From Spirochaetia bacterium (GTDB lineage Bacteria > Spirochaetota > Spirochaetia > DSM-2461), in contig CAXXIA010000002.1 in NCBI GenBank assembly GCA_963666985.2, forward strand, positions 1,856,001 through 1,920,000: a DNA stretch of 64,000 nt. Direction: 5' to 3'. The notes beneath the pieces were generated by a model. The model had not been told where the DNA came from. It saw nothing but the letters and a program-made list of their open reading frames with translations, and made no database searches. The stretch's first letter is position 1. Every line of letters starts with the position of its first letter. This document shows positions 1 to 64,000 of the stretch, one piece after another. The position numbers were made by a program, and so were the translations under genes.

Positions 1-1154
1 GAGGGTATAAATGCAAATGTTTTCCGATCAATTTCTCCTAATCTTAAATTGTCAAACCAGACGGTAAAAGTCTCATCTTCATTTTCTCGAAGACCAACTT
101 GGTATCCAACAAAGACATAACTGACGAAAATCCTGTGTCGGTCTATGGTCACCGCCCCACGATTATTTATCATTCTCACCTCATATCCGGATGGATAAAT
201 CACCTGTGGAATCTGAGAAGGGAAGGGCCGTTTGGACTTTGTGTAAACACTTCCGGGAGTCTGCATTTTAAGAGCTTCATGAGGTCGAACACTGTTGAAC
301 TGATTTCTCCAGACATCAAAATGCGCCTGATGTTCAGAGAGGTTACCCTGAATCTGTCCCTGTAATTCCCGTTTGATATCGGCATGCATTCTCTCATGCC
401 CCCCGTTCTCACAAGGTCGTCCCGGAGTGATGCGATCAAGTTCGATTCCCAAGGCCAACCACCAAACACTTAAGCGTGTGAGCCCCAGCAGTCCCTTCAT
501 GGAGGCAAAGGGAGGTCCGTTGTCGGACCTAATGACTCTGGGCATTCCATAGATGGAAAAGAGCTTCTCAAACTCGGTTCTAACTTCTTGTGTGTCAGCC
601 TTTTGGAGTGCTTTGATGGTAAAGATGTATTTGGAAAACTCATCCCGAACGGTCAAAGGTTCACATCGTTCTCCCTCGGGAGTATACCACCAGCCTTTGA
701 AATCCACGGTCCAGATGTCATTCGGCTGCTTGGCTTGAAGACGGCTCTGGATTCGCTGAGATTTATTCTGCCGGCGTTTCTTTCGGTGCACTACCAGACC
801 TGCTTTATCCAGGATGCGTTTCACGGTGGTCAGACTTGGACTCTCCTGGTGGGGATGTGTCTTCTGGTAGATATCGAGGATTTTCTTTGGCCCCCATTTG
901 GTGTGTCGTGATTTGATTCGGACGATGTCGCAGATGACATTCTCCGGTGTCTGGTGAGGGCAGATACGAGGTTTCCTGGTTCTTTCATTCAGGCCGGCGA
1001 GCCCTTCCTGAATAAACCGGTTTTTCCATTTAAGGCCTGTCGGCCGGGAGATCCCGTACTCAGCACAGAGGTCTTTCATACAGACATGGGGATCCATGGC
1101 CTTGAGGGCGAACTCGAATTTGACGTCCATAATATTGGTCTCCTTCCACGGCAT
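1..1154 (-). CDS. IS481-family transposase (3' end outside window)
   Basis: MPWKETNIMDVKFEF start; rve core WTVDFKG...SDNGPPF...ENGGHER. Confidence 0.88.
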   Translation of the reverse strand, partial: MPWKETNIMDVKFEFALKAMDPHVCMKDLCAEYGISRPTGLKWKNRFIQEGLAGLNERTRKPRICPHQTPENVICDIVRIKSRHTKWGPKKILDIYQKTHPHQESPSLTTVKRILDKAGLVVHRKKRRQNKSQRIQSRLQAKQPNDIWTVDFKGWWYTPEGERCEPLTVRDEFSKYIFTIKALQKADTQEVRTEFEKLFSIYGMPRVIRSDNGPPFASMKGLLGLTRLSVWWLALGIELDRITPGRPCENGGHERMHADIKRELQGQIQGNLSEHQAHFDVWRNQFNSVRPHEALKMQTPGSVYTKSKRPFPSQIPQVIYPSGYEVRMINNRGAVTIDRHRIFVSYVFVGYQVGLRENEDETFTVWFDNLRLGEIDRKTFAFIP

Positions 1155-1253
1155 AATCAGCACCTCGATAAGGGAAAGTACTGATCATTTTAGTCCTTGT
1201 CGTGTAAAGGATGTCCTGGTACTCTCGTGTAAACGATGTCGTGGACCCGTACC
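1..1253 (-). mobile_element. IS481-family element, variant 2 (cut by window edge)
   Basis: Matches the copy at 21974-24548; ends ...GGACCCGTACC with repeated GTGTAAA(G/C)GATGTC motifs. Confidence 0.9.
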
Positions 1254-1263
1254 AGGTTCAATA

Positions 1264-3039
1264 GTGAAAGAAGTAGTAGCCACGGCCGCAATAACGAAAA
1301 TCCTTCAGAATCTTGAAAGAATTTATAAAGAAGTCAGCGAAGAATGGAAAGCACAAACAGGTGAAAAAATAAATAATTACTTAACTACGTTTCTTCAGAA
1401 GAACAGTGAAGTAAAAACAATTCTACATGGAAATCAACCCAAACCATTTTACGATGTATACTTCCCTCTGCGACTATCGTGTAAAGATAGAATAGTCCCA
1501 GATAAAAATGTTGAGAACATTTTCAAGATACGAAATACACTTATCGTTTCGGCTGAAGCTGGAAGTGGAAAAAGTATGCTTGCAAAGCATCTCTTCATAG
1601 ATGTAATTGAACGATGTTATGGAATTCCTTTTATTATTGAACTTCGATATTTAAACGAAACAGAAACAAAGTTAGAAGATTATATATTTGAACAGGTCTC
1701 AAAGCATGTAACAAGTTCAGAAAGAGTATATAAAAGATTGCTTGATAGGGGAGAATTCATTTTCTTTCTTGATGGATATGATGAAGTGAAAAAAGAGTTA
1801 AAGCAAAAAACAATAATGGGAATAAAAAACATAAATGAATTATACCCAAATATAAAATTGTTTATATCTTCACGACCATATACAAATATCGACATGCTTC
1901 AAAATTTTCAAACACTTGAAATTTGCCCTCTGGATGAAGAAGAAATAGTCGGATTTATAAAAAAACAAATTGACGATGAACAGCTAGCTTCTCAAATGTG
2001 CTCTTCAGTCAATGTTGCAAGAAAGTCGAAGATATCCAGCTTTTTACAAAATCCTTTATTATTAACTCTATATATACTGACATATCAAAACAGTTCAGAA
2101 ATCCCAGGTCAAGCATCTCTGTTTTATCGAAGAGTTATAAATGCTCTTTTTATCGAGCACGATAGCAAGACGAAATTTGGCTATCAAAGGGAAAGAGTCA
2201 GCAAAGTATCATATGATAGATTTGAAGACGTTATGAAGAAATTTTCAATCGTTTCTTTTTTTGACGACAAAATATCCTTTGACTATGAATATGCCCGTAA
2301 ATTAATAGGGCAAATAATCGACAATGATGAAAACTGTAATTTTACTTCTGAAGAATTGATAGAGGATCTTAAACTTGCTTTTTCTCTTTGGGTTGAAGAT
2401 TCGGGCTTTTATTCATTTGCTCATCGTTCAATCCAAGAGTATTTTGCTGCTTTATATATTCGCGATTTAGATGAAGAAAGCAAGCAATCTTTATATAGTC
2501 AGATAGTTGAAAAAATGGACAAATTCACAACCGACATGTACAATCTGTTGTCGATATTGAATGAAATTGATAATATTGCATATTTAAAATATTACCTTGT
2601 ACCAGTTATAAGTGAATATCATAGTTTTTTGACCGACAATCCTGATAATACCTCTTTTCTCTTTTCGATGTTTTCCTTTCATGACTATAAAAAGGAATCA
2701 GTAATTAGAACCTCAATTTCTCTGGCAGGATTCAAGTACTATTTTTTATTAGACAAAGAGAGATTTACTGGTCAAATATTTAAAATCATTGATGAAGAGG
2801 TTATAAAAAAGAATGGCTTTGGAGATTTAGTAAAAAACTCGCATAGAAAGAAACACTACTTGTCAGCTACGAATGTTAGTGAGAAAGGCAAAAAGTACTT
2901 GAATGAATTAGACACACTTTTTTCTGTTCGAAACGAGGTTGTAGCTTATTTGGATAATCTCAAGAAAACCTCAAATGAAGCAATTAGATTTGCTGAGAAG
3001 AAAAAGAGCCAAATTCTGAATCTAATAAAACCAGTGTAA
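1264..3039 (+). CDS. NACHT/STAND NTPase (NLR-like, candidate antiphage); 5' end possibly altered by the IS
   Basis: Walker A AEAGSGKS, Walker B FFLDGYDE, NPLLL, FAHRSIQEYFAA; ORF-track start lies inside the IS so GTG 1264 chosen. Confidence 0.85.
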   Translation: MKEVVATAAITKILQNLERIYKEVSEEWKAQTGEKINNYLTTFLQKNSEVKTILHGNQPKPFYDVYFPLRLSCKDRIVPDKNVENIFKIRNTLIVSAEAGSGKSMLAKHLFIDVIERCYGIPFIIELRYLNETETKLEDYIFEQVSKHVTSSERVYKRLLDRGEFIFFLDGYDEVKKELKQKTIMGIKNINELYPNIKLFISSRPYTNIDMLQNFQTLEICPLDEEEIVGFIKKQIDDEQLASQMCSSVNVARKSKISSFLQNPLLLTLYILTYQNSSEIPGQASLFYRRVINALFIEHDSKTKFGYQRERVSKVSYDRFEDVMKKFSIVSFFDDKISFDYEYARKLIGQIIDNDENCNFTSEELIEDLKLAFSLWVEDSGFYSFAHRSIQEYFAALYIRDLDEESKQSLYSQIVEKMDKFTTDMYNLLSILNEIDNIAYLKYYLVPVISEYHSFLTDNPDNTSFLFSMFSFHDYKKESVIRTSISLAGFKYYFLLDKERFTGQIFKIIDEEVIKKNGFGDLVKNSHRKKHYLSATNVSEKGKKYLNELDTLFSVRNEVVAYLDNLKKTSNEAIRFAEKKKSQILNLIKPV

Positions 3040-3051
3040 TAACCGTACTTC

Positions 3052-3325
3052 AATTAACAGCTGTTGATGCGCAGCGGCCGCTAATGAGATTAGCGGCCTT
3101 GGGCCGAGCGATGGTAGTCATATGAGAGTAGTTGGTTTTCGAAAAGATAAAATCAGATTGATACGGCTCGGCCAAATTTCGCTTTGGCAATGGCTCTTGC
3201 AGATGCAGTTCTCCAAGTGATGTGATACCATCAAAGGCAAACAAGGTATTGCTGTAAAACAGCAAGAGCACATGCCAACCGGCTACGCCGGCCGCGAAAC
3301 TTCGCATACCAGCGGAACGTTTAGC
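3052..3325 (+). repeat. attC-like site 1 (long form)
   Basis: AATTAAC-AGCTGTTGATGCG...CGCATACCAGCGGAAC-GTTTAGC. Confidence 0.9.
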
Positions 3326-3560
3326 GAAAAAATCCAGAAAGCCTTCTACCGCTTCGGCATCCCGGGGCGAATTTTGACAATATATTCTTATAGCGAAGTA
3401 ATTCCGGAGATCCATTTATTTCCATATTGTGCGGTGCTTAAAAATTTCAATTTGCTTGAGAAAAATAATTCTTTAATAGTCGATTTATTGGTTAACCACT
3501 TACTCAGAATGACTTGAGTAACAAAATCTGGGTGCTAGTACGGTTTCTCTGCGGAAGGGC

Positions 3561-4289
3561 TTAGTGAACTAATTTCTTTCGTCGTTCATCAAGGTCAGTT
3601 AAGGCTTTAGCTGAGATATACTTACTAAGTATTCGAATAATTCTTTTTTTCTTTGCACGAGGTAAATCTAGAATTAACAAAAATATGCTGTCGTATGCAT
3701 CTCGTCCATATTCAAAATCAAAAAGAATTTTCCGTGTATTGCGAATCGCTCGTCTTCTTGTTTTTCGCTTGTTTAGAAACGATAAGAGACCATATTTCCC
3801 GATATCATACAGGCCTGCGGCCAGGATTCCCATAGCAATCGTATTGAGAATTGAGAAGTAAGATCCATCATCACCACCACCCCAGCCAAATGGTGTTTTT
3901 CTTTGGAGATTAATCAGAGCTTGATAGTCACGCTCTTTCCCCTTTATAATTTCTTCACGAGCAGCCTCGAATCGTTGATCATAAAGCAGATGTTCAACGA
4001 TGTCGTCCTGTGGCATAAAGAACTGAGTTGTTACTCCAATTCTTTTTGAGAATTCCAAGAGCAAGAAACGCTTAGGTAATTCCCATACGGCTGCAGCGAA
4101 TTGTTCATATTCGGAATCCTGCTGATTTAGTGTTAGTTCGGATGGCTTATCACGATCAACCCGAATCTTGTATCTATTTCCATCGTACTTATAAACGTCA
4201 ACACGTTCTTTCATTGCAAGGTTGAAAAGGCTTTCTTTCCAATCATCTCCCAAAAGGTTTTGGAGCCTATATACTCTAGATTGATTCAT
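3561..4289 (-). CDS. Hypothetical protein with hydrophobic segment and basic C-terminus (antisense cassette cargo)
   Basis: 242 aa ORF with GAGGTG RBS; no family recognised. Confidence 0.7.
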   Translation of the reverse strand: MNQSRVYRLQNLLGDDWKESLFNLAMKERVDVYKYDGNRYKIRVDRDKPSELTLNQQDSEYEQFAAAVWELPKRFLLLEFSKRIGVTTQFFMPQDDIVEHLLYDQRFEAAREEIIKGKERDYQALINLQRKTPFGWGGGDDGSYFSILNTIAMGILAAGLYDIGKYGLLSFLNKRKTRRRAIRNTRKILFDFEYGRDAYDSIFLLILDLPRAKKKRIIRILSKYISAKALTDLDERRKKLVH

Positions 4290-4517
4290 GATTCACACCT
4301 CGTATCTTGCATTATGCTTAAATAGTAAACATCGCTAAAGAATTTCATAGCCCTTCATCAAATCAAATGCGTAGCAAAATATGATTCGTCCATTACAGGA
4401 TATAAAGAAACATGGAAAAGTTGTATGCAGTCTCGCAAGCTTCTAGGATTTCTTTAGCACCTGAAGCACGTCGTGCATCAGATGAAAGTTTTGATAGGGA
4501 TTTTGCTGGATTTTATC

Positions 4518-4733
4518 GCTAAACAGCTGTTGATGCGCTCCGGCCGCTAAAGGTGTTTAGCGGCCTCCGGGGCTCCGCCCAAATTTCGTTTTGGCATGGC
4601 GTCTTGCAGATGCGTTTCCGAAAGTGATGTGATACAGTCAAAGAGAAACACGGTTTTGCAGAAGAAGAGCAAGAGCGCATGCCAACCGGCTACGCCGGAC
4701 ACGAAACATTCGCATAACAGCGGACCGTTTGAT
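4518..4733 (+). repeat. attC-like site 2
   Basis: GCTAAAC...GTTTGAT. Confidence 0.9.
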
Positions 4734-4755
4734 GAACAACACAAAAGGGAATTAC

Positions 4756-5733
4756 ATGAGAAATATTGCTATCTTAGTCTTCGGTCTTTTAGTTTTTTTT
4801 AGTTGCACTACAACTGATTTGGGGAATATATCTAGTCGTAATGAGCAAAGTATAACACAAGAAGAAGCAACTGAAATAAATGTTGGTACATATTCTCCTT
4901 GTGAAGACTTCTTGATGAAAAATAGAATAGAGGGCTTAAGGATAGATAAAATTGAACGAGAAATTAACTATAATGGTAGAATTGATAATATTGATATCAC
5001 ATACAACTACAATTCAAATGGTAGAATTGAATCGATCTTTCGTCTGAATACATCTGGCGAATTGAGTTATTCAGTGAATGCTAATCTTTATTATTATTCC
5101 AACACAGATGAATTGGTTGGTTGGACAACTTTTAATATACTTGATGTTGATGAAAGAAATATAAATTTTGATAGCATATCAGATGAAGAATTACCGGTAA
5201 ATCTTCAATACATTATTACGGCTATAATAGATAGTAATTCAAGTGATGTAATTTACAATTTTAGCAAACTTAATGAGAATCATAACTGGACTAGACCAAT
5301 TAATAAAAATCAATTTTATCAACTAGACTATCATGTTTATTCAATTGAAGAAAATCAGAATGCTATCGAAGAAACAACGTTCTTGTTTAGAGACAATATT
5401 TACTCATATTCAATTCCAGTTCTTGCAGGAGAGAATAATTATGTTCCAGCAGAAATAGTAGAAATAAATTCTACAAGCAATTCTGAGCAAATAGTCAATA
5501 TACTTATAGGAGAGCAGTCCTACAACATTGAAAGATTAAGAAATAACGAAAATGAATTTGTATCAACTTGTAGAAATAGTAAAAACGAAGTTGTAATGAT
5601 AAGAATAAATGATTTTTTTGAAGAACAAAATATTCAAACAATTCGAACAGAGACAGCAGATGGAGTTTTTTCTATTACAGATACAATATTCTGGGACGAA
5701 GTTGATTCAAACTACTCGTTCTTTCCCTTCTAG
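4756..5733 (+). CDS. Putative lipoprotein
   Basis: Signal peptide with lipobox-like FFSC; fills cassette. Confidence 0.75.
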   Translation: MRNIAILVFGLLVFFSCTTTDLGNISSRNEQSITQEEATEINVGTYSPCEDFLMKNRIEGLRIDKIEREINYNGRIDNIDITYNYNSNGRIESIFRLNTSGELSYSVNANLYYYSNTDELVGWTTFNILDVDERNINFDSISDEELPVNLQYIITAIIDSNSSDVIYNFSKLNENHNWTRPINKNQFYQLDYHVYSIEENQNAIEETTFLFRDNIYSYSIPVLAGENNYVPAEIVEINSTSNSEQIVNILIGEQSYNIERLRNNENEFVSTCRNSKNEVVMIRINDFFEEQNIQTIRTETADGVFSITDTIFWDEVDSNYSFFPF

Positions 5734-5754
5734 CAATATAATTGAATGTTGTTC

Positions 5755-5965
5755 ATCAAACAGCTGTTGATGCGCTCCGGCGTCAACTAGCGTTGCCGCC
5801 TCCGGGGCTTCGCCCAAATTTCGTTTTGGCCATGGTTCTTGCAGATGCGTTCCTGGAAGTTGTGTGATAGGCTCAAATACGAACAGGCTTTCTGATGAAG
5901 TGCAAGAACACATGCCAACCGGCTGCGCCGGACACGAAACTTCGCATACCAGCGGAACGTTATTC
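5755..5965 (+). repeat. attC-like site 3
   Basis: ATCAAAC...GTTATTC. Confidence 0.9.
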
Positions 5966-6039
5966 GTAATTTCGAATTTTTTTAGAATCAGGCATCTAGC
6001 GACATGCTCAATATTTTTTATGCATAGTATACTTTACAC

Positions 6040-7101
6040 ATGGCAGACGCTCTTCAATTAAGAGAAATAACATCAGTTGATTATCACGATTATCCGTTAA
6101 TTCGCTATATGGGAAGTAAATACAAACTTTTAGATTGGATTTTTCAAGAAGTTACAGGAATAGACTATCTTTCAGTCCTAGATGCATTCTCTGGTTCTGG
6201 TGCAGTAGCTTATATGTTTAAGTCTTTGGGGAAAGCTGTTTATACAAATGATTTCCTTCATTTCCCGTATGTATTAGCTAAGGCAACGATTGAGAATGAA
6301 GATATATTTCTTTCGAACAGTGACGTATCGAATCTTCTGCAAAAGAACCCAGACGCAAGGTCTTTCATTCAAGATACTTTCACAGGTATTTTCTTTCAGA
6401 ATGAAGATTTGCAATTTTTAGATAACATTTTGGCAAACATTGAAAGACTCGATAACGATTATAAGAAAGCTGTAGCCAAAGCAAGCCTCATTCGATCTTG
6501 TGCGAAGAAGCAACCAAGAGGTGTTTTTACAATTTCTGGAAATCTAGATAATTATAACGACGGTCGTCGAGATTTAAAGCTATCTGTTCGAGAACATTTC
6601 ATTGAGCAAGTGGAAGTATACAATTCCGTTATTTTTGATAATGGGTTCCAGAACAAAGCATTTACAGGAGATATTTTCAGTTTTGATACGGATAAATATC
6701 CTGTAGACCTTGTGTATATGGACCCACCTTATATTCCTCGATCTGATGATAATTGTTACGTGAAGCGTTATCACTTTTTAGAAGGATTGTCGAAATATTG
6801 GGAAAATGAAGAAATCTTATTCAATACGAAAGTAAAAAAGATAAAGAAGAAATACACTCCATTCTCATACCGCAAAAAGGCTGTAGATGCGTTTGATCAG
6901 CTATTTAGCAAATTCCGTGATTCAAAGCTTGTTTTATCGTACTCTTCGAATGGGTATCCTGAACTTGAAGTCCTTACTGATTTAATGTCTAAGTACAAAA
7001 GAAGAGTAAGAGTTTCACAGAAAGAACATCGGTACCATTTCGGCAATCATGATAAAGTAAAGAGATCAGTTGTACAGGAATATTTAGTAATTGGCGAGTA
7101 G
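6040..7101 (+). CDS. N6-adenine DNA methyltransferase (D12/Dam-like) of a type II RM system
   Basis: RYMGSK, DAFSGSG, YMDPPY motifs. Confidence 0.92.
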   Translation: MADALQLREITSVDYHDYPLIRYMGSKYKLLDWIFQEVTGIDYLSVLDAFSGSGAVAYMFKSLGKAVYTNDFLHFPYVLAKATIENEDIFLSNSDVSNLLQKNPDARSFIQDTFTGIFFQNEDLQFLDNILANIERLDNDYKKAVAKASLIRSCAKKQPRGVFTISGNLDNYNDGRRDLKLSVREHFIEQVEVYNSVIFDNGFQNKAFTGDIFSFDTDKYPVDLVYMDPPYIPRSDDNCYVKRYHFLEGLSKYWENEEILFNTKVKKIKKKYTPFSYRKKAVDAFDQLFSKFRDSKLVLSYSSNGYPELEVLTDLMSKYKRRVRVSQKEHRYHFGNHDKVKRSVVQEYLVIGE

Positions 7102-7941
7102 ATGAAAAGAACAACACAATCTGTCGAATCATTACTTTCAAGTCTCTCTCATTTGGAAACTAGCTGGAAAGATGATGTCGCAGTAAAGACAATTGAGTTT
7201 CTTAATCGGATTCCCGAAAAAAGCGAGTTAAATAAGGATGAAATAATTCGTTTGTTGGATGAAGACTATGAAACAAGTATTACTGTTTTTCGACTTTTTC
7301 TGGAAATGTCCAAAGACGAGTTTACGTCACGGTTCAAAGAAGAAATTGGAGAAGCATTTAGGTTCGGTAAAACGGGATATATAGCGAACAAAGAACTTTT
7401 TGTATCAAAACTAGATCATTTTTTATTGCGAGAAAAAATTGTACAAACAGTTAATCGATCATACACCTGGAAAGATATTATAGAAGAACGGCTTAAATCA
7501 GGTAGAGGTAGTGCCATAAAAGGTCAAAAACGCGGACGAGATCTTGAGGATTTCTTTGAGAATATCGTGAGTTCAATTTTTACTGAATATGATTCTCGAT
7601 GTAGCTTTCGGGGTAAGAGCGGTAATACAACTGAAAAGGCCGACTTTGCTATACCAAATAAAAAAGATCCACATATCGTAATAGAAGTAAAAGGATATGG
7701 CGCAACAGGAAGCAAGCAGACAGACGTTATAGGCGATGTGACAAGGATTATAAATGAGAAGCGCCCAGATACAGTATTTCTGTTATTTACAGATGGAAAT
7801 ACATGGAAAGAACGGGTTAGCGATTTCAGAAAGCTAGTTGAGTTCCAGAATAATGGTGAGATCCAAAAGATATATACCAAATCTATGCAAGATGAGCTGA
7901 AGGTTGATTTAGCACAGCTAAAGATAGAATTGGGTCTCTGA
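7102..7941 (+). CDS. Type II restriction endonuclease, PD-(D/E)xK (DpnII-like)
   Basis: ADFAIP...IEVKGYGATGSKQ; abuts the methylase. Confidence 0.8.
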   Translation: MKRTTQSVESLLSSLSHLETSWKDDVAVKTIEFLNRIPEKSELNKDEIIRLLDEDYETSITVFRLFLEMSKDEFTSRFKEEIGEAFRFGKTGYIANKELFVSKLDHFLLREKIVQTVNRSYTWKDIIEERLKSGRGSAIKGQKRGRDLEDFFENIVSSIFTEYDSRCSFRGKSGNTTEKADFAIPNKKDPHIVIEVKGYGATGSKQTDVIGDVTRIINEKRPDTVFLLFTDGNTWKERVSDFRKLVEFQNNGEIQKIYTKSMQDELKVDLAQLKIELGL

Positions 7942-7952
7942 GACGAAACTAC

Positions 7953-8163
7953 GAATAACAGCTGTTGATGCGCTCCGGCGATAAGCGAGGCTTATCGCCT
8001 CCGGGCCTCCGGCCAAATTTCGTTTTGGCAATGGCTCTTGCAGATGCGTTTATGAAAGTTGTGTGATAGGCTCAAATGCGAACAGGCTTTCTGCTAAAAG
8101 CAAGAGCGCATGCCAACCGGCTTCGCCGGACACGAAACTTCGCATACCAGCGGACCGTTTCTT
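7953..8163 (+). repeat. attC-like site 4
   Basis: GAATAAC...GTTTCTT. Confidence 0.9.
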
Positions 8164-8251
8164 GAAATAGTATTGTAGAAAGGCGGGTCTTTTTGTCTCG
8201 GCATCCATGCCTCGACGTTGGTCTTCCAGAAGGCCTAAAAACAGTTAAAGT

Positions 8252-8485
8252 CTAAAGGCAATCTCCGCGTTCTCGGCCTTCTCTGATGATTTCAAGTATT
8301 TCCGAAGTGCTGACTGAAGCTTCAATTCCAGGAATATCAAAAGGAGATTTGGTGTCTTTCTCTGTCATTGGCACAATCTTGAACTTGCTACCATCCCTAC
8401 GTTTAATAACGACATCTTCCTTCAAAGCTGTATTCAGCATAGTGGAGAAATTTTGCCTTGCTTCCGAATAGTTGAAGACTTTCAT
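8252..8485 (-). CDS. Phd/YefM-family antitoxin
   Basis: YSEARQNFS...VVIKRRDG; overlaps PIN stop. Confidence 0.85.
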   Translation of the reverse strand: MKVFNYSEARQNFSTMLNTALKEDVVIKRRDGSKFKIVPMTEKDTKSPFDIPGIEASVSTSEILEIIREGRERGDCL

Positions 8486-8877
8486 GACACCTCCAAAATC
8501 TTCAGACCCAATTCCGCAGCGGCACCTCGCATTCGGGAATCAAGTGTCATCAACGGTTTTCCTAGCCGCATGGCGATATCGAGATAGTAAGCATCGTAGG
8601 CGTAGATGTTATTCTCAAGAGCGATGGAAAGCGCATTTTCAAGATTAATCTTTACCAGTCTGACAGGGATTCTGAGAAATTGTTCTAAGACCTCGTTGCA
8701 TTGAGAAAGTTCTAATCTTTTCCGTTTGTGCATAGCCGAGAGTGCATTACCAATTTCGAAAGGTAATACTTCCGGGGAAAGAAGTTCAGCATCGGAGGTC
8801 AAACTAATGATACGTTTCTTCTCGGGTTCATTCAGTAGAACAGAGAGGAATAAATTAGCATCAGCAACAATATTCAC
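8482..8877 (-). CDS. vapC: VapC/PIN toxin
   Basis: IVADAN...EIGNAL...AYDAYYL...LMTLD. Confidence 0.88.
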   Translation of the reverse strand: MNIVADANLFLSVLLNEPEKKRIISLTSDAELLSPEVLPFEIGNALSAMHKRKRLELSQCNEVLEQFLRIPVRLVKINLENALSIALENNIYAYDAYYLDIAMRLGKPLMTLDSRMRGAAAELGLKILEVS

Positions 8878-8883
8878 AAGTAC

Positions 8884-8912
8884 AATGTACTACAATTAAA
8901 AATTGAAATCAA
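8884..8912 (-). promoter_or_regulatory. Sigma70-like promoter of vapC-phd
   Basis: TTGATT-17 bp-TACATT immediately before the GTG start. Confidence 0.6.
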
Positions 8913-9001
8913 GAGATCGGGAAAAAAGGCTATCGCCTATACGGTCACGAAAGAACCTCATGTTCTTTCGTGAGAGGCCGGTCTACTAACAAAACAACTT
9001 C

Positions 9002-9272
9002 AAGAAACAGCTGTTGATGCGCGGCGGCCGCTAATGTGATTAGCGGCCTTGGGCCGAGCGATGGGTATTGGTTGAGAGTTAATGATTTCTGTAAAAGGGA
9101 AAAATCAAATTGAATCGGCTCGGCCAAATTTCGCTTTGGCTGCTTGTGTAGAGATGTTTTGGTTCGGAGTCTGTGGTAAGGTTAAAAAGCGAGCGGAGGT
9201 TCTGGGAATTGTGTTGGGCAGCCAACCGGCTTTGCCGGACGCGAAACTTCGCATAACAGCGGAACGTTTGAT
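9002..9272 (+). repeat. attC-like site 5 (long form)
   Basis: AAGAAAC...GTTTGAT. Confidence 0.9.
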
Positions 9273-9291
9273 GACAGAATTAATTTAGGAT

Positions 9292-10634
9292 TGAGCGACC
9301 AGGACATCCTTTACATTTTAGGTTCAGGACATCGTTTACACAAAACAAGCTTAAACGAAGCATTTGAATCCATCAACTGAAGGGAGAAAGGCATAGGTTT
9401 TCAAATCAATTTCTCCCAATCTGAGATTGTCAAACCATACGGTGAAGCTCTCATCCTCATTCTCCCGAAGTCCAACTTGGTATCCTGAAAAGACATAACT
9501 GACAAAGACTCTATGCCTGTCGATAGTAACGGCTCCCCGATTATTCACCATTCTCACCAGATACCCGGCCGGGTAGATCACCTGAGGGATTCGAGGAGGG
9601 AAAGGCCGATTGGACTTTGTGTAAATACTTCCGGGAGTCTGCATTTTGAGAGCTTCATGCGGACGAACACTGTTGAATTGATTTCTCCAAACATCAAAGT
9701 GTGCCTGATGTTCTGAGAGGTTCCCTTGAATCTGTCCCTGCAATTCGCGTTTGATATCGGCATGCATTCTTTCATGCCCTCCGTTTTCACAAGGCCTTCC
9801 TGGAGTGATGCGATCAAGTTCAATTCCCAAGGCCAGCCACCAAACACTTAAGCGGGTGAGTCCGAGTAATCCCTTCATGGAAGCAAAGGGTGGTCCGTTA
9901 TCGGAGCGGATTACCCGAGGGATTCCATAGAGAGAAAAGAGCTTTTCGAACTCTGTTCTAACTTCTTGTGTGTCAGCCTTTTGGAGAGCTTTGATGGTGA
10001 AGATGTATTTGGAGTATTCATCCCGAACCGTCAGAGGTTCACACTTTTCATTATCGGGAGTGTACCACCATCCTTTGAAGTCGACCGTCCAGATATCATT
10101 AGGGGCTTTGGCCTGCAGATGTGTTTGGATTCGGCTGCCTTTGGTCTGCTGCCGTTTCTTTCGATGATGAACCAGTCCTGCTTTATCAAGGATGCGTTTG
10201 ACGGTGGTGAGGCTTGGGGGATTATTATGAGGATGGGTCTTCTGGTAGATCTCGAGAATCTTTTTTGGCCCCCAGCTGGAGTTGTGCAACGTCTTGATCC
10301 GGATAATACCGCATATAACGTCTTCAGGCGTTTGGTTGGGGCTGCTGCGAGGTCTACGGGGTCGTTCCTTCAACCCGGCGAGCCCTTCCTGGATAAACCG
10401 GTTTTTCCATTTAAGGCCTGTCGGCCGGGAGATCCCGTACTCAGCACAGAGGTCTTTCATACAGACATGGGGATCCATGGCCTTGAGGGCGAACTCGAAT
10501 TTGACGTCCATAATATTGGTCTCCTTCCACGGCATAACCAGCACCTCGATAAGGGAAAGTGCTGATCATTTTAGTTCTTGTCGTGTAAAGGATGTCCTGG
10601 TACTCTCGTGTAAACGATGTCCTGAACCCGTACC
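9292..10634 (-). mobile_element. IS481-family element, variant 1 (no target duplication)
   Basis: TGAGCGACCAGGACATCC...GAACCCGTACC; same as 30129-31471. Confidence 0.92.
9351..10535 (-). CDS. IS481-family transposase
   Basis: HTH + rve DDE core. Confidence 0.92.
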   Translation of the reverse strand: MPWKETNIMDVKFEFALKAMDPHVCMKDLCAEYGISRPTGLKWKNRFIQEGLAGLKERPRRPRSSPNQTPEDVICGIIRIKTLHNSSWGPKKILEIYQKTHPHNNPPSLTTVKRILDKAGLVHHRKKRQQTKGSRIQTHLQAKAPNDIWTVDFKGWWYTPDNEKCEPLTVRDEYSKYIFTIKALQKADTQEVRTEFEKLFSLYGIPRVIRSDNGPPFASMKGLLGLTRLSVWWLALGIELDRITPGRPCENGGHERMHADIKRELQGQIQGNLSEHQAHFDVWRNQFNSVRPHEALKMQTPGSIYTKSNRPFPPRIPQVIYPAGYLVRMVNNRGAVTIDRHRVFVSYVFSGYQVGLRENEDESFTVWFDNLRLGEIDLKTYAFLPSVDGFKCFV

Positions 10635-10696
10635 GAATTTAGGCCTTAAGAGGATACTGAAGACATAATGCAAGGAGAAAGAATAGTATATTCCAT

Positions 10697-11260
10697 TTAT
10701 TTTTTGGCAAACGCCGATAATCCATTACGTACAACTCTGATCATATTAACATTTTCTTCAAAACGATCAAGAATTTCAGCATAAATTTCGATACATTGCT
10801 GATCTGGACGTGTTACAGTTTTCTGAAGAAGGTGATAGACGTCTTTTTCATGAAGCCCTTTTTCTGCTAATTTAATCTGTAACTCTCGTTTTGTCTCATT
10901 AAGTTGAATATGACCTAGTGCTGTTTCCTTTAGTATAGAAAGCATTCGATCAAATTCATTCTGTAGACCTTTCTTTTGCTTTTCAAATTGTCTTTTTTCT
11001 GTCATTAACCGAACTACAATTGCTACACCAACACCCGCTACTACACCGACAAGCAATGTCACAATTCCGAGAGTGAGGGTTAGTACATTTAAAGAAAAAG
11101 AAAAGAAATTATTTGAATCATCAGGAGATAGTAATCTCTCACCTGGACTAGTCATTGAGGATTGAGAGGAATGGTCAGCACCAATCTCAGCATGCATATC
11201 TTGAGTTTGAGCAGAAAGACAAGCACTAAATAATAATATAAAAATGGCTAATCTTTTCAT
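10697..11260 (-). CDS. Membrane protein with signal peptide and coiled coil
   Basis: Hydrophobic N-terminus and TM segment; coupled to response regulator. Confidence 0.72.
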   Translation of the reverse strand: MKRLAIFILLFSACLSAQTQDMHAEIGADHSSQSSMTSPGERLLSPDDSNNFFSFSLNVLTLTLGIVTLLVGVVAGVGVAIVVRLMTEKRQFEKQKKGLQNEFDRMLSILKETALGHIQLNETKRELQIKLAEKGLHEKDVYHLLQKTVTRPDQQCIEIYAEILDRFEENVNMIRVVRNGLSAFAKK

Positions 11261-11628
11261 ATAGCTATTGATCTTCTCAGTGTTTCAAGGTCAATTGGTT
11301 TTTCAACAATATTCAACTTAGTATCTTTTGGAAAAGCTTGAAGAAGCTCACTTCGTGATCTTGCTGATATTACGAGTATGGGTACTTTTTTATTTTTGGC
11401 CCGAATTCGTTGATATAACGCAATGCCTGTTTCTTTTGCTTCTTCAGGATCCATAGAATCCGCGAGTTCCATCATTATGTCTAAAATTATTATATCCTTT
11501 TTCACAACTTCATTTAAATCAGTAATTACTCCTTCAGCATCTGTATATATACTAACTGAATGATGTTTCTTTAGCAGTCTATAGTTTTCAACAGCATCCG
11601 GGTCATCTTCGATAATGACTATTTTCAT
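11257..11628 (-). CDS. Single-domain response regulator (REC)
   Basis: IIEDD, ILDIMM, ISA, EKP motifs. Confidence 0.9.
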   Translation of the reverse strand: MKIVIIEDDPDAVENYRLLKKHHSVSIYTDAEGVITDLNEVVKKDIIILDIMMELADSMDPEEAKETGIALYQRIRAKNKKVPILVISARSRSELLQAFPKDTKLNIVEKPIDLETLRRSIAI

Positions 11629-13750
11629 ATCTATCCTCCTGATCATATCTCACTGGTAAAGAAAACGAAAACACTATAATTGAACCATTCTGTTCAACGG
11701 AAACTTTACCACCATGAAGTTCAACAATTCTTTTAACAAGAAATAAACCAATTCCAGTCCCCTCCATTTTACGAAGCATCGGTGCTTTGCCCCTAACATA
11801 TTTCTCGAATATTATAGACTTTTCTTCCTCTGTAATATGATATTTTGAAGTTTTATTTAAAACTCGAACCCACAAATAGCTATCAATAACTTCACCATAA
11901 ATTTCAATATAAGAGTCTTTATCAGAATATTTAATTGCGTTTTCAATTAACGCATGAAAAGCCATAGATATCGCAATAGAATCACTATATGCGCTGTTTA
12001 AAAGAGAGTTCTTATTCTCGTGTATAATTCTTCTTCGTCTTCTTGCATAAGGCTTTGCAAAGGCTAATACCGGTGCTATGGATTCCAAATAAATGTTTCT
12101 ATATTTTTTCTCTTTTACTACTTCTTCTGGATTTAACGTAAGAGATTTCACTATCCATTCTAGGCGGGCTGCTGTTGATCGAAAATCTCTAAAATAATTA
12201 GAAAATTCTTTTGGTAAGGTATCTTCTTCAATCATACCGTGGGTATGCATTAATTCTATTATTCTATCAGGAGCAAATAGGAAAGAACTGATTGGAGTTC
12301 GTACCTCGTGGCGAAATGTCCGCATATAATCAGTAGCTTGCTCAAGTTCCACTTTTCTTTTTTCTGCAAGCTCTTGTCTTTGTTTATAAGTTTGCTTCTG
12401 ATCAATAAGATTCGCTGTTTGCTCAGCAACACCTATAAGATTATGTATATCAATACTACAGAACTGCGAAGGCTGGTTCCCATCTGTTTCAACCTTATTT
12501 TTACATCTAATAACTCCAAGAAATTCGCCTGTGTGATTTCGAATCGGTACTGCCAACCAGTTCCTTGGTTTTGTAATTGTTGGATCATTAACAATGCGCG
12601 AATTTCTTGGATCATTTTCAATGTCATAAGAGCATTCAAATCTCAATTTGGGTTGATTTATAAAATTGGTTGTAAGAGCCTTAGAATCGATTTGATAGTA
12701 CTCATTATGTTCTGATGTATTAACATTCATGCCTAGTGTACCCAATGAAATTCTTGTTATTCGACGTAGCTGTTTTTCATAAATGAACATTGCACAAGAT
12801 TCCCAGCCAAGAAATTTGCATACAGATTGCGTTATTTTGTTACCGGAGATCTTAATGCTCCATTCTAACTCAATCGCACTTATCTCTCTCTTAACGCTAT
12901 TTAAATCTATAAAACGATCAAAAAACCGTCCAGCTAGATCTCTCTCCAGAATCGAACGCAATAGATTTACCGTCTCAGTTTGGATAATTAAACCGGTATG
13001 CTTGGAGTAGAAAAGAATCAACAGTTTAAGACTCTCTTCTCTTTTATTGTCTGGAGCGCTTACCCAAACTACATTTGCAAATCTCAGATTTGCATTCATA
13101 ATATCAGGTGTTATGCCTGCTTCTATTCTATAATTGCTATGTAGTTCCATACGTTCTACAGCGTTTTGGAAAATTGGAGATAGATCAAGATCGGCATACT
13201 CCTGTAAACATTTTATACTGCCACATAATCGAGTAAAAGCCTGAGTCATGCTGTTATAAATCCAAGCTGAGTACTCGTCGCAAAACATATATTTTGTAAA
13301 TGACATAAGTATTTTATTGGATGATCGACCGTTATCTACGGTAGAAAGTTCATGCAACAAAATATCTTTAGTTTTTGATTTAAATTGATCTACAAGCCTC
13401 ATTGCTTTCTTGTAAAGACTGTTTTGATATATTGCTGAATATAAAAATAGAACTGAAAAATTAGGTTTTATTATAACTATAGTATTCCCAAAGACAAAGG
13501 CTAAGAATAAGCCAATGCCTTTATCGATAAAATTTCTTCTCCGTGCATTTCTGGCAGTCATTAATCTGAACCGATTAATTCCTTTCGTATATAGTCGAAC
13601 AACTTCATAGGAAGAGTTTTTTCTTATTCGAAACCAATATCTATCCTCGTATTTATGGAATACACAAACCATTTTAGATGACCAGTTGGTATCGTAAGTT
13701 GTGTGTGTTTCCAAATTGAATTCCTTTGCTTGGACAGAATAAAAAATCAT
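11603..13750 (-). CDS. GAF-containing sensor histidine kinase
   Basis: RHEVRTP H-box, ENAIKYS N-box, GTGIGLF G-box; LAVPIR GAF-like motif. Confidence 0.9.
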   Translation of the reverse strand: MIFYSVQAKEFNLETHTTYDTNWSSKMVCVFHKYEDRYWFRIRKNSSYEVVRLYTKGINRFRLMTARNARRRNFIDKGIGLFLAFVFGNTIVIIKPNFSVLFLYSAIYQNSLYKKAMRLVDQFKSKTKDILLHELSTVDNGRSSNKILMSFTKYMFCDEYSAWIYNSMTQAFTRLCGSIKCLQEYADLDLSPIFQNAVERMELHSNYRIEAGITPDIMNANLRFANVVWVSAPDNKREESLKLLILFYSKHTGLIIQTETVNLLRSILERDLAGRFFDRFIDLNSVKREISAIELEWSIKISGNKITQSVCKFLGWESCAMFIYEKQLRRITRISLGTLGMNVNTSEHNEYYQIDSKALTTNFINQPKLRFECSYDIENDPRNSRIVNDPTITKPRNWLAVPIRNHTGEFLGVIRCKNKVETDGNQPSQFCSIDIHNLIGVAEQTANLIDQKQTYKQRQELAEKRKVELEQATDYMRTFRHEVRTPISSFLFAPDRIIELMHTHGMIEEDTLPKEFSNYFRDFRSTAARLEWIVKSLTLNPEEVVKEKKYRNIYLESIAPVLAFAKPYARRRRRIIHENKNSLLNSAYSDSIAISMAFHALIENAIKYSDKDSYIEIYGEVIDSYLWVRVLNKTSKYHITEEEKSIIFEKYVRGKAPMLRKMEGTGIGLFLVKRIVELHGGKVSVEQNGSIIVFSFSLPVRYDQEDRYENSHYRR

Positions 13751-14031
13751 ATATCAAAAAATTTGATTTAGCAATAAAAAAATAAGCAACTATAAATTAA
13801 ACGAATAAAATTAATTGTATAAAGAAATTAGGCATAAAGGGAATTAGCTGCTTAATCTAAGGAGGGTCTAATTACAGACTTCTTGGGGCGAATGTTAAAT
13901 GACAATTATGATATTCCGTCGCTTACGGCAGGGCAGTTCATTTTAATGAATTGTAACAAGAGTAATGGTGAGTCTTTCCTAAGTATAATTAATGTAGTTT
14001 TTTTGGGAAAGCGGCTAAATACACAGTTTAG

Positions 14032-14161
14032 CAGGCTGTTGAAGAAGAAAGATTTGGTTCGGAGGCAAGGCCGCCGGAGCGCAGAAAGCGCAGTGTAGTA
14101 GAGCTACATGAGCATTTCGAGCACCGCATACGGCCTATAAGATTCTTTTTTCAACAGCCTG
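14032..14161. mobile_element. 130 bp MITE
   Basis: Terminal IRs CAGGCTGTTGAA / TTCAACAGCCTG flanked by TTAG direct repeats. Confidence 0.75.
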
Positions 14162-14433
14162 TTAGAAATCAAAATAGTTTATAAGCGAGTTAAAATTGTC
14201 TATAATTGATCCAGAATAGTCAAAAAAATTAGAGTAATATTGATGTTGTTTTATGTCTGAAATTGTAGTGTCAATAGTTAATTTGGATATAGTCAATTTA
14301 AAATATAATACTCAGATAATATGAGTAATTTCTTATAGAGGTATTTATATTCTTGATTATGTCATTACTATATGAATTTGTTAATGACAGGTAAGATATA
14401 CTTCTTTGATGGAAGGCTACTAGCACAAGTGAC

Positions 14434-14646
14434 AGATAACAGCTGTTGATGCGCTCCGGCGCCAACTCTCGTTGTCGCCTCCGGGGCTCCGCCCAAATTT
14501 CGTTTTGTCATGACTCTTGCAGATGCGTTTCCGAAAGTGATGTGATACCATCATCAGAGAACAAGGCATTGCTGTAAAATGGCAAGAGCACATGCCAACC
14601 GGCTACGCCGGACACGAAACGTTCGCATAACAGCGGGCCGTTAAAG
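14434..14646 (+). repeat. attC-like site 6
   Basis: AGATAAC...GTTAAAG. Confidence 0.9.
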
Positions 14647-15484
14647 GAAATTCGGACGACGGAATAAAATGGGTCTCTTTTTTGAAGTGTTTTTCTATGG
14701 CAGGCCTTTCCCCTTCATTTGAACAAGTAACAGAAACAGAATTTCTTTGAGTGTTCAGATCTTTTTAACAAGCCTTCCTTTTCTTTGAACGAAACAGGCC
14801 GTTTTGAAGCGGCTTTCTCCTCACCCCCCTCGCCTTTGAGATCATCTTCAAGAAAAAAACCAAAAGCATCGGAATAAAACTCGCTTCGGGATCAGAAGCA
14901 CTTAGTGATAAGGCGGTCGGTTCGGGAGAACTTGTGTCGTGAAGGTTTATGGTTTTTAACGATTATGGGAATCGCTCATGAGAAAATCCTTATCCGTTGA
15001 TGGCTATCGCTTCGGGAAATGAGGCGCTTCCGGTTTGATCGGTTCGCGAGAAAAGGGGTGGTAGCCTGAGAAGAATGAAGGGATGGAGATGAGAAGAATG
15101 GAGATTGTTTTCTCCGTGGTTTTGCCTTTGAGAATAAGGCTGAATGCTTTAAGAGAATACCGGTGTAGAAGGAGAAGACGAACATTCGGATTTACAGAAT
15201 CCGTCCTGAGAGAAAGAGGTCGGGAAAGGCGAATTGCATCGGATGAAGGCCTGAGTAAAGTGATGAGGCGATGAAAGGGAGAATAGGGGTCAGTACGAGA
15301 GAATGGATAGATATTCCGTTAAATGAGTAAAAAGCGGAAGAGGGAAGTCTGTAAAAGGATGAATGAAGAAAAGATGAGAAGGAGAAGGGCAAGAAGAATC
15401 GAAACAAAGGGTCCGGCAAAATGGCGAGGAGGGGTGAGGAGAAGGAGAGGTCTTTATAGATGCGTCGTCCGAACTTCCTTTAAC
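14640..15484. other. ORF-less cassette family N1, copy a (candidate structured ncRNA/ssDNA)
   Basis: No credible ORF; near-identical to 48190-49034 and homologous to 21948-25281. Confidence 0.75.
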
Positions 15485-15682
15485 AGCTGTTGATGCGCTC
15501 CGGCGGTAACGATGTTACCGCCTTCGGGGCTTCGCCCAAATTTGCCTCTGTCATAGATTTTGCTTAAGTCTGTCGCTATGGTAAGATGAGTTGTAGTTAG
15601 CGGTTGATGCTGTGAAGATTCGCAAAATCTCCGCCAGTCGCTACGCGAACGGCAAACTTCGCATACCAGCGGGCCGTTTGGT
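15478..15682 (+). repeat. attC-like site 7
   Basis: CTTTAAC...GTTTGGT. Confidence 0.9.
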
Positions 15683-15757
15683 GCAATATTAGAAAATGTC
15701 ATAAATTATATCTTTCGGGGATATTGGTACAAGTTTCATTATGTCGGCAAAGTCGTA

Positions 15758-15786
15758 TTGAATTATAGTTATACTTAAGTTATACT
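15758..15786 (+). promoter_or_regulatory. Sigma70-like promoter/operator of RHH-mazF
   Basis: TTGAAT-17 bp-TATACT with tandem AGTTATACT repeats, 7 bp before ATG. Confidence 0.65.
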
Positions 15787-15793
15787 TGGCGGT

Positions 15794-16036
15794 ATGAAAA
15801 CGGCAATCTCAATTCCAGATCAATTGTTCAATGACGCTGAGATAACAGCAAAACAATTAGGACTGGCAAGAAGTCAGTTATATGTTAAGGCAATAAAAGA
15901 ATATATAGACAATCATAATAAAGACAAAATACGAGAGAAACTTAACTCAATTTATTCCACAAACACTAACATCACCGAAATTGATAATATCGGAGTTGAT
16001 TCACTTCGCCAGGCAACATTAAATGATACGTGGTGA
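15794..16036 (+). CDS. RHH/CopG-type antitoxin
   Basis: MKTAISIPDQLF...RSQLYVKAIKEY. Confidence 0.88.
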   Translation: MKTAISIPDQLFNDAEITAKQLGLARSQLYVKAIKEYIDNHNKDKIREKLNSIYSTNTNITEIDNIGVDSLRQATLNDTW

Positions 16037-16364
16037 AATTTGGTGGGCTGATTTAGGGCTTCCATTCGGAAGTGAGCCTGGATTTAAGCGGCCAGTCGTT
16101 ATAATACAAGACGATTCGTTCAACAAAAGTAAAATTCAAACGGTAATTGTCGCGTCAATAACAACAAATTTAAATTTAGCCGATGCCCCTGGAAATGTTT
16201 ACATAGAATCAGAAGAATCTGGATTATCCAAAGTTGGAGTAATAAACATTTCACAGATATCAACTATAGATAAAAGGCGATTAATAGAAAGGGTAAAGAT
16301 ACTACCGTCTAGTATCATGGAAGAGCTAGATTTTGGAATAAAAATTATTTTGAATATCAGATAG
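16023..16364 (+). CDS. mazF: PemK/MazF toxin
   Basis: RGEIWWADL...GSEPGFKRPVVIIQ...SQISTIDK. Confidence 0.92.
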   Translation: MIRGEIWWADLGLPFGSEPGFKRPVVIIQDDSFNKSKIQTVIVASITTNLNLADAPGNVYIESEESGLSKVGVINISQISTIDKRRLIERVKILPSSIMEELDFGIKIILNIR

Positions 16365-16379
16365 ATTTTCTGATACTGC

Positions 16380-16594
16380 ACCAAACAGCTGTTGATGCGC
16401 TCCGAATACATTTGCAAGCAAATGTATTCTCCGGGGCTCCGCCCAAATTTCGCTTTGTCCATGTTTCTTGCAGATGCGTTCCTGGAAGTGGTGTGATAAG
16501 GTGAACAGCGAACAGGCTTTCTGGCGAAGTGCAAGAACGCATGCCAACCGGCTTCGCCGGACGCGAAACTTCGCATACCAGCGGGCCGTTAAAT
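16380..16594 (+). repeat. attC-like site 8
   Basis: ACCAAAC...GTTAAAT. Confidence 0.9.
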
Positions 16595-16633
16595 GAACTA
16601 TGAGAATTCTTTATAGCTTGAAGGAGTCGATTT

Positions 16634-19021
16634 ATGGAAAAAATAATAGTTAAAATCGATGCCTGTGGATCAAAAGAGCATGTATCTAAATCAAAAGAAG
16701 AAAACCAAGCAAGAGAAAAACTCCTCCAACAGATTACAAACATTGCGAAAGAAAACTATCCAAAAACTGAAAAAATATACCCAGATGGCACAATATATTC
16801 CGCTCAAGGTGATTGTCTCAATTTAATCCTTGATCGCCCAAACGTTGCACTACGCTCTACGGTCAATTTCATGAAAGCTTGGTACGCTCACCTTGGAACA
16901 TATCCTGATTGCAGAGCTATTATCACAAAAGCTGACGTCGTTGAAAATAATTCCATTGGGAAGATGGAACTCCTATCGCGGGGATTCGAAGAAATATCAA
17001 AGATCGAAAAGCACGCAGATGCTGGAGAAATTCTTATTACAGATCCAATAAGACACGTGGCAGAAAAAGGCACCTTTACTTATACTGGACCTATACCACA
17101 CAGAATCTCTTCCTCTCATACGATAAACTCCTACAAAGTAAATTATCTAAATCCTAGAACGGCTAGTGATAGCAGTTTAGTTCATGCTTTGTTTATTGCA
17201 AATCCGGTATCGGATGCAGTAAGAGTGCGTACATATGAAGTCGTTACGATTGAATTCTTGCTAAATAACACCGGAAAACAATCGGTCGACATCCTAATTG
17301 AGTATTTAAAAAGCAAAGACTTCCCTCAAATTGATAAAAAGACATTGCTAGAAATACTTGGAAGTTCAGAGTATATCCAATCAGTTAACACTGAAATTTC
17401 ACTTAGATCAGGAATTGAGGACAAGCTTCGCGGTTTTCGTGACGTCTACAATACTGAAAGGAAAGAAACTACAGAGTCAATTGCAGAGGAATTAGGTAAA
17501 GCACTAGGCTTAGATTCAGAATATATCCAAGAGAATATTAGCCTCGATAAGTTAATCGAAGAATATATAAGTGCAGTTTTTTTGGAAATCAGAATGATGG
17601 CTAATTTCTATAGGTTAGAAGAGAAGTTTTTTGAACAGCTTGCTATCAATAAATCATATGATCATATTTTTCACCGTCATTTTCAGAAACTCAACCTAAA
17701 GGACGAGGAGATTGACGAATTTAAGAGAATTTTCCTAACAGTTTTAAATAGACACAGTATAGAAGAAAACAAATATTTCGCAGCGATTTTTCATAATGTA
17801 TTGCTAGTCTATTATATGAATAGAAATGATAAGTACATTGTTGAACAAATTGATAATCTTCGAAACAAATATATATTACTGGATACCAATGTACTATACG
17901 CACTTCAATGTAAGGCGAGTGAATATAATTCGTTTATTTCTCATGCAGTTAGTAAACTAAAATCTATCGGCGTAACAATAAATGTTTTTGACCGAAGCGT
18001 TTATGAATACAATGAATCACTTCTAAGTGCGGACCATCAGTATAAAAAGCATGGTGAGATAGCTTTTCGTTTCGACGGATACAATCCCTGGATCTGGAAT
18101 GAATTTAAAACAAATAGGGATGCCTATATGAATGATTTTAGCTATTGCATACAGTTGCACACAATACCTAAGAATCTTGGAAAGACAATTCTTATAGACA
18201 CTGATAATCCTCCAGACGAACTTAATGAAATTAATTTGAATGTTGTTAAGTTAGAACCGTTTTATGAAAAGGAAGATTTAGGAGATTATTACAGTAAGAC
18301 AGCAGAGGCGAAGCGAAAGTGGTTCGATTCAGAGCATACAGTATATTGGCTTGAAAATAGCCAGGAATACGAAGAAAAAGTATTGCACGATGCTAACTGC
18401 ATTAAACATTTGGAATGTGTTGGCGATACACCGTACGAAACGTCGAATATTTTCATTACCTGTGATTTCAGATTTGCAAAGATTCGTAAAATGTTTGATC
18501 CGCATATTAATTACATAACAACAATTAAAGAGTTTCAAGAATTTATGATGCCATATTTACTCCTTGATGTTACTGAAACTGATACGAAAATTGCTACGCC
18601 CAACTTGTTATTAGCATCGGCTATCGGGTCTGAGCTTGCACATACAAAGGAACTTGAAACAGTTGTAGGGGGCTTTCTTAGACACGAACATAAGTCTGCA
18701 TCAGAATTCGAAATATTGAGACGTGTAAAAAGTAAGAAAAGATTTGAAAACATAGAAGAAAAATGTTCATTTGAAAAGCTAAATACAGAGAATAGTAATG
18801 ATTTCATAAATGACGCTTCTGCTTTTGCAGATGATTATCAGTCAACATTAAGAGAAAATCTCTCAAGATCATTTGCACAGAAATCGATCGAAAGAATTAT
18901 GAAAGAAAATGCAGAGCTTAAAGCTCAACTTAAAGAAAAAAATCGTGTGGTTGATGTAGTAGAAAAAAAACAACGGGGCCGGGAAAAATACCAAAGAGCA
19001 CAAAAACGTCGAGTGCCATAG
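16634..19021 (+). CDS. Class III nucleotide-cyclase-like N-terminus fused to PIN-like C-terminal domain
   Basis: VKIDACGS...QGDCL...GEILIT; LLDTNVL...EY...HDA...FITCD. Confidence 0.7.
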   Translation: MEKIIVKIDACGSKEHVSKSKEENQAREKLLQQITNIAKENYPKTEKIYPDGTIYSAQGDCLNLILDRPNVALRSTVNFMKAWYAHLGTYPDCRAIITKADVVENNSIGKMELLSRGFEEISKIEKHADAGEILITDPIRHVAEKGTFTYTGPIPHRISSSHTINSYKVNYLNPRTASDSSLVHALFIANPVSDAVRVRTYEVVTIEFLLNNTGKQSVDILIEYLKSKDFPQIDKKTLLEILGSSEYIQSVNTEISLRSGIEDKLRGFRDVYNTERKETTESIAEELGKALGLDSEYIQENISLDKLIEEYISAVFLEIRMMANFYRLEEKFFEQLAINKSYDHIFHRHFQKLNLKDEEIDEFKRIFLTVLNRHSIEENKYFAAIFHNVLLVYYMNRNDKYIVEQIDNLRNKYILLDTNVLYALQCKASEYNSFISHAVSKLKSIGVTINVFDRSVYEYNESLLSADHQYKKHGEIAFRFDGYNPWIWNEFKTNRDAYMNDFSYCIQLHTIPKNLGKTILIDTDNPPDELNEINLNVVKLEPFYEKEDLGDYYSKTAEAKRKWFDSEHTVYWLENSQEYEEKVLHDANCIKHLECVGDTPYETSNIFITCDFRFAKIRKMFDPHINYITTIKEFQEFMMPYLLLDVTETDTKIATPNLLLASAIGSELAHTKELETVVGGFLRHEHKSASEFEILRRVKSKKRFENIEEKCSFEKLNTENSNDFINDASAFADDYQSTLRENLSRSFAQKSIERIMKENAELKAQLKEKNRVVDVVEKKQRGREKYQRAQKRRVP

Positions 19022-19024
19022 TTC

Positions 19025-19295
19025 ATTTAACAGCTGTTGATGCGCGGCGGCCGCTAATGGGATTAGCGGCCTTGGGCCGAGCGATGGAAAACAATGAGTT
19101 TTATGATTTATGTAAAAGGGAGAAATGAAATTGGTTCGGCTCGGCCAAATTTCGCTTTGGCGATGGCTCTTGCAGATGCGTTCTTGAAAGTTGTGTGATA
19201 CTCTGAAGAGCGAACGAGCTTTCTGCTAAGAGCAAGAGCACATGCCAACCGGCTTCGCCGGCCGCGAAACTTCGCATACCAGCGGAACGTTATTC
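19025..19295 (+). repeat. attC-like site 9 (long form)
   Basis: ATTTAAC...GTTATTC. Confidence 0.9.
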
Positions 19296-19359
19296 GAAAT
19301 GCCTTTTTAAATAAATTTATCCCTCGGCATCCGTGCCTCGGGTATTGGAGACAGTAATA

Positions 19360-20262
19360 ATGAAGATTCCAACATATAAGAAATTTGTTGCTCCAGTTCT
19401 TAAATATTTAGCAAGTGATGGAAAGGCTCATAAAGCTGCAGATGTCTACGAAGGCGTTGCAAATTTAGTGGGTTTAACTGAAGAAGATAAATCTGAACTT
19501 TTACCAAGTGGGGTTCAAGCTGTTTATAAAAATCGTATTGGATGGGCGCAAGATGCAACAAAAAGAAATGAACTAACTTGGAGCCCTTCTCGCGGTGTTT
19601 GGCAAATAACCGAAGCGGGTAATGATTTATTAAGAAAATATAACGGTGAAATTCCTGCTGACATCGAATATACAATTGCTTCAACTAAACGGAATATACG
19701 TTTGTCTGAAATCCAGGAAAATGAAGTTAATTTTGAGAATGAAGAGGAATCTGAGTCAAGTCCAGAAGAAAAAATATACAAAGGGTTGCGTGAAATCAAT
19801 GAAAGTGTCGTTGTCGAACTATTAGAAAGAATATCAGAAATTACCCCACAAGAATTTGAGAAATTAGTTTTAGACGTCCTGCATGCTATGGGTTATGGAA
19901 CTGATAGATCTGACTTACAGAATGTAGGAAAAAGTCATGATGAAGGAATTGATGGGATAATTTCTTTAGATAAACTTGGTCTTGAAAAAGTTTATGTTCA
20001 AGCTAAAAGATGGAAGAATCAAGTTGGAAGCCCTGAAGTTCAAACATTTATGGGAGCACTTCAGCTTAAGGGCGCGAATAAAGGTGTTCTAATATCTTCT
20101 GGACCCATAACAACACCAGCATACGATTTAGCAAAACAAGCACATGGAAATCTTGTTTTAATTAATGGAACCAGACTTGCAGGTCTAATGATTGAATATG
20201 GTATTGGTGTACAACATCGTGTAATTAAAATTGCTAAAGTCGATCAGGATTATTTTGATTAA
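19360..20262 (+). CDS. mrr: Mrr type IV restriction endonuclease
   Basis: Mrr_N LLPSG...NRIGWA; DEGIDG...VQAKRW. Confidence 0.93.
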   Translation: MKIPTYKKFVAPVLKYLASDGKAHKAADVYEGVANLVGLTEEDKSELLPSGVQAVYKNRIGWAQDATKRNELTWSPSRGVWQITEAGNDLLRKYNGEIPADIEYTIASTKRNIRLSEIQENEVNFENEEESESSPEEKIYKGLREINESVVVELLERISEITPQEFEKLVLDVLHAMGYGTDRSDLQNVGKSHDEGIDGIISLDKLGLEKVYVQAKRWKNQVGSPEVQTFMGALQLKGANKGVLISSGPITTPAYDLAKQAHGNLVLINGTRLAGLMIEYGIGVQHRVIKIAKVDQDYFD

Positions 20263-20334
20263 AAAGATGTTGATTGGTTTCCAAAGTACATCCATGTACT
20301 TTGGAAAAAGGCTTTGAAGTAGTCAAGGCACTTC

Positions 20335-20539
20335 GAATAACAGATGTTGATGCGCTCCGGCTGAAAATGGGATTTTCAGCCTTCGGGCTCTGCCACAGTT
20401 TGCTTTGTCATATCATTTGCGATTTTGAATAAGAAACATGTGTGGTATAATTGGAGTAGTTGAGGGTGCAAAGTTATACGGCAAATGATACGCCAAGCCT
20501 GCGGCGCGCAAACCGTCGCATAACATCGGGCCGTTATCG
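20335..20539 (+). repeat. attC-like site 10 (divergent, compensatory change)
   Basis: GAATAAC-AGATGTTGATGCG...CGCATAACATC-GGGCC-GTTATCG. Confidence 0.85.
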
Positions 20540-20588
20540 GCTAGAATATTTAAATATAAGAAATTGATAATATTAGAAGGAGAGCTAA

Positions 20589-21089
20589 ATGAAAATCAGG
20601 ACGATTATAGCTTTATTATTATGTTTTCCAATATTTAGTTTGTTTTCTGAAGACATGCCTGTTCTCTATTATAAATTTGGAACAGAAAGAAATCAAATTA
20701 TTTTTGAATTGGGTGAACCTGAATATTTCTTACCGGGTGGTCATCTTCAATATACCTTTTATTCCGGTGCCTCATCTTATGAAAAGATAATATTTCTTAT
20801 TGATGAAAATAACAAATTATTTGCAACCACAATAGACATAGGACTTGATTATTCAACTCCGATTCCCATAGAAGAATTACAAAATAGAGTATTTAAATAC
20901 TATAAAGATTATTTTGAAGGTATATTTGGAGTGCCATATATATCGAATGAAATGGGTCTCTTGTGGAAATTTGATGATGCATTTTGCTTTTTTCAACCAT
21001 ACGTTAAAGATACTTTTTTACGTTTTAAATATATATCAATGCCGAAAGAATATGCTGAAGAGGTAGGATATGGAGAGATTTATCAATAA
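20589..21089 (+). CDS. Exported hypothetical protein
   Basis: Signal-peptide-like N-terminus, AAGGAG RBS. Confidence 0.72.
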   Translation: MKIRTIIALLLCFPIFSLFSEDMPVLYYKFGTERNQIIFELGEPEYFLPGGHLQYTFYSGASSYEKIIFLIDENNKLFATTIDIGLDYSTPIPIEELQNRVFKYYKDYFEGIFGVPYISNEMGLLWKFDDAFCFFQPYVKDTFLRFKYISMPKEYAEEVGYGEIYQ

Positions 21090-21139
21090 AGTATATTTTT
21101 GCAACAATATAAATAAAACAACAGAGGAAATAGTCGATA

Positions 21140-21697
21140 ATGAATAATAAAAGATCCTTCTTTTTAATTGTCATTTCAATCGTCGTTATTTCATTGCCAC
21201 CAATTTTCTATATTTTAAATTTTTGGGGAACTCCTCTTTCTTCAGAAAATATTGACTGGGGTGAATTTGGTTCTTATATTGGAGGAATCCTTACTCCAAT
21301 TCTATCTGTTATTACAATTCTAATACTAATTTTCCAGCAAATTAATTATCGAAAAGAAAATGAAAAATACAAAAAAGAGAAAATAGTTAATACCTACATT
21401 GATCTTTTATTTAAGGCTGAAGAAAAGTTAAGTAATACTGAAGAAGAAACAAAAAAGTTCCTTCCTCCAAGATATCAAAGAGTTAGCAAATCAGAGAATC
21501 CTAAAAATACTGGAGATTATCAGATAATTTGGGATTTTGTTGATGATTGGATATTATATAAAAAAATACAAGATAAAATTGCACTGATAGATCCAGAAAA
21601 TCCTGTAATTTCATATGCAAAAAATAAGTACAAAGATATTTTAATAACTCTTGAATCGCTAAAATATATAAAATTGAATAAGATTTATACGTTGTAG
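21140..21697 (+). CDS. Two-TM membrane protein
   Basis: DWGEFGSYIGGILTPILS motif. Confidence 0.75.
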   Translation: MNNKRSFFLIVISIVVISLPPIFYILNFWGTPLSSENIDWGEFGSYIGGILTPILSVITILILIFQQINYRKENEKYKKEKIVNTYIDLLFKAEEKLSNTEEETKKFLPPRYQRVSKSENPKNTGDYQIIWDFVDDWILYKKIQDKIALIDPENPVISYAKNKYKDILITLESLKYIKLNKIYTL

Positions 21698-21745
21698 TAT
21701 TTCTTTGTCGAATAAAGAAAATTGTTTCCCATTAAATATTCCAGC

Positions 21746-21954
21746 CGATAACAGCTGTTGATGCGCTCCGGCTGATAACGGGGTTATCAGCCTTCGGGGC
21801 TTCGCCCAAATTTGCCTCTGTCATAGATTTTGCGTAAGTCTGACGTTGTGGTAAGATGAGTTGCAGTATGCGGTTGATATTGTGAAGAAACGCAAAATCT
21901 CCGCCAGTCGCCTTCGGCGAACGGCAAACTTCGCATAACAGCGGAACGTTAAAG
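21746..21954 (+). repeat. attC-like site 11
   Basis: CGATAAC...GTTAAAG. Confidence 0.9.
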
Positions 21955-22285
21955 GAAATTCGGACGACGACAATGAGCGACCAGGACATCCTTTACATTT
22001 TAGGTTCAGGACATCGTTTACACTAAACAAGTTTAAACGAAGCATTTGAACCCATCAACAGAGGGTATAAATGCAAATGTTTTCCGATCAATTTCTCCTA
22101 ATCTTAAATTGTCAAACCAGACGGTAAAAGTCTCATCTTCATTTTCTCGAAGACCAACTTGGTATCCAACAAAGACATAACTGACGAAAATCCTGTGTCG
22201 GTCTATGGTCACCGCCCCACGATTATTTATCATTCTCACCTCATATCCGGATGGATATGGAATTCCCAGACTTCTATAGACACCT

Positions 22286-23104
22286 CTAGCTTGCAATAGA
22301 ACCCTTTTCAAATTCAACCGGAGAGATCCCGCCAAGATGCTTGTGGCGACGCTTCCGGTTGTAAAATGCTTCAATATAATCGAACACATCAGACCGTGCT
22401 TCATCCCTTGTTCGATATGTCTTCCGGCGAATCCGTTCCTTCTTCAAACTACCAAAGAATGATTCCATGGCTGCATTGTCCCAGCAGTTTCCACGACGGC
22501 TCATACTTCTCTTCAGTCCGTTGTCACGACAGAATCTAATCCAGTCACCGCTGTCAAATTGGCCGCCCTGATCGGAATGGATAAGGACTTTGTTTTTCGG
22601 GCGTCTCTTCCAAACAGCTGTCAGTAAGGCCTGGATAACCAGATCACGATGAAGCGTGTTCTGCATGGACCAGCCGATGATTCTCCTGGAATAAAGATCC
22701 ATGACAACTGCGAGATACAGCCAACCTTCATGAGTTCGAATATAGGTAATATCCGTTGTCCACGCAGTATCGGGTTCTTCTACATTAAAGTCCTGCTGGA
22801 GATGGTTCGGGGCAGCCTGGGACGGTTTTCCATACTTGAATCGACGCATCTTGAAGCCGACCATCGCCCTGATACCATGCTCTCGCATGATTCTGGCTAC
22901 TCGATGGACGCTGCAGGATTCTCCGTCTTCCATCAAATCCTCATGGATTCGTGGACTTCCGTAGACCTGATCGCTTTCTTCGTAGAAGTGGCGAATCTTC
23001 TTCAACAACCGAATGTCTTCAATCTTTCTCTCTGATTGAGGTTTTCTCAACCATGCATAGAATCCGCTTCGATTGACATCGAGAACCCGGCACATAGTCT
23101 TCAC
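22286..23104 (-). CDS. IS3 OrfB transposase
   Basis: WTTDITY, HSDQG, DNAAMESFF. Confidence 0.92.
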   Translation of the reverse strand: MKTMCRVLDVNRSGFYAWLRKPQSERKIEDIRLLKKIRHFYEESDQVYGSPRIHEDLMEDGESCSVHRVARIMREHGIRAMVGFKMRRFKYGKPSQAAPNHLQQDFNVEEPDTAWTTDITYIRTHEGWLYLAVVMDLYSRRIIGWSMQNTLHRDLVIQALLTAVWKRRPKNKVLIHSDQGGQFDSGDWIRFCRDNGLKRSMSRRGNCWDNAAMESFFGSLKKERIRRKTYRTRDEARSDVFDYIEAFYNRKRRHKHLGGISPVEFEKGSIAS

Positions 23105-23142
23105 TCTGAATTCAGCCCTGTAGTTTTTGATGAAGGCATATC

Positions 23143-23439
23143 TTACTCGGACTGACTCGCGAAGTATGCCGCGGCTTTTTTTAAGATATCTCGCTCTTCC
23201 TGCACCCGCCGCAGCTCTGCTTTCAGCCTGGCATTCTCGACTTCAAGCTCCTTATTTGCTTTTGCCGATTCTGGTGCTTTTGGATTTCGAGAATCGGCCT
23301 TCAGCCACTTATAGAGGCTATGGGTTGAGACTCCTATACGCTCAGAGACTTCCTTGATGGAGTAGCCCCGCTCAACAACCTGGCCGACTGCTTCTGCCTT
23401 GAATTCGTCCGAATATCGCGGACTTCCCATGATGTACAC
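23143..23439 (-). CDS. IS3 OrfA
   Basis: YSDEFKAEAV...ERDILKKAAAYF; A7G slippery site. Confidence 0.92.
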   Translation of the reverse strand: MYIMGSPRYSDEFKAEAVGQVVERGYSIKEVSERIGVSTHSLYKWLKADSRNPKAPESAKANKELEVENARLKAELRRVQEERDILKKAAAYFASQSE

Positions 23440-25274
23440 TCCTTCCTCATTTTGAGTTTAGCAGTGTCTATCAAAAGCTGGGAATTCCAATAAATCACCT
23501 GTGGAATCTGAGAAGGGAAGGGCCGTTTGGACTTTGTGTAAACACTTCCGGGAGTCTGCATTTTAAGAGCTTCATGAGGTCGAACACTGTTGAACTGATT
23601 TCTCCAGACATCAAAATGCGCCTGATGTTCAGAGAGGTTACCCTGAATCTGTCCCTGTAATTCCCGTTTGATATCGGCATGCATTCTCTCATGCCCCCCG
23701 TTCTCACAAGGTCGTCCCGGAGTGATGCGATCAAGTTCGATTCCCAAGGCCAACCACCAAACACTTAAGCGTGTGAGCCCCAGCAGTCCCTTCATGGAGG
23801 CAAAGGGAGGTCCGTTGTCGGACCTAATGACTCTGGGCATTCCATAGATGGAAAAGAGCTTCTCAAACTCGGTTCTAACTTCTTGTGTGTCAGCCTTTTG
23901 GAGTGCTTTGATGGTAAAGATGTATTTGGAAAACTCATCCCGAACGGTCAAAGGTTCACATCGTTCTCCCTCGGGAGTATACCACCAGCCTTTGAAATCC
24001 ACGGTCCAGATGTCATTCGGCTGCTTGGCTTGAAGACGGCTCTGGATTCGCTGAGATTTATTCTGCCGGCGTTTCTTTCGGTGCACTACCAGACCTGCTT
24101 TATCCAGGATGCGTTTCACGGTGGTCAGACTTGGACTCTCCTGGTGGGGATGTGTCTTCTGGTAGATATCGAGGATTTTCTTTGGCCCCCATTTGGTGTG
24201 TCGTGATTTGATTCGGACGATGTCGCAGATGACATTCTCCGGTGTCTGGTGAGGGCAGATACGAGGTTTCCTGGTTCTTTCATTCAGGCCGGCGAGCCCT
24301 TCCTGAATAAACCGGTTTTTCCATTTAAGGCCTGTCGGCCGGGAGATCCCGTACTCAGCACAGAGGTCTTTCATACAGACATGGGGATCCATGGCCTTGA
24401 GGGCGAACTCGAATTTGACGTCCATAATATTGGTCTCCTTCCACGGCATAATCAGCACCTCGATAAGGGAAAGTACTGATCATTTTAGTCCTTGTCGTGT
24501 AAAGGATGTCCTGGTACTCTCGTGTAAACGATGTCGTGGACCCGTACCGACAAGAAAGGGGCTTCTTTTTTTGAGGTGTTTTTCTATGGCAACTCTTTCC
24601 CTTTTATTTGGCTAAGTACGTGAACCTAAACCCCTTCAAGTGTGAATTTCTTTTTTGAGGCCTTCCACCTCTGTAAAAGATAAAGGTCAATTTAATCCGG
24701 CTTTCTCCTCACCCCAACACCATAACAAACATCTTTATATGAGAATCCAGAACGCATCGGAACATTTCTCGCTTCATTCTTAGATACTTTTAGTGCGAAG
24801 GCGGTCAGTTCCAGAGAAGTTGTCAGAGAGACTTTTATGGTTATTAAAAAGAATGGGAGTTGCTCATAGTTGAATCCTTCGCAGTTAATAAATCTCGCAT
24901 CGAAAAAGGATACGCTTATGAATTATTGGGTTCAAGAAGATTGGGTGGTAGCCTAAGAGTATGAATTAATGAATTTACTGTTCATGGAGATTGTTATGGC
25001 CGTGGTTCGCTATTAATGGTTTAGGCAGAACGCTTTAAGAGCATGCCTGTGTATATGGAGAAGATGAACAAAAGGTTTTATAGAATCCGTTCTGATAGAA
25101 GAGTGGTCTTGGAAGGCTAATCGCATCAGAAGATGTCCTTGTAAAGTGAAGAGGCGGGGAAAGTGTAAATACTGGTCAGTATGCTGAGAATAAAAAATGT
25201 TCCGATGAAAGAATCAAAACGGAAGAGGGGGTGAGGAGCAAGAGAGGTTGGTAAGGGCTCGTCGTCCGAACTTC

Positions 25275-25506
25275 CTTTAACAGCTGTTGATGCGCGGCGG
25301 CCGCTAATGGAATTAGCGGCCTTGGGCCGAGGAGATGTGTATTATTTAAGAATTATGCCATTTGCCAAAGAGATCATTCACATTGATTCGGCTCGGCCAA
25401 ATTGGCCCTTTGACCAAACCCTGCGAAAATTGTGATACAATTTCCTTGAGTTTGTTCAAGCCCGCAAGGGGCCGGGCCAACTTCGCATACCAGCGGAACG
25501 TTTGAC
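25275..25506 (+). repeat. attC-like site 12
   Basis: CTTTAAC...GTTTGAC. Confidence 0.88.
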
Positions 25507-25576
25507 GATAAAATCTGAAATATCTTTTTGAGTCATCTATGCATCAATAAATTGCGATTAATTTACCATAAATAAA

Positions 25577-26424
25577 TTATTCAACTTTGTAGACATGAAG
25601 TCCATTCATCTGATTAGCCAGATAGATGAAGTTTCCATCACCCCATACGTCATAGGCAATTCCTCCTTGGTCATCTGAATCAATAGAGGTCAGATTTCCC
25701 GAAGAGTCAACCGAATAACTGTAAATACCATTTCCACCACGAGCAACATATAAGAAATTTCCATCACCACATACACTATAGGCAGTTGTTCCCAAAGCCT
25801 CGGAATCGATATGGGTTAAGTTTCCTGAAGAGTCAACTGAATAACTGTAAATACCACTTCCACCACGAGCAACATATATAAAGTTTCCATCACCCCATAC
25901 AGCATAGGCATCCTGACCGGGATCATCGCAATCGATATGGGTTAGATTTCCTGAAGAATCAACCGAATAGCTGTGAAGTCCTCCTTCTCCATTAGCTAAA
26001 TAGATAAAATCATCATCACCCCACACACCACGTGCAATTTCTCCCGGATCATCGGAATCGATGAGGGTTAGATTTCCTGAAGAATCAACAGAAAAACTGT
26101 AAATCCCACTTGTTCCATTAGCTAAATATATGAAGTCTTCATCACCCCATACATCAAATGCAAATCCTCCATGGTCATCAGAATCGATCTTGTTTAGAAT
26201 CCCTGAAGAGTCAACCGAATAGCTAAGGAGTCCTCTATATCCATTAGCTAGATATATAAAGTTTCCATCACCCCATACACCCAAGGCCAATTCTCCCGGA
26301 TCATCGGAATCGATGTGGGATAGAATCCCGGAAGAATCAACCGAATAGGTTTTAAAACTTCCAGAAAAGTTTGCAATATAAACGAAGTCACCATCACTCC
26401 AAACACCATTTGCTTGACTACCTG
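25577..26424 (-). pseudogene. LVIVD-repeat beta-propeller protein, 5'-truncated by IS3
   Basis: Tandem 40-aa repeats VWGDGNFIYLANG..GL.SYSVDSSGNLT.IDSDD; ORF start falls in IS end. Confidence 0.8.
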
Positions 26425-26454
26425 TGAACCACACCGGGATTCCCGGAGGCTGTT

Positions 26455-27366
26455 TTAGTTGAGTCCGGCAGCTACTGCCGAACATTCTTCCTGTTCATAA
26501 TACATCGATTCAAACTTCGCCGGGGGGATATCTCCAAGCGGCTCCATGATTCGGCGGTTGTTGTACCAGTCCACCCAGTCCAGGGTTTCCAATTCAACCT
26601 GTTCTATTCTCTGCCATGAGCTCCTCCGGTGGATGACTTCGGCTTTGTAGAGACCGTTGATAGTCTCAGCCATTGCGTTATCGTACGAGTCTCCTTTGCT
26701 CCCAACCGAAGGCTCGATACCGGCCTCTGTCAATCGATCCGAATATCGAAACGAAAGATACTGCCTTCCACGATCACTGTGATGAATCAGACCGTCGACT
26801 ACTTCCCTGGCCCAAAGCGCCTGATTGAGCGCATCAAGAGTAAAGTCGGTTTTCATCGACCGGCTAGCTCGCCAACCGACGATCATCCGGGAGAAGACAT
26901 CAATGATGAAGGCAACATAGACGAAGCCCTGCCAGGTGGAAACGTAGGTGAAATCCGCAACCCAAAGCCGATTCGGCTTGGAAGCTGTGAAATCTCTGTT
27001 AACCAGATCCTCGGGTCTTTCATCTTTCGGTGACGGGAAGGTGGTCTTGGTTCCCTTGCCCCGAATGACGCCTCTGAGACCCATAGAACGCATAAGACGT
27101 TCGACGGTACACCTGGCTACATGGAGATGCTTCTCATTTCTAAGAACCTTCCAGACTTTCCTGGCGCCGTAGACTCTACGGTTCTCATCCCATATCTCCT
27201 GAATCTCATTTTTAAGAAACCGGTCTCGACGTGTTCGATCAGGTTCGAGTTCAGGATCAGCTTCTCTTGCTTTTTGTAGATGATAGGTCGACGGAGCAAT
27301 CGGCAGTGATTTGCAGATAGGCTCGACTCCATATTCTTCCCGGTTCTCATTGATAAAACCGACCAT
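26455..27366 (-). CDS. IS3 OrfB transposase
   Basis: WVADFTYV, HHSDRG, DNAMAETINGLYK. Confidence 0.92.
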   Translation of the reverse strand: MVGFINENREEYGVEPICKSLPIAPSTYHLQKAREADPELEPDRTRRDRFLKNEIQEIWDENRRVYGARKVWKVLRNEKHLHVARCTVERLMRSMGLRGVIRGKGTKTTFPSPKDERPEDLVNRDFTASKPNRLWVADFTYVSTWQGFVYVAFIIDVFSRMIVGWRASRSMKTDFTLDALNQALWAREVVDGLIHHSDRGRQYLSFRYSDRLTEAGIEPSVGSKGDSYDNAMAETINGLYKAEVIHRRSSWQRIEQVELETLDWVDWYNNRRIMEPLGDIPPAKFESMYYEQEECSAVAAGLN

Positions 27367-27686
27367 CAGTTCTTTCGGCGGTCGAGCTCCGCCTGGGCAA
27401 AATACGCTGAGGCCTTTCGAAGAATTTCGTTGGCAGTACGAAGTTCTCGATTCTCCTTTTCCAGCTCTTTAAGACGCTTACGCTCTTCACTGGTTAGACC
27501 ATCCCGCTGCCCTTCATCGATTTCTGCCTGCCGAACCCATTTCCGGAGTGTTTCGGGTGTACAGCCGATCTTAGCGGATATTGAACAAATCGCCGACCAC
27601 TGAGATTCGCTGTCCTTCTGCTTCTCAAACACCATCCGGACAGATTGTTCCCGGACTTCCTTGGGGTACCTTGTTTGCTTTCCCAT
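27366..27686 (-). CDS. IS3 OrfA
   Basis: ETLRKWVRQAE...NEILRKASAYFAQAELDR. Confidence 0.92.
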   Translation of the reverse strand: MGKQTRYPKEVREQSVRMVFEKQKDSESQWSAICSISAKIGCTPETLRKWVRQAEIDEGQRDGLTSEERKRLKELEKENRELRTANEILRKASAYFAQAELDRRKN

Positions 27687-27736
27687 GACACAATCCTCTC
27701 AAGTAATTGTGCCTCCGGTAAAGCCGGGGTGGTTCA

Positions 27737-28401
27737 CTACTCATTCAAATGATGCGTTAGTACCTCTACCCGACAAAGCTATCTGGGCTGCAACAAATAA
27801 GAATCTTTATCAAGGCCGACTTGATGTTCGATCACTTAGAGCAATTACTGGAACTATAGAATCAGAACTTGCTGTCTTTACAGAAGACCTTTTTGCAAAA
27901 GAATGGATAGAAAGTATCCTTCGACACAACGCTATTGAAAATTTCGACAGAATTGAGGTGCATGCTCTTTCAGGTGATGGTACTGCAGTTAAACTTCACA
28001 AGAATCACAACGCAGATCCAGCTGTGAAAGTACCGTCAATATGTTTCATTGATGGAGATTCCAAGCAGGAAGAATCTGAGGACCTAATGATCTATCGACT
28101 GCCAGGAGAATGCCCTGAGTCTTATATCTGTAACAAAGTTAATGATAAAATCGATGAGTTTATGGCAGAACTTGCTATTTCGTTGCATCTTGCTTATGAA
28201 AAACAAGAAAGAGTTAAAGAGGTTATTGGCTCAATTCTAACAACGAACTACGATCCTCATTTATTATTTTCACAGATTGGTAAGAAAATCGCATTTGTAT
28301 CTGAAACCATAGTACGAAACGCATTCCTTTCGATTTGGAATAAATCCTATAGCAGTGAATCTGGAGAGATCTATAGAACAATTAGTTCACATCTAACTTA
28401 A
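27737..28401 (+). pseudogene. C-terminal remnant of ABC-ATPase + TOPRIM-like (OLD-type) protein
   Basis: TTHS H-loop right at IS edge, VFTED and FIDGD motifs. Confidence 0.65.
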
Positions 28402-28447
28402 TGATCGCTATATTTATAAGAAAATCATGTGCTGAAATGTTCTGTTC

Positions 28448-28653
28448 GTTTAACAGCTGTTGATGCGCTCCGGCGGTAACGAGGTTACCGCCTCCGGGGC
28501 TCTGCCCAAATTTGCCTCTGTCATAGATTTTGCGGAAGGCTTTCGCTGTGATAAAATGAGTTGCGGTTAGCGGTTGAAGTTGTGAAGAAGCGCAAAATCT
28601 CCGCCAGTCGCTTGAGCGAACGGCAAACTTCGCATAACAGCGGAACGTTAGAC
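28448..28653 (+). repeat. attC-like site 13
   Basis: GTTTAAC...GTTAGAC. Confidence 0.9.
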
Positions 28654-28817
28654 GGCGTTCTCGTTTAAATCCATATATAGAAAAAAATAGTTATAGATTA
28701 AGGTTAATTCAATATAGGCAAAGTATGTACATGATCCGGTTTATGCGTGCAAGAAAACAAAATAAATGCACATAATAGTGTTGATAAGTTCCTAAAACCT
28801 CCTAATATGTACATAAG

Positions 28818-29903
28818 ATGACGAGCGCATACAACGATTTACCACTACTACCACCTACAGCAGATTTGCAGACGAAAGAACTCCTCAAAGCAGCAATAAG
28901 CGCTAACGTAGAGCTTGCCCGGTTAAAGGGATACTGTACTCTTCTTCCCAACGATTCAATTCTACTAAGCTCTCTCGTCTTAAAAGAGGCGAGGGCTAGT
29001 TCTAATATTGAAAATATCATCACAACGCACGATGCACTTTATCAGGCAGCGGCCAGTAAGAGTCCGGTTACAGATCCTCAGACTAAAGAGGTTTTGAATT
29101 ACCGAGCAGCGCTGTATCGAGGTAATGCTTTCATTCGAGAAAAAGGTATTTTAACGGTTAATACAATCCTTGGGATTCAAGAAGAACTTGAAAAAAACTC
29201 TGCCGGCATCAGACGTCTTCCAGGAACGAGTCTGGTAAATGATTCCACTGGAGAGGTTATCTATACGCCACCGGACAATCCTGATTCGATACAAGCACTT
29301 CTTAAGAATTTAGAGGTTTATATCAATACCGATGATGATATGGATGCACTGATAAAAATGGCGGTCATTCATTATCAGTTTGAATCAATTCATCCTTTTT
29401 ATGATGGTAACGGGAGAACCGGAAGAATCCTCAACGTTCTTTTTCTAGTGCTTAAAGGGTTGCTGGATAGTCCTATTCTTTATTTGAGCTCTTATATCAA
29501 TAGAAACCGATCAGAATATTATAAACGGCTTCAATCGGTTCGAACAAATGAAGGATGGGAAAGTTGGATTGGATTTATGCTCAAAGCGGTTGAGGTGACA
29601 TCGAAAGAAACGTTGCTGCTTATCACTTCCATCACAGCACTTATGGAAAGTACAACGGAAAAGGCGAAGTTGGGTTTACCATCAACCAGTTATTCAAAAG
29701 AGTTAATCGAGTTGATATTTGAAAATCCGTATACGAAAATCGAGCATGTTGTAAATCGTGGTTTGGCGGAACGCCGAACAGCGAGTAAGTATCTCAAGCA
29801 GTTGGAGGGAATAGGGATTCTCCAATCATACAAGGCGGGTAAAGAGATTCTGTTTATCAATAAAGGCCTTTATGAAGTATTAAAGAGAGAGAACGCCGTC
29901 TAA
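28818..29903 (+). CDS. Fic family protein (Fic_N + Fic + wHTH)
   Basis: HPFYDGNGRTGR; ASSNIENI inhibitory motif. Confidence 0.92.
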   Translation: MTSAYNDLPLLPPTADLQTKELLKAAISANVELARLKGYCTLLPNDSILLSSLVLKEARASSNIENIITTHDALYQAAASKSPVTDPQTKEVLNYRAALYRGNAFIREKGILTVNTILGIQEELEKNSAGIRRLPGTSLVNDSTGEVIYTPPDNPDSIQALLKNLEVYINTDDDMDALIKMAVIHYQFESIHPFYDGNGRTGRILNVLFLVLKGLLDSPILYLSSYINRNRSEYYKRLQSVRTNEGWESWIGFMLKAVEVTSKETLLLITSITALMESTTEKAKLGLPSTSYSKELIELIFENPYTKIEHVVNRGLAERRTASKYLKQLEGIGILQSYKAGKEILFINKGLYEVLKRENAV

Positions 29904-30110
29904 CAGCTGTTGATGCGCTCCGAATACATTTGCAAGCAAATGTATTCTCCGGGGCTCCGCCCAAATTTCGCTTTGTCATGGCTCTTGCAGATGCGTTTCT
30001 GTAAGTTGTGTGATAATCTGAAGAGCGAACGGGCTTTCTGTTAAAGGCAAGAGCACATGCCAACCGGCTGCGCCGGCCGCGAAACTTCGCATACCAGCGG
30101 AACGTTAAAT
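29898..30110 (+). repeat. attC-like site 14
   Basis: GTCTAAC...GTTAAAT. Confidence 0.9.
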
Positions 30111-30128
30111 GAAAACACAAAATAAATT

Positions 30129-31471
30129 TGAGCGACCAGGACATCCTTTACATTTTAGGTTCAGGACATCGTTTACACAAAACAAGCTTAAACGAAGCAT
30201 TTGAATCCATCAACTGAAGGGAGAAAGGCATAGGTTTTCAAATCAATTTCTCCCAATCTGAGATTGTCAAACCATACGGTGAAGCTCTCATCCTCATTCT
30301 CCCGAAGTCCAACTTGGTATCCTGAAAAGACATAACTGACAAAGACTCTATGCCTGTCGATAGTAACGGCTCCCCGATTATTCACCATTCTCACCAGATA
30401 CCCGGCCGGGTAGATCACCTGAGGGATTCGAGGAGGGAAAGGCCGATTGGACTTTGTGTAAATACTTCCGGGAGTCTGCATTTTGAGAGCTTCATGCGGA
30501 CGAACACTGTTGAATTGATTTCTCCAAACATCAAAGTGTGCCTGATGTTCTGAGAGGTTCCCTTGAATCTGTCCCTGCAATTCGCGTTTGATATCGGCAT
30601 GCATTCTTTCATGCCCTCCGTTTTCACAAGGCCTTCCTGGAGTGATGCGATCAAGTTCAATTCCCAAGGCCAGCCACCAAACACTTAAGCGGGTGAGTCC
30701 GAGTAATCCCTTCATGGAAGCAAAGGGTGGTCCGTTATCGGAGCGGATTACCCGAGGGATTCCATAGAGAGAAAAGAGCTTTTCGAACTCTGTTCTAACT
30801 TCTTGTGTGTCAGCCTTTTGGAGAGCTTTGATGGTGAAGATGTATTTGGAGTATTCATCCCGAACCGTCAGAGGTTCACACTTTTCATTATCGGGAGTGT
30901 ACCACCATCCTTTGAAGTCGACCGTCCAGATATCATTAGGGGCTTTGGCCTGCAGATGTGTTTGGATTCGGCTGCCTTTGGTCTGCTGCCGTTTCTTTCG
31001 ATGATGAACCAGTCCTGCTTTATCAAGGATGCGTTTGACGGTGGTGAGGCTTGGGGGATTATTATGAGGATGGGTCTTCTGGTAGATCTCGAGAATCTTT
31101 TTTGGCCCCCAGCTGGAGTTGTGCAACGTCTTGATCCGGATAATACCGCATATAACGTCTTCAGGCGTTTGGTTGGGGCTGCTGCGAGGTCTACGGGGTC
31201 GTTCCTTCAACCCGGCGAGCCCTTCCTGGATAAACCGGTTTTTCCATTTAAGGCCTGTCGGCCGGGAGATCCCGTACTCAGCACAGAGGTCTTTCATACA
31301 GACATGGGGATCCATGGCCTTGAGGGCGAACTCGAATTTGACGTCCATAATATTGGTCTCCTTCCACGGCATAACCAGCACCTCGATAAGGGAAAGTGCT
31401 GATCATTTTAGTTCTTGTCGTGTAAAGGATGTCCTGGTACTCTCGTGTAAACGATGTCCTGAACCCGTACC
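30129..31471 (-). mobile_element. IS481-family element, variant 1
   Basis: AATT duplication (30125-30128 / 31472-31475). Confidence 0.92.
30188..31372 (-). CDS. IS481-family transposase
   Basis: Same protein as 9351-10535. Confidence 0.92.
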   Translation of the reverse strand: MPWKETNIMDVKFEFALKAMDPHVCMKDLCAEYGISRPTGLKWKNRFIQEGLAGLKERPRRPRSSPNQTPEDVICGIIRIKTLHNSSWGPKKILEIYQKTHPHNNPPSLTTVKRILDKAGLVHHRKKRQQTKGSRIQTHLQAKAPNDIWTVDFKGWWYTPDNEKCEPLTVRDEYSKYIFTIKALQKADTQEVRTEFEKLFSLYGIPRVIRSDNGPPFASMKGLLGLTRLSVWWLALGIELDRITPGRPCENGGHERMHADIKRELQGQIQGNLSEHQAHFDVWRNQFNSVRPHEALKMQTPGSIYTKSNRPFPPRIPQVIYPAGYLVRMVNNRGAVTIDRHRVFVSYVFSGYQVGLRENEDESFTVWFDNLRLGEIDLKTYAFLPSVDGFKCFV

Positions 31472-31522
31472 AATTTATTAAGTTATAATTATATAAATCC
31501 TGTAGAAATAGAGGAGTAAAAC

Positions 31523-32446
31523 TTGAAAATTCGAATAGCACCTATTATTGCATTGGCATTCCTTTTATTATCCTGTGCAACTATTGATAATGAACCTCTC
31601 GAAAAAGAATCCATACCAAATGTAGTCTTCACGAATAGTTTTTCTGATATTAGGTCACCAGTAAATGGCAATGTAATTCAAGTCGAGAAAACCGATTCAG
31701 GTGGATTCAATGTTGCAATAGAAACTTCAATTTCATATTGGTATCAGGATTCAGAAAGAGAAGAAAGGATTGGATACAATTTGTTTATATTCAATTTAAG
31801 CGAGGTAGAAGTTTTTGAAGGAGAAATAAGATACGGTGATGTAATCGGTATATCTTCAGATTCAACTTGGCTTTCCGCGTGCGCCGAAAAAATTGATCCT
31901 GCACTAATTCGATACACAAAGAATGAACCTCAAAAAGTAAATGATGTATGGTGGTACTCCCCAGACTGGATTATATCGACAACATTTAAGCCATTTTCCT
32001 ATAGGCCTGTACCATCGTTAGAATATGCAGCAGAAGATTTCTTCCAGAGATGGGCCCGCGAAGGGTGTGAAGCTAGAGGATATACGATTCACCATTTCCC
32101 CGATCTTGATAGAATTCGTGTTAAGACCACAATGGACTCATATCCAGAACTACAAGATGTAAATGGTGCAGTAACACTAACTGAATCCACTTATTATCAC
32201 TGCACGGGAGTTTTTGTCTCAAAATCAATAGTTTTACGTGAAGGATATGATGTTGCTTTATGGTGGCAAAAAGACTTCGACAAATGGCTTCGAGAAGAAT
32301 ACAAACTAGGCGAAGAAGTATGGTTGTATTGTACTTTCTTTACACTAGATCATGAGAATCAAGAATTAGTTGTATTTGTTAGGGATTTTGTTTTTGAAGA
32401 TCAAATTGAAGTAGCAAAAGACCGAATAAAAAATCTAATTCAGTAG
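31523..32446 (+). CDS. Putative lipoprotein
   Basis: GAGGAG RBS, LLLSC lipobox. Confidence 0.75.
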   Translation: MKIRIAPIIALAFLLLSCATIDNEPLEKESIPNVVFTNSFSDIRSPVNGNVIQVEKTDSGGFNVAIETSISYWYQDSEREERIGYNLFIFNLSEVEVFEGEIRYGDVIGISSDSTWLSACAEKIDPALIRYTKNEPQKVNDVWWYSPDWIISTTFKPFSYRPVPSLEYAAEDFFQRWAREGCEARGYTIHHFPDLDRIRVKTTMDSYPELQDVNGAVTLTESTYYHCTGVFVSKSIVLREGYDVALWWQKDFDKWLREEYKLGEEVWLYCTFFTLDHENQELVVFVRDFVFEDQIEVAKDRIKNLIQ

Positions 32447-32471
32447 ATGTGGTTTCTAAAGAAATGTTTTC

Positions 32472-32682
32472 ATTTAACAGCTGTTGATGCGCTCCGGCCG
32501 CTAAAAGTGTTTAGCGGCCTTCGGGGCTTCGCCCAAATTTCGCTTTGTCATGGCTCTTGCAGATGCGTTTCTGAAAGTGGTGTGATAAGCTGAAGAGCGA
32601 ACGTGCTTTCTGCTAAAAGCAAGAGCGCATGCCAACCGGCTGCGCCGGCCGCGAAACTTCGCATACCAGCGGGCCGTTTTGT
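32472..32682 (+). repeat. attC-like site 15
   Basis: ATTTAAC...GTTTTGT. Confidence 0.9.
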
Positions 32683-32739
32683 GCACTTATTCAGAAATTC
32701 GGTGAATGAAAACCATTCTTATTTGTAACGTCTTTTCAA

Positions 32740-33603
32740 TCAAAGATGTAAGGCCTTCTTCCAATCAGTGTTATTAAAAAGCGATACATGCAAGATATAG
32801 AAGAGAACACCAACCGTGCCGAGAATAAGGGCTGTAACTGAGGACCATCCGATTTTTCCAGATATGGCGTAGTCCAGGGCCGCAAGCATCACTGCTAGGT
32901 CGAAGCAAAGGAATCCCGCTAGGTTTATTCCCTTACGCCGTACTCGATCCAAGTAGAAGAAGAAAAAGGATACAGGGAGCGTTGCTGCCGCTGCTATAAA
33001 GGACCAATCCGGCCAGCCAGTGGCAATAATGTCCACTACAATGGTAAGTCCTGTGCCCAGGATTAGGAGAGCGACAACGAGTCTAAGCCAAGGCGGTCGG
33101 CGAAAGACAATGTAGGCAAGTGCCGACTCTAGGGCAAGGAACACTGCACTATAATAAGGTAGCAGGTATCGTCCAAGGCGCTGGCCGGGCAAAGCTCTTG
33201 CTATTAGTAAAAGTGAAATAGATCCCACAAGGATAAGGGCCACTGTCACTGCAATAAAAGGGTGATGGCCAAGGCGCATGAATACCAGGCTTAGAAGTGC
33301 AGCACCCACCACCGGGATCGCTACAAAAAACGACCAGCTTATATGACCGTTCCGTATGAGGTCTACGCCTAAGGTATAAGCTATGGGGAACAATCCAAGG
33401 AAGCATACCATCAGTGTCGCAAAGAGCCGTTTTTGCCGTTGGTCCAGTGTCTTATACATCCGTTGTGGTGGAATTACATCTTCAGGATATTCCGCAGGTT
33501 CCGGTGGGCCATTCCGAACTTCTCCGGGAATAGCCGTCCCACAGAGAGGACAGGCCTCTAAGCGCATTTCTATTTCAACTCCACATCGTGGGCAGTATGG
33601 CAT
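32740..33603 (-). CDS. Zinc-ribbon multi-pass membrane protein (DUF6320-like)
   Basis: MPYCPRCG...CPLCG then several TM helices. Confidence 0.8.
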   Translation of the reverse strand: MPYCPRCGVEIEMRLEACPLCGTAIPGEVRNGPPEPAEYPEDVIPPQRMYKTLDQRQKRLFATLMVCFLGLFPIAYTLGVDLIRNGHISWSFFVAIPVVGAALLSLVFMRLGHHPFIAVTVALILVGSISLLLIARALPGQRLGRYLLPYYSAVFLALESALAYIVFRRPPWLRLVVALLILGTGLTIVVDIIATGWPDWSFIAAAATLPVSFFFFYLDRVRRKGINLAGFLCFDLAVMLAALDYAISGKIGWSSVTALILGTVGVLFYILHVSLFNNTDWKKALHL

Positions 33604-33607
33604 CCGA

Positions 33608-34888
33608 TTACCTCCTGTTGGTCCTGATAGCGACGGGAATCCCGTTGCGTCTCATACCGGCGAAAAAACGACGTTCGATGTCCGTCTCTGCATAATGGCT
33701 GCACAAAAACACCCGACTGATCCCCCCGTAAGCAATAGCTGCTGCATTGATTTGCTGTGGAATAGATGGCGGTATAAATTGGTAGGCTTGTACAAAACGG
33801 GCCATATCGTTGGGGATGGTAATACGACCTAAATTTGAAAAGCTCACGGTAAAACTCCGGCTTCCAAAGGCCGAATAAAAGAATTTTAAGAGGGGGTCTT
33901 TGAGGAATAGCGGGAGAATGCGGATAAGGGAATTTTTTTCTCCGGTGACATTGCGACTGATCTGCCGGGCAATATATCGACCGTCAATTTCCAACCGCAT
34001 GAAATGATGCACCTTAGATACGATATCTTCGAAGTTAAAGTCTCCCAATCTTGGGTCGATTCCCGGTTCCACCGTGAGGGAGAAATTGCGCATGGTGGAT
34101 GATTTGAAGATCCGTCGAAGGTTTACGGGGACACTCACTCTGATTGGCCGAGGTTTCCAGTTTTTCGCTTTCATTTCTTCATAACAGGCATTCACTAAGG
34201 CTGCTGTAAGATACTCACCGACTGTAACTTTGTATTTATCGGCTGCTTGTTTAAGGATTTCTTCCTTGATGAGGCCTTCTGTGACGAAGAAAGTTGGAGG
34301 TCTGATCGGCTTCCCGGGTATCTTTAAAGCACGTTGTGCCATATGGGCGGGAGGCACATGCGGGTCATGATGAACCAAATAGCCATCTTCGTATTCCTCG
34401 ATACTCATAGGCGATCTGGCGTCTATAGGTAGAGTGCCTACGGCTATCGCTTCACCTTGAATGCGAAGATATTCAGCTACCAGGCCATTGAGAAAATTCA
34501 ATGCACCCGTACCGTCGGTGACAAAATGTCCTGCCTCCACAGCTACTCGATTACGATATGCAATAACCCTCAATGGCAACACGCCCGGACTCTTGAATGG
34601 AACATAGAGGCAGGGATAGCGGCTTTCGGGCTCAACATGGAGTTCTGTATCAGTTGGCTCCAGATAATACCAGAAGAGTCCTCGACGAAGGTGAACATGA
34701 AAATATGGGCATCGGGACATCATAGCCCGGCAAGCTTGTTCTAGGGGTTCTACGGATATCGGTTGGTTCAGAACAGCCGCCAATCTAAAGACCGTAGGCC
34801 TCCACGGAGAGAGTTGAGAAGCAAAGATTTTAGCAGCATTGTCTAGCCGGGACTCAAACTGGTCGGGCCCGGCCCCGGTGGCGGGCAT
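33608..34888 (-). CDS. CoA-dependent acyltransferase (alcohol acetyltransferase/condensation-like)
   Basis: LDNAAKIF, HFVTDG (HxxxDG), PVNLR, SNLG. Confidence 0.82.
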   Translation of the reverse strand: MPATGAGPDQFESRLDNAAKIFASQLSPWRPTVFRLAAVLNQPISVEPLEQACRAMMSRCPYFHVHLRRGLFWYYLEPTDTELHVEPESRYPCLYVPFKSPGVLPLRVIAYRNRVAVEAGHFVTDGTGALNFLNGLVAEYLRIQGEAIAVGTLPIDARSPMSIEEYEDGYLVHHDPHVPPAHMAQRALKIPGKPIRPPTFFVTEGLIKEEILKQAADKYKVTVGEYLTAALVNACYEEMKAKNWKPRPIRVSVPVNLRRIFKSSTMRNFSLTVEPGIDPRLGDFNFEDIVSKVHHFMRLEIDGRYIARQISRNVTGEKNSLIRILPLFLKDPLLKFFYSAFGSRSFTVSFSNLGRITIPNDMARFVQAYQFIPPSIPQQINAAAIAYGGISRVFLCSHYAETDIERRFFAGMRRNGIPVAIRTNRR

Positions 34889-35058
34889 CCTTTAATCATA
34901 ACAGAAAAGATGAGCTTCGACACTGGAGTGAAATATCAGGTTTATGTGATGCGAGCCGTTGTATTGTCACCCCAATTGGGACAGGCTTTTCAGAAATTGA
35001 GATACAAGAGATGGCATGAATCAAAATGAGTGATTAGCGGCAATACAGGAATAAGTGC

Positions 35059-35273
35059 ACAAAACAGCTGTTGATGCGCTCCGGCCGCTAAAAGTGTTTA
35101 GCGGCCTCCGGGGCTCCGCCCAAATTTCGTTTTGGCCATGGCTCTTGCAGATGCAGTTCCAGAAGTGATGTGATACAGTCAAAGGCGAACAAGGTATTGC
35201 TGTAAAAGAGCAAGAGCGCATGCCAACCGGCTATGCCGGACGCGAAACTTCGCATACCAGCGGACCGTTAGTC
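35059..35273 (+). repeat. attC-like site 16
   Basis: ACAAAAC...GTTAGTC. Confidence 0.9.
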
Positions 35274-35282
35274 GCAAATACA

Positions 35283-36296
35283 ATGATATACATTTCTAGC
35301 ATGGTCGTACCACACAATATCTCGAGGATTGCAGATATCGATGAATGTCATTTCGAGAATCCTCCAATGATTGTTTTCGACACAAACATTTGCATAGATT
35401 TATACAAACTGTGGTGCAACCCAAGGCTAATGCGCAATGAACAGCACAAACAGTTTATGGAATTGGTCGATCTGTGCACAAAAATATACAAGAATGGTTG
35501 GCTATTTTTTCCCCATTTTGGAATAGAAGAAGCTTCTTTCAGTGAATTTTCAAATCGAGGAGAGTCTGACAAAGAGCAGCATATGCACATGGCCTTATTG
35601 AACTTGCTAGGTAGTGATCTGCAAAGCTTTCTAGCACATATCAATTCAACTTTCAGTAGCATTGAGCACTATACTCGTCGTGTAGATTCAAAATCATATA
35701 TACGGCGAATAAGGAATGATATTATTTTTAGTGATCTTTTACCTTTGAAATACTGCTCAATGATGAAATTGTTTATTCTTTGTAACGACATAGATAGTTA
35801 CAAAGAGCGTTTGTTTGAATTCTTTAATTATCTACTGAATAACATAAATTGTGTTGACGTAGGATCAATCATCACAGCGACATTTCTTACTAGCAGAAAG
35901 AAGATGAAAATGCTTTTCCATCGGCTACAAAACAGCTCGAGCGCAGGTTTAAGGAGTATTTTAAATTCTGCGATTGATCTTACGTTTATTGAGCTCTCAA
36001 GTCGTATTTACCTTGAGGGCCTAACACCAATATTTTGCTCACAGGATAAACTTCTTATCGAAATAGAGAATGCTACAAAAGTGCAATTTTTTCAAAATGG
36101 TATTCCTGCAAAAGGTATTTATGCAGATCGGCTTCCGGAAAACGAGGTCGTTATGGAGTTTATAGAGTTTATGAAAAAGTCGCTAGAAAAAAGGGATTCG
36201 TATATAAAACACTTCAATAAGCATCATGTTTGGGCAGAAATAGCTAATCTAGAAAAGGAAATAGTCAAACGTGTATCTGCGACTAACAGCTGTTGA
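35283..36296 (+). CDS. Large PIN-like domain protein
   Basis: IVFDTNI...EE...IDL...FCSQDK; stop codon lies inside attC. Confidence 0.6.
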   Translation: MIYISSMVVPHNISRIADIDECHFENPPMIVFDTNICIDLYKLWCNPRLMRNEQHKQFMELVDLCTKIYKNGWLFFPHFGIEEASFSEFSNRGESDKEQHMHMALLNLLGSDLQSFLAHINSTFSSIEHYTRRVDSKSYIRRIRNDIIFSDLLPLKYCSMMKLFILCNDIDSYKERLFEFFNYLLNNINCVDVGSIITATFLTSRKKMKMLFHRLQNSSSAGLRSILNSAIDLTFIELSSRIYLEGLTPIFCSQDKLLIEIENATKVQFFQNGIPAKGIYADRLPENEVVMEFIEFMKKSLEKRDSYIKHFNKHHVWAEIANLEKEIVKRVSATNSC

Positions 36297-36494
36297 TGCG
36301 CTCCGGCGTCAACTAGCGTTGCCGCCTCCGGGCCTACGGCCAAATTTCGCTTTGGACATGGCTCTTGCAGATGCAGACTCAGAAGTGATGTGATACAGTC
36401 AAAGGCGAACAAAGCATTGCTGAAGCCGTTGCAAGAGCGCATGCCAACCGGCTTTGCCGGACGCGAAACTTCGCATAACAGCAGAACGTTAAAC
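36281..36494 (+). repeat. attC-like site 17
   Basis: GACTAAC...GTTAAAC. Confidence 0.9.
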
Positions 36495-36503
36495 AAACTT
36501 TCG

Positions 36504-36690
36504 ATGAAAAGAATTATTTCTATTTTTATATCGATTACATTATCTCTTCTTGGATCATGTAATACAAACCCCAACTATGTATTGTCTTCACAAATGAATG
36601 GATTACATCCGATTGAATTAATATACTTTGATTCAATTTCAGAAGAGAAATTAGGCTCTTTTCCAATTGATAGAGGATACTATGCTGAAT
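36504..36690 (+). pseudogene. Truncated duplicate of the CHASE2-like lipoprotein
   Basis: Same as first ~190 bp of 39469-40332. Confidence 0.88.
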
Positions 36691-36718
36691 TGGAATTCCC
36701 AGACTTCTATAGACACCT

Positions 36719-37537
36719 CTAGCTTGCAATAGAACCCTTTTCAAATTCAACCGGAGAGATCCCGCCAAGATGCTTGTGGCGACGCTTCCGGTTGTAAAAT
36801 GCTTCAATATAATCGAACACATCAGACCGTGCTTCATCCCTTGTTCGATATGTCTTCCGGCGAATCCGTTCCTTCTTCAAACTACCAAAGAATGATTCCA
36901 TGGCTGCATTGTCCCAGCAGTTTCCACGACGGCTCATACTTCTCTTCAGTCCGTTGTCACGACAGAATCTAATCCAGTCACCGCTGTCAAATTGGCCGCC
37001 CTGATCGGAATGGATAAGGACTTTGTTTTTCGGGCGTCTCTTCCAAACAGCTGTCAGTAAGGCCTGGATAACCAGATCACGATGAAGCGTGTTCTGCATG
37101 GACCAGCCGATGATTCTCCTGGAATAAAGATCCATGACAACTGCGAGATACAGCCAACCTTCATGAGTTCGAATATAGGTAATATCCGTTGTCCACGCAG
37201 TATCGGGTTCTTCTACATTAAAGTCCTGCTGGAGATGGTTCGGGGCAGCCTGGGACGGTTTTCCATACTTGAATCGACGCATCTTGAAGCCGACCATCGC
37301 CCTGATACCATGCTCTCGCATGATTCTGGCTACTCGATGGACGCTGCAGGATTCTCCGTCTTCCATCAAATCCTCATGGATTCGTGGACTTCCGTAGACC
37401 TGATCGCTTTCTTCGTAGAAGTGGCGAATCTTCTTCAACAACCGAATGTCTTCAATCTTTCTCTCTGATTGAGGTTTTCTCAACCATGCATAGAATCCGC
37501 TTCGATTGACATCGAGAACCCGGCACATAGTCTTCAC
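36719..37537 (-). CDS. IS3 OrfB transposase
   Basis: Same protein as copy 1. Confidence 0.92.
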   Translation of the reverse strand: MKTMCRVLDVNRSGFYAWLRKPQSERKIEDIRLLKKIRHFYEESDQVYGSPRIHEDLMEDGESCSVHRVARIMREHGIRAMVGFKMRRFKYGKPSQAAPNHLQQDFNVEEPDTAWTTDITYIRTHEGWLYLAVVMDLYSRRIIGWSMQNTLHRDLVIQALLTAVWKRRPKNKVLIHSDQGGQFDSGDWIRFCRDNGLKRSMSRRGNCWDNAAMESFFGSLKKERIRRKTYRTRDEARSDVFDYIEAFYNRKRRHKHLGGISPVEFEKGSIAS

Positions 37538-37575
37538 TCTGAATTCAGCCCTGTAGTTTTTGATGAAGGCATATC

Positions 37576-37872
37576 TTACTCGGACTGACTCGCGAAGTAT
37601 GCCGCGGCTTTTTTTAAGATATCTCGCTCTTCCTGCACCCGCCGCAGCTCTGCTTTCAGCCTGGCATTCTCGACTTCAAGCTCCTTATTTGCTTTTGCCG
37701 ATTCTGGTGCTTTTGGATTTCGAGAATCGGCCTTCAGCCACTTATAGAGGCTATGGGTTGAGACTCCTATACGCTCAGAGACTTCCTTGATGGAGTAGCC
37801 CCGCTCAACAACCTGGCCGACTGCTTCTGCCTTGAATTCGTCCGAATATCGCGGACTTCCCATGATGTACAC
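37576..37872 (-). CDS. IS3 OrfA
   Basis: Same protein as copy 1. Confidence 0.92.
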   Translation of the reverse strand: MYIMGSPRYSDEFKAEAVGQVVERGYSIKEVSERIGVSTHSLYKWLKADSRNPKAPESAKANKELEVENARLKAELRRVQEERDILKKAAAYFASQSE

Positions 37873-37922
37873 TCCTTCCTCATTTTGAGTTTAGCAGTGT
37901 CTATCAAAAGCTGGGAATTCCA

Positions 37923-38637
37923 CTACAATGCGCGCTGGTACGATGCCACGCTTGGTCGATTCGTTACTGAAGACCCTGCTCGGGATGGCCTCAATTGGTT
38001 CATCTACGTCAGTAATAATCCGCTCAGGTGGGTGGATCCGACGGGTTTATTCGAGCTGGCGGCAGAAGACGGTAAAGCAATAATCAACGTAGAAGAAGAC
38101 GATACTTTGTGGGATATCATTGCCAAGCAAAACCCGGATTCTTCAGATGCAGAAATACTCGGAAAGATCGATGAAATCGCCGAGACTAATGATCTAGAGG
38201 ATCCAGACAAGATTTATCCTGGTCAAAAGCTTGAGGCTCCTGACTCCGTTGTACCGGACATTACAGACGACTTGATGGATCGAATGGAGACGAACGCTGA
38301 AGACAAGAATACCAGAAATCCTTTTTATTTCAGGGAAAAAGTCGAAGCTGGCGGAGATTGGGATCTCAAGGCTCAGGATGATACCGTGTATGATACGACT
38401 CCATTGCAATATGCTGAGTACCTTTTTAATGGTGAGATCGTTCGTTACGACGCACCCGGCAATATTCACTATGGTTATGTTGGCCGGTCTACATGGTATG
38501 GATCGCGTCGAAGACTCCTGAGCCAGGCTGGTGCAGCTCAAATCGAAGACAATCCCAACGGCGGCTGGGAAGGGGATGATCCCTCTGACGCAATGTACAT
38601 CATTATGGGAATGGATTTATATGACAATCAGGAGTAG
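37923..38637 (+). pseudogene. RHS core tail + LysM + Ntox44-like toxin domain, 5'-truncated
   Basis: ARWYDATLGRF..EDP...NNPLRWVDPTGL; DTLWDI...IYPGQKL (LysM); GNIHYGYVG. Confidence 0.8.
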
Positions 38638-39013
38638 ATACGTCTTCCTTACCCGTATAGGGCTGGTCGGATGTTGTGTCGCCATATTTCTTTATAGCTG
38701 CGATAGCGCAGATCGCTTTGCCAAAATGGAAATTGTTAATGAGATATCTCTAGAAAACGGTGAAAAGAAAGCCGTTATGTACGTATTGGATTACGGTGCT
38801 ACGGCTTCAAGTCGGTTGAACGTGTCCATTTTGCCATCTGAGGCCAAAATAAGGGCAGCAAAAGGTGTCGTTTACTCCGCTCTTTTTACGGATCATCTAG
38901 ATTACGATTTGCTTAAGATAGATGAACAAACTATTAAAGTCGTACATGAATATCGTCCCCAGGATCCATTTGTGAGCTACGATGAGTATGAAGGTATCAA
39001 GATCAAGTATTGA
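38621..39013 (+). CDS. Putative immunity protein (lipoprotein-like)
   Basis: Overlaps toxin stop; hydrophobic N-terminus with YSC. Confidence 0.65.
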   Translation: MTIRSRYVFLTRIGLVGCCVAIFLYSCDSADRFAKMEIVNEISLENGEKKAVMYVLDYGATASSRLNVSILPSEAKIRAAKGVVYSALFTDHLDYDLLKIDEQTIKVVHEYRPQDPFVSYDEYEGIKIKY

Positions 39014-39075
39014 CTTGTCGTCTTAGTGGTCGAAAAATCAACAGGTCCGCCCCTCCGCCATCGTGGCTTCGGGGC

Positions 39076-39163
39076 TGCACAGAATACTCGTTATCGTCAG
39101 CCGATATCCGTGTCAGCGGTCCGCTTCGCCTTTGGCTCCGCCCAATAACGGATACTCTGTGCA
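39076..39163. repeat. REP-like imperfect palindrome
   Basis: TGCACAGAATACTCGTTAT...ATAACGGATACTCTGTGCA. Confidence 0.55.
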
Positions 39164-39246
39164 CCTGCCAGAAATTAATCAGGGCCATCTGAAATACATC
39201 GTGTATTTCAGATGTATTTTTTTGGGGTTCTTTTCTGGATTTTATC

Positions 39247-39459
39247 GTTAAACAGCTGTTGATGCGCTCCGGCCGCTAAAAGTGTTTAGCGGCCTTCGGG
39301 GCTTCGCCCAAATTTCGCTTTGGCGATGGTTCTTGCAGATGCGTTCCTGAGAGTTGTGTGATAGGCTCAAATGCGAACAGGCTTTCTGCTGAAGTGCAAG
39401 AACGCATGCCAACCGGCTTCGCCGGCCGCGAAACTTCGCATACCAGCGGACCGTTAAAC
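39247..39459 (+). repeat. attC-like site 18
   Basis: GTTAAAC...GTTAAAC. Confidence 0.9.
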
Positions 39460-39468
39460 AAACTTTCG

Positions 39469-40332
39469 ATGAAAAGAATTATTTCTATTTTTATATCGAT
39501 TACATTATCTCTTCTTGGATCATGTAATACAAACCCCAACTATGTATTGTCTTCACAAATGAATGGATTACATCCGATTGAATTAATATACTTTGATTCA
39601 ATTTCAGAAGAGAAATTAGGCTCTTTTCCAATTGATAGAGGATACTATGCTGAATTAATAGAAACAGTCGAAGAAACAGAGCCCTTTCTTGTAATCCTAA
39701 AGTTTTTCTTTGATTCAGAAACCGATTCTGATAAAGCCTCGGCAGATAAAATTTCTCAATATGGAAATGTTCTTACACAAGCAACAACATATATAAAACC
39801 TGGCGAAGAACCTTCAGAGGATTATATAAACCATATATCTATTCAAATTGATAGGAAAGGTCTTCTTAAGCAAGAGTATCTTTTACTTCCCAATAGAACA
39901 CTTTTTACTGCTTTCAGCAGTATTGGACTTGTCGATTTTCAATTTGAGAAAAAAGAATATTTCAATTGTCCTTTGGCCATTGAATACAAAGAAAAAGTAA
40001 TTCCTTCCTTAGCCTTAGTCGTCGGATCAATTTGTAGCAAATCGAAACCAGAAAGAGAGAATGGTCAAATCAGTTTGAGCGGTAAACTTTTATCAGATAA
40101 AGAAGGGAATCTGAAACTCAACTTATCGGAGCCAAGAGAGCTATATCCAACGCATTCATTTGTAGATGTTTTAGAGGCCGATTCTGAATTCTTTGATTTT
40201 ACAGATAAGATAGTAATCATTTTTATTGATAATGCAGAAATAAGATCTGTAAGAACTGAATATGAGGAAACTCACAATCCTGCAGAAATTGTTGCCGATA
40301 GTATAAACACTGTTCTACAAAAGCTTGAATGA
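39469..40332 (+). CDS. Stand-alone CHASE2-like lipoprotein
   Basis: LLGSC lipobox; LGSFPIDRGYYAELI...ILKFFFD; HNPAEIVADSINT. Confidence 0.7.
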   Translation: MKRIISIFISITLSLLGSCNTNPNYVLSSQMNGLHPIELIYFDSISEEKLGSFPIDRGYYAELIETVEETEPFLVILKFFFDSETDSDKASADKISQYGNVLTQATTYIKPGEEPSEDYINHISIQIDRKGLLKQEYLLLPNRTLFTAFSSIGLVDFQFEKKEYFNCPLAIEYKEKVIPSLALVVGSICSKSKPERENGQISLSGKLLSDKEGNLKLNLSEPRELYPTHSFVDVLEADSEFFDFTDKIVIIFIDNAEIRSVRTEYEETHNPAEIVADSINTVLQKLE

Positions 40333-40345
40333 GAATCGAAAGTTC

Positions 40346-40553
40346 GTTTAACAGCTGTTGATGCGCTCCGGCCGCTAAAAGTGTTTAGCAGCCTTCGGGG
40401 CTTCGCCCAAATTTGCCTCTGTCATAGATTTTGCGAAAGGCTAGGGCTGTGGTAAAATGTGTCGCAGTTAGCGGTTGAGGTTGTGAAGAATCGCAAAATC
40501 TCCGCCAGTCGCTTTGCGAACGGCAAACTTCGCATACCAGCGGAACGTTTGAT
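40346..40553 (+). repeat. attC-like site 19
   Basis: GTTTAAC...GTTTGAT. Confidence 0.9.
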
Positions 40554-40789
40554 GACAGAATTAATTTAGGAAATAGTTTTTCTCATTTTTTAAAAAAGAG
40601 AAGGCAATTCCCCTCACAAATATCAATTTAAATTCGTGAAAAGCTCTGAAAGTTTTTGAGAAAAAATCAAAGTGTTCCAGTTGTCGAGGTTGTTTCTCCT
40701 GATATGAGTCTTGTTCAGTTGAATAAGAACAAGAGAGCCTTTTCACGGTGTTTGATCTTTATGGGCTTTGCTTAATTCCGTCATCAAAC
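40547..40789. other. ORF-less cassette family N2
   Basis: 243 bp; further copies at 49294, 49794, 58501 and truncated at 9266. Confidence 0.8.
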
Positions 40790-41052
40790 AGCTGTTGATA
40801 CGCTCCGGCCGCTAAATCTCTTTAGCTGCCTTCGGGCCGAGAAGATGGTTATTAGTTGAGTGTTATGATATTTGCAAAGAGGAAATGGGATTGAAACGGC
40901 TCGGCCAAATTTCGCTTTGGCTGCTTTTGTTGAGATGTTTTGGTTCGTAATCTGTGGTAATGTTAAAAGCGAGCGGAGGTTCTGGTAATTTCGTGGGGCA
41001 GCCAACCGGCTCCGCCGGACGCGAAACTTCGTATACCAGCGGAACGTTAAAG
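40783..41052 (+). repeat. attC-like site 20 (N2-linked type)
   Basis: ATCAAAC-AGCTGTTGATACG...CGTATACCAGC...GTTAAAG. Confidence 0.9.
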
Positions 41053-41437
41053 GAAATTGGCAAAAAATGCGATCAAGCCTCGCCCTCGTGGCTCGGCCAG
41101 AGGGCCAAGAGAATCTAGTAGAAAGATACTGTCTCGGCTTTTTTGATAAAACAATCAAACCTTTTTGAGTGAATTTCTATATATTAAAAATGCAGATAAG
41201 GCAATCTAGTTTTTTTACTTACAAGGATTCACTTAACATAAAGAAAATACAACCAATCAGAAAAACAAGACTCCCAATAGATCCTATATAATTATGGAGT
41301 CGAATATTATCAATTAAAAAAGTAAGGCTTCCTACAGAAAATAGAATCCAACCAATTGACTCCAGTTTCTTCTTGTTTTTCAACTAACACCTCGAGTATT
41401 CGCTTCAGTAGATTTCACAAATTAATAGAGGGCTCGG

Positions 41438-41773
41438 TTATTGAGCCAGAACCTTTTGATTTTCGTCCTCTATGGCTTTCTCTACATATTTATTAAGAGA
41501 AAGGCCCATCCGTGTTGCTGCAAGAGATGCTTTACTATGGACTTCAGGATCAGTACGAACAAGAAATCTTCCCGAAAATGGCTTTTCCGGATTCTTTCCC
41601 CTCTCAGCACACCAATCCAGATAGAAATCAACTGATTCAGCCATTGCCGTTTCCAACGCAGAAACAGATTCACCTTGGAATGTAATGATGTCTTTTAGTC
41701 CAACGACTTCACCGTGGAAAATCCTAGCTTCATCATCGTATTCCACAACACCGGTATATCCTTTGTAGGTCAT
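41438..41773 (-). CDS. hicB: HicB antitoxin
   Basis: YKGYTG...FHGEV...PEKPFSGRF. Confidence 0.92.
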   Translation of the reverse strand: MTYKGYTGVVEYDDEARIFHGEVVGLKDIITFQGESVSALETAMAESVDFYLDWCAERGKNPEKPFSGRFLVRTDPEVHSKASLAATRMGLSLNKYVEKAIEDENQKVLAQ

Positions 41774-42024
41774 GGCTTCACTCCCGCATTCATCAGAAAC
41801 TTACGAATAGATTTCACAGCACCTTTATCCGTTTCCTTTCTCGGATGAGGTCGATGAACGATGATATCAACATCATTCAACGAGAAACCGACTCTTGAAC
41901 CCGAACCTTCTTTCTTTTCAGCTCCTAAATGAATTAGTAATGCTTCAATATCTCTCCAAGCAATGGATGAAAGTACAGGATCGGTGAAAATTGCTTGAAG
42001 GACTTTTCGATGCTTACTGTTCAC
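41770..42024 (-). CDS. hicA: HicA toxin
   Basis: EGSGSRV...HRPHP. Confidence 0.92.
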   Translation of the reverse strand: MNSKHRKVLQAIFTDPVLSSIAWRDIEALLIHLGAEKKEGSGSRVGFSLNDVDIIVHRPHPRKETDKGAVKSIRKFLMNAGVKP

Positions 42025-42030
42025 AAAATA

Positions 42031-42059
42031 AAGATATCACAATTTGATATCAGAATCAA
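42031..42059 (-). promoter_or_regulatory. hicAB promoter/operator
   Basis: TTGATT-17-TATCTT overlapping IR GATATCA-N5-TGATATC. Confidence 0.65.
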
Positions 42060-42158
42060 GATTGGTAAATATTGCAACTGCTGTTTGAGATATCTTCCAC
42101 TGGACATCCGTGTCCAGTGGAAGGATGGGGGATTGCTTTCGGAATCTCTGCCAACTTC

Positions 42159-42366
42159 CTTTAACAGCTGTTGATGCGCTCCGGCTGATAACGGGGTTAT
42201 CAGCCTTCGGGGCTTCGCCCAAATTCGTCTTTGTCAGAGATTTTGCTTGTGTCTCACGTTGTGGTAAGATGAGTAGCAGTTAGCGGTTGGGTTTGTGAAG
42301 AATCGCAAAATCTCCGCCAACCGCTGGCGCGGACGACGAACTTCGCATACCAGCGGAACGTTAAAG
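42159..42366 (+). repeat. attC-like site 21
   Basis: CTTTAAC...GTTAAAG. Confidence 0.9.
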
Positions 42367-42751
42367 GAAATTGGCAAAAAATGCGATCAAGCCTCGCCCT
42401 CGTGGCTCGGCCAGAGGGCCAAGAGAATCTAGTAGAAAGATACTATCTCGGCTTTTTTGATAAAACAATCAAACCTTTTTGAGTGAATTTCTATATATTA
42501 AAAATGCAGATAAGGCAATCTAGTTTTTTTACTTACAAGGATTCACTTAACATAAAGAAAATACAACCAATCAGAAAAACAAGACTCCCAATAGATCCTA
42601 TATAATTATGGAGTCGAATATTATCAATTAAAAAAGTAAGGCTTCCTACAGAAAATAGAATCCAACCAATTGACTCCAGTTTCTTCTTGTTTTTCAACTA
42701 ACACCTCGAGTATTCGCTTCAGTAGATTTCACAAATTAATAGAGGGCTCGG

Positions 42752-43087
42752 TTATTGAGCCAGAACCTTTTGATTTTCGTCCTCTATGGCTTTCTCTACA
42801 TATTTATTAAGAGAAAGGCCCATCCGTGTTGCTGCAAGAGATGCTTTACTATGGACTTCAGGATCAGTACGAACAAGAAATCTTCCCGAAAATGGCTTTT
42901 CCGGATTCTTTCCCCTCTCAGCACACCAATCCAGATAGAAATCAACTGATTCAGCCATTGCCGTTTCCAACGCAGAAACAGATTCACCTTGGAATGTAAT
43001 GATGTCTTTTAGTCCAACGACTTCACCGTGGAAAATCCTAGCTTCATCATCGTATTCCACAACACCGGTATATCCTTTGTAGGTCAT
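42752..43087 (-). CDS. hicB: HicB antitoxin (tandem duplicate)
   Basis: Same protein, 1314 bp offset. Confidence 0.92.
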   Translation of the reverse strand: MTYKGYTGVVEYDDEARIFHGEVVGLKDIITFQGESVSALETAMAESVDFYLDWCAERGKNPEKPFSGRFLVRTDPEVHSKASLAATRMGLSLNKYVEKAIEDENQKVLAQ

Positions 43088-43338
43088 GGCTTCACTCCCG
43101 CATTCATCAGAAACTTACGAATAGATTTCACAGCACCTTTATCCGTTTCCTTTCTCGGATGAGGTCGATGAACGATGATATCAACATCATTCAACGAGAA
43201 ACCGACTCTTGAACCCGAACCTTCTTTCTTTTCAGCTCCTAAATGAATTAGTAATGCTTCAATATCTCTCCAAGCAATGGATGAAAGTACAGGATCGGTG
43301 AAAATTGCTTGAAGGACTTTTCGATGCTTACTGTTCAC
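43084..43338 (-). CDS. hicA: HicA toxin (tandem duplicate)
   Basis: Same protein. Confidence 0.92.
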   Translation of the reverse strand: MNSKHRKVLQAIFTDPVLSSIAWRDIEALLIHLGAEKKEGSGSRVGFSLNDVDIIVHRPHPRKETDKGAVKSIRKFLMNAGVKP

Positions 43339-43472
43339 AAAATAAAGATATCACAATTTGATATCAGAATCAAGATTGGTAAATATTGCAACTGCTGTTT
43401 GAGATATCTTCCACTGGACATCCGTGTCCAGTGGAAGGATGGGGGATTGCTTTCGGAATCTCTGCCAACTTC

Positions 43473-43680
43473 CTTTAACAGCTGTTGATGCGCTCCGGCT
43501 GATAACGGGGTTATCAGCCTTCGGGGCTTCGCCCAAATTCGTCTTTGTCAGAGATTTTGCTTGTGTCTCACGTTGTGGTAAGATGAGTAGCAGTTAGCGG
43601 TTGGGTTTGTGAAGAATCGCAAAATCTCCGCCAACCGCTGGCGCGGACGACGAACTTCGCATACCAGCGGAACGTTATGT
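43473..43680 (+). repeat. attC-like site 22
   Basis: Same body as site 21. Confidence 0.9.
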
Positions 43681-43730
43681 GCTTTTTCGTTTTTCCAGTT
43701 AATAACATTAATTGCCATAAGGAGGGAGAA

Positions 43731-44183
43731 ATGGGCATCAATTATCAATTAAAAGCAGAAAAAGGCAAAATCGAAGATGAATTAAATTCCGCAATTAACA
43801 GGCTTATTTCTGGCTGCGAAAAGCTTGATATGGCTTTAGCCTTCGAAATCTTCTCAGATTCATCTGAGTTCTTGATGATGGGAACGGATGGAAGCCTTTG
43901 TGATTATCAGACTTACTTGAAAAACAATATCGACTATTTATCCGGTTGTGAAAGTTTTAAGTTGATAACGTTTGATCGAAAAATACGAATCATAAACAGT
44001 GAGGTAGCTATCTTCTCATGGGCTTATGGGGTTGAGGCAAAATTAAGAACGGGAGATATTGATATTATTGATAATGCAGGAGCTTCTTTTGTCTTCCGAA
44101 AAATAGAGAATACATGGAAGGTTGTATATTATCATGAGTCATCAGTACCTCCGAAAAGAAACTCTCCACCAAGAGAATCATGA
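43731..44183 (+). CDS. NTF2/SnoaL-like protein
   Basis: C-terminal FVFRKIENTWKVVYYHES; GGAGGGAG RBS. Confidence 0.82.
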   Translation: MGINYQLKAEKGKIEDELNSAINRLISGCEKLDMALAFEIFSDSSEFLMMGTDGSLCDYQTYLKNNIDYLSGCESFKLITFDRKIRIINSEVAIFSWAYGVEAKLRTGDIDIIDNAGASFVFRKIENTWKVVYYHESSVPPKRNSPPRES

Positions 44184-44277
44184 CGATTGAAATCCAAGTG
44201 TAAATAAGGGATTACACAGAACGTCTCGCAAGTATCGCTTTCTGTTGCTGTTTATAGTGATGTCGGAATCAGAATAT

Positions 44278-44682
44278 ATGGAAAATGAAATAGTAATAGA
44301 TAAAAAATCCAGCCGGGCGATTTGGGCTCTATAGTGGAATTGCATGGCAACTATTACAGCAAGCATTTTGGCTATAACATAACCTTTGAACCATATGTTG
44401 CTTTACCTCTTGCTAAGAAGAAAGCAAAAACTGCGCAGTTGAGATGGTTTATCCTTGATGGAAGTCTCCAAGGAAAAGGCATTGGAAATCAACTAATGAG
44501 ATTTTCTATTGATTTTGCAAGAGAAAAAGGATTTTACAAGCTGATTCTCTGGACGGTAAGGGATCTAAAAAGTGCGATTCATCTGTACGAAAAGAATCTT
44601 TTTTTTGCTTAAGAAAGAAGTTTCCCACAAGATTTGGGGGGTGGAATTGACGGAACAACACTATGAATTGAAGTTGAAATAG
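44278..44682 (+). pseudogene. Frameshifted GNAT acetyltransferase
   Basis: AQLRWF...QGKGIG...LWT...AIHLYEK; frame breaks in A- and T-runs. Confidence 0.75.
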
Positions 44683-44748
44683 GGTTAATTCCGAATACTC
44701 TGTTTAAGAAGATGAACTCTCAATAAAGACAAATATGAGGGAAAAAGC

Positions 44749-44956
44749 ACATAACAGCTGTTGATGCGCTCCGGCCGCTAAAAGTGTTTAGCGGCCTCCG
44801 GGGCTTCGCCCAAATTTGCCTCTGTCATAGATTTTGCGTAAGTCTGTCTCTGTGGTATTATAAGTTGCAGTTAGCGATTGAGATTGTAAAATTTCGCAAA
44901 ATCTCCGCCAGTCGCTACGCGAACGGCAAACTTCGCATAACAGCGGGCCGTTTTAC
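44749..44956 (+). repeat. attC-like site 23
   Basis: ACATAAC...GTTTTAC. Confidence 0.9.
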
Positions 44957-45072
44957 GAAAAAATCCAGAAGGCCTTTTACCGTGGCGGCGTTCGAACCGC
45001 CACGAACAGAATCATCTTATTGATATAGGATCTATTTATGAAGATAAGAAAACCTTAAAGCAGGTGTGAATA

Positions 45073-45909
45073 TTAGACTGATATTTCATCAAAGAAATCT
45101 TTCCAACGATACTTTGGTTTCCAATCAAGAAGTTGTTTAATATTTGTACAATTAACCAAAGATTTATAAGGTGTTTCTATATATTCTTTACCGCCCCTCC
45201 AGTCTGCAAAAGGGCATATTTTGTTTACCAGATCAATACTACTCAATCCGGAGGTAGTAATATCATCGGAAGAGATTCCATAACAATGGTATCCAGAAAA
45301 ATTAGTTGTACTTGCCGTAAGAATTACTTCTGAAAGATCTCGAATATCAATAAATGCACCATATTCCCAATATGGAGACCATTCATATTCAGGATTCGCC
45401 CTTCTCTTTTCCACTATGAAATTATAAGTACATTCGTTCCAAATCCCTGGAGCACGAATACATAAAACAGTTATTCCTTTTGATAGAGAATATTCTTTGC
45501 ATGCCTCTTCAGCCAGTTTCTTTGAGATTGAATAACTCCTTATCGGGTTACATGGATAGTTATCATCAATTGGTAAATATTCCGGTTGCCCTTCTCCTTG
45601 GAAAATTCCAAGAGCATCAACGCTACTCATAAATATTAGCTTTTTAATCTTGCAATAGACCATTGCATTGAGAATATTGTATGTTCCAATTAGATTGGTT
45701 CTCAAAGTATCAAGAGGTGAATCATTCTCAATTGCAGCTAAGTGAATAACTACATCGCATCCATTCATATTTTGCACAAGTAATTCAAAATTATGGATGT
45801 CTTGATTATTACTTAAATCATATCCAATTACATTATGTCTATTAGCTTTAAACTTCGCTGATACTTCACAACCAAGAAACCCAGCATTGCCAGTAATAAA
45901 AGCCTTCAT
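45073..45909 (-). CDS. NAD-dependent epimerase/dehydratase (extended SDR)
   Basis: ITGNAGFLG, HLAA, YSISK. Confidence 0.88.
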   Translation of the reverse strand: MKAFITGNAGFLGCEVSAKFKANRHNVIGYDLSNNQDIHNFELLVQNMNGCDVVIHLAAIENDSPLDTLRTNLIGTYNILNAMVYCKIKKLIFMSSVDALGIFQGEGQPEYLPIDDNYPCNPIRSYSISKKLAEEACKEYSLSKGITVLCIRAPGIWNECTYNFIVEKRRANPEYEWSPYWEYGAFIDIRDLSEVILTASTTNFSGYHCYGISSDDITTSGLSSIDLVNKICPFADWRGGKEYIETPYKSLVNCTNIKQLLDWKPKYRWKDFFDEISV

Positions 45910-46155
45910 GTTTACATTTCTGCAACAGCAGATCCTCACAAATAGTATTCGTTTATTGTATTATCGATTAGCAAAAGCCAAAAAAAATCGCGAAAAGGTA
46001 CTCTAAGAAGAATAACACGTCTCATCTATATGAAATATAGAAATGAGAAATACCTTAGTTCTTTTATAGGCCTTCTATTATTTAGTTATAGAAATCTGAA
46101 TCATTTCCTGTGATTCAGATAAAATACTTCTTGGCTCTCCTAGCTGAATTTCTTC

Positions 46156-46367
46156 GTAAAACAGCTGTTGATGCGCTCCGGCGTCAACTGGCGTTGCCGC
46201 CTCCGGGGCTTCGCCCAAATTTCGCTTTGGCCATGGCTCTTGCAGATGCAGCTCGGTAAGTGATGTGATACCATCAAAGGCGAACATGGTATTGCTGAAA
46301 CAAGCAAGAGCACATGCCAACCGGCTTCGCCGGCCGCGAAACTTCGCATACCAGCGGGCCGTTTAGT
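46156..46367 (+). repeat. attC-like site 24
   Basis: GTAAAAC...GTTTAGT. Confidence 0.9.
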
Positions 46368-46436
46368 GAAATAATCGAAATTGTATTCTAGCGCCTCGGC
46401 ATCCGTGCCTCGGCGATTAGTAATAGGAGGTTCCCA

Positions 46437-46847
46437 GTGGCAGATCCAAGAGCGTTCATTAGTTTTGATTTTGATCATAACGAGACAGAAAAGAATCTTT
46501 TCGTTGGACAATCAAAAAACTCAAAAACACCATTCAGCATAGAAGATTGGTCGTCAAAATCATCCCTACCACAAGACCAATGGCAAAAACTAATTAAGGA
46601 TAAGATTAACAGATGCAATATGGTAATAGTTCTTGTTGGTAGGTATATGGCATCAGCAACAGGTGTGGGTAAAGAAATTAAGTTTGCTAAAGATTTAGAT
46701 GTCCCAGTCTTTGGTGTTTATGTTGATGGTGCAAATACTTCTAGCAATTTGCCTGGTGGACTGCCTCGCAATCGGACAATAGTCTGGAACTGGCCCAATA
46801 TCGCAGCAGCTGTCAATCAAATGATGGGTGAAGGGAAGAACCGATGA
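46437..46847 (+). CDS. ThsB-like TIR domain protein
   Basis: AFISFDFD...VIVLVG...GVGKEI (putative catalytic Glu). Confidence 0.85.
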   Translation: MADPRAFISFDFDHNETEKNLFVGQSKNSKTPFSIEDWSSKSSLPQDQWQKLIKDKINRCNMVIVLVGRYMASATGVGKEIKFAKDLDVPVFGVYVDGANTSSNLPGGLPRNRTIVWNWPNIAAAVNQMMGEGKNR

Positions 46848-47809
46848 GGAAAGCGTTGTGTGTCGGCATTAACGATTATGGCAAAAACTCGTTAAAAGGA
46901 TGTATCGCCGATGCGTCTGCAATAGCTACGCTCCTAGAAACGCACGGAGATGGTTCTCCAAACTTTGATATTCGCCTAGAAACGGATGTAGCAAAGAAAG
47001 CATCTTTGAAGGGTATGATTTCAGAACTCTTTTCTGGCGATTGTGAAACAGCATTGTTCTACTTTTCTGGTCATGGTTTTCTAAATGAGCTTGGTGGCTA
47101 CATTGTCACGCCTGATTATTCAAAATACGACGAGGGCGTTTCGATGGACGATATTTTGAAGTATGCCAATGATTCTAAGATCAAGGATAAAATTGTAATT
47201 CTAGATTGCTGTCATTCGGGAGCAATGGGTTCTCCTGCAATTACCGGTAATACCTCACTGCTTAATGAAGGTGTTTCGATTCTTACTGCTAGTCGTGACG
47301 ACGAATCTTCGATAGAGATTAATGGTCATGGTGTATTTACGAATTTGCTCCTTGATGCTCTTCAAGGTGGAGCTGGCGATTTGAGAGGTCATATTTCACC
47401 AGGTGGCATTTATGCTTTCGTGGATCAGGCTCTTGGAGCATGGGATCAACGACCAGTTTTTAAAACAAATGTATCGCGTTTTACTTCACTACGGAAAGTC
47501 ATACCTCAAGTACCTGCTGCTATACTGCGAAAACTAGTTGATTTCTTTCCCAATCCACAGGATGAGTTCAAACTCGATCCGTCATTTGAAGATACAAATT
47601 CGACAGACATCAAGCATAAGTTAATAGAGCCATATGCAAATCCTGATCACGTTGAGGTTTTTAAGAAGTTGCAGAGCCTACAAAGTGTAGGCCTGGTGGT
47701 TCCTGTAGATGCCGACTATATGTATTTTGCTGCTATGGAATCTAAATCATGTAAACTAACATCACTTGGTTCCCATTATTGGCGTCTGGTTAAAGACAAG
47801 AGAATTTAA
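46844..47809 (+). CDS. Caspase-like (C14) protease
   Basis: ALCVGINDY, FYFSGHG, ILDCCHSG dyad. Confidence 0.9.
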   Translation: MRKALCVGINDYGKNSLKGCIADASAIATLLETHGDGSPNFDIRLETDVAKKASLKGMISELFSGDCETALFYFSGHGFLNELGGYIVTPDYSKYDEGVSMDDILKYANDSKIKDKIVILDCCHSGAMGSPAITGNTSLLNEGVSILTASRDDESSIEINGHGVFTNLLLDALQGGAGDLRGHISPGGIYAFVDQALGAWDQRPVFKTNVSRFTSLRKVIPQVPAAILRKLVDFFPNPQDEFKLDPSFEDTNSTDIKHKLIEPYANPDHVEVFKKLQSLQSVGLVVPVDADYMYFAAMESKSCKLTSLGSHYWRLVKDKRI

Positions 47810-47923
47810 AGTTTTCTCTTCATTCCTTGATTTTGGTGTATGAAAAGATGAAAACTAAAACGTCAGAAGCACATCGTGTGCTTCTGACGGATATTTTTGT
47901 TTTTTTTAAATATCGATTACTTC

Positions 47924-48196
47924 ACTAAACAGCTGTTGATGCGCGGCGGCCGCTAAAGGTGTTTAGCGGCCTTGGGCCGAGCGATGGGAAACTATGAGTT
48001 TTATGATTTCTGTAAACGGGAAGAATCAAACTGGTTCGGCTCGGCCAAATTTCGTTTTGGCCATGGTTCTTGCAGATGCGTTCCTGGAAGTTGTGTGATA
48101 GGCTCAAATGCAAACAGGCTTTCTGTTAAAGAGCAAGAACGCATGCCAACCGGCTTCGCCGGACACGAAACTTCGCATACCAGCGGGCCGTTAAAG
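47924..48196 (+). repeat. attC-like site 25 (long form)
   Basis: ACTAAAC...GTTAAAG. Confidence 0.9.
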
Positions 48197-49034
48197 GAAA
48201 TTCGGACGACGGAATAAAATGGGTCTCTTTTTTGAAGTGTTTTTCTATGGCAGGCCTTTCCCCTTCATTTGAACAAGTAACAGAAACAGAATCCCTTTGA
48301 GTGGTCAGATCTTTTTAACAGGCCTTCCTTCTCTTTGAACAAAACAGGTCGTTTTGATACGGCTTTCTCCTCACCCCCCTGCGCCTTTGAGATCATCTTC
48401 AAGAAAAAAACCAAAAGCATCGGAATAAAACTCGCTTCGGGATCAGAAGCACTTAGTGATAAGGCGGTCGGTTCGGGAGAACATGTGTCGTGAAGGTTTA
48501 TGGTTTTTAACGATAATGGGAATCGCTCATGAGAAAATCCTTATCCGTTGATGGTTATCGCTTCGGGAAATGAGGCGCTTCCGGTTTGATCGGTTCGCGA
48601 GAAAAGGGGTGGTAGCCTGAGAAGAATGAAGGGATGGAGATGAGAAGAATGGAGATTGTTTTCTCCGTGGTTTTGCCTTTGAGAATAAGGCTGAATGCTT
48701 CGGGGAATACCGGTGTAGAAGGAGAAGACGAACATTCGGATTTATAGAATCAGTCCTGATTGAAGAATGGCGGGAAAGGCGAATTGCATCGGATGATGGC
48801 CTGAGTAAAGTGATGAGGCGATGAAAGGGAGAATCGGGGTTAGTATGAGAGAATGGATAGCCATTTCGATGAATGAGTAGAAAGCGGAAGAGGGAAGTCT
48901 GTAAAAGGATGAATGAAGAAAAGATGAGAAGGAGAAGGGCAAGAGGAATCGAAACAAAGGGTCCGGTAAAACGGCGAGGAGGGGTGAGGAGAAGGAGAGG
49001 TTTTTATAGATGCGTCGTCCGAACTTCCTTTAAC
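48190..49034. other. ORF-less cassette family N1, copy c
   Basis: Near-identical to 14640-15484 with scattered substitutions. Confidence 0.78.
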
Positions 49035-49300
49035 AGCTGTTGATGCGCGTCGGCCGCTAAAAGTGTTTAGCGGCCTTGGGCCGAGCGATGATAGTCATAT
49101 GAGAGTAGTTGGTTTTCGAAAAGAGAAAATCAGCATGAATCGGCTCGGCCAAATTTCGCTTTGGCAATGGTTCTTGCAGATGCGTTTCTGAAAGTTGTGT
49201 GATAGGCTCAAATAAGAACAGGCTTTCTGCTGAAGTGCAAGAACACATGCCAACCGGCTGCGCCGGCCGCGAAACTTCGCATACCAGCGGACCGTTTGAT
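49028..49300 (+). repeat. attC-like site 26 (long form)
   Basis: CTTTAAC...GTTTGAT. Confidence 0.9.
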
Positions 49301-49537
49301 GACAGAATTAATTTAGGAAATAGTTTTTCTCATTTTTTTAAAAAAGAGGAGGCAATTCCCCGCACAAATATCAATTTAAATTCGTGAAAAGCTCTGAAAG
49401 TTTTTGAGAAAAAATCAAAGTGTTCCATTTGTCGTGGTTGATTCTCCTGATATGAGTCTTCTTCAGTTGAATACGAACAAGAGAGCCTTTTCACGGTGTT
49501 TGATCTTTATGGGCTTTGCTTAATTCCGTCATCAAAC
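49294..49537. other. ORF-less cassette N2
   Basis: Homologous to 40547-40789. Confidence 0.8.
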
Positions 49538-49800
49538 AGCTGTTGATACGCTCCGGCCGCTAAATCTCTTTAGCTGCCTTCGGGCCGAGAAGATGGTTAT
49601 TAGTTGAGTGTTATGATATTTGCAAAGAGGAAATGGGATTGAAACGGCTCGGCCAAATTTCGCTTTGGCTGCTTTTGTTGAGATGTTTTGGTTCGTAATC
49701 TGTGGTAATGTTAAAAGCGAGCGGAGGTTCTGGTAATTTCGTGGGGCAGCCAACCGGCTCCGCCGGACGCGAAACTTCGTATACCAGCGGGCCGTTTGAT
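49531..49800 (+). repeat. attC-like site 27 (N2-linked type)
   Basis: ATCAAAC...GTTTGAT. Confidence 0.9.
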
Positions 49801-50038
49801 GACAGAATTAATTTAGGAAATAGTTTTTCTCATTTTTTTAAAAAAGAGGAGGCAATTCCCCGCACAAATATCAATTTAAATTCGTGAAAAGCTCTGAAAG
49901 TTTTTGAGAAAAAATCAAAGTGTTCCATTTGTCGTGGTTGATTCTCCTGATATGAGTCTTCTTCAGTTGAATACGAACAAGAGAGCCTTTTCACGGTGTT
50001 TGATCTTTAAGGGGCTTTGCTTAATTCCGTCATCAAAC
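49794..50038. other. ORF-less cassette N2 (tandem duplicate)
   Basis: 500 bp offset copy. Confidence 0.8.
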
Positions 50039-50301
50039 AGCTGTTGATACGCTCCGGCCGCTAAATCTCTTTAGCGGCCTTCGGGCCGAGAAGATGGTTG
50101 TTAGTTGAGTGTTATGAGATTTGCCAAGAGGAAATGAGATTGAAACGGCTCGGCCAAATTTCGCTTTGGCTGTTTTTGTTGAGATGTTTTGGTTCGTAAT
50201 CTGTGGTAATGTTAAAAGCGAGCGGAGGTTCTGGTAGTTTCGTGGGGCAGCCAACCGGCTCCGCCGGACGCGAAACTTCGTATACCAGCGGGCCGTTTGG
50301 T
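50032..50301 (+). repeat. attC-like site 28 (N2-linked type)
   Basis: ATCAAAC...GTTTGGT. Confidence 0.9.
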
Positions 50302-50412
50302 GCAATATTAGAAAATGTCATAAATTATATCTTTCGGGGATATTGGTACAAGTTTCATTATGTCGGCAAAGTCGTATTGAATTATAGTTATACTTAAGTT
50401 ATACTTGGCGGT

Positions 50413-50655
50413 ATGAAAACGGCAATCTCAATTCCAGATCAATTGTTCAATGACGCTGAGATAACAGCAAAACAATTAGGACTGGCAAGAAGTCAGTTAT
50501 ATGTTAAGGCAATAAAAGAATATATAGACAATCATAATAAAGACAAAATACGAGAGAAACTTAACTCAATTTATTCCACAAACACTAACATCACCGAAAT
50601 TGATAATATCGGAGTTGATTCACTTCGCCAGGCAACATTAAATGATACGTGGTGA
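50413..50655 (+). CDS. RHH antitoxin (duplicate cassette)
   Basis: Same protein as 15794-16036. Confidence 0.88.
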   Translation: MKTAISIPDQLFNDAEITAKQLGLARSQLYVKAIKEYIDNHNKDKIREKLNSIYSTNTNITEIDNIGVDSLRQATLNDTW

Positions 50656-50983
50656 AATTTGGTGGGCTGATTTAGGGCTTCCATTCGGAAGTGAGCCTGG
50701 ATTTAAGCGGCCAGTCGTTATAATACAAGACGATTCGTTCAACAAAAGTAAAATTCAAACGGTAATTGTCGCGTCAATAACAACAAATTTAAATTTAGCC
50801 GATGCCCCTGGAAATGTTTACATAGAATCAGAAGAATCTGGATTATCCAAAGTTGGAGTAATAAACATTTCACAGATATCAACTATAGATAAAAGGCGAT
50901 TAATAGAAAGGGTAAAGATACTACCGTCTAGTATCATGGAAGAGCTAGATTTTGGAATAAAAATTATTTTGAATATCAGATAG
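50642..50983 (+). CDS. mazF: MazF toxin (duplicate cassette)
   Basis: Same protein as 16023-16364. Confidence 0.92.
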   Translation: MIRGEIWWADLGLPFGSEPGFKRPVVIIQDDSFNKSKIQTVIVASITTNLNLADAPGNVYIESEESGLSKVGVINISQISTIDKRRLIERVKILPSSIMEELDFGIKIILNIR

Positions 50984-50998
50984 ATTTTCTGATACTGC

Positions 50999-51211
50999 AC
51001 CAAACAGCTGTTGATGCGCTCCGAATACATTTGCAAGCAAATGTATTCTCCGGGGCTCCGCCCAAATTTCGCTTTGTCATGGCTCTTGCAGATGCGTTTC
51101 TGTAAGTTGTGTGATAATCTGAAGAGCGAACGGGCTTTCTGCTAAAGGCAAGAGCACATGCCAACCGGCTGCGCCGGCCGCGAAACTTCGCATACCAGCG
51201 GGCCGTTATAT
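50999..51211 (+). repeat. attC-like site 29
   Basis: ACCAAAC...GTTATAT; body nearly identical to site 14. Confidence 0.9.
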
Positions 51212-51263
51212 GCAGTGCTTTGAAAAAGCTTAAAATATACCACTTGTTGAAGGGCTAAATTAA

Positions 51264-51860
51264 TTGATTGATATAAATATAGTAGCAAGAAATAATTTTG
51301 AATTTGCCCAGAAAATAATTGAAGAATTGAAAATTGAGACAATTTGGAAAAAGTATAATTCTACAGCAAATTTAGTTGGTTCAATGAAAACAGGTCTTCT
51401 GATGAATCATCTTGATATTGATTATCATATCTATTCAGAAGATTTTAGCATTAAGACAAGTTTTTCTGCGGTTGCTGAAATTGCACAAAATCCTCGAGTA
51501 AAACAGATACATTTCAAAAATAATCTCGAAGAAGAAGATAGATGTCTTGAGTGGCATTTAGAGTATTTAGATAAACAAGTCCGTATTTGGCAGATTGATC
51601 TCATCCATATTATGAATGATTCTCCATATGTCGGAACATTTGAACGAGTTGCAGAAAAGATAAATCTGGTCTTAACAGATGAATTGAGATCAAAAATTCT
51701 AAATATCAAGTGGAATCTTTCAAAAGGCAATAATAAAGCAATGGGTATTGAAGTCTGTAAGGCTGTAATTGATGATAACGTTTCAACATACCCAGAATTT
51801 TTAAAATGGAAAGAAAATAACTCCAATGAAGGTATTATGATCTGGGAGCCTAAAGCTTGA
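51264..51860 (+). CDS. Nucleotidyltransferase-like protein
   Basis: LVGS...DID...WQIDL (pol-beta-type motifs). Confidence 0.6.
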   Translation: MIDINIVARNNFEFAQKIIEELKIETIWKKYNSTANLVGSMKTGLLMNHLDIDYHIYSEDFSIKTSFSAVAEIAQNPRVKQIHFKNNLEEEDRCLEWHLEYLDKQVRIWQIDLIHIMNDSPYVGTFERVAEKINLVLTDELRSKILNIKWNLSKGNNKAMGIEVCKAVIDDNVSTYPEFLKWKENNSNEGIMIWEPKA

Positions 51861-51869
51861 AACTGTGTA

Positions 51870-51899
51870 TTGACAATAGGCACACATTTTTAGTATTTT
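51870..51899 (+). promoter_or_regulatory. Promoter of brnTA-like TA
   Basis: TTGACA-18-TATTTT directly before ATG 51905. Confidence 0.55.
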
Positions 51900-51904
51900 A
51901 AACC

Positions 51905-52198
51905 ATGATATTTGACTGGAATGAAGAAAAGAATACTCAATTAAAGAAAGAACGAAATATCAGTTTTGAACGAGTTGTTGTTGCAATTGAGGAAGATGGT
52001 ATTCTTGATATTCTGGAGCACCCCAATCAACAGAAATATAAGAATCAGTATCTTATAATTTTAGAAATCGATTTGTATGCATACGTAGTTCCGGCAGTAG
52101 TTAATGAAGAATGTTGGTTCTTAAAAACTATTTTTCCAAGTAGAAAATATACGAAGATATATTTAAAGGCTGAAAAAGGAGAGAATCATGGGAAATGA
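51905..52198 (+). CDS. BrnT-family toxin
   Basis: FDWNEEKN...RNISFE...LKTIFPSRK. Confidence 0.85.
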   Translation: MIFDWNEEKNTQLKKERNISFERVVVAIEEDGILDILEHPNQQKYKNQYLIILEIDLYAYVVPAVVNEECWFLKTIFPSRKYTKIYLKAEKGENHGK

Positions 52199-52454
52199 AG
52201 AAAAGATATTAGAACAGTCTATTGAGAATGATGAATGGATTTCTGTCAAAAATAAAAATGAAATGATTAGTAATTTAAAGGAAACAGCCAGAAATACAAT
52301 GCTGAAAGATCAGCGTATGAATGTTCGAATCAGCAAGAGAGATCTTGTACAACTTAAAGCTCGGGCATTAGAAGAAGGCATTCCATATCAGACGCTCGTA
52401 ACAAGTATTATACATAAATACATTTCAGGCAGTTTCCAAGAAGTTGTACGTTAA
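52188..52454 (+). CDS. BrnA/RHH antitoxin
   Basis: MNVRIS...EEGIPYQTL. Confidence 0.85.
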   Translation: MGNEEKILEQSIENDEWISVKNKNEMISNLKETARNTMLKDQRMNVRISKRDLVQLKARALEEGIPYQTLVTSIIHKYISGSFQEVVR

Positions 52455-52473
52455 AGAAAAGAAGGTGCACTGC

Positions 52474-52681
52474 ATATAACAGCTGTTGATGCGCTCCGGC
52501 CGCTAAAAGTGTTTAGCAGCCTCCGGGGCTTCGCCCAAATTTGCCTCTGTCATAGATTTTGCGAGAGGCTGAAGTCGTGGTAAGATGAGTTGCAGTTAGC
52601 GGTTGATGTTGTGAAGAATCGCAAAATCTCCGCCAGTCGCTGCGCGAACGGCAAACTTCGCATACCAGCGGACCGTTTTAC
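52474..52681 (+). repeat. attC-like site 30
   Basis: ATATAAC...GTTTTAC. Confidence 0.9.
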
Positions 52682-52934
52682 GAAAAAATCTAAATGGCCT
52701 TCTACCGTGGCGCCGTCCATGGCGCCACGAATAGTTACATTGCAAAGCCTAAAACTTAATAAAAATTCCAGAAAATACGGCGAAAGCGAATCAATAGTCA
52801 ACCTCAAAGCGAGAAGAAACATATAATATATCGTCAAAAACAACAGAATTTTTACCTTATAGGTCCTGCGGACAATTTGCAATTTTAAATCTATCTACTA
52901 ATAAAGTTTTAGCTACATTTAATTGTTAGATAGA

Positions 52935-53906
52935 TCATTCTGCTATTTCTATGGGACTTCTTACTAAATCTGTATTTTTGAAGCCTTTATTTTCTAAGAA
53001 AGATCTTAAACTTTGTTCTGTCCTTTTGGGATCAAGTGAATTTCCATAAGAAATTTTGCTAATAGGAATTTGAATAATTTCTGCATTCTTCTCATCATTA
53101 CTTATTTTTTTGTAAAAGCCCAACTCATGATATGGTATTAACAGATTATTTCTTTCCCGGAAATTTATACTTACATTATTCTGAGAGGGGTAGGACACAA
53201 TTCTCCATTCTTTTTCTTCATTAAATTCTTTTCTTTTGATGTATGGGATAATATATATTATTATGTCTTTCAAAAATTCTATTATCAATCTAAAACGGAT
53301 ATCTTCTTTTTTTGCATCATTTTTTATATTCTTTATCCTATCATATAATTCAACAACAGTATTATTTGTAATAGATAATATAAAATTTTTTTGTTCCTCA
53401 AATTCATATAATACTGGTTTGGGACTTAAACATGGTAAAAAATTCTTTCTTGTAATAGAATCATGATGTGGTCCTATAACAATACCATCTATATTGTTTA
53501 AGCAAAAACAATATCCTCTTCCGTTTTGCCCATATTCCCTCCATTGGCCTAGTAAATCGTCTTTTTCACAAAACGACGCTATATAGATTTCTGTATCTAA
53601 AATTTTGTAACTATTGATTCCCTTTTCAAGAGGAATTAGAATAACCTCCAATGCTAACTTTATGATTTCTTTATCACCAATATTATTTTCAATCACCTCT
53701 CTTACAACTTGTATCCCATATTCAATTTCATTTGGATCATTCAGAAAGCTATAGTGAGTAGCCCATAAACTATTAGTATCAACAATATTCTTTAGGCCGC
53801 TAGCTGTTGTATAGTGGTATAGCTTATTAATGTCTTTATTCTGAAAATATTTATCAACCTCATCAGAGATTTTATCAAGAAAATATAGATATTTCTCTTC
53901 AGCCAT
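52935..53906 (-). CDS. DUF2971 family protein
   Basis: LYHYT, LNDPNE, SFC...DLLGQWREYG, EEKEWR. Confidence 0.85.
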   Translation of the reverse strand: MAEEKYLYFLDKISDEVDKYFQNKDINKLYHYTTASGLKNIVDTNSLWATHYSFLNDPNEIEYGIQVVREVIENNIGDKEIIKLALEVILIPLEKGINSYKILDTEIYIASFCEKDDLLGQWREYGQNGRGYCFCLNNIDGIVIGPHHDSITRKNFLPCLSPKPVLYEFEEQKNFILSITNNTVVELYDRIKNIKNDAKKEDIRFRLIIEFLKDIIIYIIPYIKRKEFNEEKEWRIVSYPSQNNVSINFRERNNLLIPYHELGFYKKISNDEKNAEIIQIPISKISYGNSLDPKRTEQSLRSFLENKGFKNTDLVRSPIEIAE

Positions 53907-54036
53907 TTTTCATACCTTAATTCCAAGATATACTACTTTTTCATCACTTTCCCGATAAGTAATATATATATCGTAAAATACTGTAGTGGAATTCCCAGCT
54001 TTTGATAGACACTGCTAAACTCAAAATGAGGAAGGA

Positions 54037-54333
54037 GTGTACATCATGGGAAGTCCGCGATATTCGGACGAATTCAAGGCAGAAGCAGTCGGCCAGGTTG
54101 TTGAGCGGGGCTACTCCATCAAGGAAGTCTCTGAGCGTATAGGAGTCTCAACCCATAGCCTCTATAAGTGGCTGAAGGCCGATTCTCGAAATCCAAAAGC
54201 ACCAGAATCGGCAAAAGCAAATAAGGAGCTTGAAGTCGAGAATGCCAGGCTGAAAGCAGAGCTGCGGCGGGTGCAGGAAGAGCGAGATATCTTAAAAAAA
54301 GCCGCGGCATACTTCGCGAGTCAGTCCGAGTAA
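54037..54333 (+). CDS. IS3 OrfA
   Basis: Same protein as other copies. Confidence 0.92.
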   Translation: MYIMGSPRYSDEFKAEAVGQVVERGYSIKEVSERIGVSTHSLYKWLKADSRNPKAPESAKANKELEVENARLKAELRRVQEERDILKKAAAYFASQSE

Positions 54334-54371
54334 GATATGCCTTCATCAAAAACTACAGGGCTGAATTCAGA

Positions 54372-55190
54372 GTGAAGACTATGTGCCGGGTTCTCGATGT
54401 CAATCGAAGCGGATTCTATGCATGGTTGAGAAAACCTCAATCAGAGAGAAAGATTGAAGACATTCGGTTGTTGAAGAAGATTCGCCACTTCTACGAAGAA
54501 AGCGATCAGGTCTACGGAAGTCCACGAATCCATGAGGATTTGATGGAAGACGGAGAATCCTGCAGCGTCCATCGAGTAGCCAGAATCATGCGAGAGCATG
54601 GTATCAGGGCGATGGTCGGCTTCAAGATGCGTCGATTCAAGTATGGAAAACCGTCCCAGGCTGCCCCGAACCATCTCCAGCAGGACTTTAATGTAGAAGA
54701 ACCCGATACTGCGTGGACAACGGATATTACCTATATTCGAACTCATGAAGGTTGGCTGTATCTCGCAGTTGTCATGGATCTTTATTCCAGGAGAATCATC
54801 GGCTGGTCCATGCAGAACACGCTTCATCGTGATCTGGTTATCCAGGCCTTACTGACAGCTGTTTGGAAGAGACGCCCGAAAAACAAAGTCCTTATCCATT
54901 CCGATCAGGGCGGCCAATTTGACAGCGGTGACTGGATTAGATTCTGTCGTGACAACGGACTGAAGAGAAGTATGAGCCGTCGTGGAAACTGCTGGGACAA
55001 TGCAGCCATGGAATCATTCTTTGGTAGTTTGAAGAAGGAACGGATTCGCCGGAAGACATATCGAACAAGGGATGAAGCACGGTCTGATGTGTTCGATTAT
55101 ATTGAAGCATTTTACAACCGGAAGCGTCGCCACAAGCATCTTGGCGGGATCTCTCCGGTTGAATTTGAAAAGGGTTCTATTGCAAGCTAG
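54372..55190 (+). CDS. IS3 OrfB transposase
   Basis: Same protein as other copies. Confidence 0.92.
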   Translation: MKTMCRVLDVNRSGFYAWLRKPQSERKIEDIRLLKKIRHFYEESDQVYGSPRIHEDLMEDGESCSVHRVARIMREHGIRAMVGFKMRRFKYGKPSQAAPNHLQQDFNVEEPDTAWTTDITYIRTHEGWLYLAVVMDLYSRRIIGWSMQNTLHRDLVIQALLTAVWKRRPKNKVLIHSDQGGQFDSGDWIRFCRDNGLKRSMSRRGNCWDNAAMESFFGSLKKERIRRKTYRTRDEARSDVFDYIEAFYNRKRRHKHLGGISPVEFEKGSIAS

Positions 55191-55381
55191 AGGTGTCTAT
55201 AGAAGTCTGGGAATTCCATAGAACCGTATTAAGCAGTATAACACGGTTCATTCTTGGAAAGTATAATATTGGGAAAGAAACTTGTTGCCCGATATGGCCT
55301 ACTTTTATCCGTCCATAGTCCTCTGAATCACGTCCTGTGATTCAGAGGAAATATTTATTGGTCCTATTGCCAGATTTCGTC

Positions 55382-55595
55382 GTAAAACAGCTGTTGATGC
55401 GCTCCGGCCGATAAAGGTGTTTACCGGCCTTCGGGGCTTCGCCCAAATTTCGTTTTGGCGATGGCTCTTGCAAATGTGTCTCCAGAAGTGATGTGATAAG
55501 CTGAAGAGCGAACGGGCTTTCTGTTAAAGTGCAAGAGCACATGCCAACCGGCTTCGCCGGACACGAAACGTTCGCATAACAGCGAGCCGTTTGAT
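55382..55595 (+). repeat. attC-like site 31
   Basis: GTAAAAC...GTTTGAT. Confidence 0.9.
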
Positions 55596-55845
55596 GAACT
55601 TTTCGTTTTGAAGTCGTTTTATCTTGTTTGAATCATTGGGAATGATTTTCTTATTGTGAAAATGATATTTTTTATGCCAGCGAATTTATGCAAATTATAC
55701 GGTAATCAAATTTTGATTCTTTTTAAGAATCTTCGTTAAGGATCTCCCCAGTATTTTACTTCAATTCCAATATCTTCAAGAAGAGCCGTAACTCCAAGTT
55801 GATCGGCGCAAGTCTTACACGCAGAAACCTTTGCACCATTTTTGC

Positions 55846-56226
55846 TTAATTTCTACCCAATTGAATCATCTTAATAATTTCTTCTTCCGTTACCGGTATA
55901 TCATAATCTCCTGTAAGTTTCCCAGGATAGTGATACGCAATCCCCTCTTTCTCATTTCTTTCGAGACAATCTAAAAGCTGTTCAGTGCTATTATTCTTAA
56001 TAAATCTGGCAAATGCTCTTATTCGTATTTTATCCAGCATACTTCCATTACATGGAAATTCATCGCATTCCCAACAACCATTGAGTTCTCTTTCTTTGCA
56101 ACAGCGAAGATTTTTACACCATTCCTTATTTGCACAACCATCATTACGGCAACCAAGACAATCTGCATTCTCACTGCAAACAGCACAACCAAGACCGCAA
56201 TATGCAATGCCTTTTTGTCTATCCAT
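55846..56226 (-). CDS. DUF3795-like Cys-rich protein
   Basis: AYCGLGCAVC...CLGC...CC...GCWECDEFPC. Confidence 0.82.
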   Translation of the reverse strand: MDRQKGIAYCGLGCAVCSENADCLGCRNDGCANKEWCKNLRCCKERELNGCWECDEFPCNGSMLDKIRIRAFARFIKNNSTEQLLDCLERNEKEGIAYHYPGKLTGDYDIPVTEEEIIKMIQLGRN

Positions 56227-56254
56227 ACACTTTATCTCTTTTAAGAAATCTGGA

Positions 56255-56581
56255 TTATCGTAATTGACGATTCAACAAAATATCTTCAACATTTCTGCGT
56301 CCGTCCATGACGGCCATAATAAAAATCTTTTGTTGTTCTATCCGGTAAATCACTCGCCATGGAGAGATAATAATCTCACGATATCGATAAACATTCAGAT
56401 CCTTCAATTCGGGAACAACGCGCCCGTGCTGTGGGAAGTCCGCCAGTCTGGATACTTCGGATTCGATTTTATCAAGAATCTTGAAAGCAATGGTACTTGA
56501 GTCTATTTTGATATACTCAATGATTTCAAAGAGATCTTCACGGGCAGTTTTTGTCCAGAAAATCCGAAACGGTTTAGGCAT
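56255..56581 (-). CDS. RelE/ParE toxin
   Basis: AREDLFEIIEYI...GRVVPEL...RVIYR. Confidence 0.9.
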   Translation of the reverse strand: MPKPFRIFWTKTAREDLFEIIEYIKIDSSTIAFKILDKIESEVSRLADFPQHGRVVPELKDLNVYRYREIIISPWRVIYRIEQQKIFIMAVMDGRRNVEDILLNRQLR

Positions 56582-56849
56582 TTTCTAAAAGGTTCCGAGC
56601 GTCTTGAAAGACTGAGGCATGTTCTACAAGTTCGTTGTTTTCGATATCTCTTTCGCCTGTAGCCATAAGTTTAAGAATCCCAAGGCTATTTCTCATATCT
56701 TGATAAGACTTTGTATCCATAAGGACAGCTTTCGCTTCACCATTTTGAGTTATCACAATAGGGCTATGAGTTTCATTAACGCGTTTGAGCATATCGGCGG
56801 CATTCGTCTTGATATATGAAATTGGCTTAATATCTTCCGAAACATTCAT
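56574..56849 (-). CDS. Phd/YefM antitoxin
   Basis: IKPISYIK...PIVITQNGEAKAVL. Confidence 0.9.
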   Translation of the reverse strand: MNVSEDIKPISYIKTNAADMLKRVNETHSPIVITQNGEAKAVLMDTKSYQDMRNSLGILKLMATGERDIENNELVEHASVFQDARNLLENA

Positions 56850-56933
56850 AGTGTTCTCCTAACCTATCTAGTCTTTATATGTTACTCCAAAAAGACTGGC
56901 GAGGCAATGTGAGAGTGTGAGTAGGAAAAGTTC

Positions 56934-57141
56934 ATCAAACAGCTGTTGATGCGCTCCGGCCGCTAAAGGTGTTTAGCGGCCTTCGGGGCTTCGCCCAAAT
57001 TTGCCTCTATCACAGATTTTGCGTAAGACTTTCGCTGTGGTAAGATGAGTTGTAGTTAGCGGATGAGATTGTGAAGATTCGCAAAATCTCCGCCAGTCGC
57101 TTCGCGAACGGCAAACTTCGCATACCAGCAGAACGTTATAA
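56934..57141 (+). repeat. attC-like site 32
   Basis: ATCAAAC...GTTATAA. Confidence 0.9.
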
Positions 57142-57349
57142 GCCATTTTTCTGTATAGATTTATATGTAACAAATAAGAATAACAAATAGCGCCAGATGG
57201 ATTATTCGCAAAAGGAGAACGCGCGATAGCTATAAGGCGGTCCTTGAAGTATACTAAGTATACAGAAATTGCTTCTCTTCACACTTCATTTGGCATTTAC
57301 TCTCTTCTGAGTTGAGGAGATTACGATTTTGAACAAAGGAGGAGTGAAA

Positions 57350-58243
57350 ATGAGGATCGGGACGTTCAATGTAGAGAATCTATTTGCGAGGTATAGATTT
57401 AACAGCAACTTTGATCCGATTAATAGCGATGGATTTTCAATAAATAATCTTGCTTTTAGCATTAACGATGAAACTGCAAAACAAATAACCGCAAAGGCAA
57501 TACGAGAAGTAGATGCTGATATCTTAGCATTACAGGAAGTTGATAATCTAAAAGTTCTTGATCGATTTGTTTCAAGCTATCTTGCAAAAGAAAAGTATAA
57601 GCATCGGATATTGATTGATGCATTTGATCCAAGAAATATCGATGTTGCACTCATTTCTAGATATCCAATTAAGAATGTAAAAACTTATAGGTCTGAAAGA
57701 AATAGATCAAATACTGCGAGTCTTTTCTCAAGAGATTGTCTTGAGGTTGTGATTGATGCTGAAGGAAAAGAATTGACGGTATATGTTAATCATTTCAAAT
57801 CAATGTTAGGTGGTCGTGATAATACTTTTACTAGGAGAAAAGAACAAGTTGAAAAAGTTGCTGAAATTATAAAGGAAGCATGGCAGATAAAGAACTACGA
57901 AGGCAACTATGCAGTAGTCGGTGATTTTAATGATTATTTAGAAGGCCGGACCTCGCTGACTGATTTGATTACACATCCAGGATTGAAGAATGTCAGTGAA
58001 CGTATTTTAGAATCAGAAAGATGGACTCACTTTTGGGCCGGTGGCAATGAATATAGACAATTAGATTTCATACTACTATCCCCTCAGTTGGCCGAAATAA
58101 ATAATAATGCTCCAGACATAATGAGAATGGGGCTTCCTTATCGAGCCGAAAAATATTCTGGAGATCGGTTTGATTTCGTTGGAGAAAACACTCCAAAGGC
58201 GTCTGATCATTGTCCTATTGTCATGGATATAGAATTAGTTTAG
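57350..58243 (+). CDS. Endonuclease/exonuclease/phosphatase (EEP) protein
   Basis: TFNVEN, LQEV, NHFKS, GDFND, SDHCP. Confidence 0.9.
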   Translation: MRIGTFNVENLFARYRFNSNFDPINSDGFSINNLAFSINDETAKQITAKAIREVDADILALQEVDNLKVLDRFVSSYLAKEKYKHRILIDAFDPRNIDVALISRYPIKNVKTYRSERNRSNTASLFSRDCLEVVIDAEGKELTVYVNHFKSMLGGRDNTFTRRKEQVEKVAEIIKEAWQIKNYEGNYAVVGDFNDYLEGRTSLTDLITHPGLKNVSERILESERWTHFWAGGNEYRQLDFILLSPQLAEINNNAPDIMRMGLPYRAEKYSGDRFDFVGENTPKASDHCPIVMDIELV

Positions 58244-58289
58244 ATCGTAAAAGGAATTAGGATAGGTAATACTACTCAGACAAAATGGC

Positions 58290-58507
58290 TTATAACAGCT
58301 GTTGATGCGCTCCGGCCGCTAAAAGTGTTTAGCGGCCTCCGGGGCTTCGCCCAAATTTCGTTTTGGCATGGCGTCTTGCAGATGCAGATCCAGAAGTGAT
58401 GTGATACAGTCAAAGGCGAACATGGTGTTGCTGTAGAAGAGCAAGAGCACATGCCAACCGGCTTTCAGCCGGACACGAAACGTTCGCATAACAGCGGGCC
58501 GTTTGAT
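58290..58507 (+). repeat. attC-like site 33
   Basis: TTATAAC...GTTTGAT. Confidence 0.9.
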
Positions 58508-58742
58508 GACAGAATTAATTTAGGAAATAGTTTTTCTCATTTTTAAAAAAAGAGAAGGCAATTCCCCGTACAAATATCAATTTAAATTCGTGAAAAGCTC
58601 TGAAAGTTTTTGAGAAAAATCAAAGTGTTCCAGTTGTCGAGGTTGTTTCTCCTGATATGAGTCTTGTTCAGTTGAATAAGAACAAGAGAGCCTTTTCACG
58701 GTGTTTGATCTTTATGGGCTTTGCTTAATTCCGTCATCAAAC
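58501..58742. other. ORF-less cassette N2
   Basis: Homologous to 40547-40789. Confidence 0.8.
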
Positions 58743-58810
58743 AGCTGTTGATGTCAACACCGACGAAACATTTCCGGATTTCACCGATTTAGTTTTTCCG
58801 GTTTTGGGCG

Positions 58811-59575
58811 TCAAAGGAAGTCAACGACTCCCGCTTTCAACCGATCCTTCATTCGGTACGAGTCTCCTTGAAGACTCAGGATATGAGCATGGTGAAGCAG
58901 ACGGTCCAGGGTTGCACTGGCAACAGCCTCATCACTCATTATCTCCGCCCATCTGCCAAATGGCTTGTTCGTCGTAATGATCATACTCCCCTGTTCATAC
59001 CGGGCATTCACAACCTGGAAGAAAAGATTAGCCTGTTCGGGTGTCAGCTTCTCGTAACCGACTTCATCGATGAGAAGCAGGTGCGGTTTTCGGAGCCATA
59101 CCAGCCGACGCTTGAGCCGGTTGTTCTCTCGGGCAAGAACCAGGTTCTCAATGAGGTCGATGCAGGTGGTATGGTAGGTGGTGAATCCCTCCATGCAGGC
59201 CTTGTGCCCCAGGGCCAGCATCAGATGAGATTTTCCCAGGCCGCTGGGACCCATGAGAATGACGTTCTCCTTTCGCTCGATGAAGGCCAGAGAGGAGAGC
59301 TCGTCAAACTGGCGGTTGGTGATACCACCTTTGAGCCACCCCCTGTCGAAGTCTTCCAGCCTTTTCACTGCCGGCATTCCTGAAAGCTTCAAGCGGCTCT
59401 TGGCGCTCCGTTCTTTACGGGGGATGTATTCAAGTTCCATCAAGTCGGCAACGATATCCAGTACCGTCTGTTCCTGCCGGCGGGGTTCTGCCAGGAAGGA
59501 TTCCAGTCCTGCGGACATGAAACTCATACCCAGCGAATTCATTCTCTCGGTGACGGTCTCAAGTTTGATATTCAT
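58811..59575 (-). CDS. istB: IstB AAA+ helper
   Basis: GPSGLGKS, LLIDEVGY, LDRLLHH. Confidence 0.93.
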   Translation of the reverse strand: MNIKLETVTERMNSLGMSFMSAGLESFLAEPRRQEQTVLDIVADLMELEYIPRKERSAKSRLKLSGMPAVKRLEDFDRGWLKGGITNRQFDELSSLAFIERKENVILMGPSGLGKSHLMLALGHKACMEGFTTYHTTCIDLIENLVLARENNRLKRRLVWLRKPHLLLIDEVGYEKLTPEQANLFFQVVNARYEQGSMIITTNKPFGRWAEIMSDEAVASATLDRLLHHAHILSLQGDSYRMKDRLKAGVVDFL

Positions 59576-60825
59576 ACCGAGACTCCCACAGCGACAAAGC
59601 GCTCATAGTAGGCAGGATTTCTGATATCGACGATGGTCTGCTCATCTTGTTGCTTCCGGACTGGTTTTTTCGCCGACTTCTTACGCTGCTTCTCCCACAG
59701 GGTAAAGAGTGCTTCCCGATCTTCATTGCGGATATCCTTCTGCCGGGAGCCAGCTGGAAGGAGATTGAATAGCCGTATGGAAACCTTCCCATTGAGGATT
59801 TCCCCCTGCATGGAAAGCGCATCGATTTTCAGCGTCAGCTTCTTACCAACCAATACAGGCGGCACGCTGTACTTGTTAGTCTTGTAGGTGACTGAGCCTT
59901 CTCGACTGACAATGAGCTGAATGCTGTCACGGTAGTCAAAAGCTCCCTCTGGCGGTGCCGGTTGCAGGAAGGATTTCTCCACCTCATATCGCTGGGCACG
60001 ACTTTCCTGGTAGTCCCGGAGCTCTTTCTGCTGAACTTCAGTCAGCCAGGGCAGAATGGCGTCATTGAGTTCTTCGATCGTCTTCAGGCCACTACGCCGT
60101 GCCTGAGAAAGGAAGTTACCCGAAAGGTAGTCGATGAACCTCTCTACTTTTCCTTTGGTCTGGGGACGCCTGACGGCGCATCGTCTTGGAGAGAAACCGT
60201 AGGAGGAAGCGAACTCCAGTAACCGGGAGTTGGTCTTCCACTCTTCTCCGTCGTGGACCCATGCTGTTTTCATGTTGTCGTACAATACAGTCTGAGGAAC
60301 ACCGCCAAAATACTCAAAGGCTTTCTGGTGGCAGGCCAGCAGTGTGCCGCTGGTCATATCGGTGGTGAATCTCACATAGGGAGTCCGGCTGTAGCCGAGG
60401 ACCATGACGAAGGCGTAGACGCCTCGCCAGTGTTCCTTCGGCAATATCTTCCAGTCCATCTGTGCCTGGTAGCCGGCCTGGGTTTCGAAGCGGCGAACTA
60501 CTTCTCTCTGAATCTCATCTCGGGTCTCTTTGGCGAAATCACGGAGGATGGTGATTCCTCCGGTGTAACCCATGGCGCAAAGATTCTTATAAAGCACCTC
60601 GCAATTGAAGAGCGGTTCCTCCTCAAGTACACTGCGAATATGGGATTTGAAGTGGTCGAGCTTGCTCTTCCGTTTCTTCCTGGGGCTCATTTTGGGACTG
60701 TGTCCGCTGAGGTAATTTCGAACCGTTCGGTCGGTAACGCCGAGTATTTCGGCGATTCGGTACTGCTTGTACCCTTCCTTGGCCAGCACTTGAGCCTGGT
60801 GCATGCGTTTCTCCTGGAGCTTCAC
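59572..60825 (-). CDS. istA: IstA transposase
   Basis: QAQMDW, YDNMKT, PQTKGKVER. Confidence 0.93.
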   Translation of the reverse strand: MKLQEKRMHQAQVLAKEGYKQYRIAEILGVTDRTVRNYLSGHSPKMSPRKKRKSKLDHFKSHIRSVLEEEPLFNCEVLYKNLCAMGYTGGITILRDFAKETRDEIQREVVRRFETQAGYQAQMDWKILPKEHWRGVYAFVMVLGYSRTPYVRFTTDMTSGTLLACHQKAFEYFGGVPQTVLYDNMKTAWVHDGEEWKTNSRLLEFASSYGFSPRRCAVRRPQTKGKVERFIDYLSGNFLSQARRSGLKTIEELNDAILPWLTEVQQKELRDYQESRAQRYEVEKSFLQPAPPEGAFDYRDSIQLIVSREGSVTYKTNKYSVPPVLVGKKLTLKIDALSMQGEILNGKVSIRLFNLLPAGSRQKDIRNEDREALFTLWEKQRKKSAKKPVRKQQDEQTIVDIRNPAYYERFVAVGVSV

Positions 60826-61200
60826 GGGCAGTGTCCTTTTCGATGGGTGTATGGTTACTCCATCTTAGGGATACTCGCCCGTTTTTATTGGCTCAAAACC
60901 GGAAATCTTATTCCGGTGTTTTCAGGAAATTTATCACCGGTGCTGACAGTTGATACGCTCCGGCCGCTAAATCTCTTTAGCGGCCTTCGGGCCGAGAAGA
61001 TGGTTATTAGTTGAGTGTTATGATATTTGCCAAGAGGAAATGAGATTGAAACGGCTCGGCCAAATTTCGCTTTGGCTGCTTTTGTTGAGATGTCTTGGTT
61101 CGTAATCTGTGGTAATGTTAAAAGCGAGCGGAGGTTCTGGTAATACCGTGGGGCAGCCAACCGGCTCCGCCGGACGCGAAACTTCGTATACCAGCAGACC

Positions 61201-61312
61201 GTTTTACGAAAAAATCCAAAGGCCTTTTACCGTGGCGGCGTCCGTGCCGCCACGAATAGTTTCATGTAAGGAAATAGGGTTATTTGAAGTTAAGAAGATT
61301 CGTAAAAATAAC
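61201..61312. other. Near-empty cassette (chassis only)
   Basis: Leader nearly the same as at 44950 and 52675 but no cargo gene. Confidence 0.7.
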
Positions 61313-61440
61313 GCCCGCATCAGCTGCAAGTTCGTCCCGAAGGGTTGGCGCGATTTTTGAGTAAAGGAACGATTAGTTCCGTAACGGCCGAAGGCAAAAA
61401 TCGTGACAAAGAAATTGTCAGTTGCATGCGTTTGTTATGC
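61306..61440 (-). repeat. Canonical (foreign-type) attC
   Basis: Minus strand GCATAAC-AAACGCATGCAACTGAC...GCAGCTGATGCGGGC-GTTAT, 135 bp. Confidence 0.85.
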
Positions 61441-61464
61441 ATTCTTTTCAAAGTCAGACAAATT

Positions 61465-63750
61465 TTACTTATCAACCCATTTTTTCAATTGATTCCAAAT
61501 ATCTCTTGAATACTCTTCCATAAAATTCCAATCCGGTTCACCATCTTGATTAGCGGGAAGGTATATATATTCTTTTTGCAATTTTTTACCAGAAAGCATT
61601 ACTGTATAATCGTATTTTGATAATTTGTTTTTCAATACGCTACAAATGAATAATGCATTGTGTTCATTTAACTTATCATTGTATAAAAGTTTTATTGCAG
61701 AACCAGCACCACCACGACCAATAAAATCTTTTTCCTGATAAAAAGAAAATCCGCCAATTGCCGAGACAGATATACAATTACCTTTATCTAAAATTTCATT
61801 TTCTTTTGTTTCGACATATTTTTCAACACCATTATTAAATGCACCTGATGCAACAAATGGAACATCCCCATCATTAAGATAATCTGTCAGCCTACGTGCA
61901 CTAGGTTGAACAAGTTTAAAATGTCCATCTTTTCCACAGATTTTAAACCTACCCCAATTATTAATATCTATTTCATTTTCATTTTCATCTTTATCTAATG
62001 AAATTTGTTCTCGAAGAATGTCAACTAAATACTTATCTGTATTTAGTTTATCATACAAAATAAAATCAAGAATTTTATCTTTGATCTCTTCTATATTTAT
62101 ATTAGATTTGAAAAATATATAATTCAGTATTGTTTTTCTGAAATCGTATTCTGTGATATGAAATGGCTCTTCATCTACTTGATAGCTAAGATTTTCTGAT
62201 GGATCTATCCACTGAATTGATTCATCTCCACTTTGCCTATATATTACATCAACCCAATAATTTTCAATCCTTTCCCACGCATTTCTAATATCCTGTCTAC
62301 CTTGATTTTTTATTGTTTCAAGACCATCTTCTAAAATTGCACAAGAAAATATTTTTTTATTCTTATGAGGGACTCCACTATTAAAAATAAAAATACTTGT
62401 CGTGGTTCCACTAAAAATTTCTTTGGGCAATTTTATTATTTTTGTAAGTGTATGCTTTCTAAGAATTTTCTCTGTTTTTTTCTCATTTGCTTCAAGCTTT
62501 TTATCAGGCATAATAAAGGCACAAGAAGTTTCTCTTTTAACAGATTCTAAAACATTTGCTACAATATCCAAGCAGCCATATTTATTTTCAAAGGGAGGAT
62601 TCATTAATACCTTTGATATCTCTTTATTTTTAATCCATTTTTTTGCTTCTTCACTTCTACTATCTAATTGCTCTAAATTAGTTTTACCATCTTTATGTAT
62701 AAGCATATTTGCACAAGCAAGAGCATATATTTCTTTGTCAAATTCGATACCAAATAGTTGATTTTGTTTTATTTCTTTAGCCTTTGTTGTTGAGTTGCCA
62801 CCAGCTTCATTGATCATATTGCACATTGCTTTTACTAGAAAGGCACCGCTACCACATGCCGCATCAAGAATTATATCATCTTTATTAACACCGATAAGCT
62901 TATACATCAAACTTGTTATATGGTCTGGTGTAAAAACTTGTCCACTTTCACTTTTTCCTTTATATCGATTAAATTCATTAAAGAAGATGGCCATGACATC
63001 TTCACCGTTCCAGAAATCACTATTTATGTTATCACTAATATCACAAACTGCTTCAATGAAATCATCGATTGCTTCTTGATTTTCGGTAACATTCATCTTT
63101 ATAGATGAATATGCTTCAAGAAGAATATCTAATTTTAAATTTTGTTTACGAGCTTCTTCAAAACTTTTTGCTAAGGTTGTGTGTATTGAAGTATGAAAAG
63201 TAGTATAATTTAAACCTTTCACCAGGACAGAACCATACCGCTTTGCAACTAATGCACAAGCGGTAAATATCATACGGTGATAGAGATTTTTTATCCCAAA
63301 ATTAAAATGAAGGTTGTTATTAATTCTTGCTGTTATCGTATATATTTTATTTGTATCAATTTTATTTTCTGCGAATAGACTTAAGTAATATTCCTTATTT
63401 TTAAGCTCATCCTCATCTTGTAAGAAGACCCCATTCTTATAAATTTTTACTATGAACCCATTATATAAGATTTCAATATTATTTTTATATTTTATTTCAA
63501 CAATTTTAGTATTTTTAAGTAGCTCATCAATATGAATTTGTTTAAGATCGGTTGTTTCACTTTTCGCTTCTAGAATTATTGCTGGAAAGCTTTTTTCATT
63601 TGGTAAATACCAACCATCAGGTCTGTCGTTTATTCCAGAAAATCCTAATTGATTAAATGTCGTAATTTGGCCCACACCACTTATTGCGGACTCTGTGTCT
63701 TTAAAAGCTAGAATTTTTCCTGCTTTATCTCTTACTTTATCTTCAGTCAT
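61465..63750 (-). CDS. Type IIG-like RM fusion (endonuclease + N6-MTase + specificity domain)
   Basis: PDGW...EAK; GQVFTP, DAACGSG, NPPF; C-terminal TRD ending GEPDWNFME. Confidence 0.85.
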   Translation of the reverse strand: MTEDKVRDKAGKILAFKDTESAISGVGQITTFNQLGFSGINDRPDGWYLPNEKSFPAIILEAKSETTDLKQIHIDELLKNTKIVEIKYKNNIEILYNGFIVKIYKNGVFLQDEDELKNKEYYLSLFAENKIDTNKIYTITARINNNLHFNFGIKNLYHRMIFTACALVAKRYGSVLVKGLNYTTFHTSIHTTLAKSFEEARKQNLKLDILLEAYSSIKMNVTENQEAIDDFIEAVCDISDNINSDFWNGEDVMAIFFNEFNRYKGKSESGQVFTPDHITSLMYKLIGVNKDDIILDAACGSGAFLVKAMCNMINEAGGNSTTKAKEIKQNQLFGIEFDKEIYALACANMLIHKDGKTNLEQLDSRSEEAKKWIKNKEISKVLMNPPFENKYGCLDIVANVLESVKRETSCAFIMPDKKLEANEKKTEKILRKHTLTKIIKLPKEIFSGTTTSIFIFNSGVPHKNKKIFSCAILEDGLETIKNQGRQDIRNAWERIENYWVDVIYRQSGDESIQWIDPSENLSYQVDEEPFHITEYDFRKTILNYIFFKSNINIEEIKDKILDFILYDKLNTDKYLVDILREQISLDKDENENEIDINNWGRFKICGKDGHFKLVQPSARRLTDYLNDGDVPFVASGAFNNGVEKYVETKENEILDKGNCISVSAIGGFSFYQEKDFIGRGGAGSAIKLLYNDKLNEHNALFICSVLKNKLSKYDYTVMLSGKKLQKEYIYLPANQDGEPDWNFMEEYSRDIWNQLKKWVDK

Positions 63751-63901
63751 AATATTTCATCTCTCATTCTTAAGTCTTTTTCAGGCTCTAAATTTATGTT
63801 TTCTATAGCCAAAATAGAAACTTTTTAATTCATTATTTAATCTCATCCTATCATATTTTTTTAGGATTTTCATTATGTCTATTTTCTGTAAATTTCAATA
63901 T

Positions 63902-63940
63902 GCATAACATTATATATTATGTACTTTGTCGATAATTCGT
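63902..63940 (-). other. Putative attI
   Basis: Cassette end GCATAAC is not followed by an attC body; minus strand reads ...GTACATAATATATAAT-GTTATGC. Confidence 0.6.
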
Positions 63941-64000
63941 AAAAGCTGTATAAAATTGCGCAAAAATGTCATATAAGGAGAATATCAAGTATAAATTATG

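What the first reader, a model, noticed from the sequence alone, without database searches (positions are those of the whole stretch)
3319..61312. A reusable cassette 'chassis' with unrelated antisense cargo, and an empty version
Seen: cassettes starting at 44950 (epimerase), 52675 (DUF2971) and 61201 (no gene) share the leader GTTTTACGAAAAAATC..GGCCTT(T/C)TACCGTGGCG-loop-CGCCACGAA, with a covarying stem. The first two share a tail hairpin TCTGAATCA-N7-TGATTCAGA (46095-46119, 55322-55346) about 35 bp before attC. A related leader and/or tail occurs at 3319/4460-4524, 25500 and 39187-39253. Cargo is unrelated and mostly minus strand with its own upstream DNA. Inference: genes are loaded as DNA into a pre-existing empty cassette between two hairpins, a possible route to cassette genesis, which remains unexplained.
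Basis: partly seen in the sequence, partly recalled or inferred. Interest (0 to 1): 0.85.

Follow-up and report, generated by a model that had tools for sequence, protein, structure and literature searches.

The report
Gene cassette nested inside a cassette
The supposedly empty gene cassette in this bacterium's integron-like array is really a carrier cassette with its own internal docking site, and its three copies in the genome each hold a different anti-virus gene cassette of another integron type, inserted backwards at the same base.

Summary
The shared leader and tail are real, but the 'empty' cassette is a misreading. The cassette at 61201 runs to 64106, past the window edge. The site taken as its end (61312) is the crossover of a canonical attC on the minus strand. 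That attC closes a whole foreign cassette (type IIG restriction-modification, 63907 down to 61312).

Two more copies upstream of the window share the same ends (97% and 85% identity) and hold different reversed cassettes (SIR2-Argonaute; IetAS) joined at the same base. That base scores like the attI sites of relatives' full-length integrons, while this array is headed by a short integrase lacking the IntI domain.

Best reading (0.6): a carrier cassette with an internal reversed attI that swaps cassettes of the other integron type. No empty copy was found, and activity is inferred.

The wider leader/tail family (about 13 cassettes, also in relatives) is the outer part of one folded recombination site, inherited as a unit while cargo changes. 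Earlier scan notes already report short-integrase arrays and paired cassette ends on other DNA; none shown describes the nesting. Ten paper searches found no description either.

The parts
61201..64000 (+). Outer (carrier) cassette; it continues 106 bp beyond the window end to window-relative 64106 (G000:C2:1917201-1920106). Beyond the window lie its tail hairpin (64039-64067, followed by a T run, flagged terminator-like) and its outer array-type attC (64104-64231, 127 bp, shared with the SIR2-Argonaute copy)
61201..61216 (+). Left arm of the 16-bp terminal inverted repeat (pairs with 64091-64106, beyond the window); in a model of the excised circle the stem extends to about 24 bp
61231..61254 (+). 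Leader hairpin, covarying stem
61312..61440 (-). Inner canonical attC (3x3 unpaired spacer, extrahelical G); crossover G at 61312; belongs to an attC family of full-length-IntI integrons of relatives
   Evidence: fold z -4.7
61312..63907 (-). Inner (nested, reversed) gene cassette; its first 8 bases complement its own R'' box 8 of 8
61465..63750 (-). Cargo gene, 761 aa, type IIG restriction enzyme-methyltransferase
   Evidence: PADLOC E 8e-39
63908..63940 (-). Internal attI-like site; crossover G at 63908, 198 bp from the outer cassette end; same base used in the copies at C2:1830748 and C2:1855436
63908..64000 (.). Conserved right part of the carrier, continuing to 64106 beyond the window (97% and 85% identical in the two other copies); no promoter above chance by the scan
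44950..46162 (+). Family cassette: leader hairpin 44981-45004, NAD-dependent epimerase 45073-45939 (minus), tail hairpin 46094-46120; no inner attC detected
52675..55388 (+). Family cassette: leader hairpin 52706-52729, DUF2971 gene 52935-53906 (minus), IS3-type element about 54037-55190, tail hairpin 55319-55349; no inner attC detected
3319..4524 (+). Degenerate family cassette, 242-aa orphan gene 3561-4289 (minus), imperfect tail hairpin near 4458-4485
39186..39214 (+). Family tail hairpin at the end of a rearranged cassette (36488-39253) whose start duplicates that of the cassette at 39453 and is followed by an IS3-type element
46361..47930 (+). More distant family cassette with plus-strand cargo (TIR-like gene and caspase-like gene), tail hairpin from 47861

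Best explanation
Outer system (shown as anatomy): an ~87-cassette integron-like array headed by a 277-aa tyrosine recombinase without the IntI-specific domain. Its attC sites are long and asymmetric, and its cassettes have ends that are complementary over ~16 bp. The leader and tail are the outer portion of the recombination site that forms when the cassette circularises: an extended stem flanked by two hairpins (fold predicted; role inferred). One lineage of such ends is old and has changed cargo many times.

Inner system: one member of that lineage carries, in reverse orientation, an attI-type site of the other (canonical, full-length IntI) integron class found in relatives, with about 200 bp of upstream DNA. 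Shown: three copies hold three different complete cassettes, each with its own reversed attC, joined at the same base. Inferred: the joins were made by attC x attI recombination, by a full-length IntI once or transiently present, or by the short integrase. The carrier then moves the whole package within the short-integrase array. It therefore works as an adapter that converts canonical cassettes (here all anti-phage genes) into array-type cassettes, expressed independently of array position. Decay of the inner attC would leave ordinary-looking antisense cargo.
For: Reversed canonical attC: 2 hits in the 159-kb array, both on the minus strand in carrier copies, 0 in 600 kb of background. A profile trained only on relatives' sites gives 64.5 and 54.1 there, against a best of 29.6 in the other 4.7 Mb. 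Folding z is -4.7, -4.0 and -2.1. Each inner cassette start complements its own R'' box (8/8, 6/7, 7/7). Identity between the three copies stops at the crossover.

The inner attC family occurs in 22 of 400 class genomes; 13 of 15 of those tested hold an IntI above the TIGR02249 cut-off, with such sites in their arrays. The internal site ranks 7 of 5261 GTT positions under a model from 6 confirmed attI sites, and 4 of 5261 with 11 sites. Against a held-out same-genus attI candidate the three copies rank 6, 6 and 9 of 8055. It scores 7.8 like that candidate, while the array's own attI scores -11.6.

A decayed reversed attC lies in a fourth family member (score 30.0) and a decayed forward one in another cassette (33.8). 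The same attC family is abundant, with other flanks, in other contigs of the same samples (depth 118-157 against 7). Cargo: type IIG RM, SIR2-pAgo, IetA/IetS.
Against: No empty carrier and no carrier with two inner cassettes was found. The carrier's right part was not found in 37 family genomes or by exact pattern in metagenomes, so all three copies come from one genome. Outside the attI core it aligns to none of 50 intI-attI regions tried. The third copy ranks only 259 of 5261 with the 6-site model; its inner attC was missed by both scans, and its left junction differs for 10-15 bp. Five of the 11 training attI sites and the held-out one were picked by eye; the held-out one was noticed after the fact and its crossover could not be confirmed. 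The genome has no full-length IntI (93% complete). No promoter above chance was found. Most family members, including 44950 and 52675, show no inner attC. A comparison with attI sites of short integrases was not completed (collected none).
Confidence: 0.6

Rival explanations
1. The internal site is an attG-type secondary hotspot (or a one-off secondary insertion) in a non-coding cassette, not attI-derived. Later swaps went through the inner attC or through homologous recombination between copies.
For: Integrases insert cassettes at GWT sites, and some hotspots reach ~1e-3, close to attI (bioRxiv 10.1101/2022.09.11.507474, passages and Discussion read). No homology to real intI-attI regions beyond the core. 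The third copy has a different left junction.
Against: The core resembles relatives' attI in two models and a held-out comparison. The hotspot right-hand motif described in that paper (positions +6 to +9) is absent from the reconstructed flank (read), though it was defined for IntI1 in E. coli. Replacing the whole cassette, first bases included, needs re-use of this same site.
Confidence: 0.2
2. Captured and frozen: a block of attI region plus first cassette was copied from a canonical integron into array-type ends up to three separate times, or once with exchange long ago. The internal site no longer works in this host.
For: No full-length IntI in the genome. Inner attC sites are at different stages of decay (z -4.7, -4.0, -2.1, 0.1). 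No excised or empty form was seen (contigs drop rare variants).
Against: All three copies have the same right boundary (195-198 bp) and share the left flank. The two closest copies are 97% identical yet hold unrelated cargo with intact attC, which points to a recent swap. Full-length IntI occurs in 5 of 10 same-genus genomes tested.
Confidence: 0.12
3. One reading: an empty chassis exists and ordinary genes are loaded as DNA between the two hairpins, giving new cassettes.
For: Ends are co-inherited while cargo changes. Cargo often lies antisense with 120-230 bp of upstream DNA, including an alpha-amylase gene in a relative. A captured attI region would itself need a DNA-level capture.
Against: The cited empty cassette does not exist. 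The array's gene-less 243-bp cassettes are unrelated to this family. No donor locus was found to map boundaries. Hairpins of this loop type also mark unrelated plus-strand cassettes and occur outside cassettes in one metagenome contig (L083).
Confidence: 0.05
4. Assembly chimera: the inner cassettes belong to a co-resident organism and were joined in through the shared attC repeat.
For: The inner attC family is far deeper in other contigs of the same runs. No listed contig bridges a junction by 31 or more letters on both sides; the best has about 30.
Against: The right junction involves no shared repeat. Three diverged copies with three different attC sites would each need two false joins at one base. 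The cargo contig has depth 7 and 0 differences, and runs into the carrier's right part.
Confidence: 0.03

Closest known systems
Canonical integron attI x attC cassette insertion (IntI1, VchIntIA; sedentary chromosomal integrons)
   Same: The inner unit is a textbook cassette: gene plus canonical attC, start complementary to its R'' box, joined at G|TT, behind an attI-like site.
   Different: The attI-like site is not next to intI. It lies inside another cassette, in reverse, and the array's own recombinase lacks the IntI domain.
Delta-attI-type unusual cassettes of class 1 and 2 integrons (PMC12901181; first 10,000 characters and keyword passages read)
   Same: attI sequence inside a cassette array, up to 244 bp of attI2, also across integron classes, and shown recombination-competent.
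   Different: There the attI fragment replaces the attC downstream of a gene. Here the outer cassette keeps its own attC, the site is reversed and internal, and it holds a complete second cassette.
attG secondary sites and SALINs (bioRxiv 10.1101/2022.09.11.507474; passages and Discussion read)
   Same: A single complete cassette inserted away from an integron platform; hotspots can be as efficient as attI.
   Different: The target here is itself mobile, is used at the same base in three copies, and scores like attI.
Group IIC-attC introns and IS elements that target attC (PMC8876359 passages; IS1111-attC recalled from memory)
   Same: Elements found inserted in cassette arrays, often reversed.
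   Different: They insert at or in attC and encode their own enzyme. The inner units here encode only defence genes and sit mid-cassette.
Self-promoted, reversed and gene-less cassettes (toxin-antitoxin cassettes; Treponema ORF-less cassettes with antisense promoters; PMC8876359 passages)
   Same: Antisense cargo with its own upstream DNA inside a large array.
   Different: No report seen of such a cassette carrying a docking site; a promoter in the carrier was not shown.
Short-integrase integron-like arrays and paired cassette ends noted earlier in this scan (e1-8063674, e1-6763008, e1-6895748; unchecked AI notes)
   Same: Recombinase without the IntI insertion; non-standard sites; cassette ends that pair into one large folded site.
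   Different: None of the notes shown describes a nested reversed canonical cassette.

Membership tests
Canonical integron (outer array) | IntI with the integron-specific additional domain | tested here: not met
   277-aa protein lacks ~43 residues against VchIntIA and against relatives' long IntI; below the TIGR02249 cut-off
Canonical integron (outer array) | Array of cassettes separated by folded sites with R''/R' boxes and a G|TT crossover, next to a divergent recombinase gene | tested here: met
   87 right ends and 90 left ends in one 158-kb block beside the gene
Canonical integron (outer array) | attC with symmetric 3x3 unpaired spacer and standard extrahelical base position | tested here: not met
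   Native sites read 1x5 and were not hit by the canonical scans
Canonical gene cassette (inner unit) | Canonical attC directly after the stop codon, folding on its bottom strand | tested here: met
   Two clear copies; third weak (z -2.1, missed by both scans)
Canonical gene cassette (inner unit) | First seven bases complementary to the cassette's own R'' box | tested here: met
   8/8, 7/7 and 6/7
Canonical gene cassette (inner unit) | Same cassette found in a canonical array elsewhere | tested here: inconclusive
   No close cargo homolog in 37, 240 and 250 relatives (one partial 40% hit), plasmids or viral contigs; the attC family itself is found in such arrays
attI site | Sequence resemblance to attI cores of the cognate integron class | tested here: met
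   Rank 7/5261 and 4/5261, 6/8055; third copy weaker; training set partly chosen by eye
attI site | Located next to an intI gene with Pc | tested here: not met
   No intI in or near the carrier; promoter matches at chance level
attI site | Recombines as double-stranded DNA with attC under IntI | not testable with these tools
   Needs a recombination assay
Delta-attI unusual cassette | attI fragment replaces the cassette's attC | tested here: not met
   Outer attC intact at 64104-64231
attG hotspot | GWT core plus right-hand motif at +6 to +9 (IntI1, E. coli) | tested here: inconclusive
   Core present; right-hand motif absent by reading; motif defined for another integrase
Group IIC-attC intron | Reverse transcriptase ORF and intron RNA | tested here: not met
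   Cargo families; 0 Rfam matches in the three carrier loci

The most novel reading that the evidence does not exclude
A mobile 'adapter' cassette: an array-type cassette that carries a working attI of a different integron class, still swaps canonical anti-phage cassettes, and so links two recombination systems with different integrases and different attC shapes. Decay of the inner attC then turns foreign cassettes into native ones, a DNA-level route by which at least some new cassettes of this array arise.
Probability: 0.4. Interest if true: 0.8.

Novelty: new variant of a known kind. Interest (0 to 1): 0.62.

Why it matters
If the internal site is active, integron docking sites are not confined to the platform beside the integrase gene: they can travel as cassettes and form nested arrays. 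That gives a concrete route for cassette exchange between two integron classes in one lineage and for position-independent expression of defence genes. It is also a small, clonable substrate (about 310 bp) to test how a recombinase without the IntI domain handles canonical and non-canonical sites. It bears on cassette genesis only partly: it shows conversion of existing cassettes and implies DNA-level capture of non-coding sequence. It does not show how a first attC is attached to a gene, which PMC4792948 (passages read) calls a subject without a reliable model. Array-finding tools would be expected to misparse such loci as an empty cassette plus an orphan gene (inference).

Tried and rejected
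Empty carrier: not in this genome (3 full copies, all occupied). The joints 120-2758 and 108-2895 are best read as other, occupied family copies, since their end points match where those copies diverge; the letters between are not given. No RNA holder was listed.

Exact-pattern scans found nothing for the internal site in metagenomes, for the family end in genome contigs (a relative that should match was not returned, so the blank is weak) or for the inner attC core in genome contigs. The tail pattern gave 6 metagenome loci: 1 true cassette end (L081), 1 non-cassette hairpin cluster (L083) and 4 apparently unrelated.

Arrays of 8 relatives with short integrases plus 8 further loci showed no nested reversed canonical cassette. 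These arrays were short (under ~20 kb) and my scanner missed many of their native sites, so this is weak.

No donor for boundary mapping: epimerase cassette and alpha-amylase cargo, each in 37 family genomes. Cargo proteins had no close relatives. Local alignment of the carrier's right part to 41 and then 9 intI upstream regions gave best z 2.0-3.5 at unrelated positions. The promoter scan was at chance level; an extended -10 candidate seen by eye is not counted. Rfam: 0 matches. The short-integrase attI set was not collected, so whether the site could also fit that class is open.

Rejected: 25500 as a member; neighbour recombination as the source of shared ends; the internal site as a decayed attC (no profile hit with its crossover at 63908).

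Literature: 10 searches; the phrase 'cassette within a cassette' with 'integron' returned 0. Subscription papers and supplements were not seen.


Full report
Setting. The window is G000:C2:1856001-1920000, inside an array with 87 attC right ends in one 158-kb block. A divergent 277-aa tyrosine recombinase gene lies at C2:1777133-1777966. That protein aligns to VchIntIA in two pieces with ~43 residues missing, lacks the same stretch against relatives' long IntI and is below the TIGR02249 cut-off. No full-length IntI was found in the genome (93% complete). Earlier scan notes call this genome a spirochaete; I did not test that. Native attC sites are mostly 190-270 bp, with a few of 126-145 bp, and have an asymmetric 1x5 spacer (read).

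What the leader and tail are. Of 87 cassettes, 67 are distinct by their first and last 22 bases. In 63 of the 67, at least 10 of positions 4-17 pair with the cassette's own end, against 3.8% of cross pairs. Position 11 is an A-C pair (T-G on the bottom strand) in 37. The first 16 bases of the 'leader' are therefore the complement of the tail end, a property of the whole array. Model circular junctions fold better than the linear ones in 72 of 76 cases (mean -57.7 against -46.0 kcal/mol). For family members the stem reaches about 24 bp and is flanked by the two hairpins.

The hairpins. Hairpins with this loop type and a stem of at least 6 bp number 23 in the array, all on the plus strand, against 4 in the other 4.7 Mb. 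With stems of at least 5 bp, 24 of 25 lie 30-50 bp from a start or 32-42 bp from an end. Both stems covary. The tail hairpin is terminator-like on the plus strand in the two copies scanned. Whether the hairpins act as DNA arms or RNA terminators is not decided. That their bottom-strand loops resemble very stable DNA mini-loops is recalled knowledge, not tested.

The family. About 13 cassettes share related ends beyond the inverted repeat (scores); the lower boundary is gradual. Leader and tail similarity covary (r 0.57, p 0.0065; r 0.45-0.58, p 0.004-0.02 without two of the three closest copies and with relatives added) and do not track array distance. Related ends flank other cargo in G006 (alpha-amylase, minus), G161 (plus), G028 (two cassettes) and metagenome contig L081. 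Cargo is minus-strand in 9 of 13 against 12 of 48. So the ends are an old unit that has changed cargo; this part of the finding stands.

The 'empty' cassette. The cassette at 61201 ends at 64106, just past the window, with tail hairpin and matching end. A scan for canonical attC gave two hits in the array, both on the minus strand: 61436 to 61312, and one in the cassette at C2:1826923. It gave none in 600 kb of background, and 1, 1 and 0 weaker hits in three shuffles. It follows the stop codon of the 761-aa gene, and its R'' box is complemented by the bases starting at 63908. The cargo is thus a whole canonical cassette lying backwards inside the outer one.

Three copies. The cassettes at C2:1826923-1830946 and C2:1851832-1855631 share the right part (97% and 85%) and the left part. 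Identity stops at the crossover, 198, 198 and 195 bp from the end. Inner attC sites differ (about 125, 52 and 46 bp) and so does cargo: type IIG RM; SIR2-pAgo plus a small phosphatase-like gene; IetA and IetS. The third inner attC is weaker: fold z -2.1, missed by both scans. A profile trained on 49 canonical sites from relatives also finds a decayed reversed site in the family cassette at C2:1794871 (30.0; PDC-S73 cargo) and a decayed forward site in the cassette at C2:1822711 (33.8). The rest of the genome gave 7 hits of 17 or more, the best 29.6. Neither decayed site folds better than shuffles. The epimerase and DUF2971 cassettes show no inner attC.

Where the inner sites come from. The inner attC of 61201 matches DNA in 22 of 400 class genomes. 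Of 15 of those tested, 13 encode an IntI over the cut-off, and such sites lie in the arrays upstream of it. In the three runs laid, the attC stretch has depth 118-157 in X1 against 7 for the cargo, with loose ends showing other flanks. These runs are one study and probably include the source sample, so they show a co-resident donor pool, not independent support for the nesting. Five of 10 same-genus genomes have a full-length IntI. A relative's short-integrase array also contains canonical sites in forward orientation, so the two types mix in this lineage.

Is the internal site an attI? I took 11 attI candidates from relatives, 6 confirmed by a complementary R'' box downstream and 5 by eye. 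With the 6, two copies rank 7 of 5261 GTT positions and the third 259. With all 11 they rank 4, 4 and 24; held-out true sites score in the same range. A same-genus candidate (G029), noticed afterwards and unconfirmed, shares a 10-base block at the same offset. Against it the copies rank 6, 6 and 9 of 8055, and 4 of 1165 AT-rich sites outside the array score as high. The three copies are homologous and count as one observation. Beyond the core there is no alignment to 50 intI upstream regions and no promoter above chance. I read this as attI-like, with an attG-type hotspot as the main rival.

Mechanism. Shown: nested anatomy, same junction, different cargo, canonical inner sites, non-canonical outer sites. 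Inferred: (1) a segment with an attI core, ~200 bp upstream and ~50 bp downstream was once captured in reverse between family ends; (2) cassettes were exchanged at it by attC x attI recombination; (3) the outer ends let the short integrase move the package; (4) inner attC decay fixes the cargo. Which integrase did step 2 is unknown. That integrases need the extra domain to read attC extrahelical bases is stated in PMC4792948 (passages), which favours a full-length IntI acting in trans or in an ancestor.

Comparison and novelty. Closest in print are delta-attI cassettes (PMC12901181) and attG insertions (bioRxiv 10.1101/2022.09.11.507474); neither is a reversed attI inside a cassette that keeps its own attC. 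What I saw of each paper: PMC12901181, the first ninth and passages; the attG preprint, passages and Discussion; PMC8352920, PMC8876359, PMC4792948, PMC7056807 and bioRxiv 10.1101/2022.02.06.479319, passages only. I read no supplements. Ten searches found no description of the nesting, but subscription papers are not covered. Earlier scan notes already report short-integrase arrays and paired ends on other DNA; a sequence look-up found no look-alike.

Verdict. Observation partly confirmed; the empty cassette is refuted; the real finding is a nested, reversed cassette at a re-used attI-like site, seen in one genome. New variant of a known kind; interest 0.62.

Noticed in passing
window 9292, 21974, 30129; also C2:1798275, 1810887, 1819843, 1838818, 1855914, 1927038, 1933553: An IS481-family element (397-aa transposase): 10 of its 13 copies in the genome sit 25-27 bp downstream of an attC crossover, all in one orientation, in cassettes of unrelated sequence. 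This suggests targeting at a fixed distance from the folded site. One paper search showed no obvious description in its listing.
   Followed up: partly
whole array, C2:1778054-1935900: Recombinase lacks the IntI-specific domain and the attC sites are asymmetric; related short integrases matched in 25 of 400 class genomes, several of which also hold a full-length IntI.
   Followed up: partly
L065 (G016) 11560-11830, 15235, 17811; L071 4913: Canonical attC sites lying in forward orientation inside the variable part of a native attC; in some copies a different cassette starts at the inner crossover.
   Followed up: partly
C2:1822711-1826726 (window-relative -33289): Large plus-strand gene (1258 aa) followed by a decayed forward canonical attC about 140 bp before the native end; probably another converted cassette.
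   Followed up: partly
window 40547, 49294, 49794, 58501 and four copies upstream: A 243-bp gene-less cassette with its own attC variant, repeated at least 8 times in the array, unrelated to the leader/tail family.
   Followed up: no
window 14640, 21948, 48190 and upstream copies: An ~845-bp nearly non-coding cassette repeated several times in the array.
   Followed up: no
window 58740-61201: An IS21-type element (58811-60825) inserted inside the attC that precedes the carrier cassette, about 12 bp after its left end.
   Followed up: no
window 9266-14440, 25500-28454, 36488-39253: Cassettes whose start and end do not pair; each contains IS copies and looks like a fusion of two cassettes. 9266-14440 holds a histidine kinase and response regulator, 36488-39253 a LysM-Ntox44 gene.
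   Followed up: no
window 57135-58296 and the first cassette at C2:1778054: The exonuclease-endonuclease-phosphatase cassette is present both in first position and here, a sign of copy-and-insert shuffling.
   Followed up: no
L094 (G016:C1:4637070-4640603): A second short recombinase gene preceded, in the same direction, by a cassette with a canonical attC of the same family as the SIR2-Argonaute copy's inner site.
   Followed up: no
L083 near 4456: Cluster of hairpins with the same loop type after an elongation-factor-like gene (its name is my reading, not a tool result), outside any cassette; REP-like.
   Followed up: no
window 25613-26416: Five 126-bp tandem repeats in a beta-propeller gene.
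   Followed up: no

Follow-up and report, generated by a model that had tools for sequence, protein, structure and literature searches.

An IS481-like element inserted at a fixed distance and in one orientation beside the attC sites of a spirochaete cassette array

Background

Insertion sequences of the ISAba32/ISAjo2 group of the IS1202 family are hunters of dif and pdif sites, and contact with the bound XerC recombinase has been proposed as the means by which they find them (10.1101/2022.12.17.520857, PMC10132070). The IS481-like element described here has much in common with that group: a single DDE transposase gene whose product combines two HTH regions, a DDE core and a beta-barrel; an extra binding box at each end; a fixed side and orientation beside a tyrosine-recombinase site; a short target duplication; and partial copies that retain the site-facing end. 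It differs in that, in IS1202 elements, 5 bp separate the left end from the XerC arm of the dif-like site, whereas here the right end lies 25-26 bp from an attC G (18-26 bp from the crossover when relatives are counted); in the length of the transposase (394 aa, counted from ATG, versus 441-457 aa, within an IS1202 range of 400-500); in the residue at E+7 (K265, at E258+7, rather than Q); in its tips (TGA/GGT rather than TGT); and in its far weaker match to the ISNCY_2 profile (33.8 bits against 250). Contact with XerC is proposed for IS1202, whereas direct reading of a motif is indicated here.

Cassette recombination sites have specialists of their own, of which IS1111-attC elements (ISKpn4, ISPst6) and group IIC-attC introns are described in PMC11187229 and PMC3001079. 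The former use a DEDD transposase and a guide RNA and insert at a position in attC, whereas the present element has a DDE transposase, is too compact to hold a guide, generates a target duplication and lies outside an attC that stays whole; the latter likewise use attC arrays as a habitat, but are retroelements that insert at attC itself. A search of the literature for a DDE element aimed beside attC found no description. Tetu and Holmes 2008 and Post and Hall 2009 reportedly concern the IS1111-attC group.

Target duplications in the IS481 family span 2-15 bp and are mostly 6 bp (PMC10045372); the mostly 4-bp duplications of this element fall within that range, whereas its unequal non-TGT tips, its fixed-distance targeting and a score below the profile cut-off set it apart from the family. 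The closest solved folds to the transposase are IS21 IstA and Tn7 TnsB, which share with the element several boxes per end and a beta-barrel after the DDE core, but which depend on a further component, an ATPase or a target selector; the element has neither.

Results and Discussion

Position and orientation of the copies

The window analysed is a stretch of 64,000 nt from a Spirochaetia bacterium of the DSM-2461 lineage (GCA_963666985.2, contig CAXXIA010000002.1, positions 1,856,001-1,920,000); its features are collected in Table 1. Counted by tips, the genome holds 13 copies of the IS481-like element, ten inside a cassette array of 87 sites and three outside it. The ten in-array copies lie 26, 25, 25, 25, 25, 26, 26, 25, 26 and 25 bp from the G of an attC GTT (the second-last is a remnant of 130 bp whose tip is slightly ambiguous), share one orientation and have ten distinct left flanks, with no two copies in the same cassette start. 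The probability of such a placement by chance is about 6e-4 per insertion and about 2e-26 for nine insertions, the first copy being spent on defining the rule. Other elements in the same array obey no such rule: IS3 copies lie 180, 310, 203 and 1312 bp after an attC G and IS21 copies 979, 570 and 200 bp after one, in both orientations (the IS3 copy at 310 bp and the IS21 copy at 979 bp are themselves inside IS481 copies).

These results bear out most of a preliminary description of the locus, which had reported offsets of 26, 26 and 25 bp between the attC G at 9266, 21948 and 30104 and IS ends at 9292, 21974 and 30129, a single orientation, differing target sequences and two variants of the element. 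The ends at these positions are tips reading TGAGCG, and the two variants (A and B) share 85% nucleotide and 89% amino acid identity. Its prediction of an attC GTT near position -113, before the first copy, is also confirmed: the GTT is at -111 and the tip at -86, an offset of 25 bp. Mapping of all genomic copies places ten of the 13 at attC with the fixed offset, and so most do not lie away from attC.

Table 1. Coordinates of the features of the window (position 1 is its first nucleotide)
Feature	Coordinates	Strand	Remarks
IS481-like copy, variant B	1..1253, tip at -86 outside window	-	25 bp after attC G at -111; TSD AGGT
attC-like site before second copy	9002..9272	+	inverse core AAC 9006-9008; core G 9266; bottom strand an imperfect hairpin
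Proposed target motif TAMCAGCGGRMC-G	9254..9266	+	positions -12 to 0; part retained at three off-array sites
IS481-like copy, variant A, 1343 bp	9292..10634	-	offset 26; hybrid flanks, no TSD; cassette core/inverse core match 3/7
Short end, attC-facing, 3' of transposase gene	9292..9340	+	8-nt tip and 16-bp boxes 9300-9315, 9325-9340
Long end, away from attC, 5' of gene	10584..10634	-	10-nt tip starting GGT and two 16-bp boxes
Transposase gene	9351..10535	-	two HTH regions, DDE core, C-terminal beta-barrel
attC-like site	21746..21954	+	core G 21948
IS481-like copy, variant B	21974..24548	-	offset 26; TSD GACAA; split by IS3-family element
IS3-family element nested in IS481-like copy 21974..24548	22258..23489	-	
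attC-like site	29898..30110	+	core G 30104
IS481-like copy, variant A	30129..31471	-	offset 25; TSD AATT at 30125-30128 and 31472-31475
IS3-family control copy	36691..37922	-	203 bp after attC G
IS3-family control copy, opposite orientation	53987..55218	+	1312 bp after attC G
IS21-family control copy (istA/istB)	58752..60948	-	about 200-250 bp after attC G; ends approximate

Twelve copies have both ends, and their target duplications are of 4 bp (eight copies), 3 bp (one), 5 bp (one) or absent (two hybrids). Left and right flanks do not match at the copies at 9292 and 77553; the former (attC G 9266) is a hybrid of two insertions, and its true offset may be 25 bp because the empty alleles of this cassette have another base at the last flank position. 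A near-identical (98%) copy in another metagenome has a left flank that fits +25 and a right flank that fits +21. Replication bias was rejected as the cause of the orientation: the in-array genes oppose the fork, and two of the three off-array copies read with it, as judged from a coarse skew.

Host array and integrase

The 87 right ends of the array are all on one strand, and the core GTT and inverse core AAC match at six or seven of seven positions in 70 of 76 IS-free cassettes; this matching was used instead of an inverted-repeat score, which gave no separation of attC from random DNA, here or in relatives. The attC box spacing in these sites departs from the textbook layout. At the head of the array is a 277-aa tyrosine recombinase that scores 220 against TIGR02249 (cut-off 265) in two stretches, the best of which ends at profile position 177 of 315, and 224.6 against NF040815 (cut-off 220); measured against an adjacent integrase that carries the IntI-specific insertion, the array integrase is atypical. 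Some cassettes are repeated at scattered positions, which is at most an indirect sign of excision by the integrase.

The preliminary description further held that insertion leaves attC intact and that the IS can thereby ride the cassette. Cassette ends are whole at eight of the ten in-array copies, and so riding could still take place; however, none of the cassettes that carry an IS occurs twice here, and at occupied sites the attC on the upstream side still tends toward one variant, which would fit insertions that had not moved, a bias that is suggestive only. Riding is therefore not supported as first stated.

The element and its transposase

The element consists of a single open reading frame with no frameshift, matching Pfam LZ_Tnp_IS481, HTH_32 and rve, between unequal tips: TGAGCG (short), always toward the motif, and GGTACG. 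Each end has two 16-bp boxes. The catalytic residues D155, D215 and E258 (numbered from the GTG at 10544) are invariant, and N334 and R336 lie in the first loop of the C-terminal beta-barrel. NCBIfam NF033577 gives 203.1 bits, below its curated cut-off of 224, yet is the best family profile. An IS481 profile is best for all 90 aligned members, and relatives with 39-41% identity are annotated IS481 in RefSeq.

Off-array copies and choice of target

All three off-array copies keep the 25/26-bp distance from CMGCKG..CG, a degenerate form of the attC motif without the TT or the arm upstream of it: the sites retain C.GC.G..CG, with two of six TT bases and two of 21 arm bases (-20..-14). The top attC-matrix score falls at offset 25 or 26 in all three (-2.1, 0.1 and 16.1, the best of 17 control ends being -6.8), with a combined p of 1.4e-4 over the full span -20..+5 and of 1.6e-7 over -12..0, a span picked after looking; the sites number only three, of which two are weak (tail p 8e-3 and 3.5e-3) and one has no TAM. 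Two of these copies differ from in-array copies by 0-1 base, and the third carries a 25-bp end duplication. Of the 92 occurrences of the fuller motif TAMCMGCKG..CG in the genome, 74 fall in the array, a proportion close to the ten of 13 copies seen there; the minimal motif alone amounts to 1299 genome sites, 75 in the array, and so the choice of site must also depend on further determinants or on selection.

Because the three off-array copies keep their distance from a bare motif, attC as such, whether as a hairpin or as a complex with IntI, is not supported as the target. Distance-measured targeting by a DDE transposase, as first proposed, thus stands in being oriented and beside attC, here and across a wide clade, but not in having attC as such for its target. 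Judged from sequence, the off-array sites appear to speak for a transposase that reads duplex DNA itself rather than for recruitment by the integrase. Such recruitment, by an integron-type or Xer-type recombinase on attC in the manner proposed for IS1202 elements and XerC, is unlikely but has points in its favour: targeting follows attC in hosts of widely differing spacer sequence; in a large subclade the insertion distance follows the GTT core; the attC arm ACTTCGCATAA is identical to an XerC arm given in PMC10132070; and the homologous IstA barrel binds a partner protein (PMC11208146). Targeted hosts also encode such recombinases: similar ones were found in four of five hosts checked, the fifth being outside the clade, so that the relatives do not establish independence from the integrase. 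Against recruitment, the off-array sites retain the spacer, having lost both the Xer-like arm and the GTT core, and the attI-like junction (one site only) has neither the motif nor a copy. Recognition of a folded attC (hairpin or cruciform), the base of which would set the insertion distance, is less probable still. Three of three sites folded form a long bottom-strand hairpin with a bulged base and with the stem base at GTT, and structure would explain the tolerance of sequence across hosts; but a symmetric cruciform would not prefer the right side alone, the off-array sites are isolated, two adjoin or lie in ordinary genes, and a search for an attC left end at all three found none. Hairpins may yet form at these sites, since the inverted-repeat score cannot tell attC from random DNA. 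The spacer variant, too, seems to matter: A at -2, in the unpaired spacer, is present in nine of ten occupied sites against 28 of 77 (p 0.0016, or about 0.2 once corrected for 126 looks).

It is very improbable that there is no targeting and that one old insertion was spread by cassettes or conversion, or random insertions were filtered by selection. Some relatives do repeat one left flank three times, and hybrids are common, but here the ten left flanks are distinct, eight with cores that match their own cassette end; the duplications are separate; there are two variants; the array tolerates IS3 and IS21 elsewhere; and long cassette leaders (38 of 49 ORF starts lie beyond +35) offer many possible positions. 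RNA guidance in the style of IS1111-attC is hardly to be entertained: the best-known attC-targeting IS do use a guide RNA (PMC11187229), but this enzyme is DDE rather than DEDD, the non-coding parts of the element come to only about 100 and 60 bases, for the most part boxes, and the element contains none of the motif hexamers CAGCGG, CCGCTG and CCGCGG and has no Rfam match at E 1. A promoter scan of the element gave nothing above chance.

Proposed mechanism

The transposase, the only protein that this IS481-like element encodes, probably selects the target itself, by reading a short motif in duplex DNA. Several transposase subunits would assemble at each end on its pair of boxes, in the manner of IS21 IstA; one subunit would bind approximately TAMCMGCKG..CG, the spacer and crossover G of the host attC, in ordinary double-stranded DNA; and the complex would then cut at about +21/22 and +25/26. 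The best candidate for the motif reader is the C-terminal beta-barrel, with its loop N334-x-R336. An insertion that falls a short way into the following cassette tends to spare both attC and the cassette gene, and the array may thus provide many landing sites that are renewed and cost little. With every copy in the same orientation, blocks of cassettes would be deleted by recombination between copies or by targeted jumps within the molecule, giving arrays a means of losing them; such deletions would leave hybrids, such as the copy at 9292.

The element adds a DDE transposase to the means by which mobile DNA settles in cassette arrays, and does so while sparing attC. The natural off-target copies point to direct reading and supply a motif and a loop that can be tested, and at 1.3 kb, with distance and orientation both fixed, the element is also a candidate for a minimal targeted integrator. 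The ends of the IS also mark large atypical arrays in spirochaetes.

Relatives of the element

The relatives form one clade (support 0.99 in FastTree; SH-aLRT 100 in a quick tree of 52 of 94 clusters). A core-like motif precedes the insertion, mostly by 18-21 bp, in 48 of the 54 in-clade clusters with usable flank and in three of 27 outside the clade; the out-of-clade hits L054, L033 and the L209 cluster (and L179, in an earlier labelling) were treated as chance. A search for CGTT 29-32 or 36-37 bp away from the box gives 95 matches in 159 short-tip flanks, compared with two in 154 long-tip flanks. In the relatives at 18-21 bp, for which almost all sites compared are in arrays, the spacer is variable even for one element and the distance follows GTT (SD 0.90) over the upstream box (SD 1.22), and so the motif must differ between subclades. 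In a sister clade, 12 of 13 flanks have TATGTC at 26-27 bp from the insertion, whether or not the remainder of a dif-like site is present. A dif-adjacent element occurs in the saprophyte Turneriella parva. N334 and R336 are present in 62 of 62 clade clusters, compared with 22% and 12% outside, as one among many clade markers (I272 scores equally high), and N334 is variable in close relatives without known sites.

Tentatively, and with some doubt, these elements may form an IS481-like radiation in which the barrel is an exchangeable target selector, directed to attC ends (at 18-21 or 25-26 bp), in the sister clade to the XerD arm of dif-like sites and in others to 7-bp repeats; the transposase would then be a minimal protein-only, oriented, site-specific DDE enzyme, retargetable by its barrel and dependent on neither a guide RNA nor an ATPase nor a host partner, and would drive block deletions in large arrays.

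A DNA search of 401 genomes of the class found one partial close copy, and viral contigs hold only distant relatives (identity at most 41%). A genome of the same genus (G036) has eight matches (47%), which are dispersed, with no clear motif at the seven examined. Only 26 of 91 relatives have an exact duplication of at least 3 bp (shuffle mean 6), and some have TGT at the short tip.

Fixed spacing of insertions beside attC

Fixed-distance targeting beside attC is, by comparison of flanking sequences, both real and widespread. The single-gene IS481-like DDE element (variants A and B) has 13 tips in the 4.86-Mb genome of this spirochaete, ten of them in the 154-kb cassette array that contains the window (C2:1856001-1920000); these ten follow the G of an attC core GTT by 26, 25, 25, 25, 25, 26, 26, 25, 26 and 25 bp, each with the 3' end of the transposase gene facing attC (10/10) and with left flanks that are all distinct. 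The three offsets of the preliminary description (26, 26 and 25) were exact upon re-measurement, the attC GTT that it predicted left of the first copy is present at -111 relative to the window start, and mapping of all genomic copies extended the same spacing to every copy in the array. As controls, four IS3 and three IS21 copies of the same array occupy scattered positions in both orientations. With 0-1 base between them, the seven full-length copies of variant A indicate recent spread.

Among the 12 two-ended copies, target duplications measure 4 bp (eight copies), 3 bp (one) or 5 bp (one) and are absent from two, those at window coordinates 9292 and 77553. These two also occupy the only IS-bearing cassettes in which core and inverse core fail to match (3 of 7 and 4 of 7 bases matching, respectively), and the right flank of copy 77553 is that of a different common cassette type from +22 onward (counted from the G). 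Of the 76 IS-free cassettes, 70 have a core and inverse core that agree at 6-7 of 7 positions. Both copies are evidently hybrids, each from two insertion sites, as judged from these flanks; IS copies in arrays are documented to recombine with one another (PMC11023631). The left flank of copy 9292 derives from a 500-bp cassette type that has no long ORF and is present in many copies across the array.

Insertion at +21 to +26 leaves attC intact, and this zone is well upstream of the ORF start in 38 of the 49 cassettes for which a forward ORF could be called (in 9/49 the ORF starts at or before +21). The suggested riding of the IS on cassettes is a possibility only, as this genome has no second copy of any IS-bearing cassette. 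In a literature search confined largely to open-access papers, without ISfinder, no DDE element was described as lying at a set spacing from attC; as far as searched, such targeting by a DDE insertion sequence is undescribed, and the element extends the site-hunting insertion sequences to a place beside attC.

The host array and its recombinase

The array has 87 attC-like right ends, which share one strand and have no counterparts elsewhere in the genome; three folded attC-like sites form bottom-strand hairpins, and the first junction is attI-like. Against the integron-integrase profile, the tyrosine recombinase that heads the array aligns as two separate pieces and scores below the cut-off, so that the array is integron-like in its working but departs from an integron on this one point; the protein has no integron-specific insertion. 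All sites in the window are 200-265 bp long with unusual box spacing, and the attC arm ACTTCGCATAA equals an XerC arm listed in PMC10132070. Defence-flavoured cargo includes a NACHT protein and an N6-methylase (Pfam) and, by eye, a methylase-endonuclease-like pair and a PIN-type toxin-antitoxin-like pair.

Locations of features in this genome (G000), in Leptospira-like G295, in Turneriella G038 and among loci of related elements (L numbers)
Feature	Location	Orientation	Remark
Array-heading tyrosine recombinase, 277 aa	G000:C2:1777133-1777966	away from array	outside window
500-bp cassette type	window 40547, 49294, 49794, 58501
Histidine kinase, response-regulator-like gene and third gene	window 10697-13750	minus	in hybrid cassette past copy 9292
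ORF with about five 126-bp internal repeats	window 25577-26485
Defence-flavoured cassette cargo	window 1096-3039, 6040-7941, 8252-8877, 61465-63750
Remnants of attC-facing end only	window coordinate 71037 (beyond the window's end); G295:C1:2375724 (L267); G295:C1:2392477 (L268); G038:C3:159318		at cassette starts
Long end of the off-array copy on C1	G000:C1:1275945-1275998		25-bp tandem duplication at long end, 4-bp target duplication outside, retained
TATGTC sister clade (IS481)	L209-L224, L251-L262, L375-L378		Leptospira and Turneriella replicons
Short tip often abutting 7-bp tandem repeats	L024, L031-L040, L045, L058, L062, L064, L124, L155, L157

Leptospira and Turneriella have large arrays of a comparable kind. 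Arrays were inspected directly in five genomes: the regions fetched from G295 and G307, both assigned to Leptospira from their resemblance to named loci, contain 83 and 104 right ends, while 52 and 27 were counted in G038 (Turneriella) and smaller clusters in G039 and G040; a comparable recombinase was not found within the regions fetched from three genomes with such arrays. Short tips, the attC-facing ends, lie 20-21 bp past a core in 8/8 cases in G295 (one core, missed by the pattern, was recognized by eye) and 4/4 in G307; GTT is absent from the expected place at one G038 copy (L026). In a 98% identical copy from metagenome run X1, the left flank is consistent with +25, its first two bases (GT) being inferred where the contig ends, and the right flank resembles +21 of a cassette type known from this genome. 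The two G295 cassettes that begin with an element remnant each contain a promoter-like stretch and a gene that we take to be antitoxin-like. In G028, of the same genus, a related element (L309:1750-1800) joins a cassette start directly at its far end (...CGGACC, then GTT), so that this end may imitate that of an attC and act as a recombination site.

Recognition of the target

Three of the 13 copies are remote from every attC. With a scoring matrix built solely from attC ends and 12 offsets tried per copy, the top-scoring offset was 25 or 26 for each of them, with tail probabilities of 4e-4, 0.045 and 0.071 (combined 1.4e-4) over the whole -20..+5 window and of 2e-5, 8e-3 and 3.5e-3 over a -12..0 window chosen post hoc; all controls, comprising 14 off-array IS3/IS21 ends (tips approximate) and three far ends, scored lower. 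The off-array sites retain C.GC.G..CG, in which the hexamer CMGCKG is palindromic, and have mostly lost the core TT and the -20..-14 arm. This pattern, on the basis of three sites, suggests a protein that reads duplex sequence. An A at -2 is found at 9/10 occupied versus 28/77 other array sites (p 0.0016, rising to about 0.2 once 126 looks are allowed for).

Direct reading of target DNA by the transposase is weighed against recruitment by a host protein such as the recombinase. The predicted structure (pLDDT 91) combines a DDE core with two HTH regions and a C-terminal beta-barrel; among known structures it comes closest to IS21 IstA, TnsB and retroviral integrases. In foamy-virus integrase, an arginine of the loop matching the first barrel loop contacts target bases. 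In that loop, N334 and R336 are present in 62/62 clusters of the clade described below and rare outside it, with further positions equally good as clade markers and N334 variable in the closest database proteins (compared by protein sequence only). We infer a role of the barrel in targeting. Because the IstA barrel binds its partner ATPase (PMC11208146), recruitment is a live rival; we nevertheless favour direct reading, with fair though far from complete confidence, from the target sites.

Relatives of the element

Genome, metagenome and kin collections together yielded 263 loci, with 180 distinct short-tip flanks (159 of sufficient length) and 49 loci without short-tip assignment under the rule used. 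CGTT precedes the outer 16-bp box by 29-32 bp in 86 of the 159 short-tip flanks and by 36-37 bp in nine, versus 2/154 long-tip flanks with CGTT; the short tip is the motif-facing end irrespective of gene direction. Eight of the nine are from this genome, and the other (L107) is 62% identical, with a clear attC at an offset of about 26. Clustering at 90% identity gave 94 clusters, 62 of them in one clade (support 0.99; SH-aLRT 100 in a tree of 52 rows) that divides into two branches, one with spacings of 25-26 bp and the other of 18-21 bp. The motif occurs in 48/54 in-clade clusters with flank versus 3/27 outside (flank lacking in eight and five), the node having been selected after labels were seen and kin being statistically non-independent. 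Three of the six in-clade misses are apparently technical (interrupted end, cut contig, gap), one has a degenerate core and two have no explanation. Exact duplications of at least 3 bp flank only 26/91 relatives (shuffle mean 6); chimeric short-read contigs and real hybrids both add to the missing duplications, and in finished genomes several duplication-less copies also have mismatched cores.

Leptospira elements about 40% identical to this one lie 26-27 bp from TATGTC in 12/13 distinct flanks, six being dif-like sites by eye and six the bare motif, and the plasmid copies inspected (4/4) are beside dif-like sites; TATGTC is often the XerD arm of such a site, and this sister clade is distinct from the IS1202 family. 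Related elements of Verrucomicrobia, Myxococcota and metagenomes are frequently found beside 7-bp tandem repeats. Thus, choice of a motif at a fixed distance recurs in the group with differing motifs. One further related element (L030) adjoins a CRISPR array.
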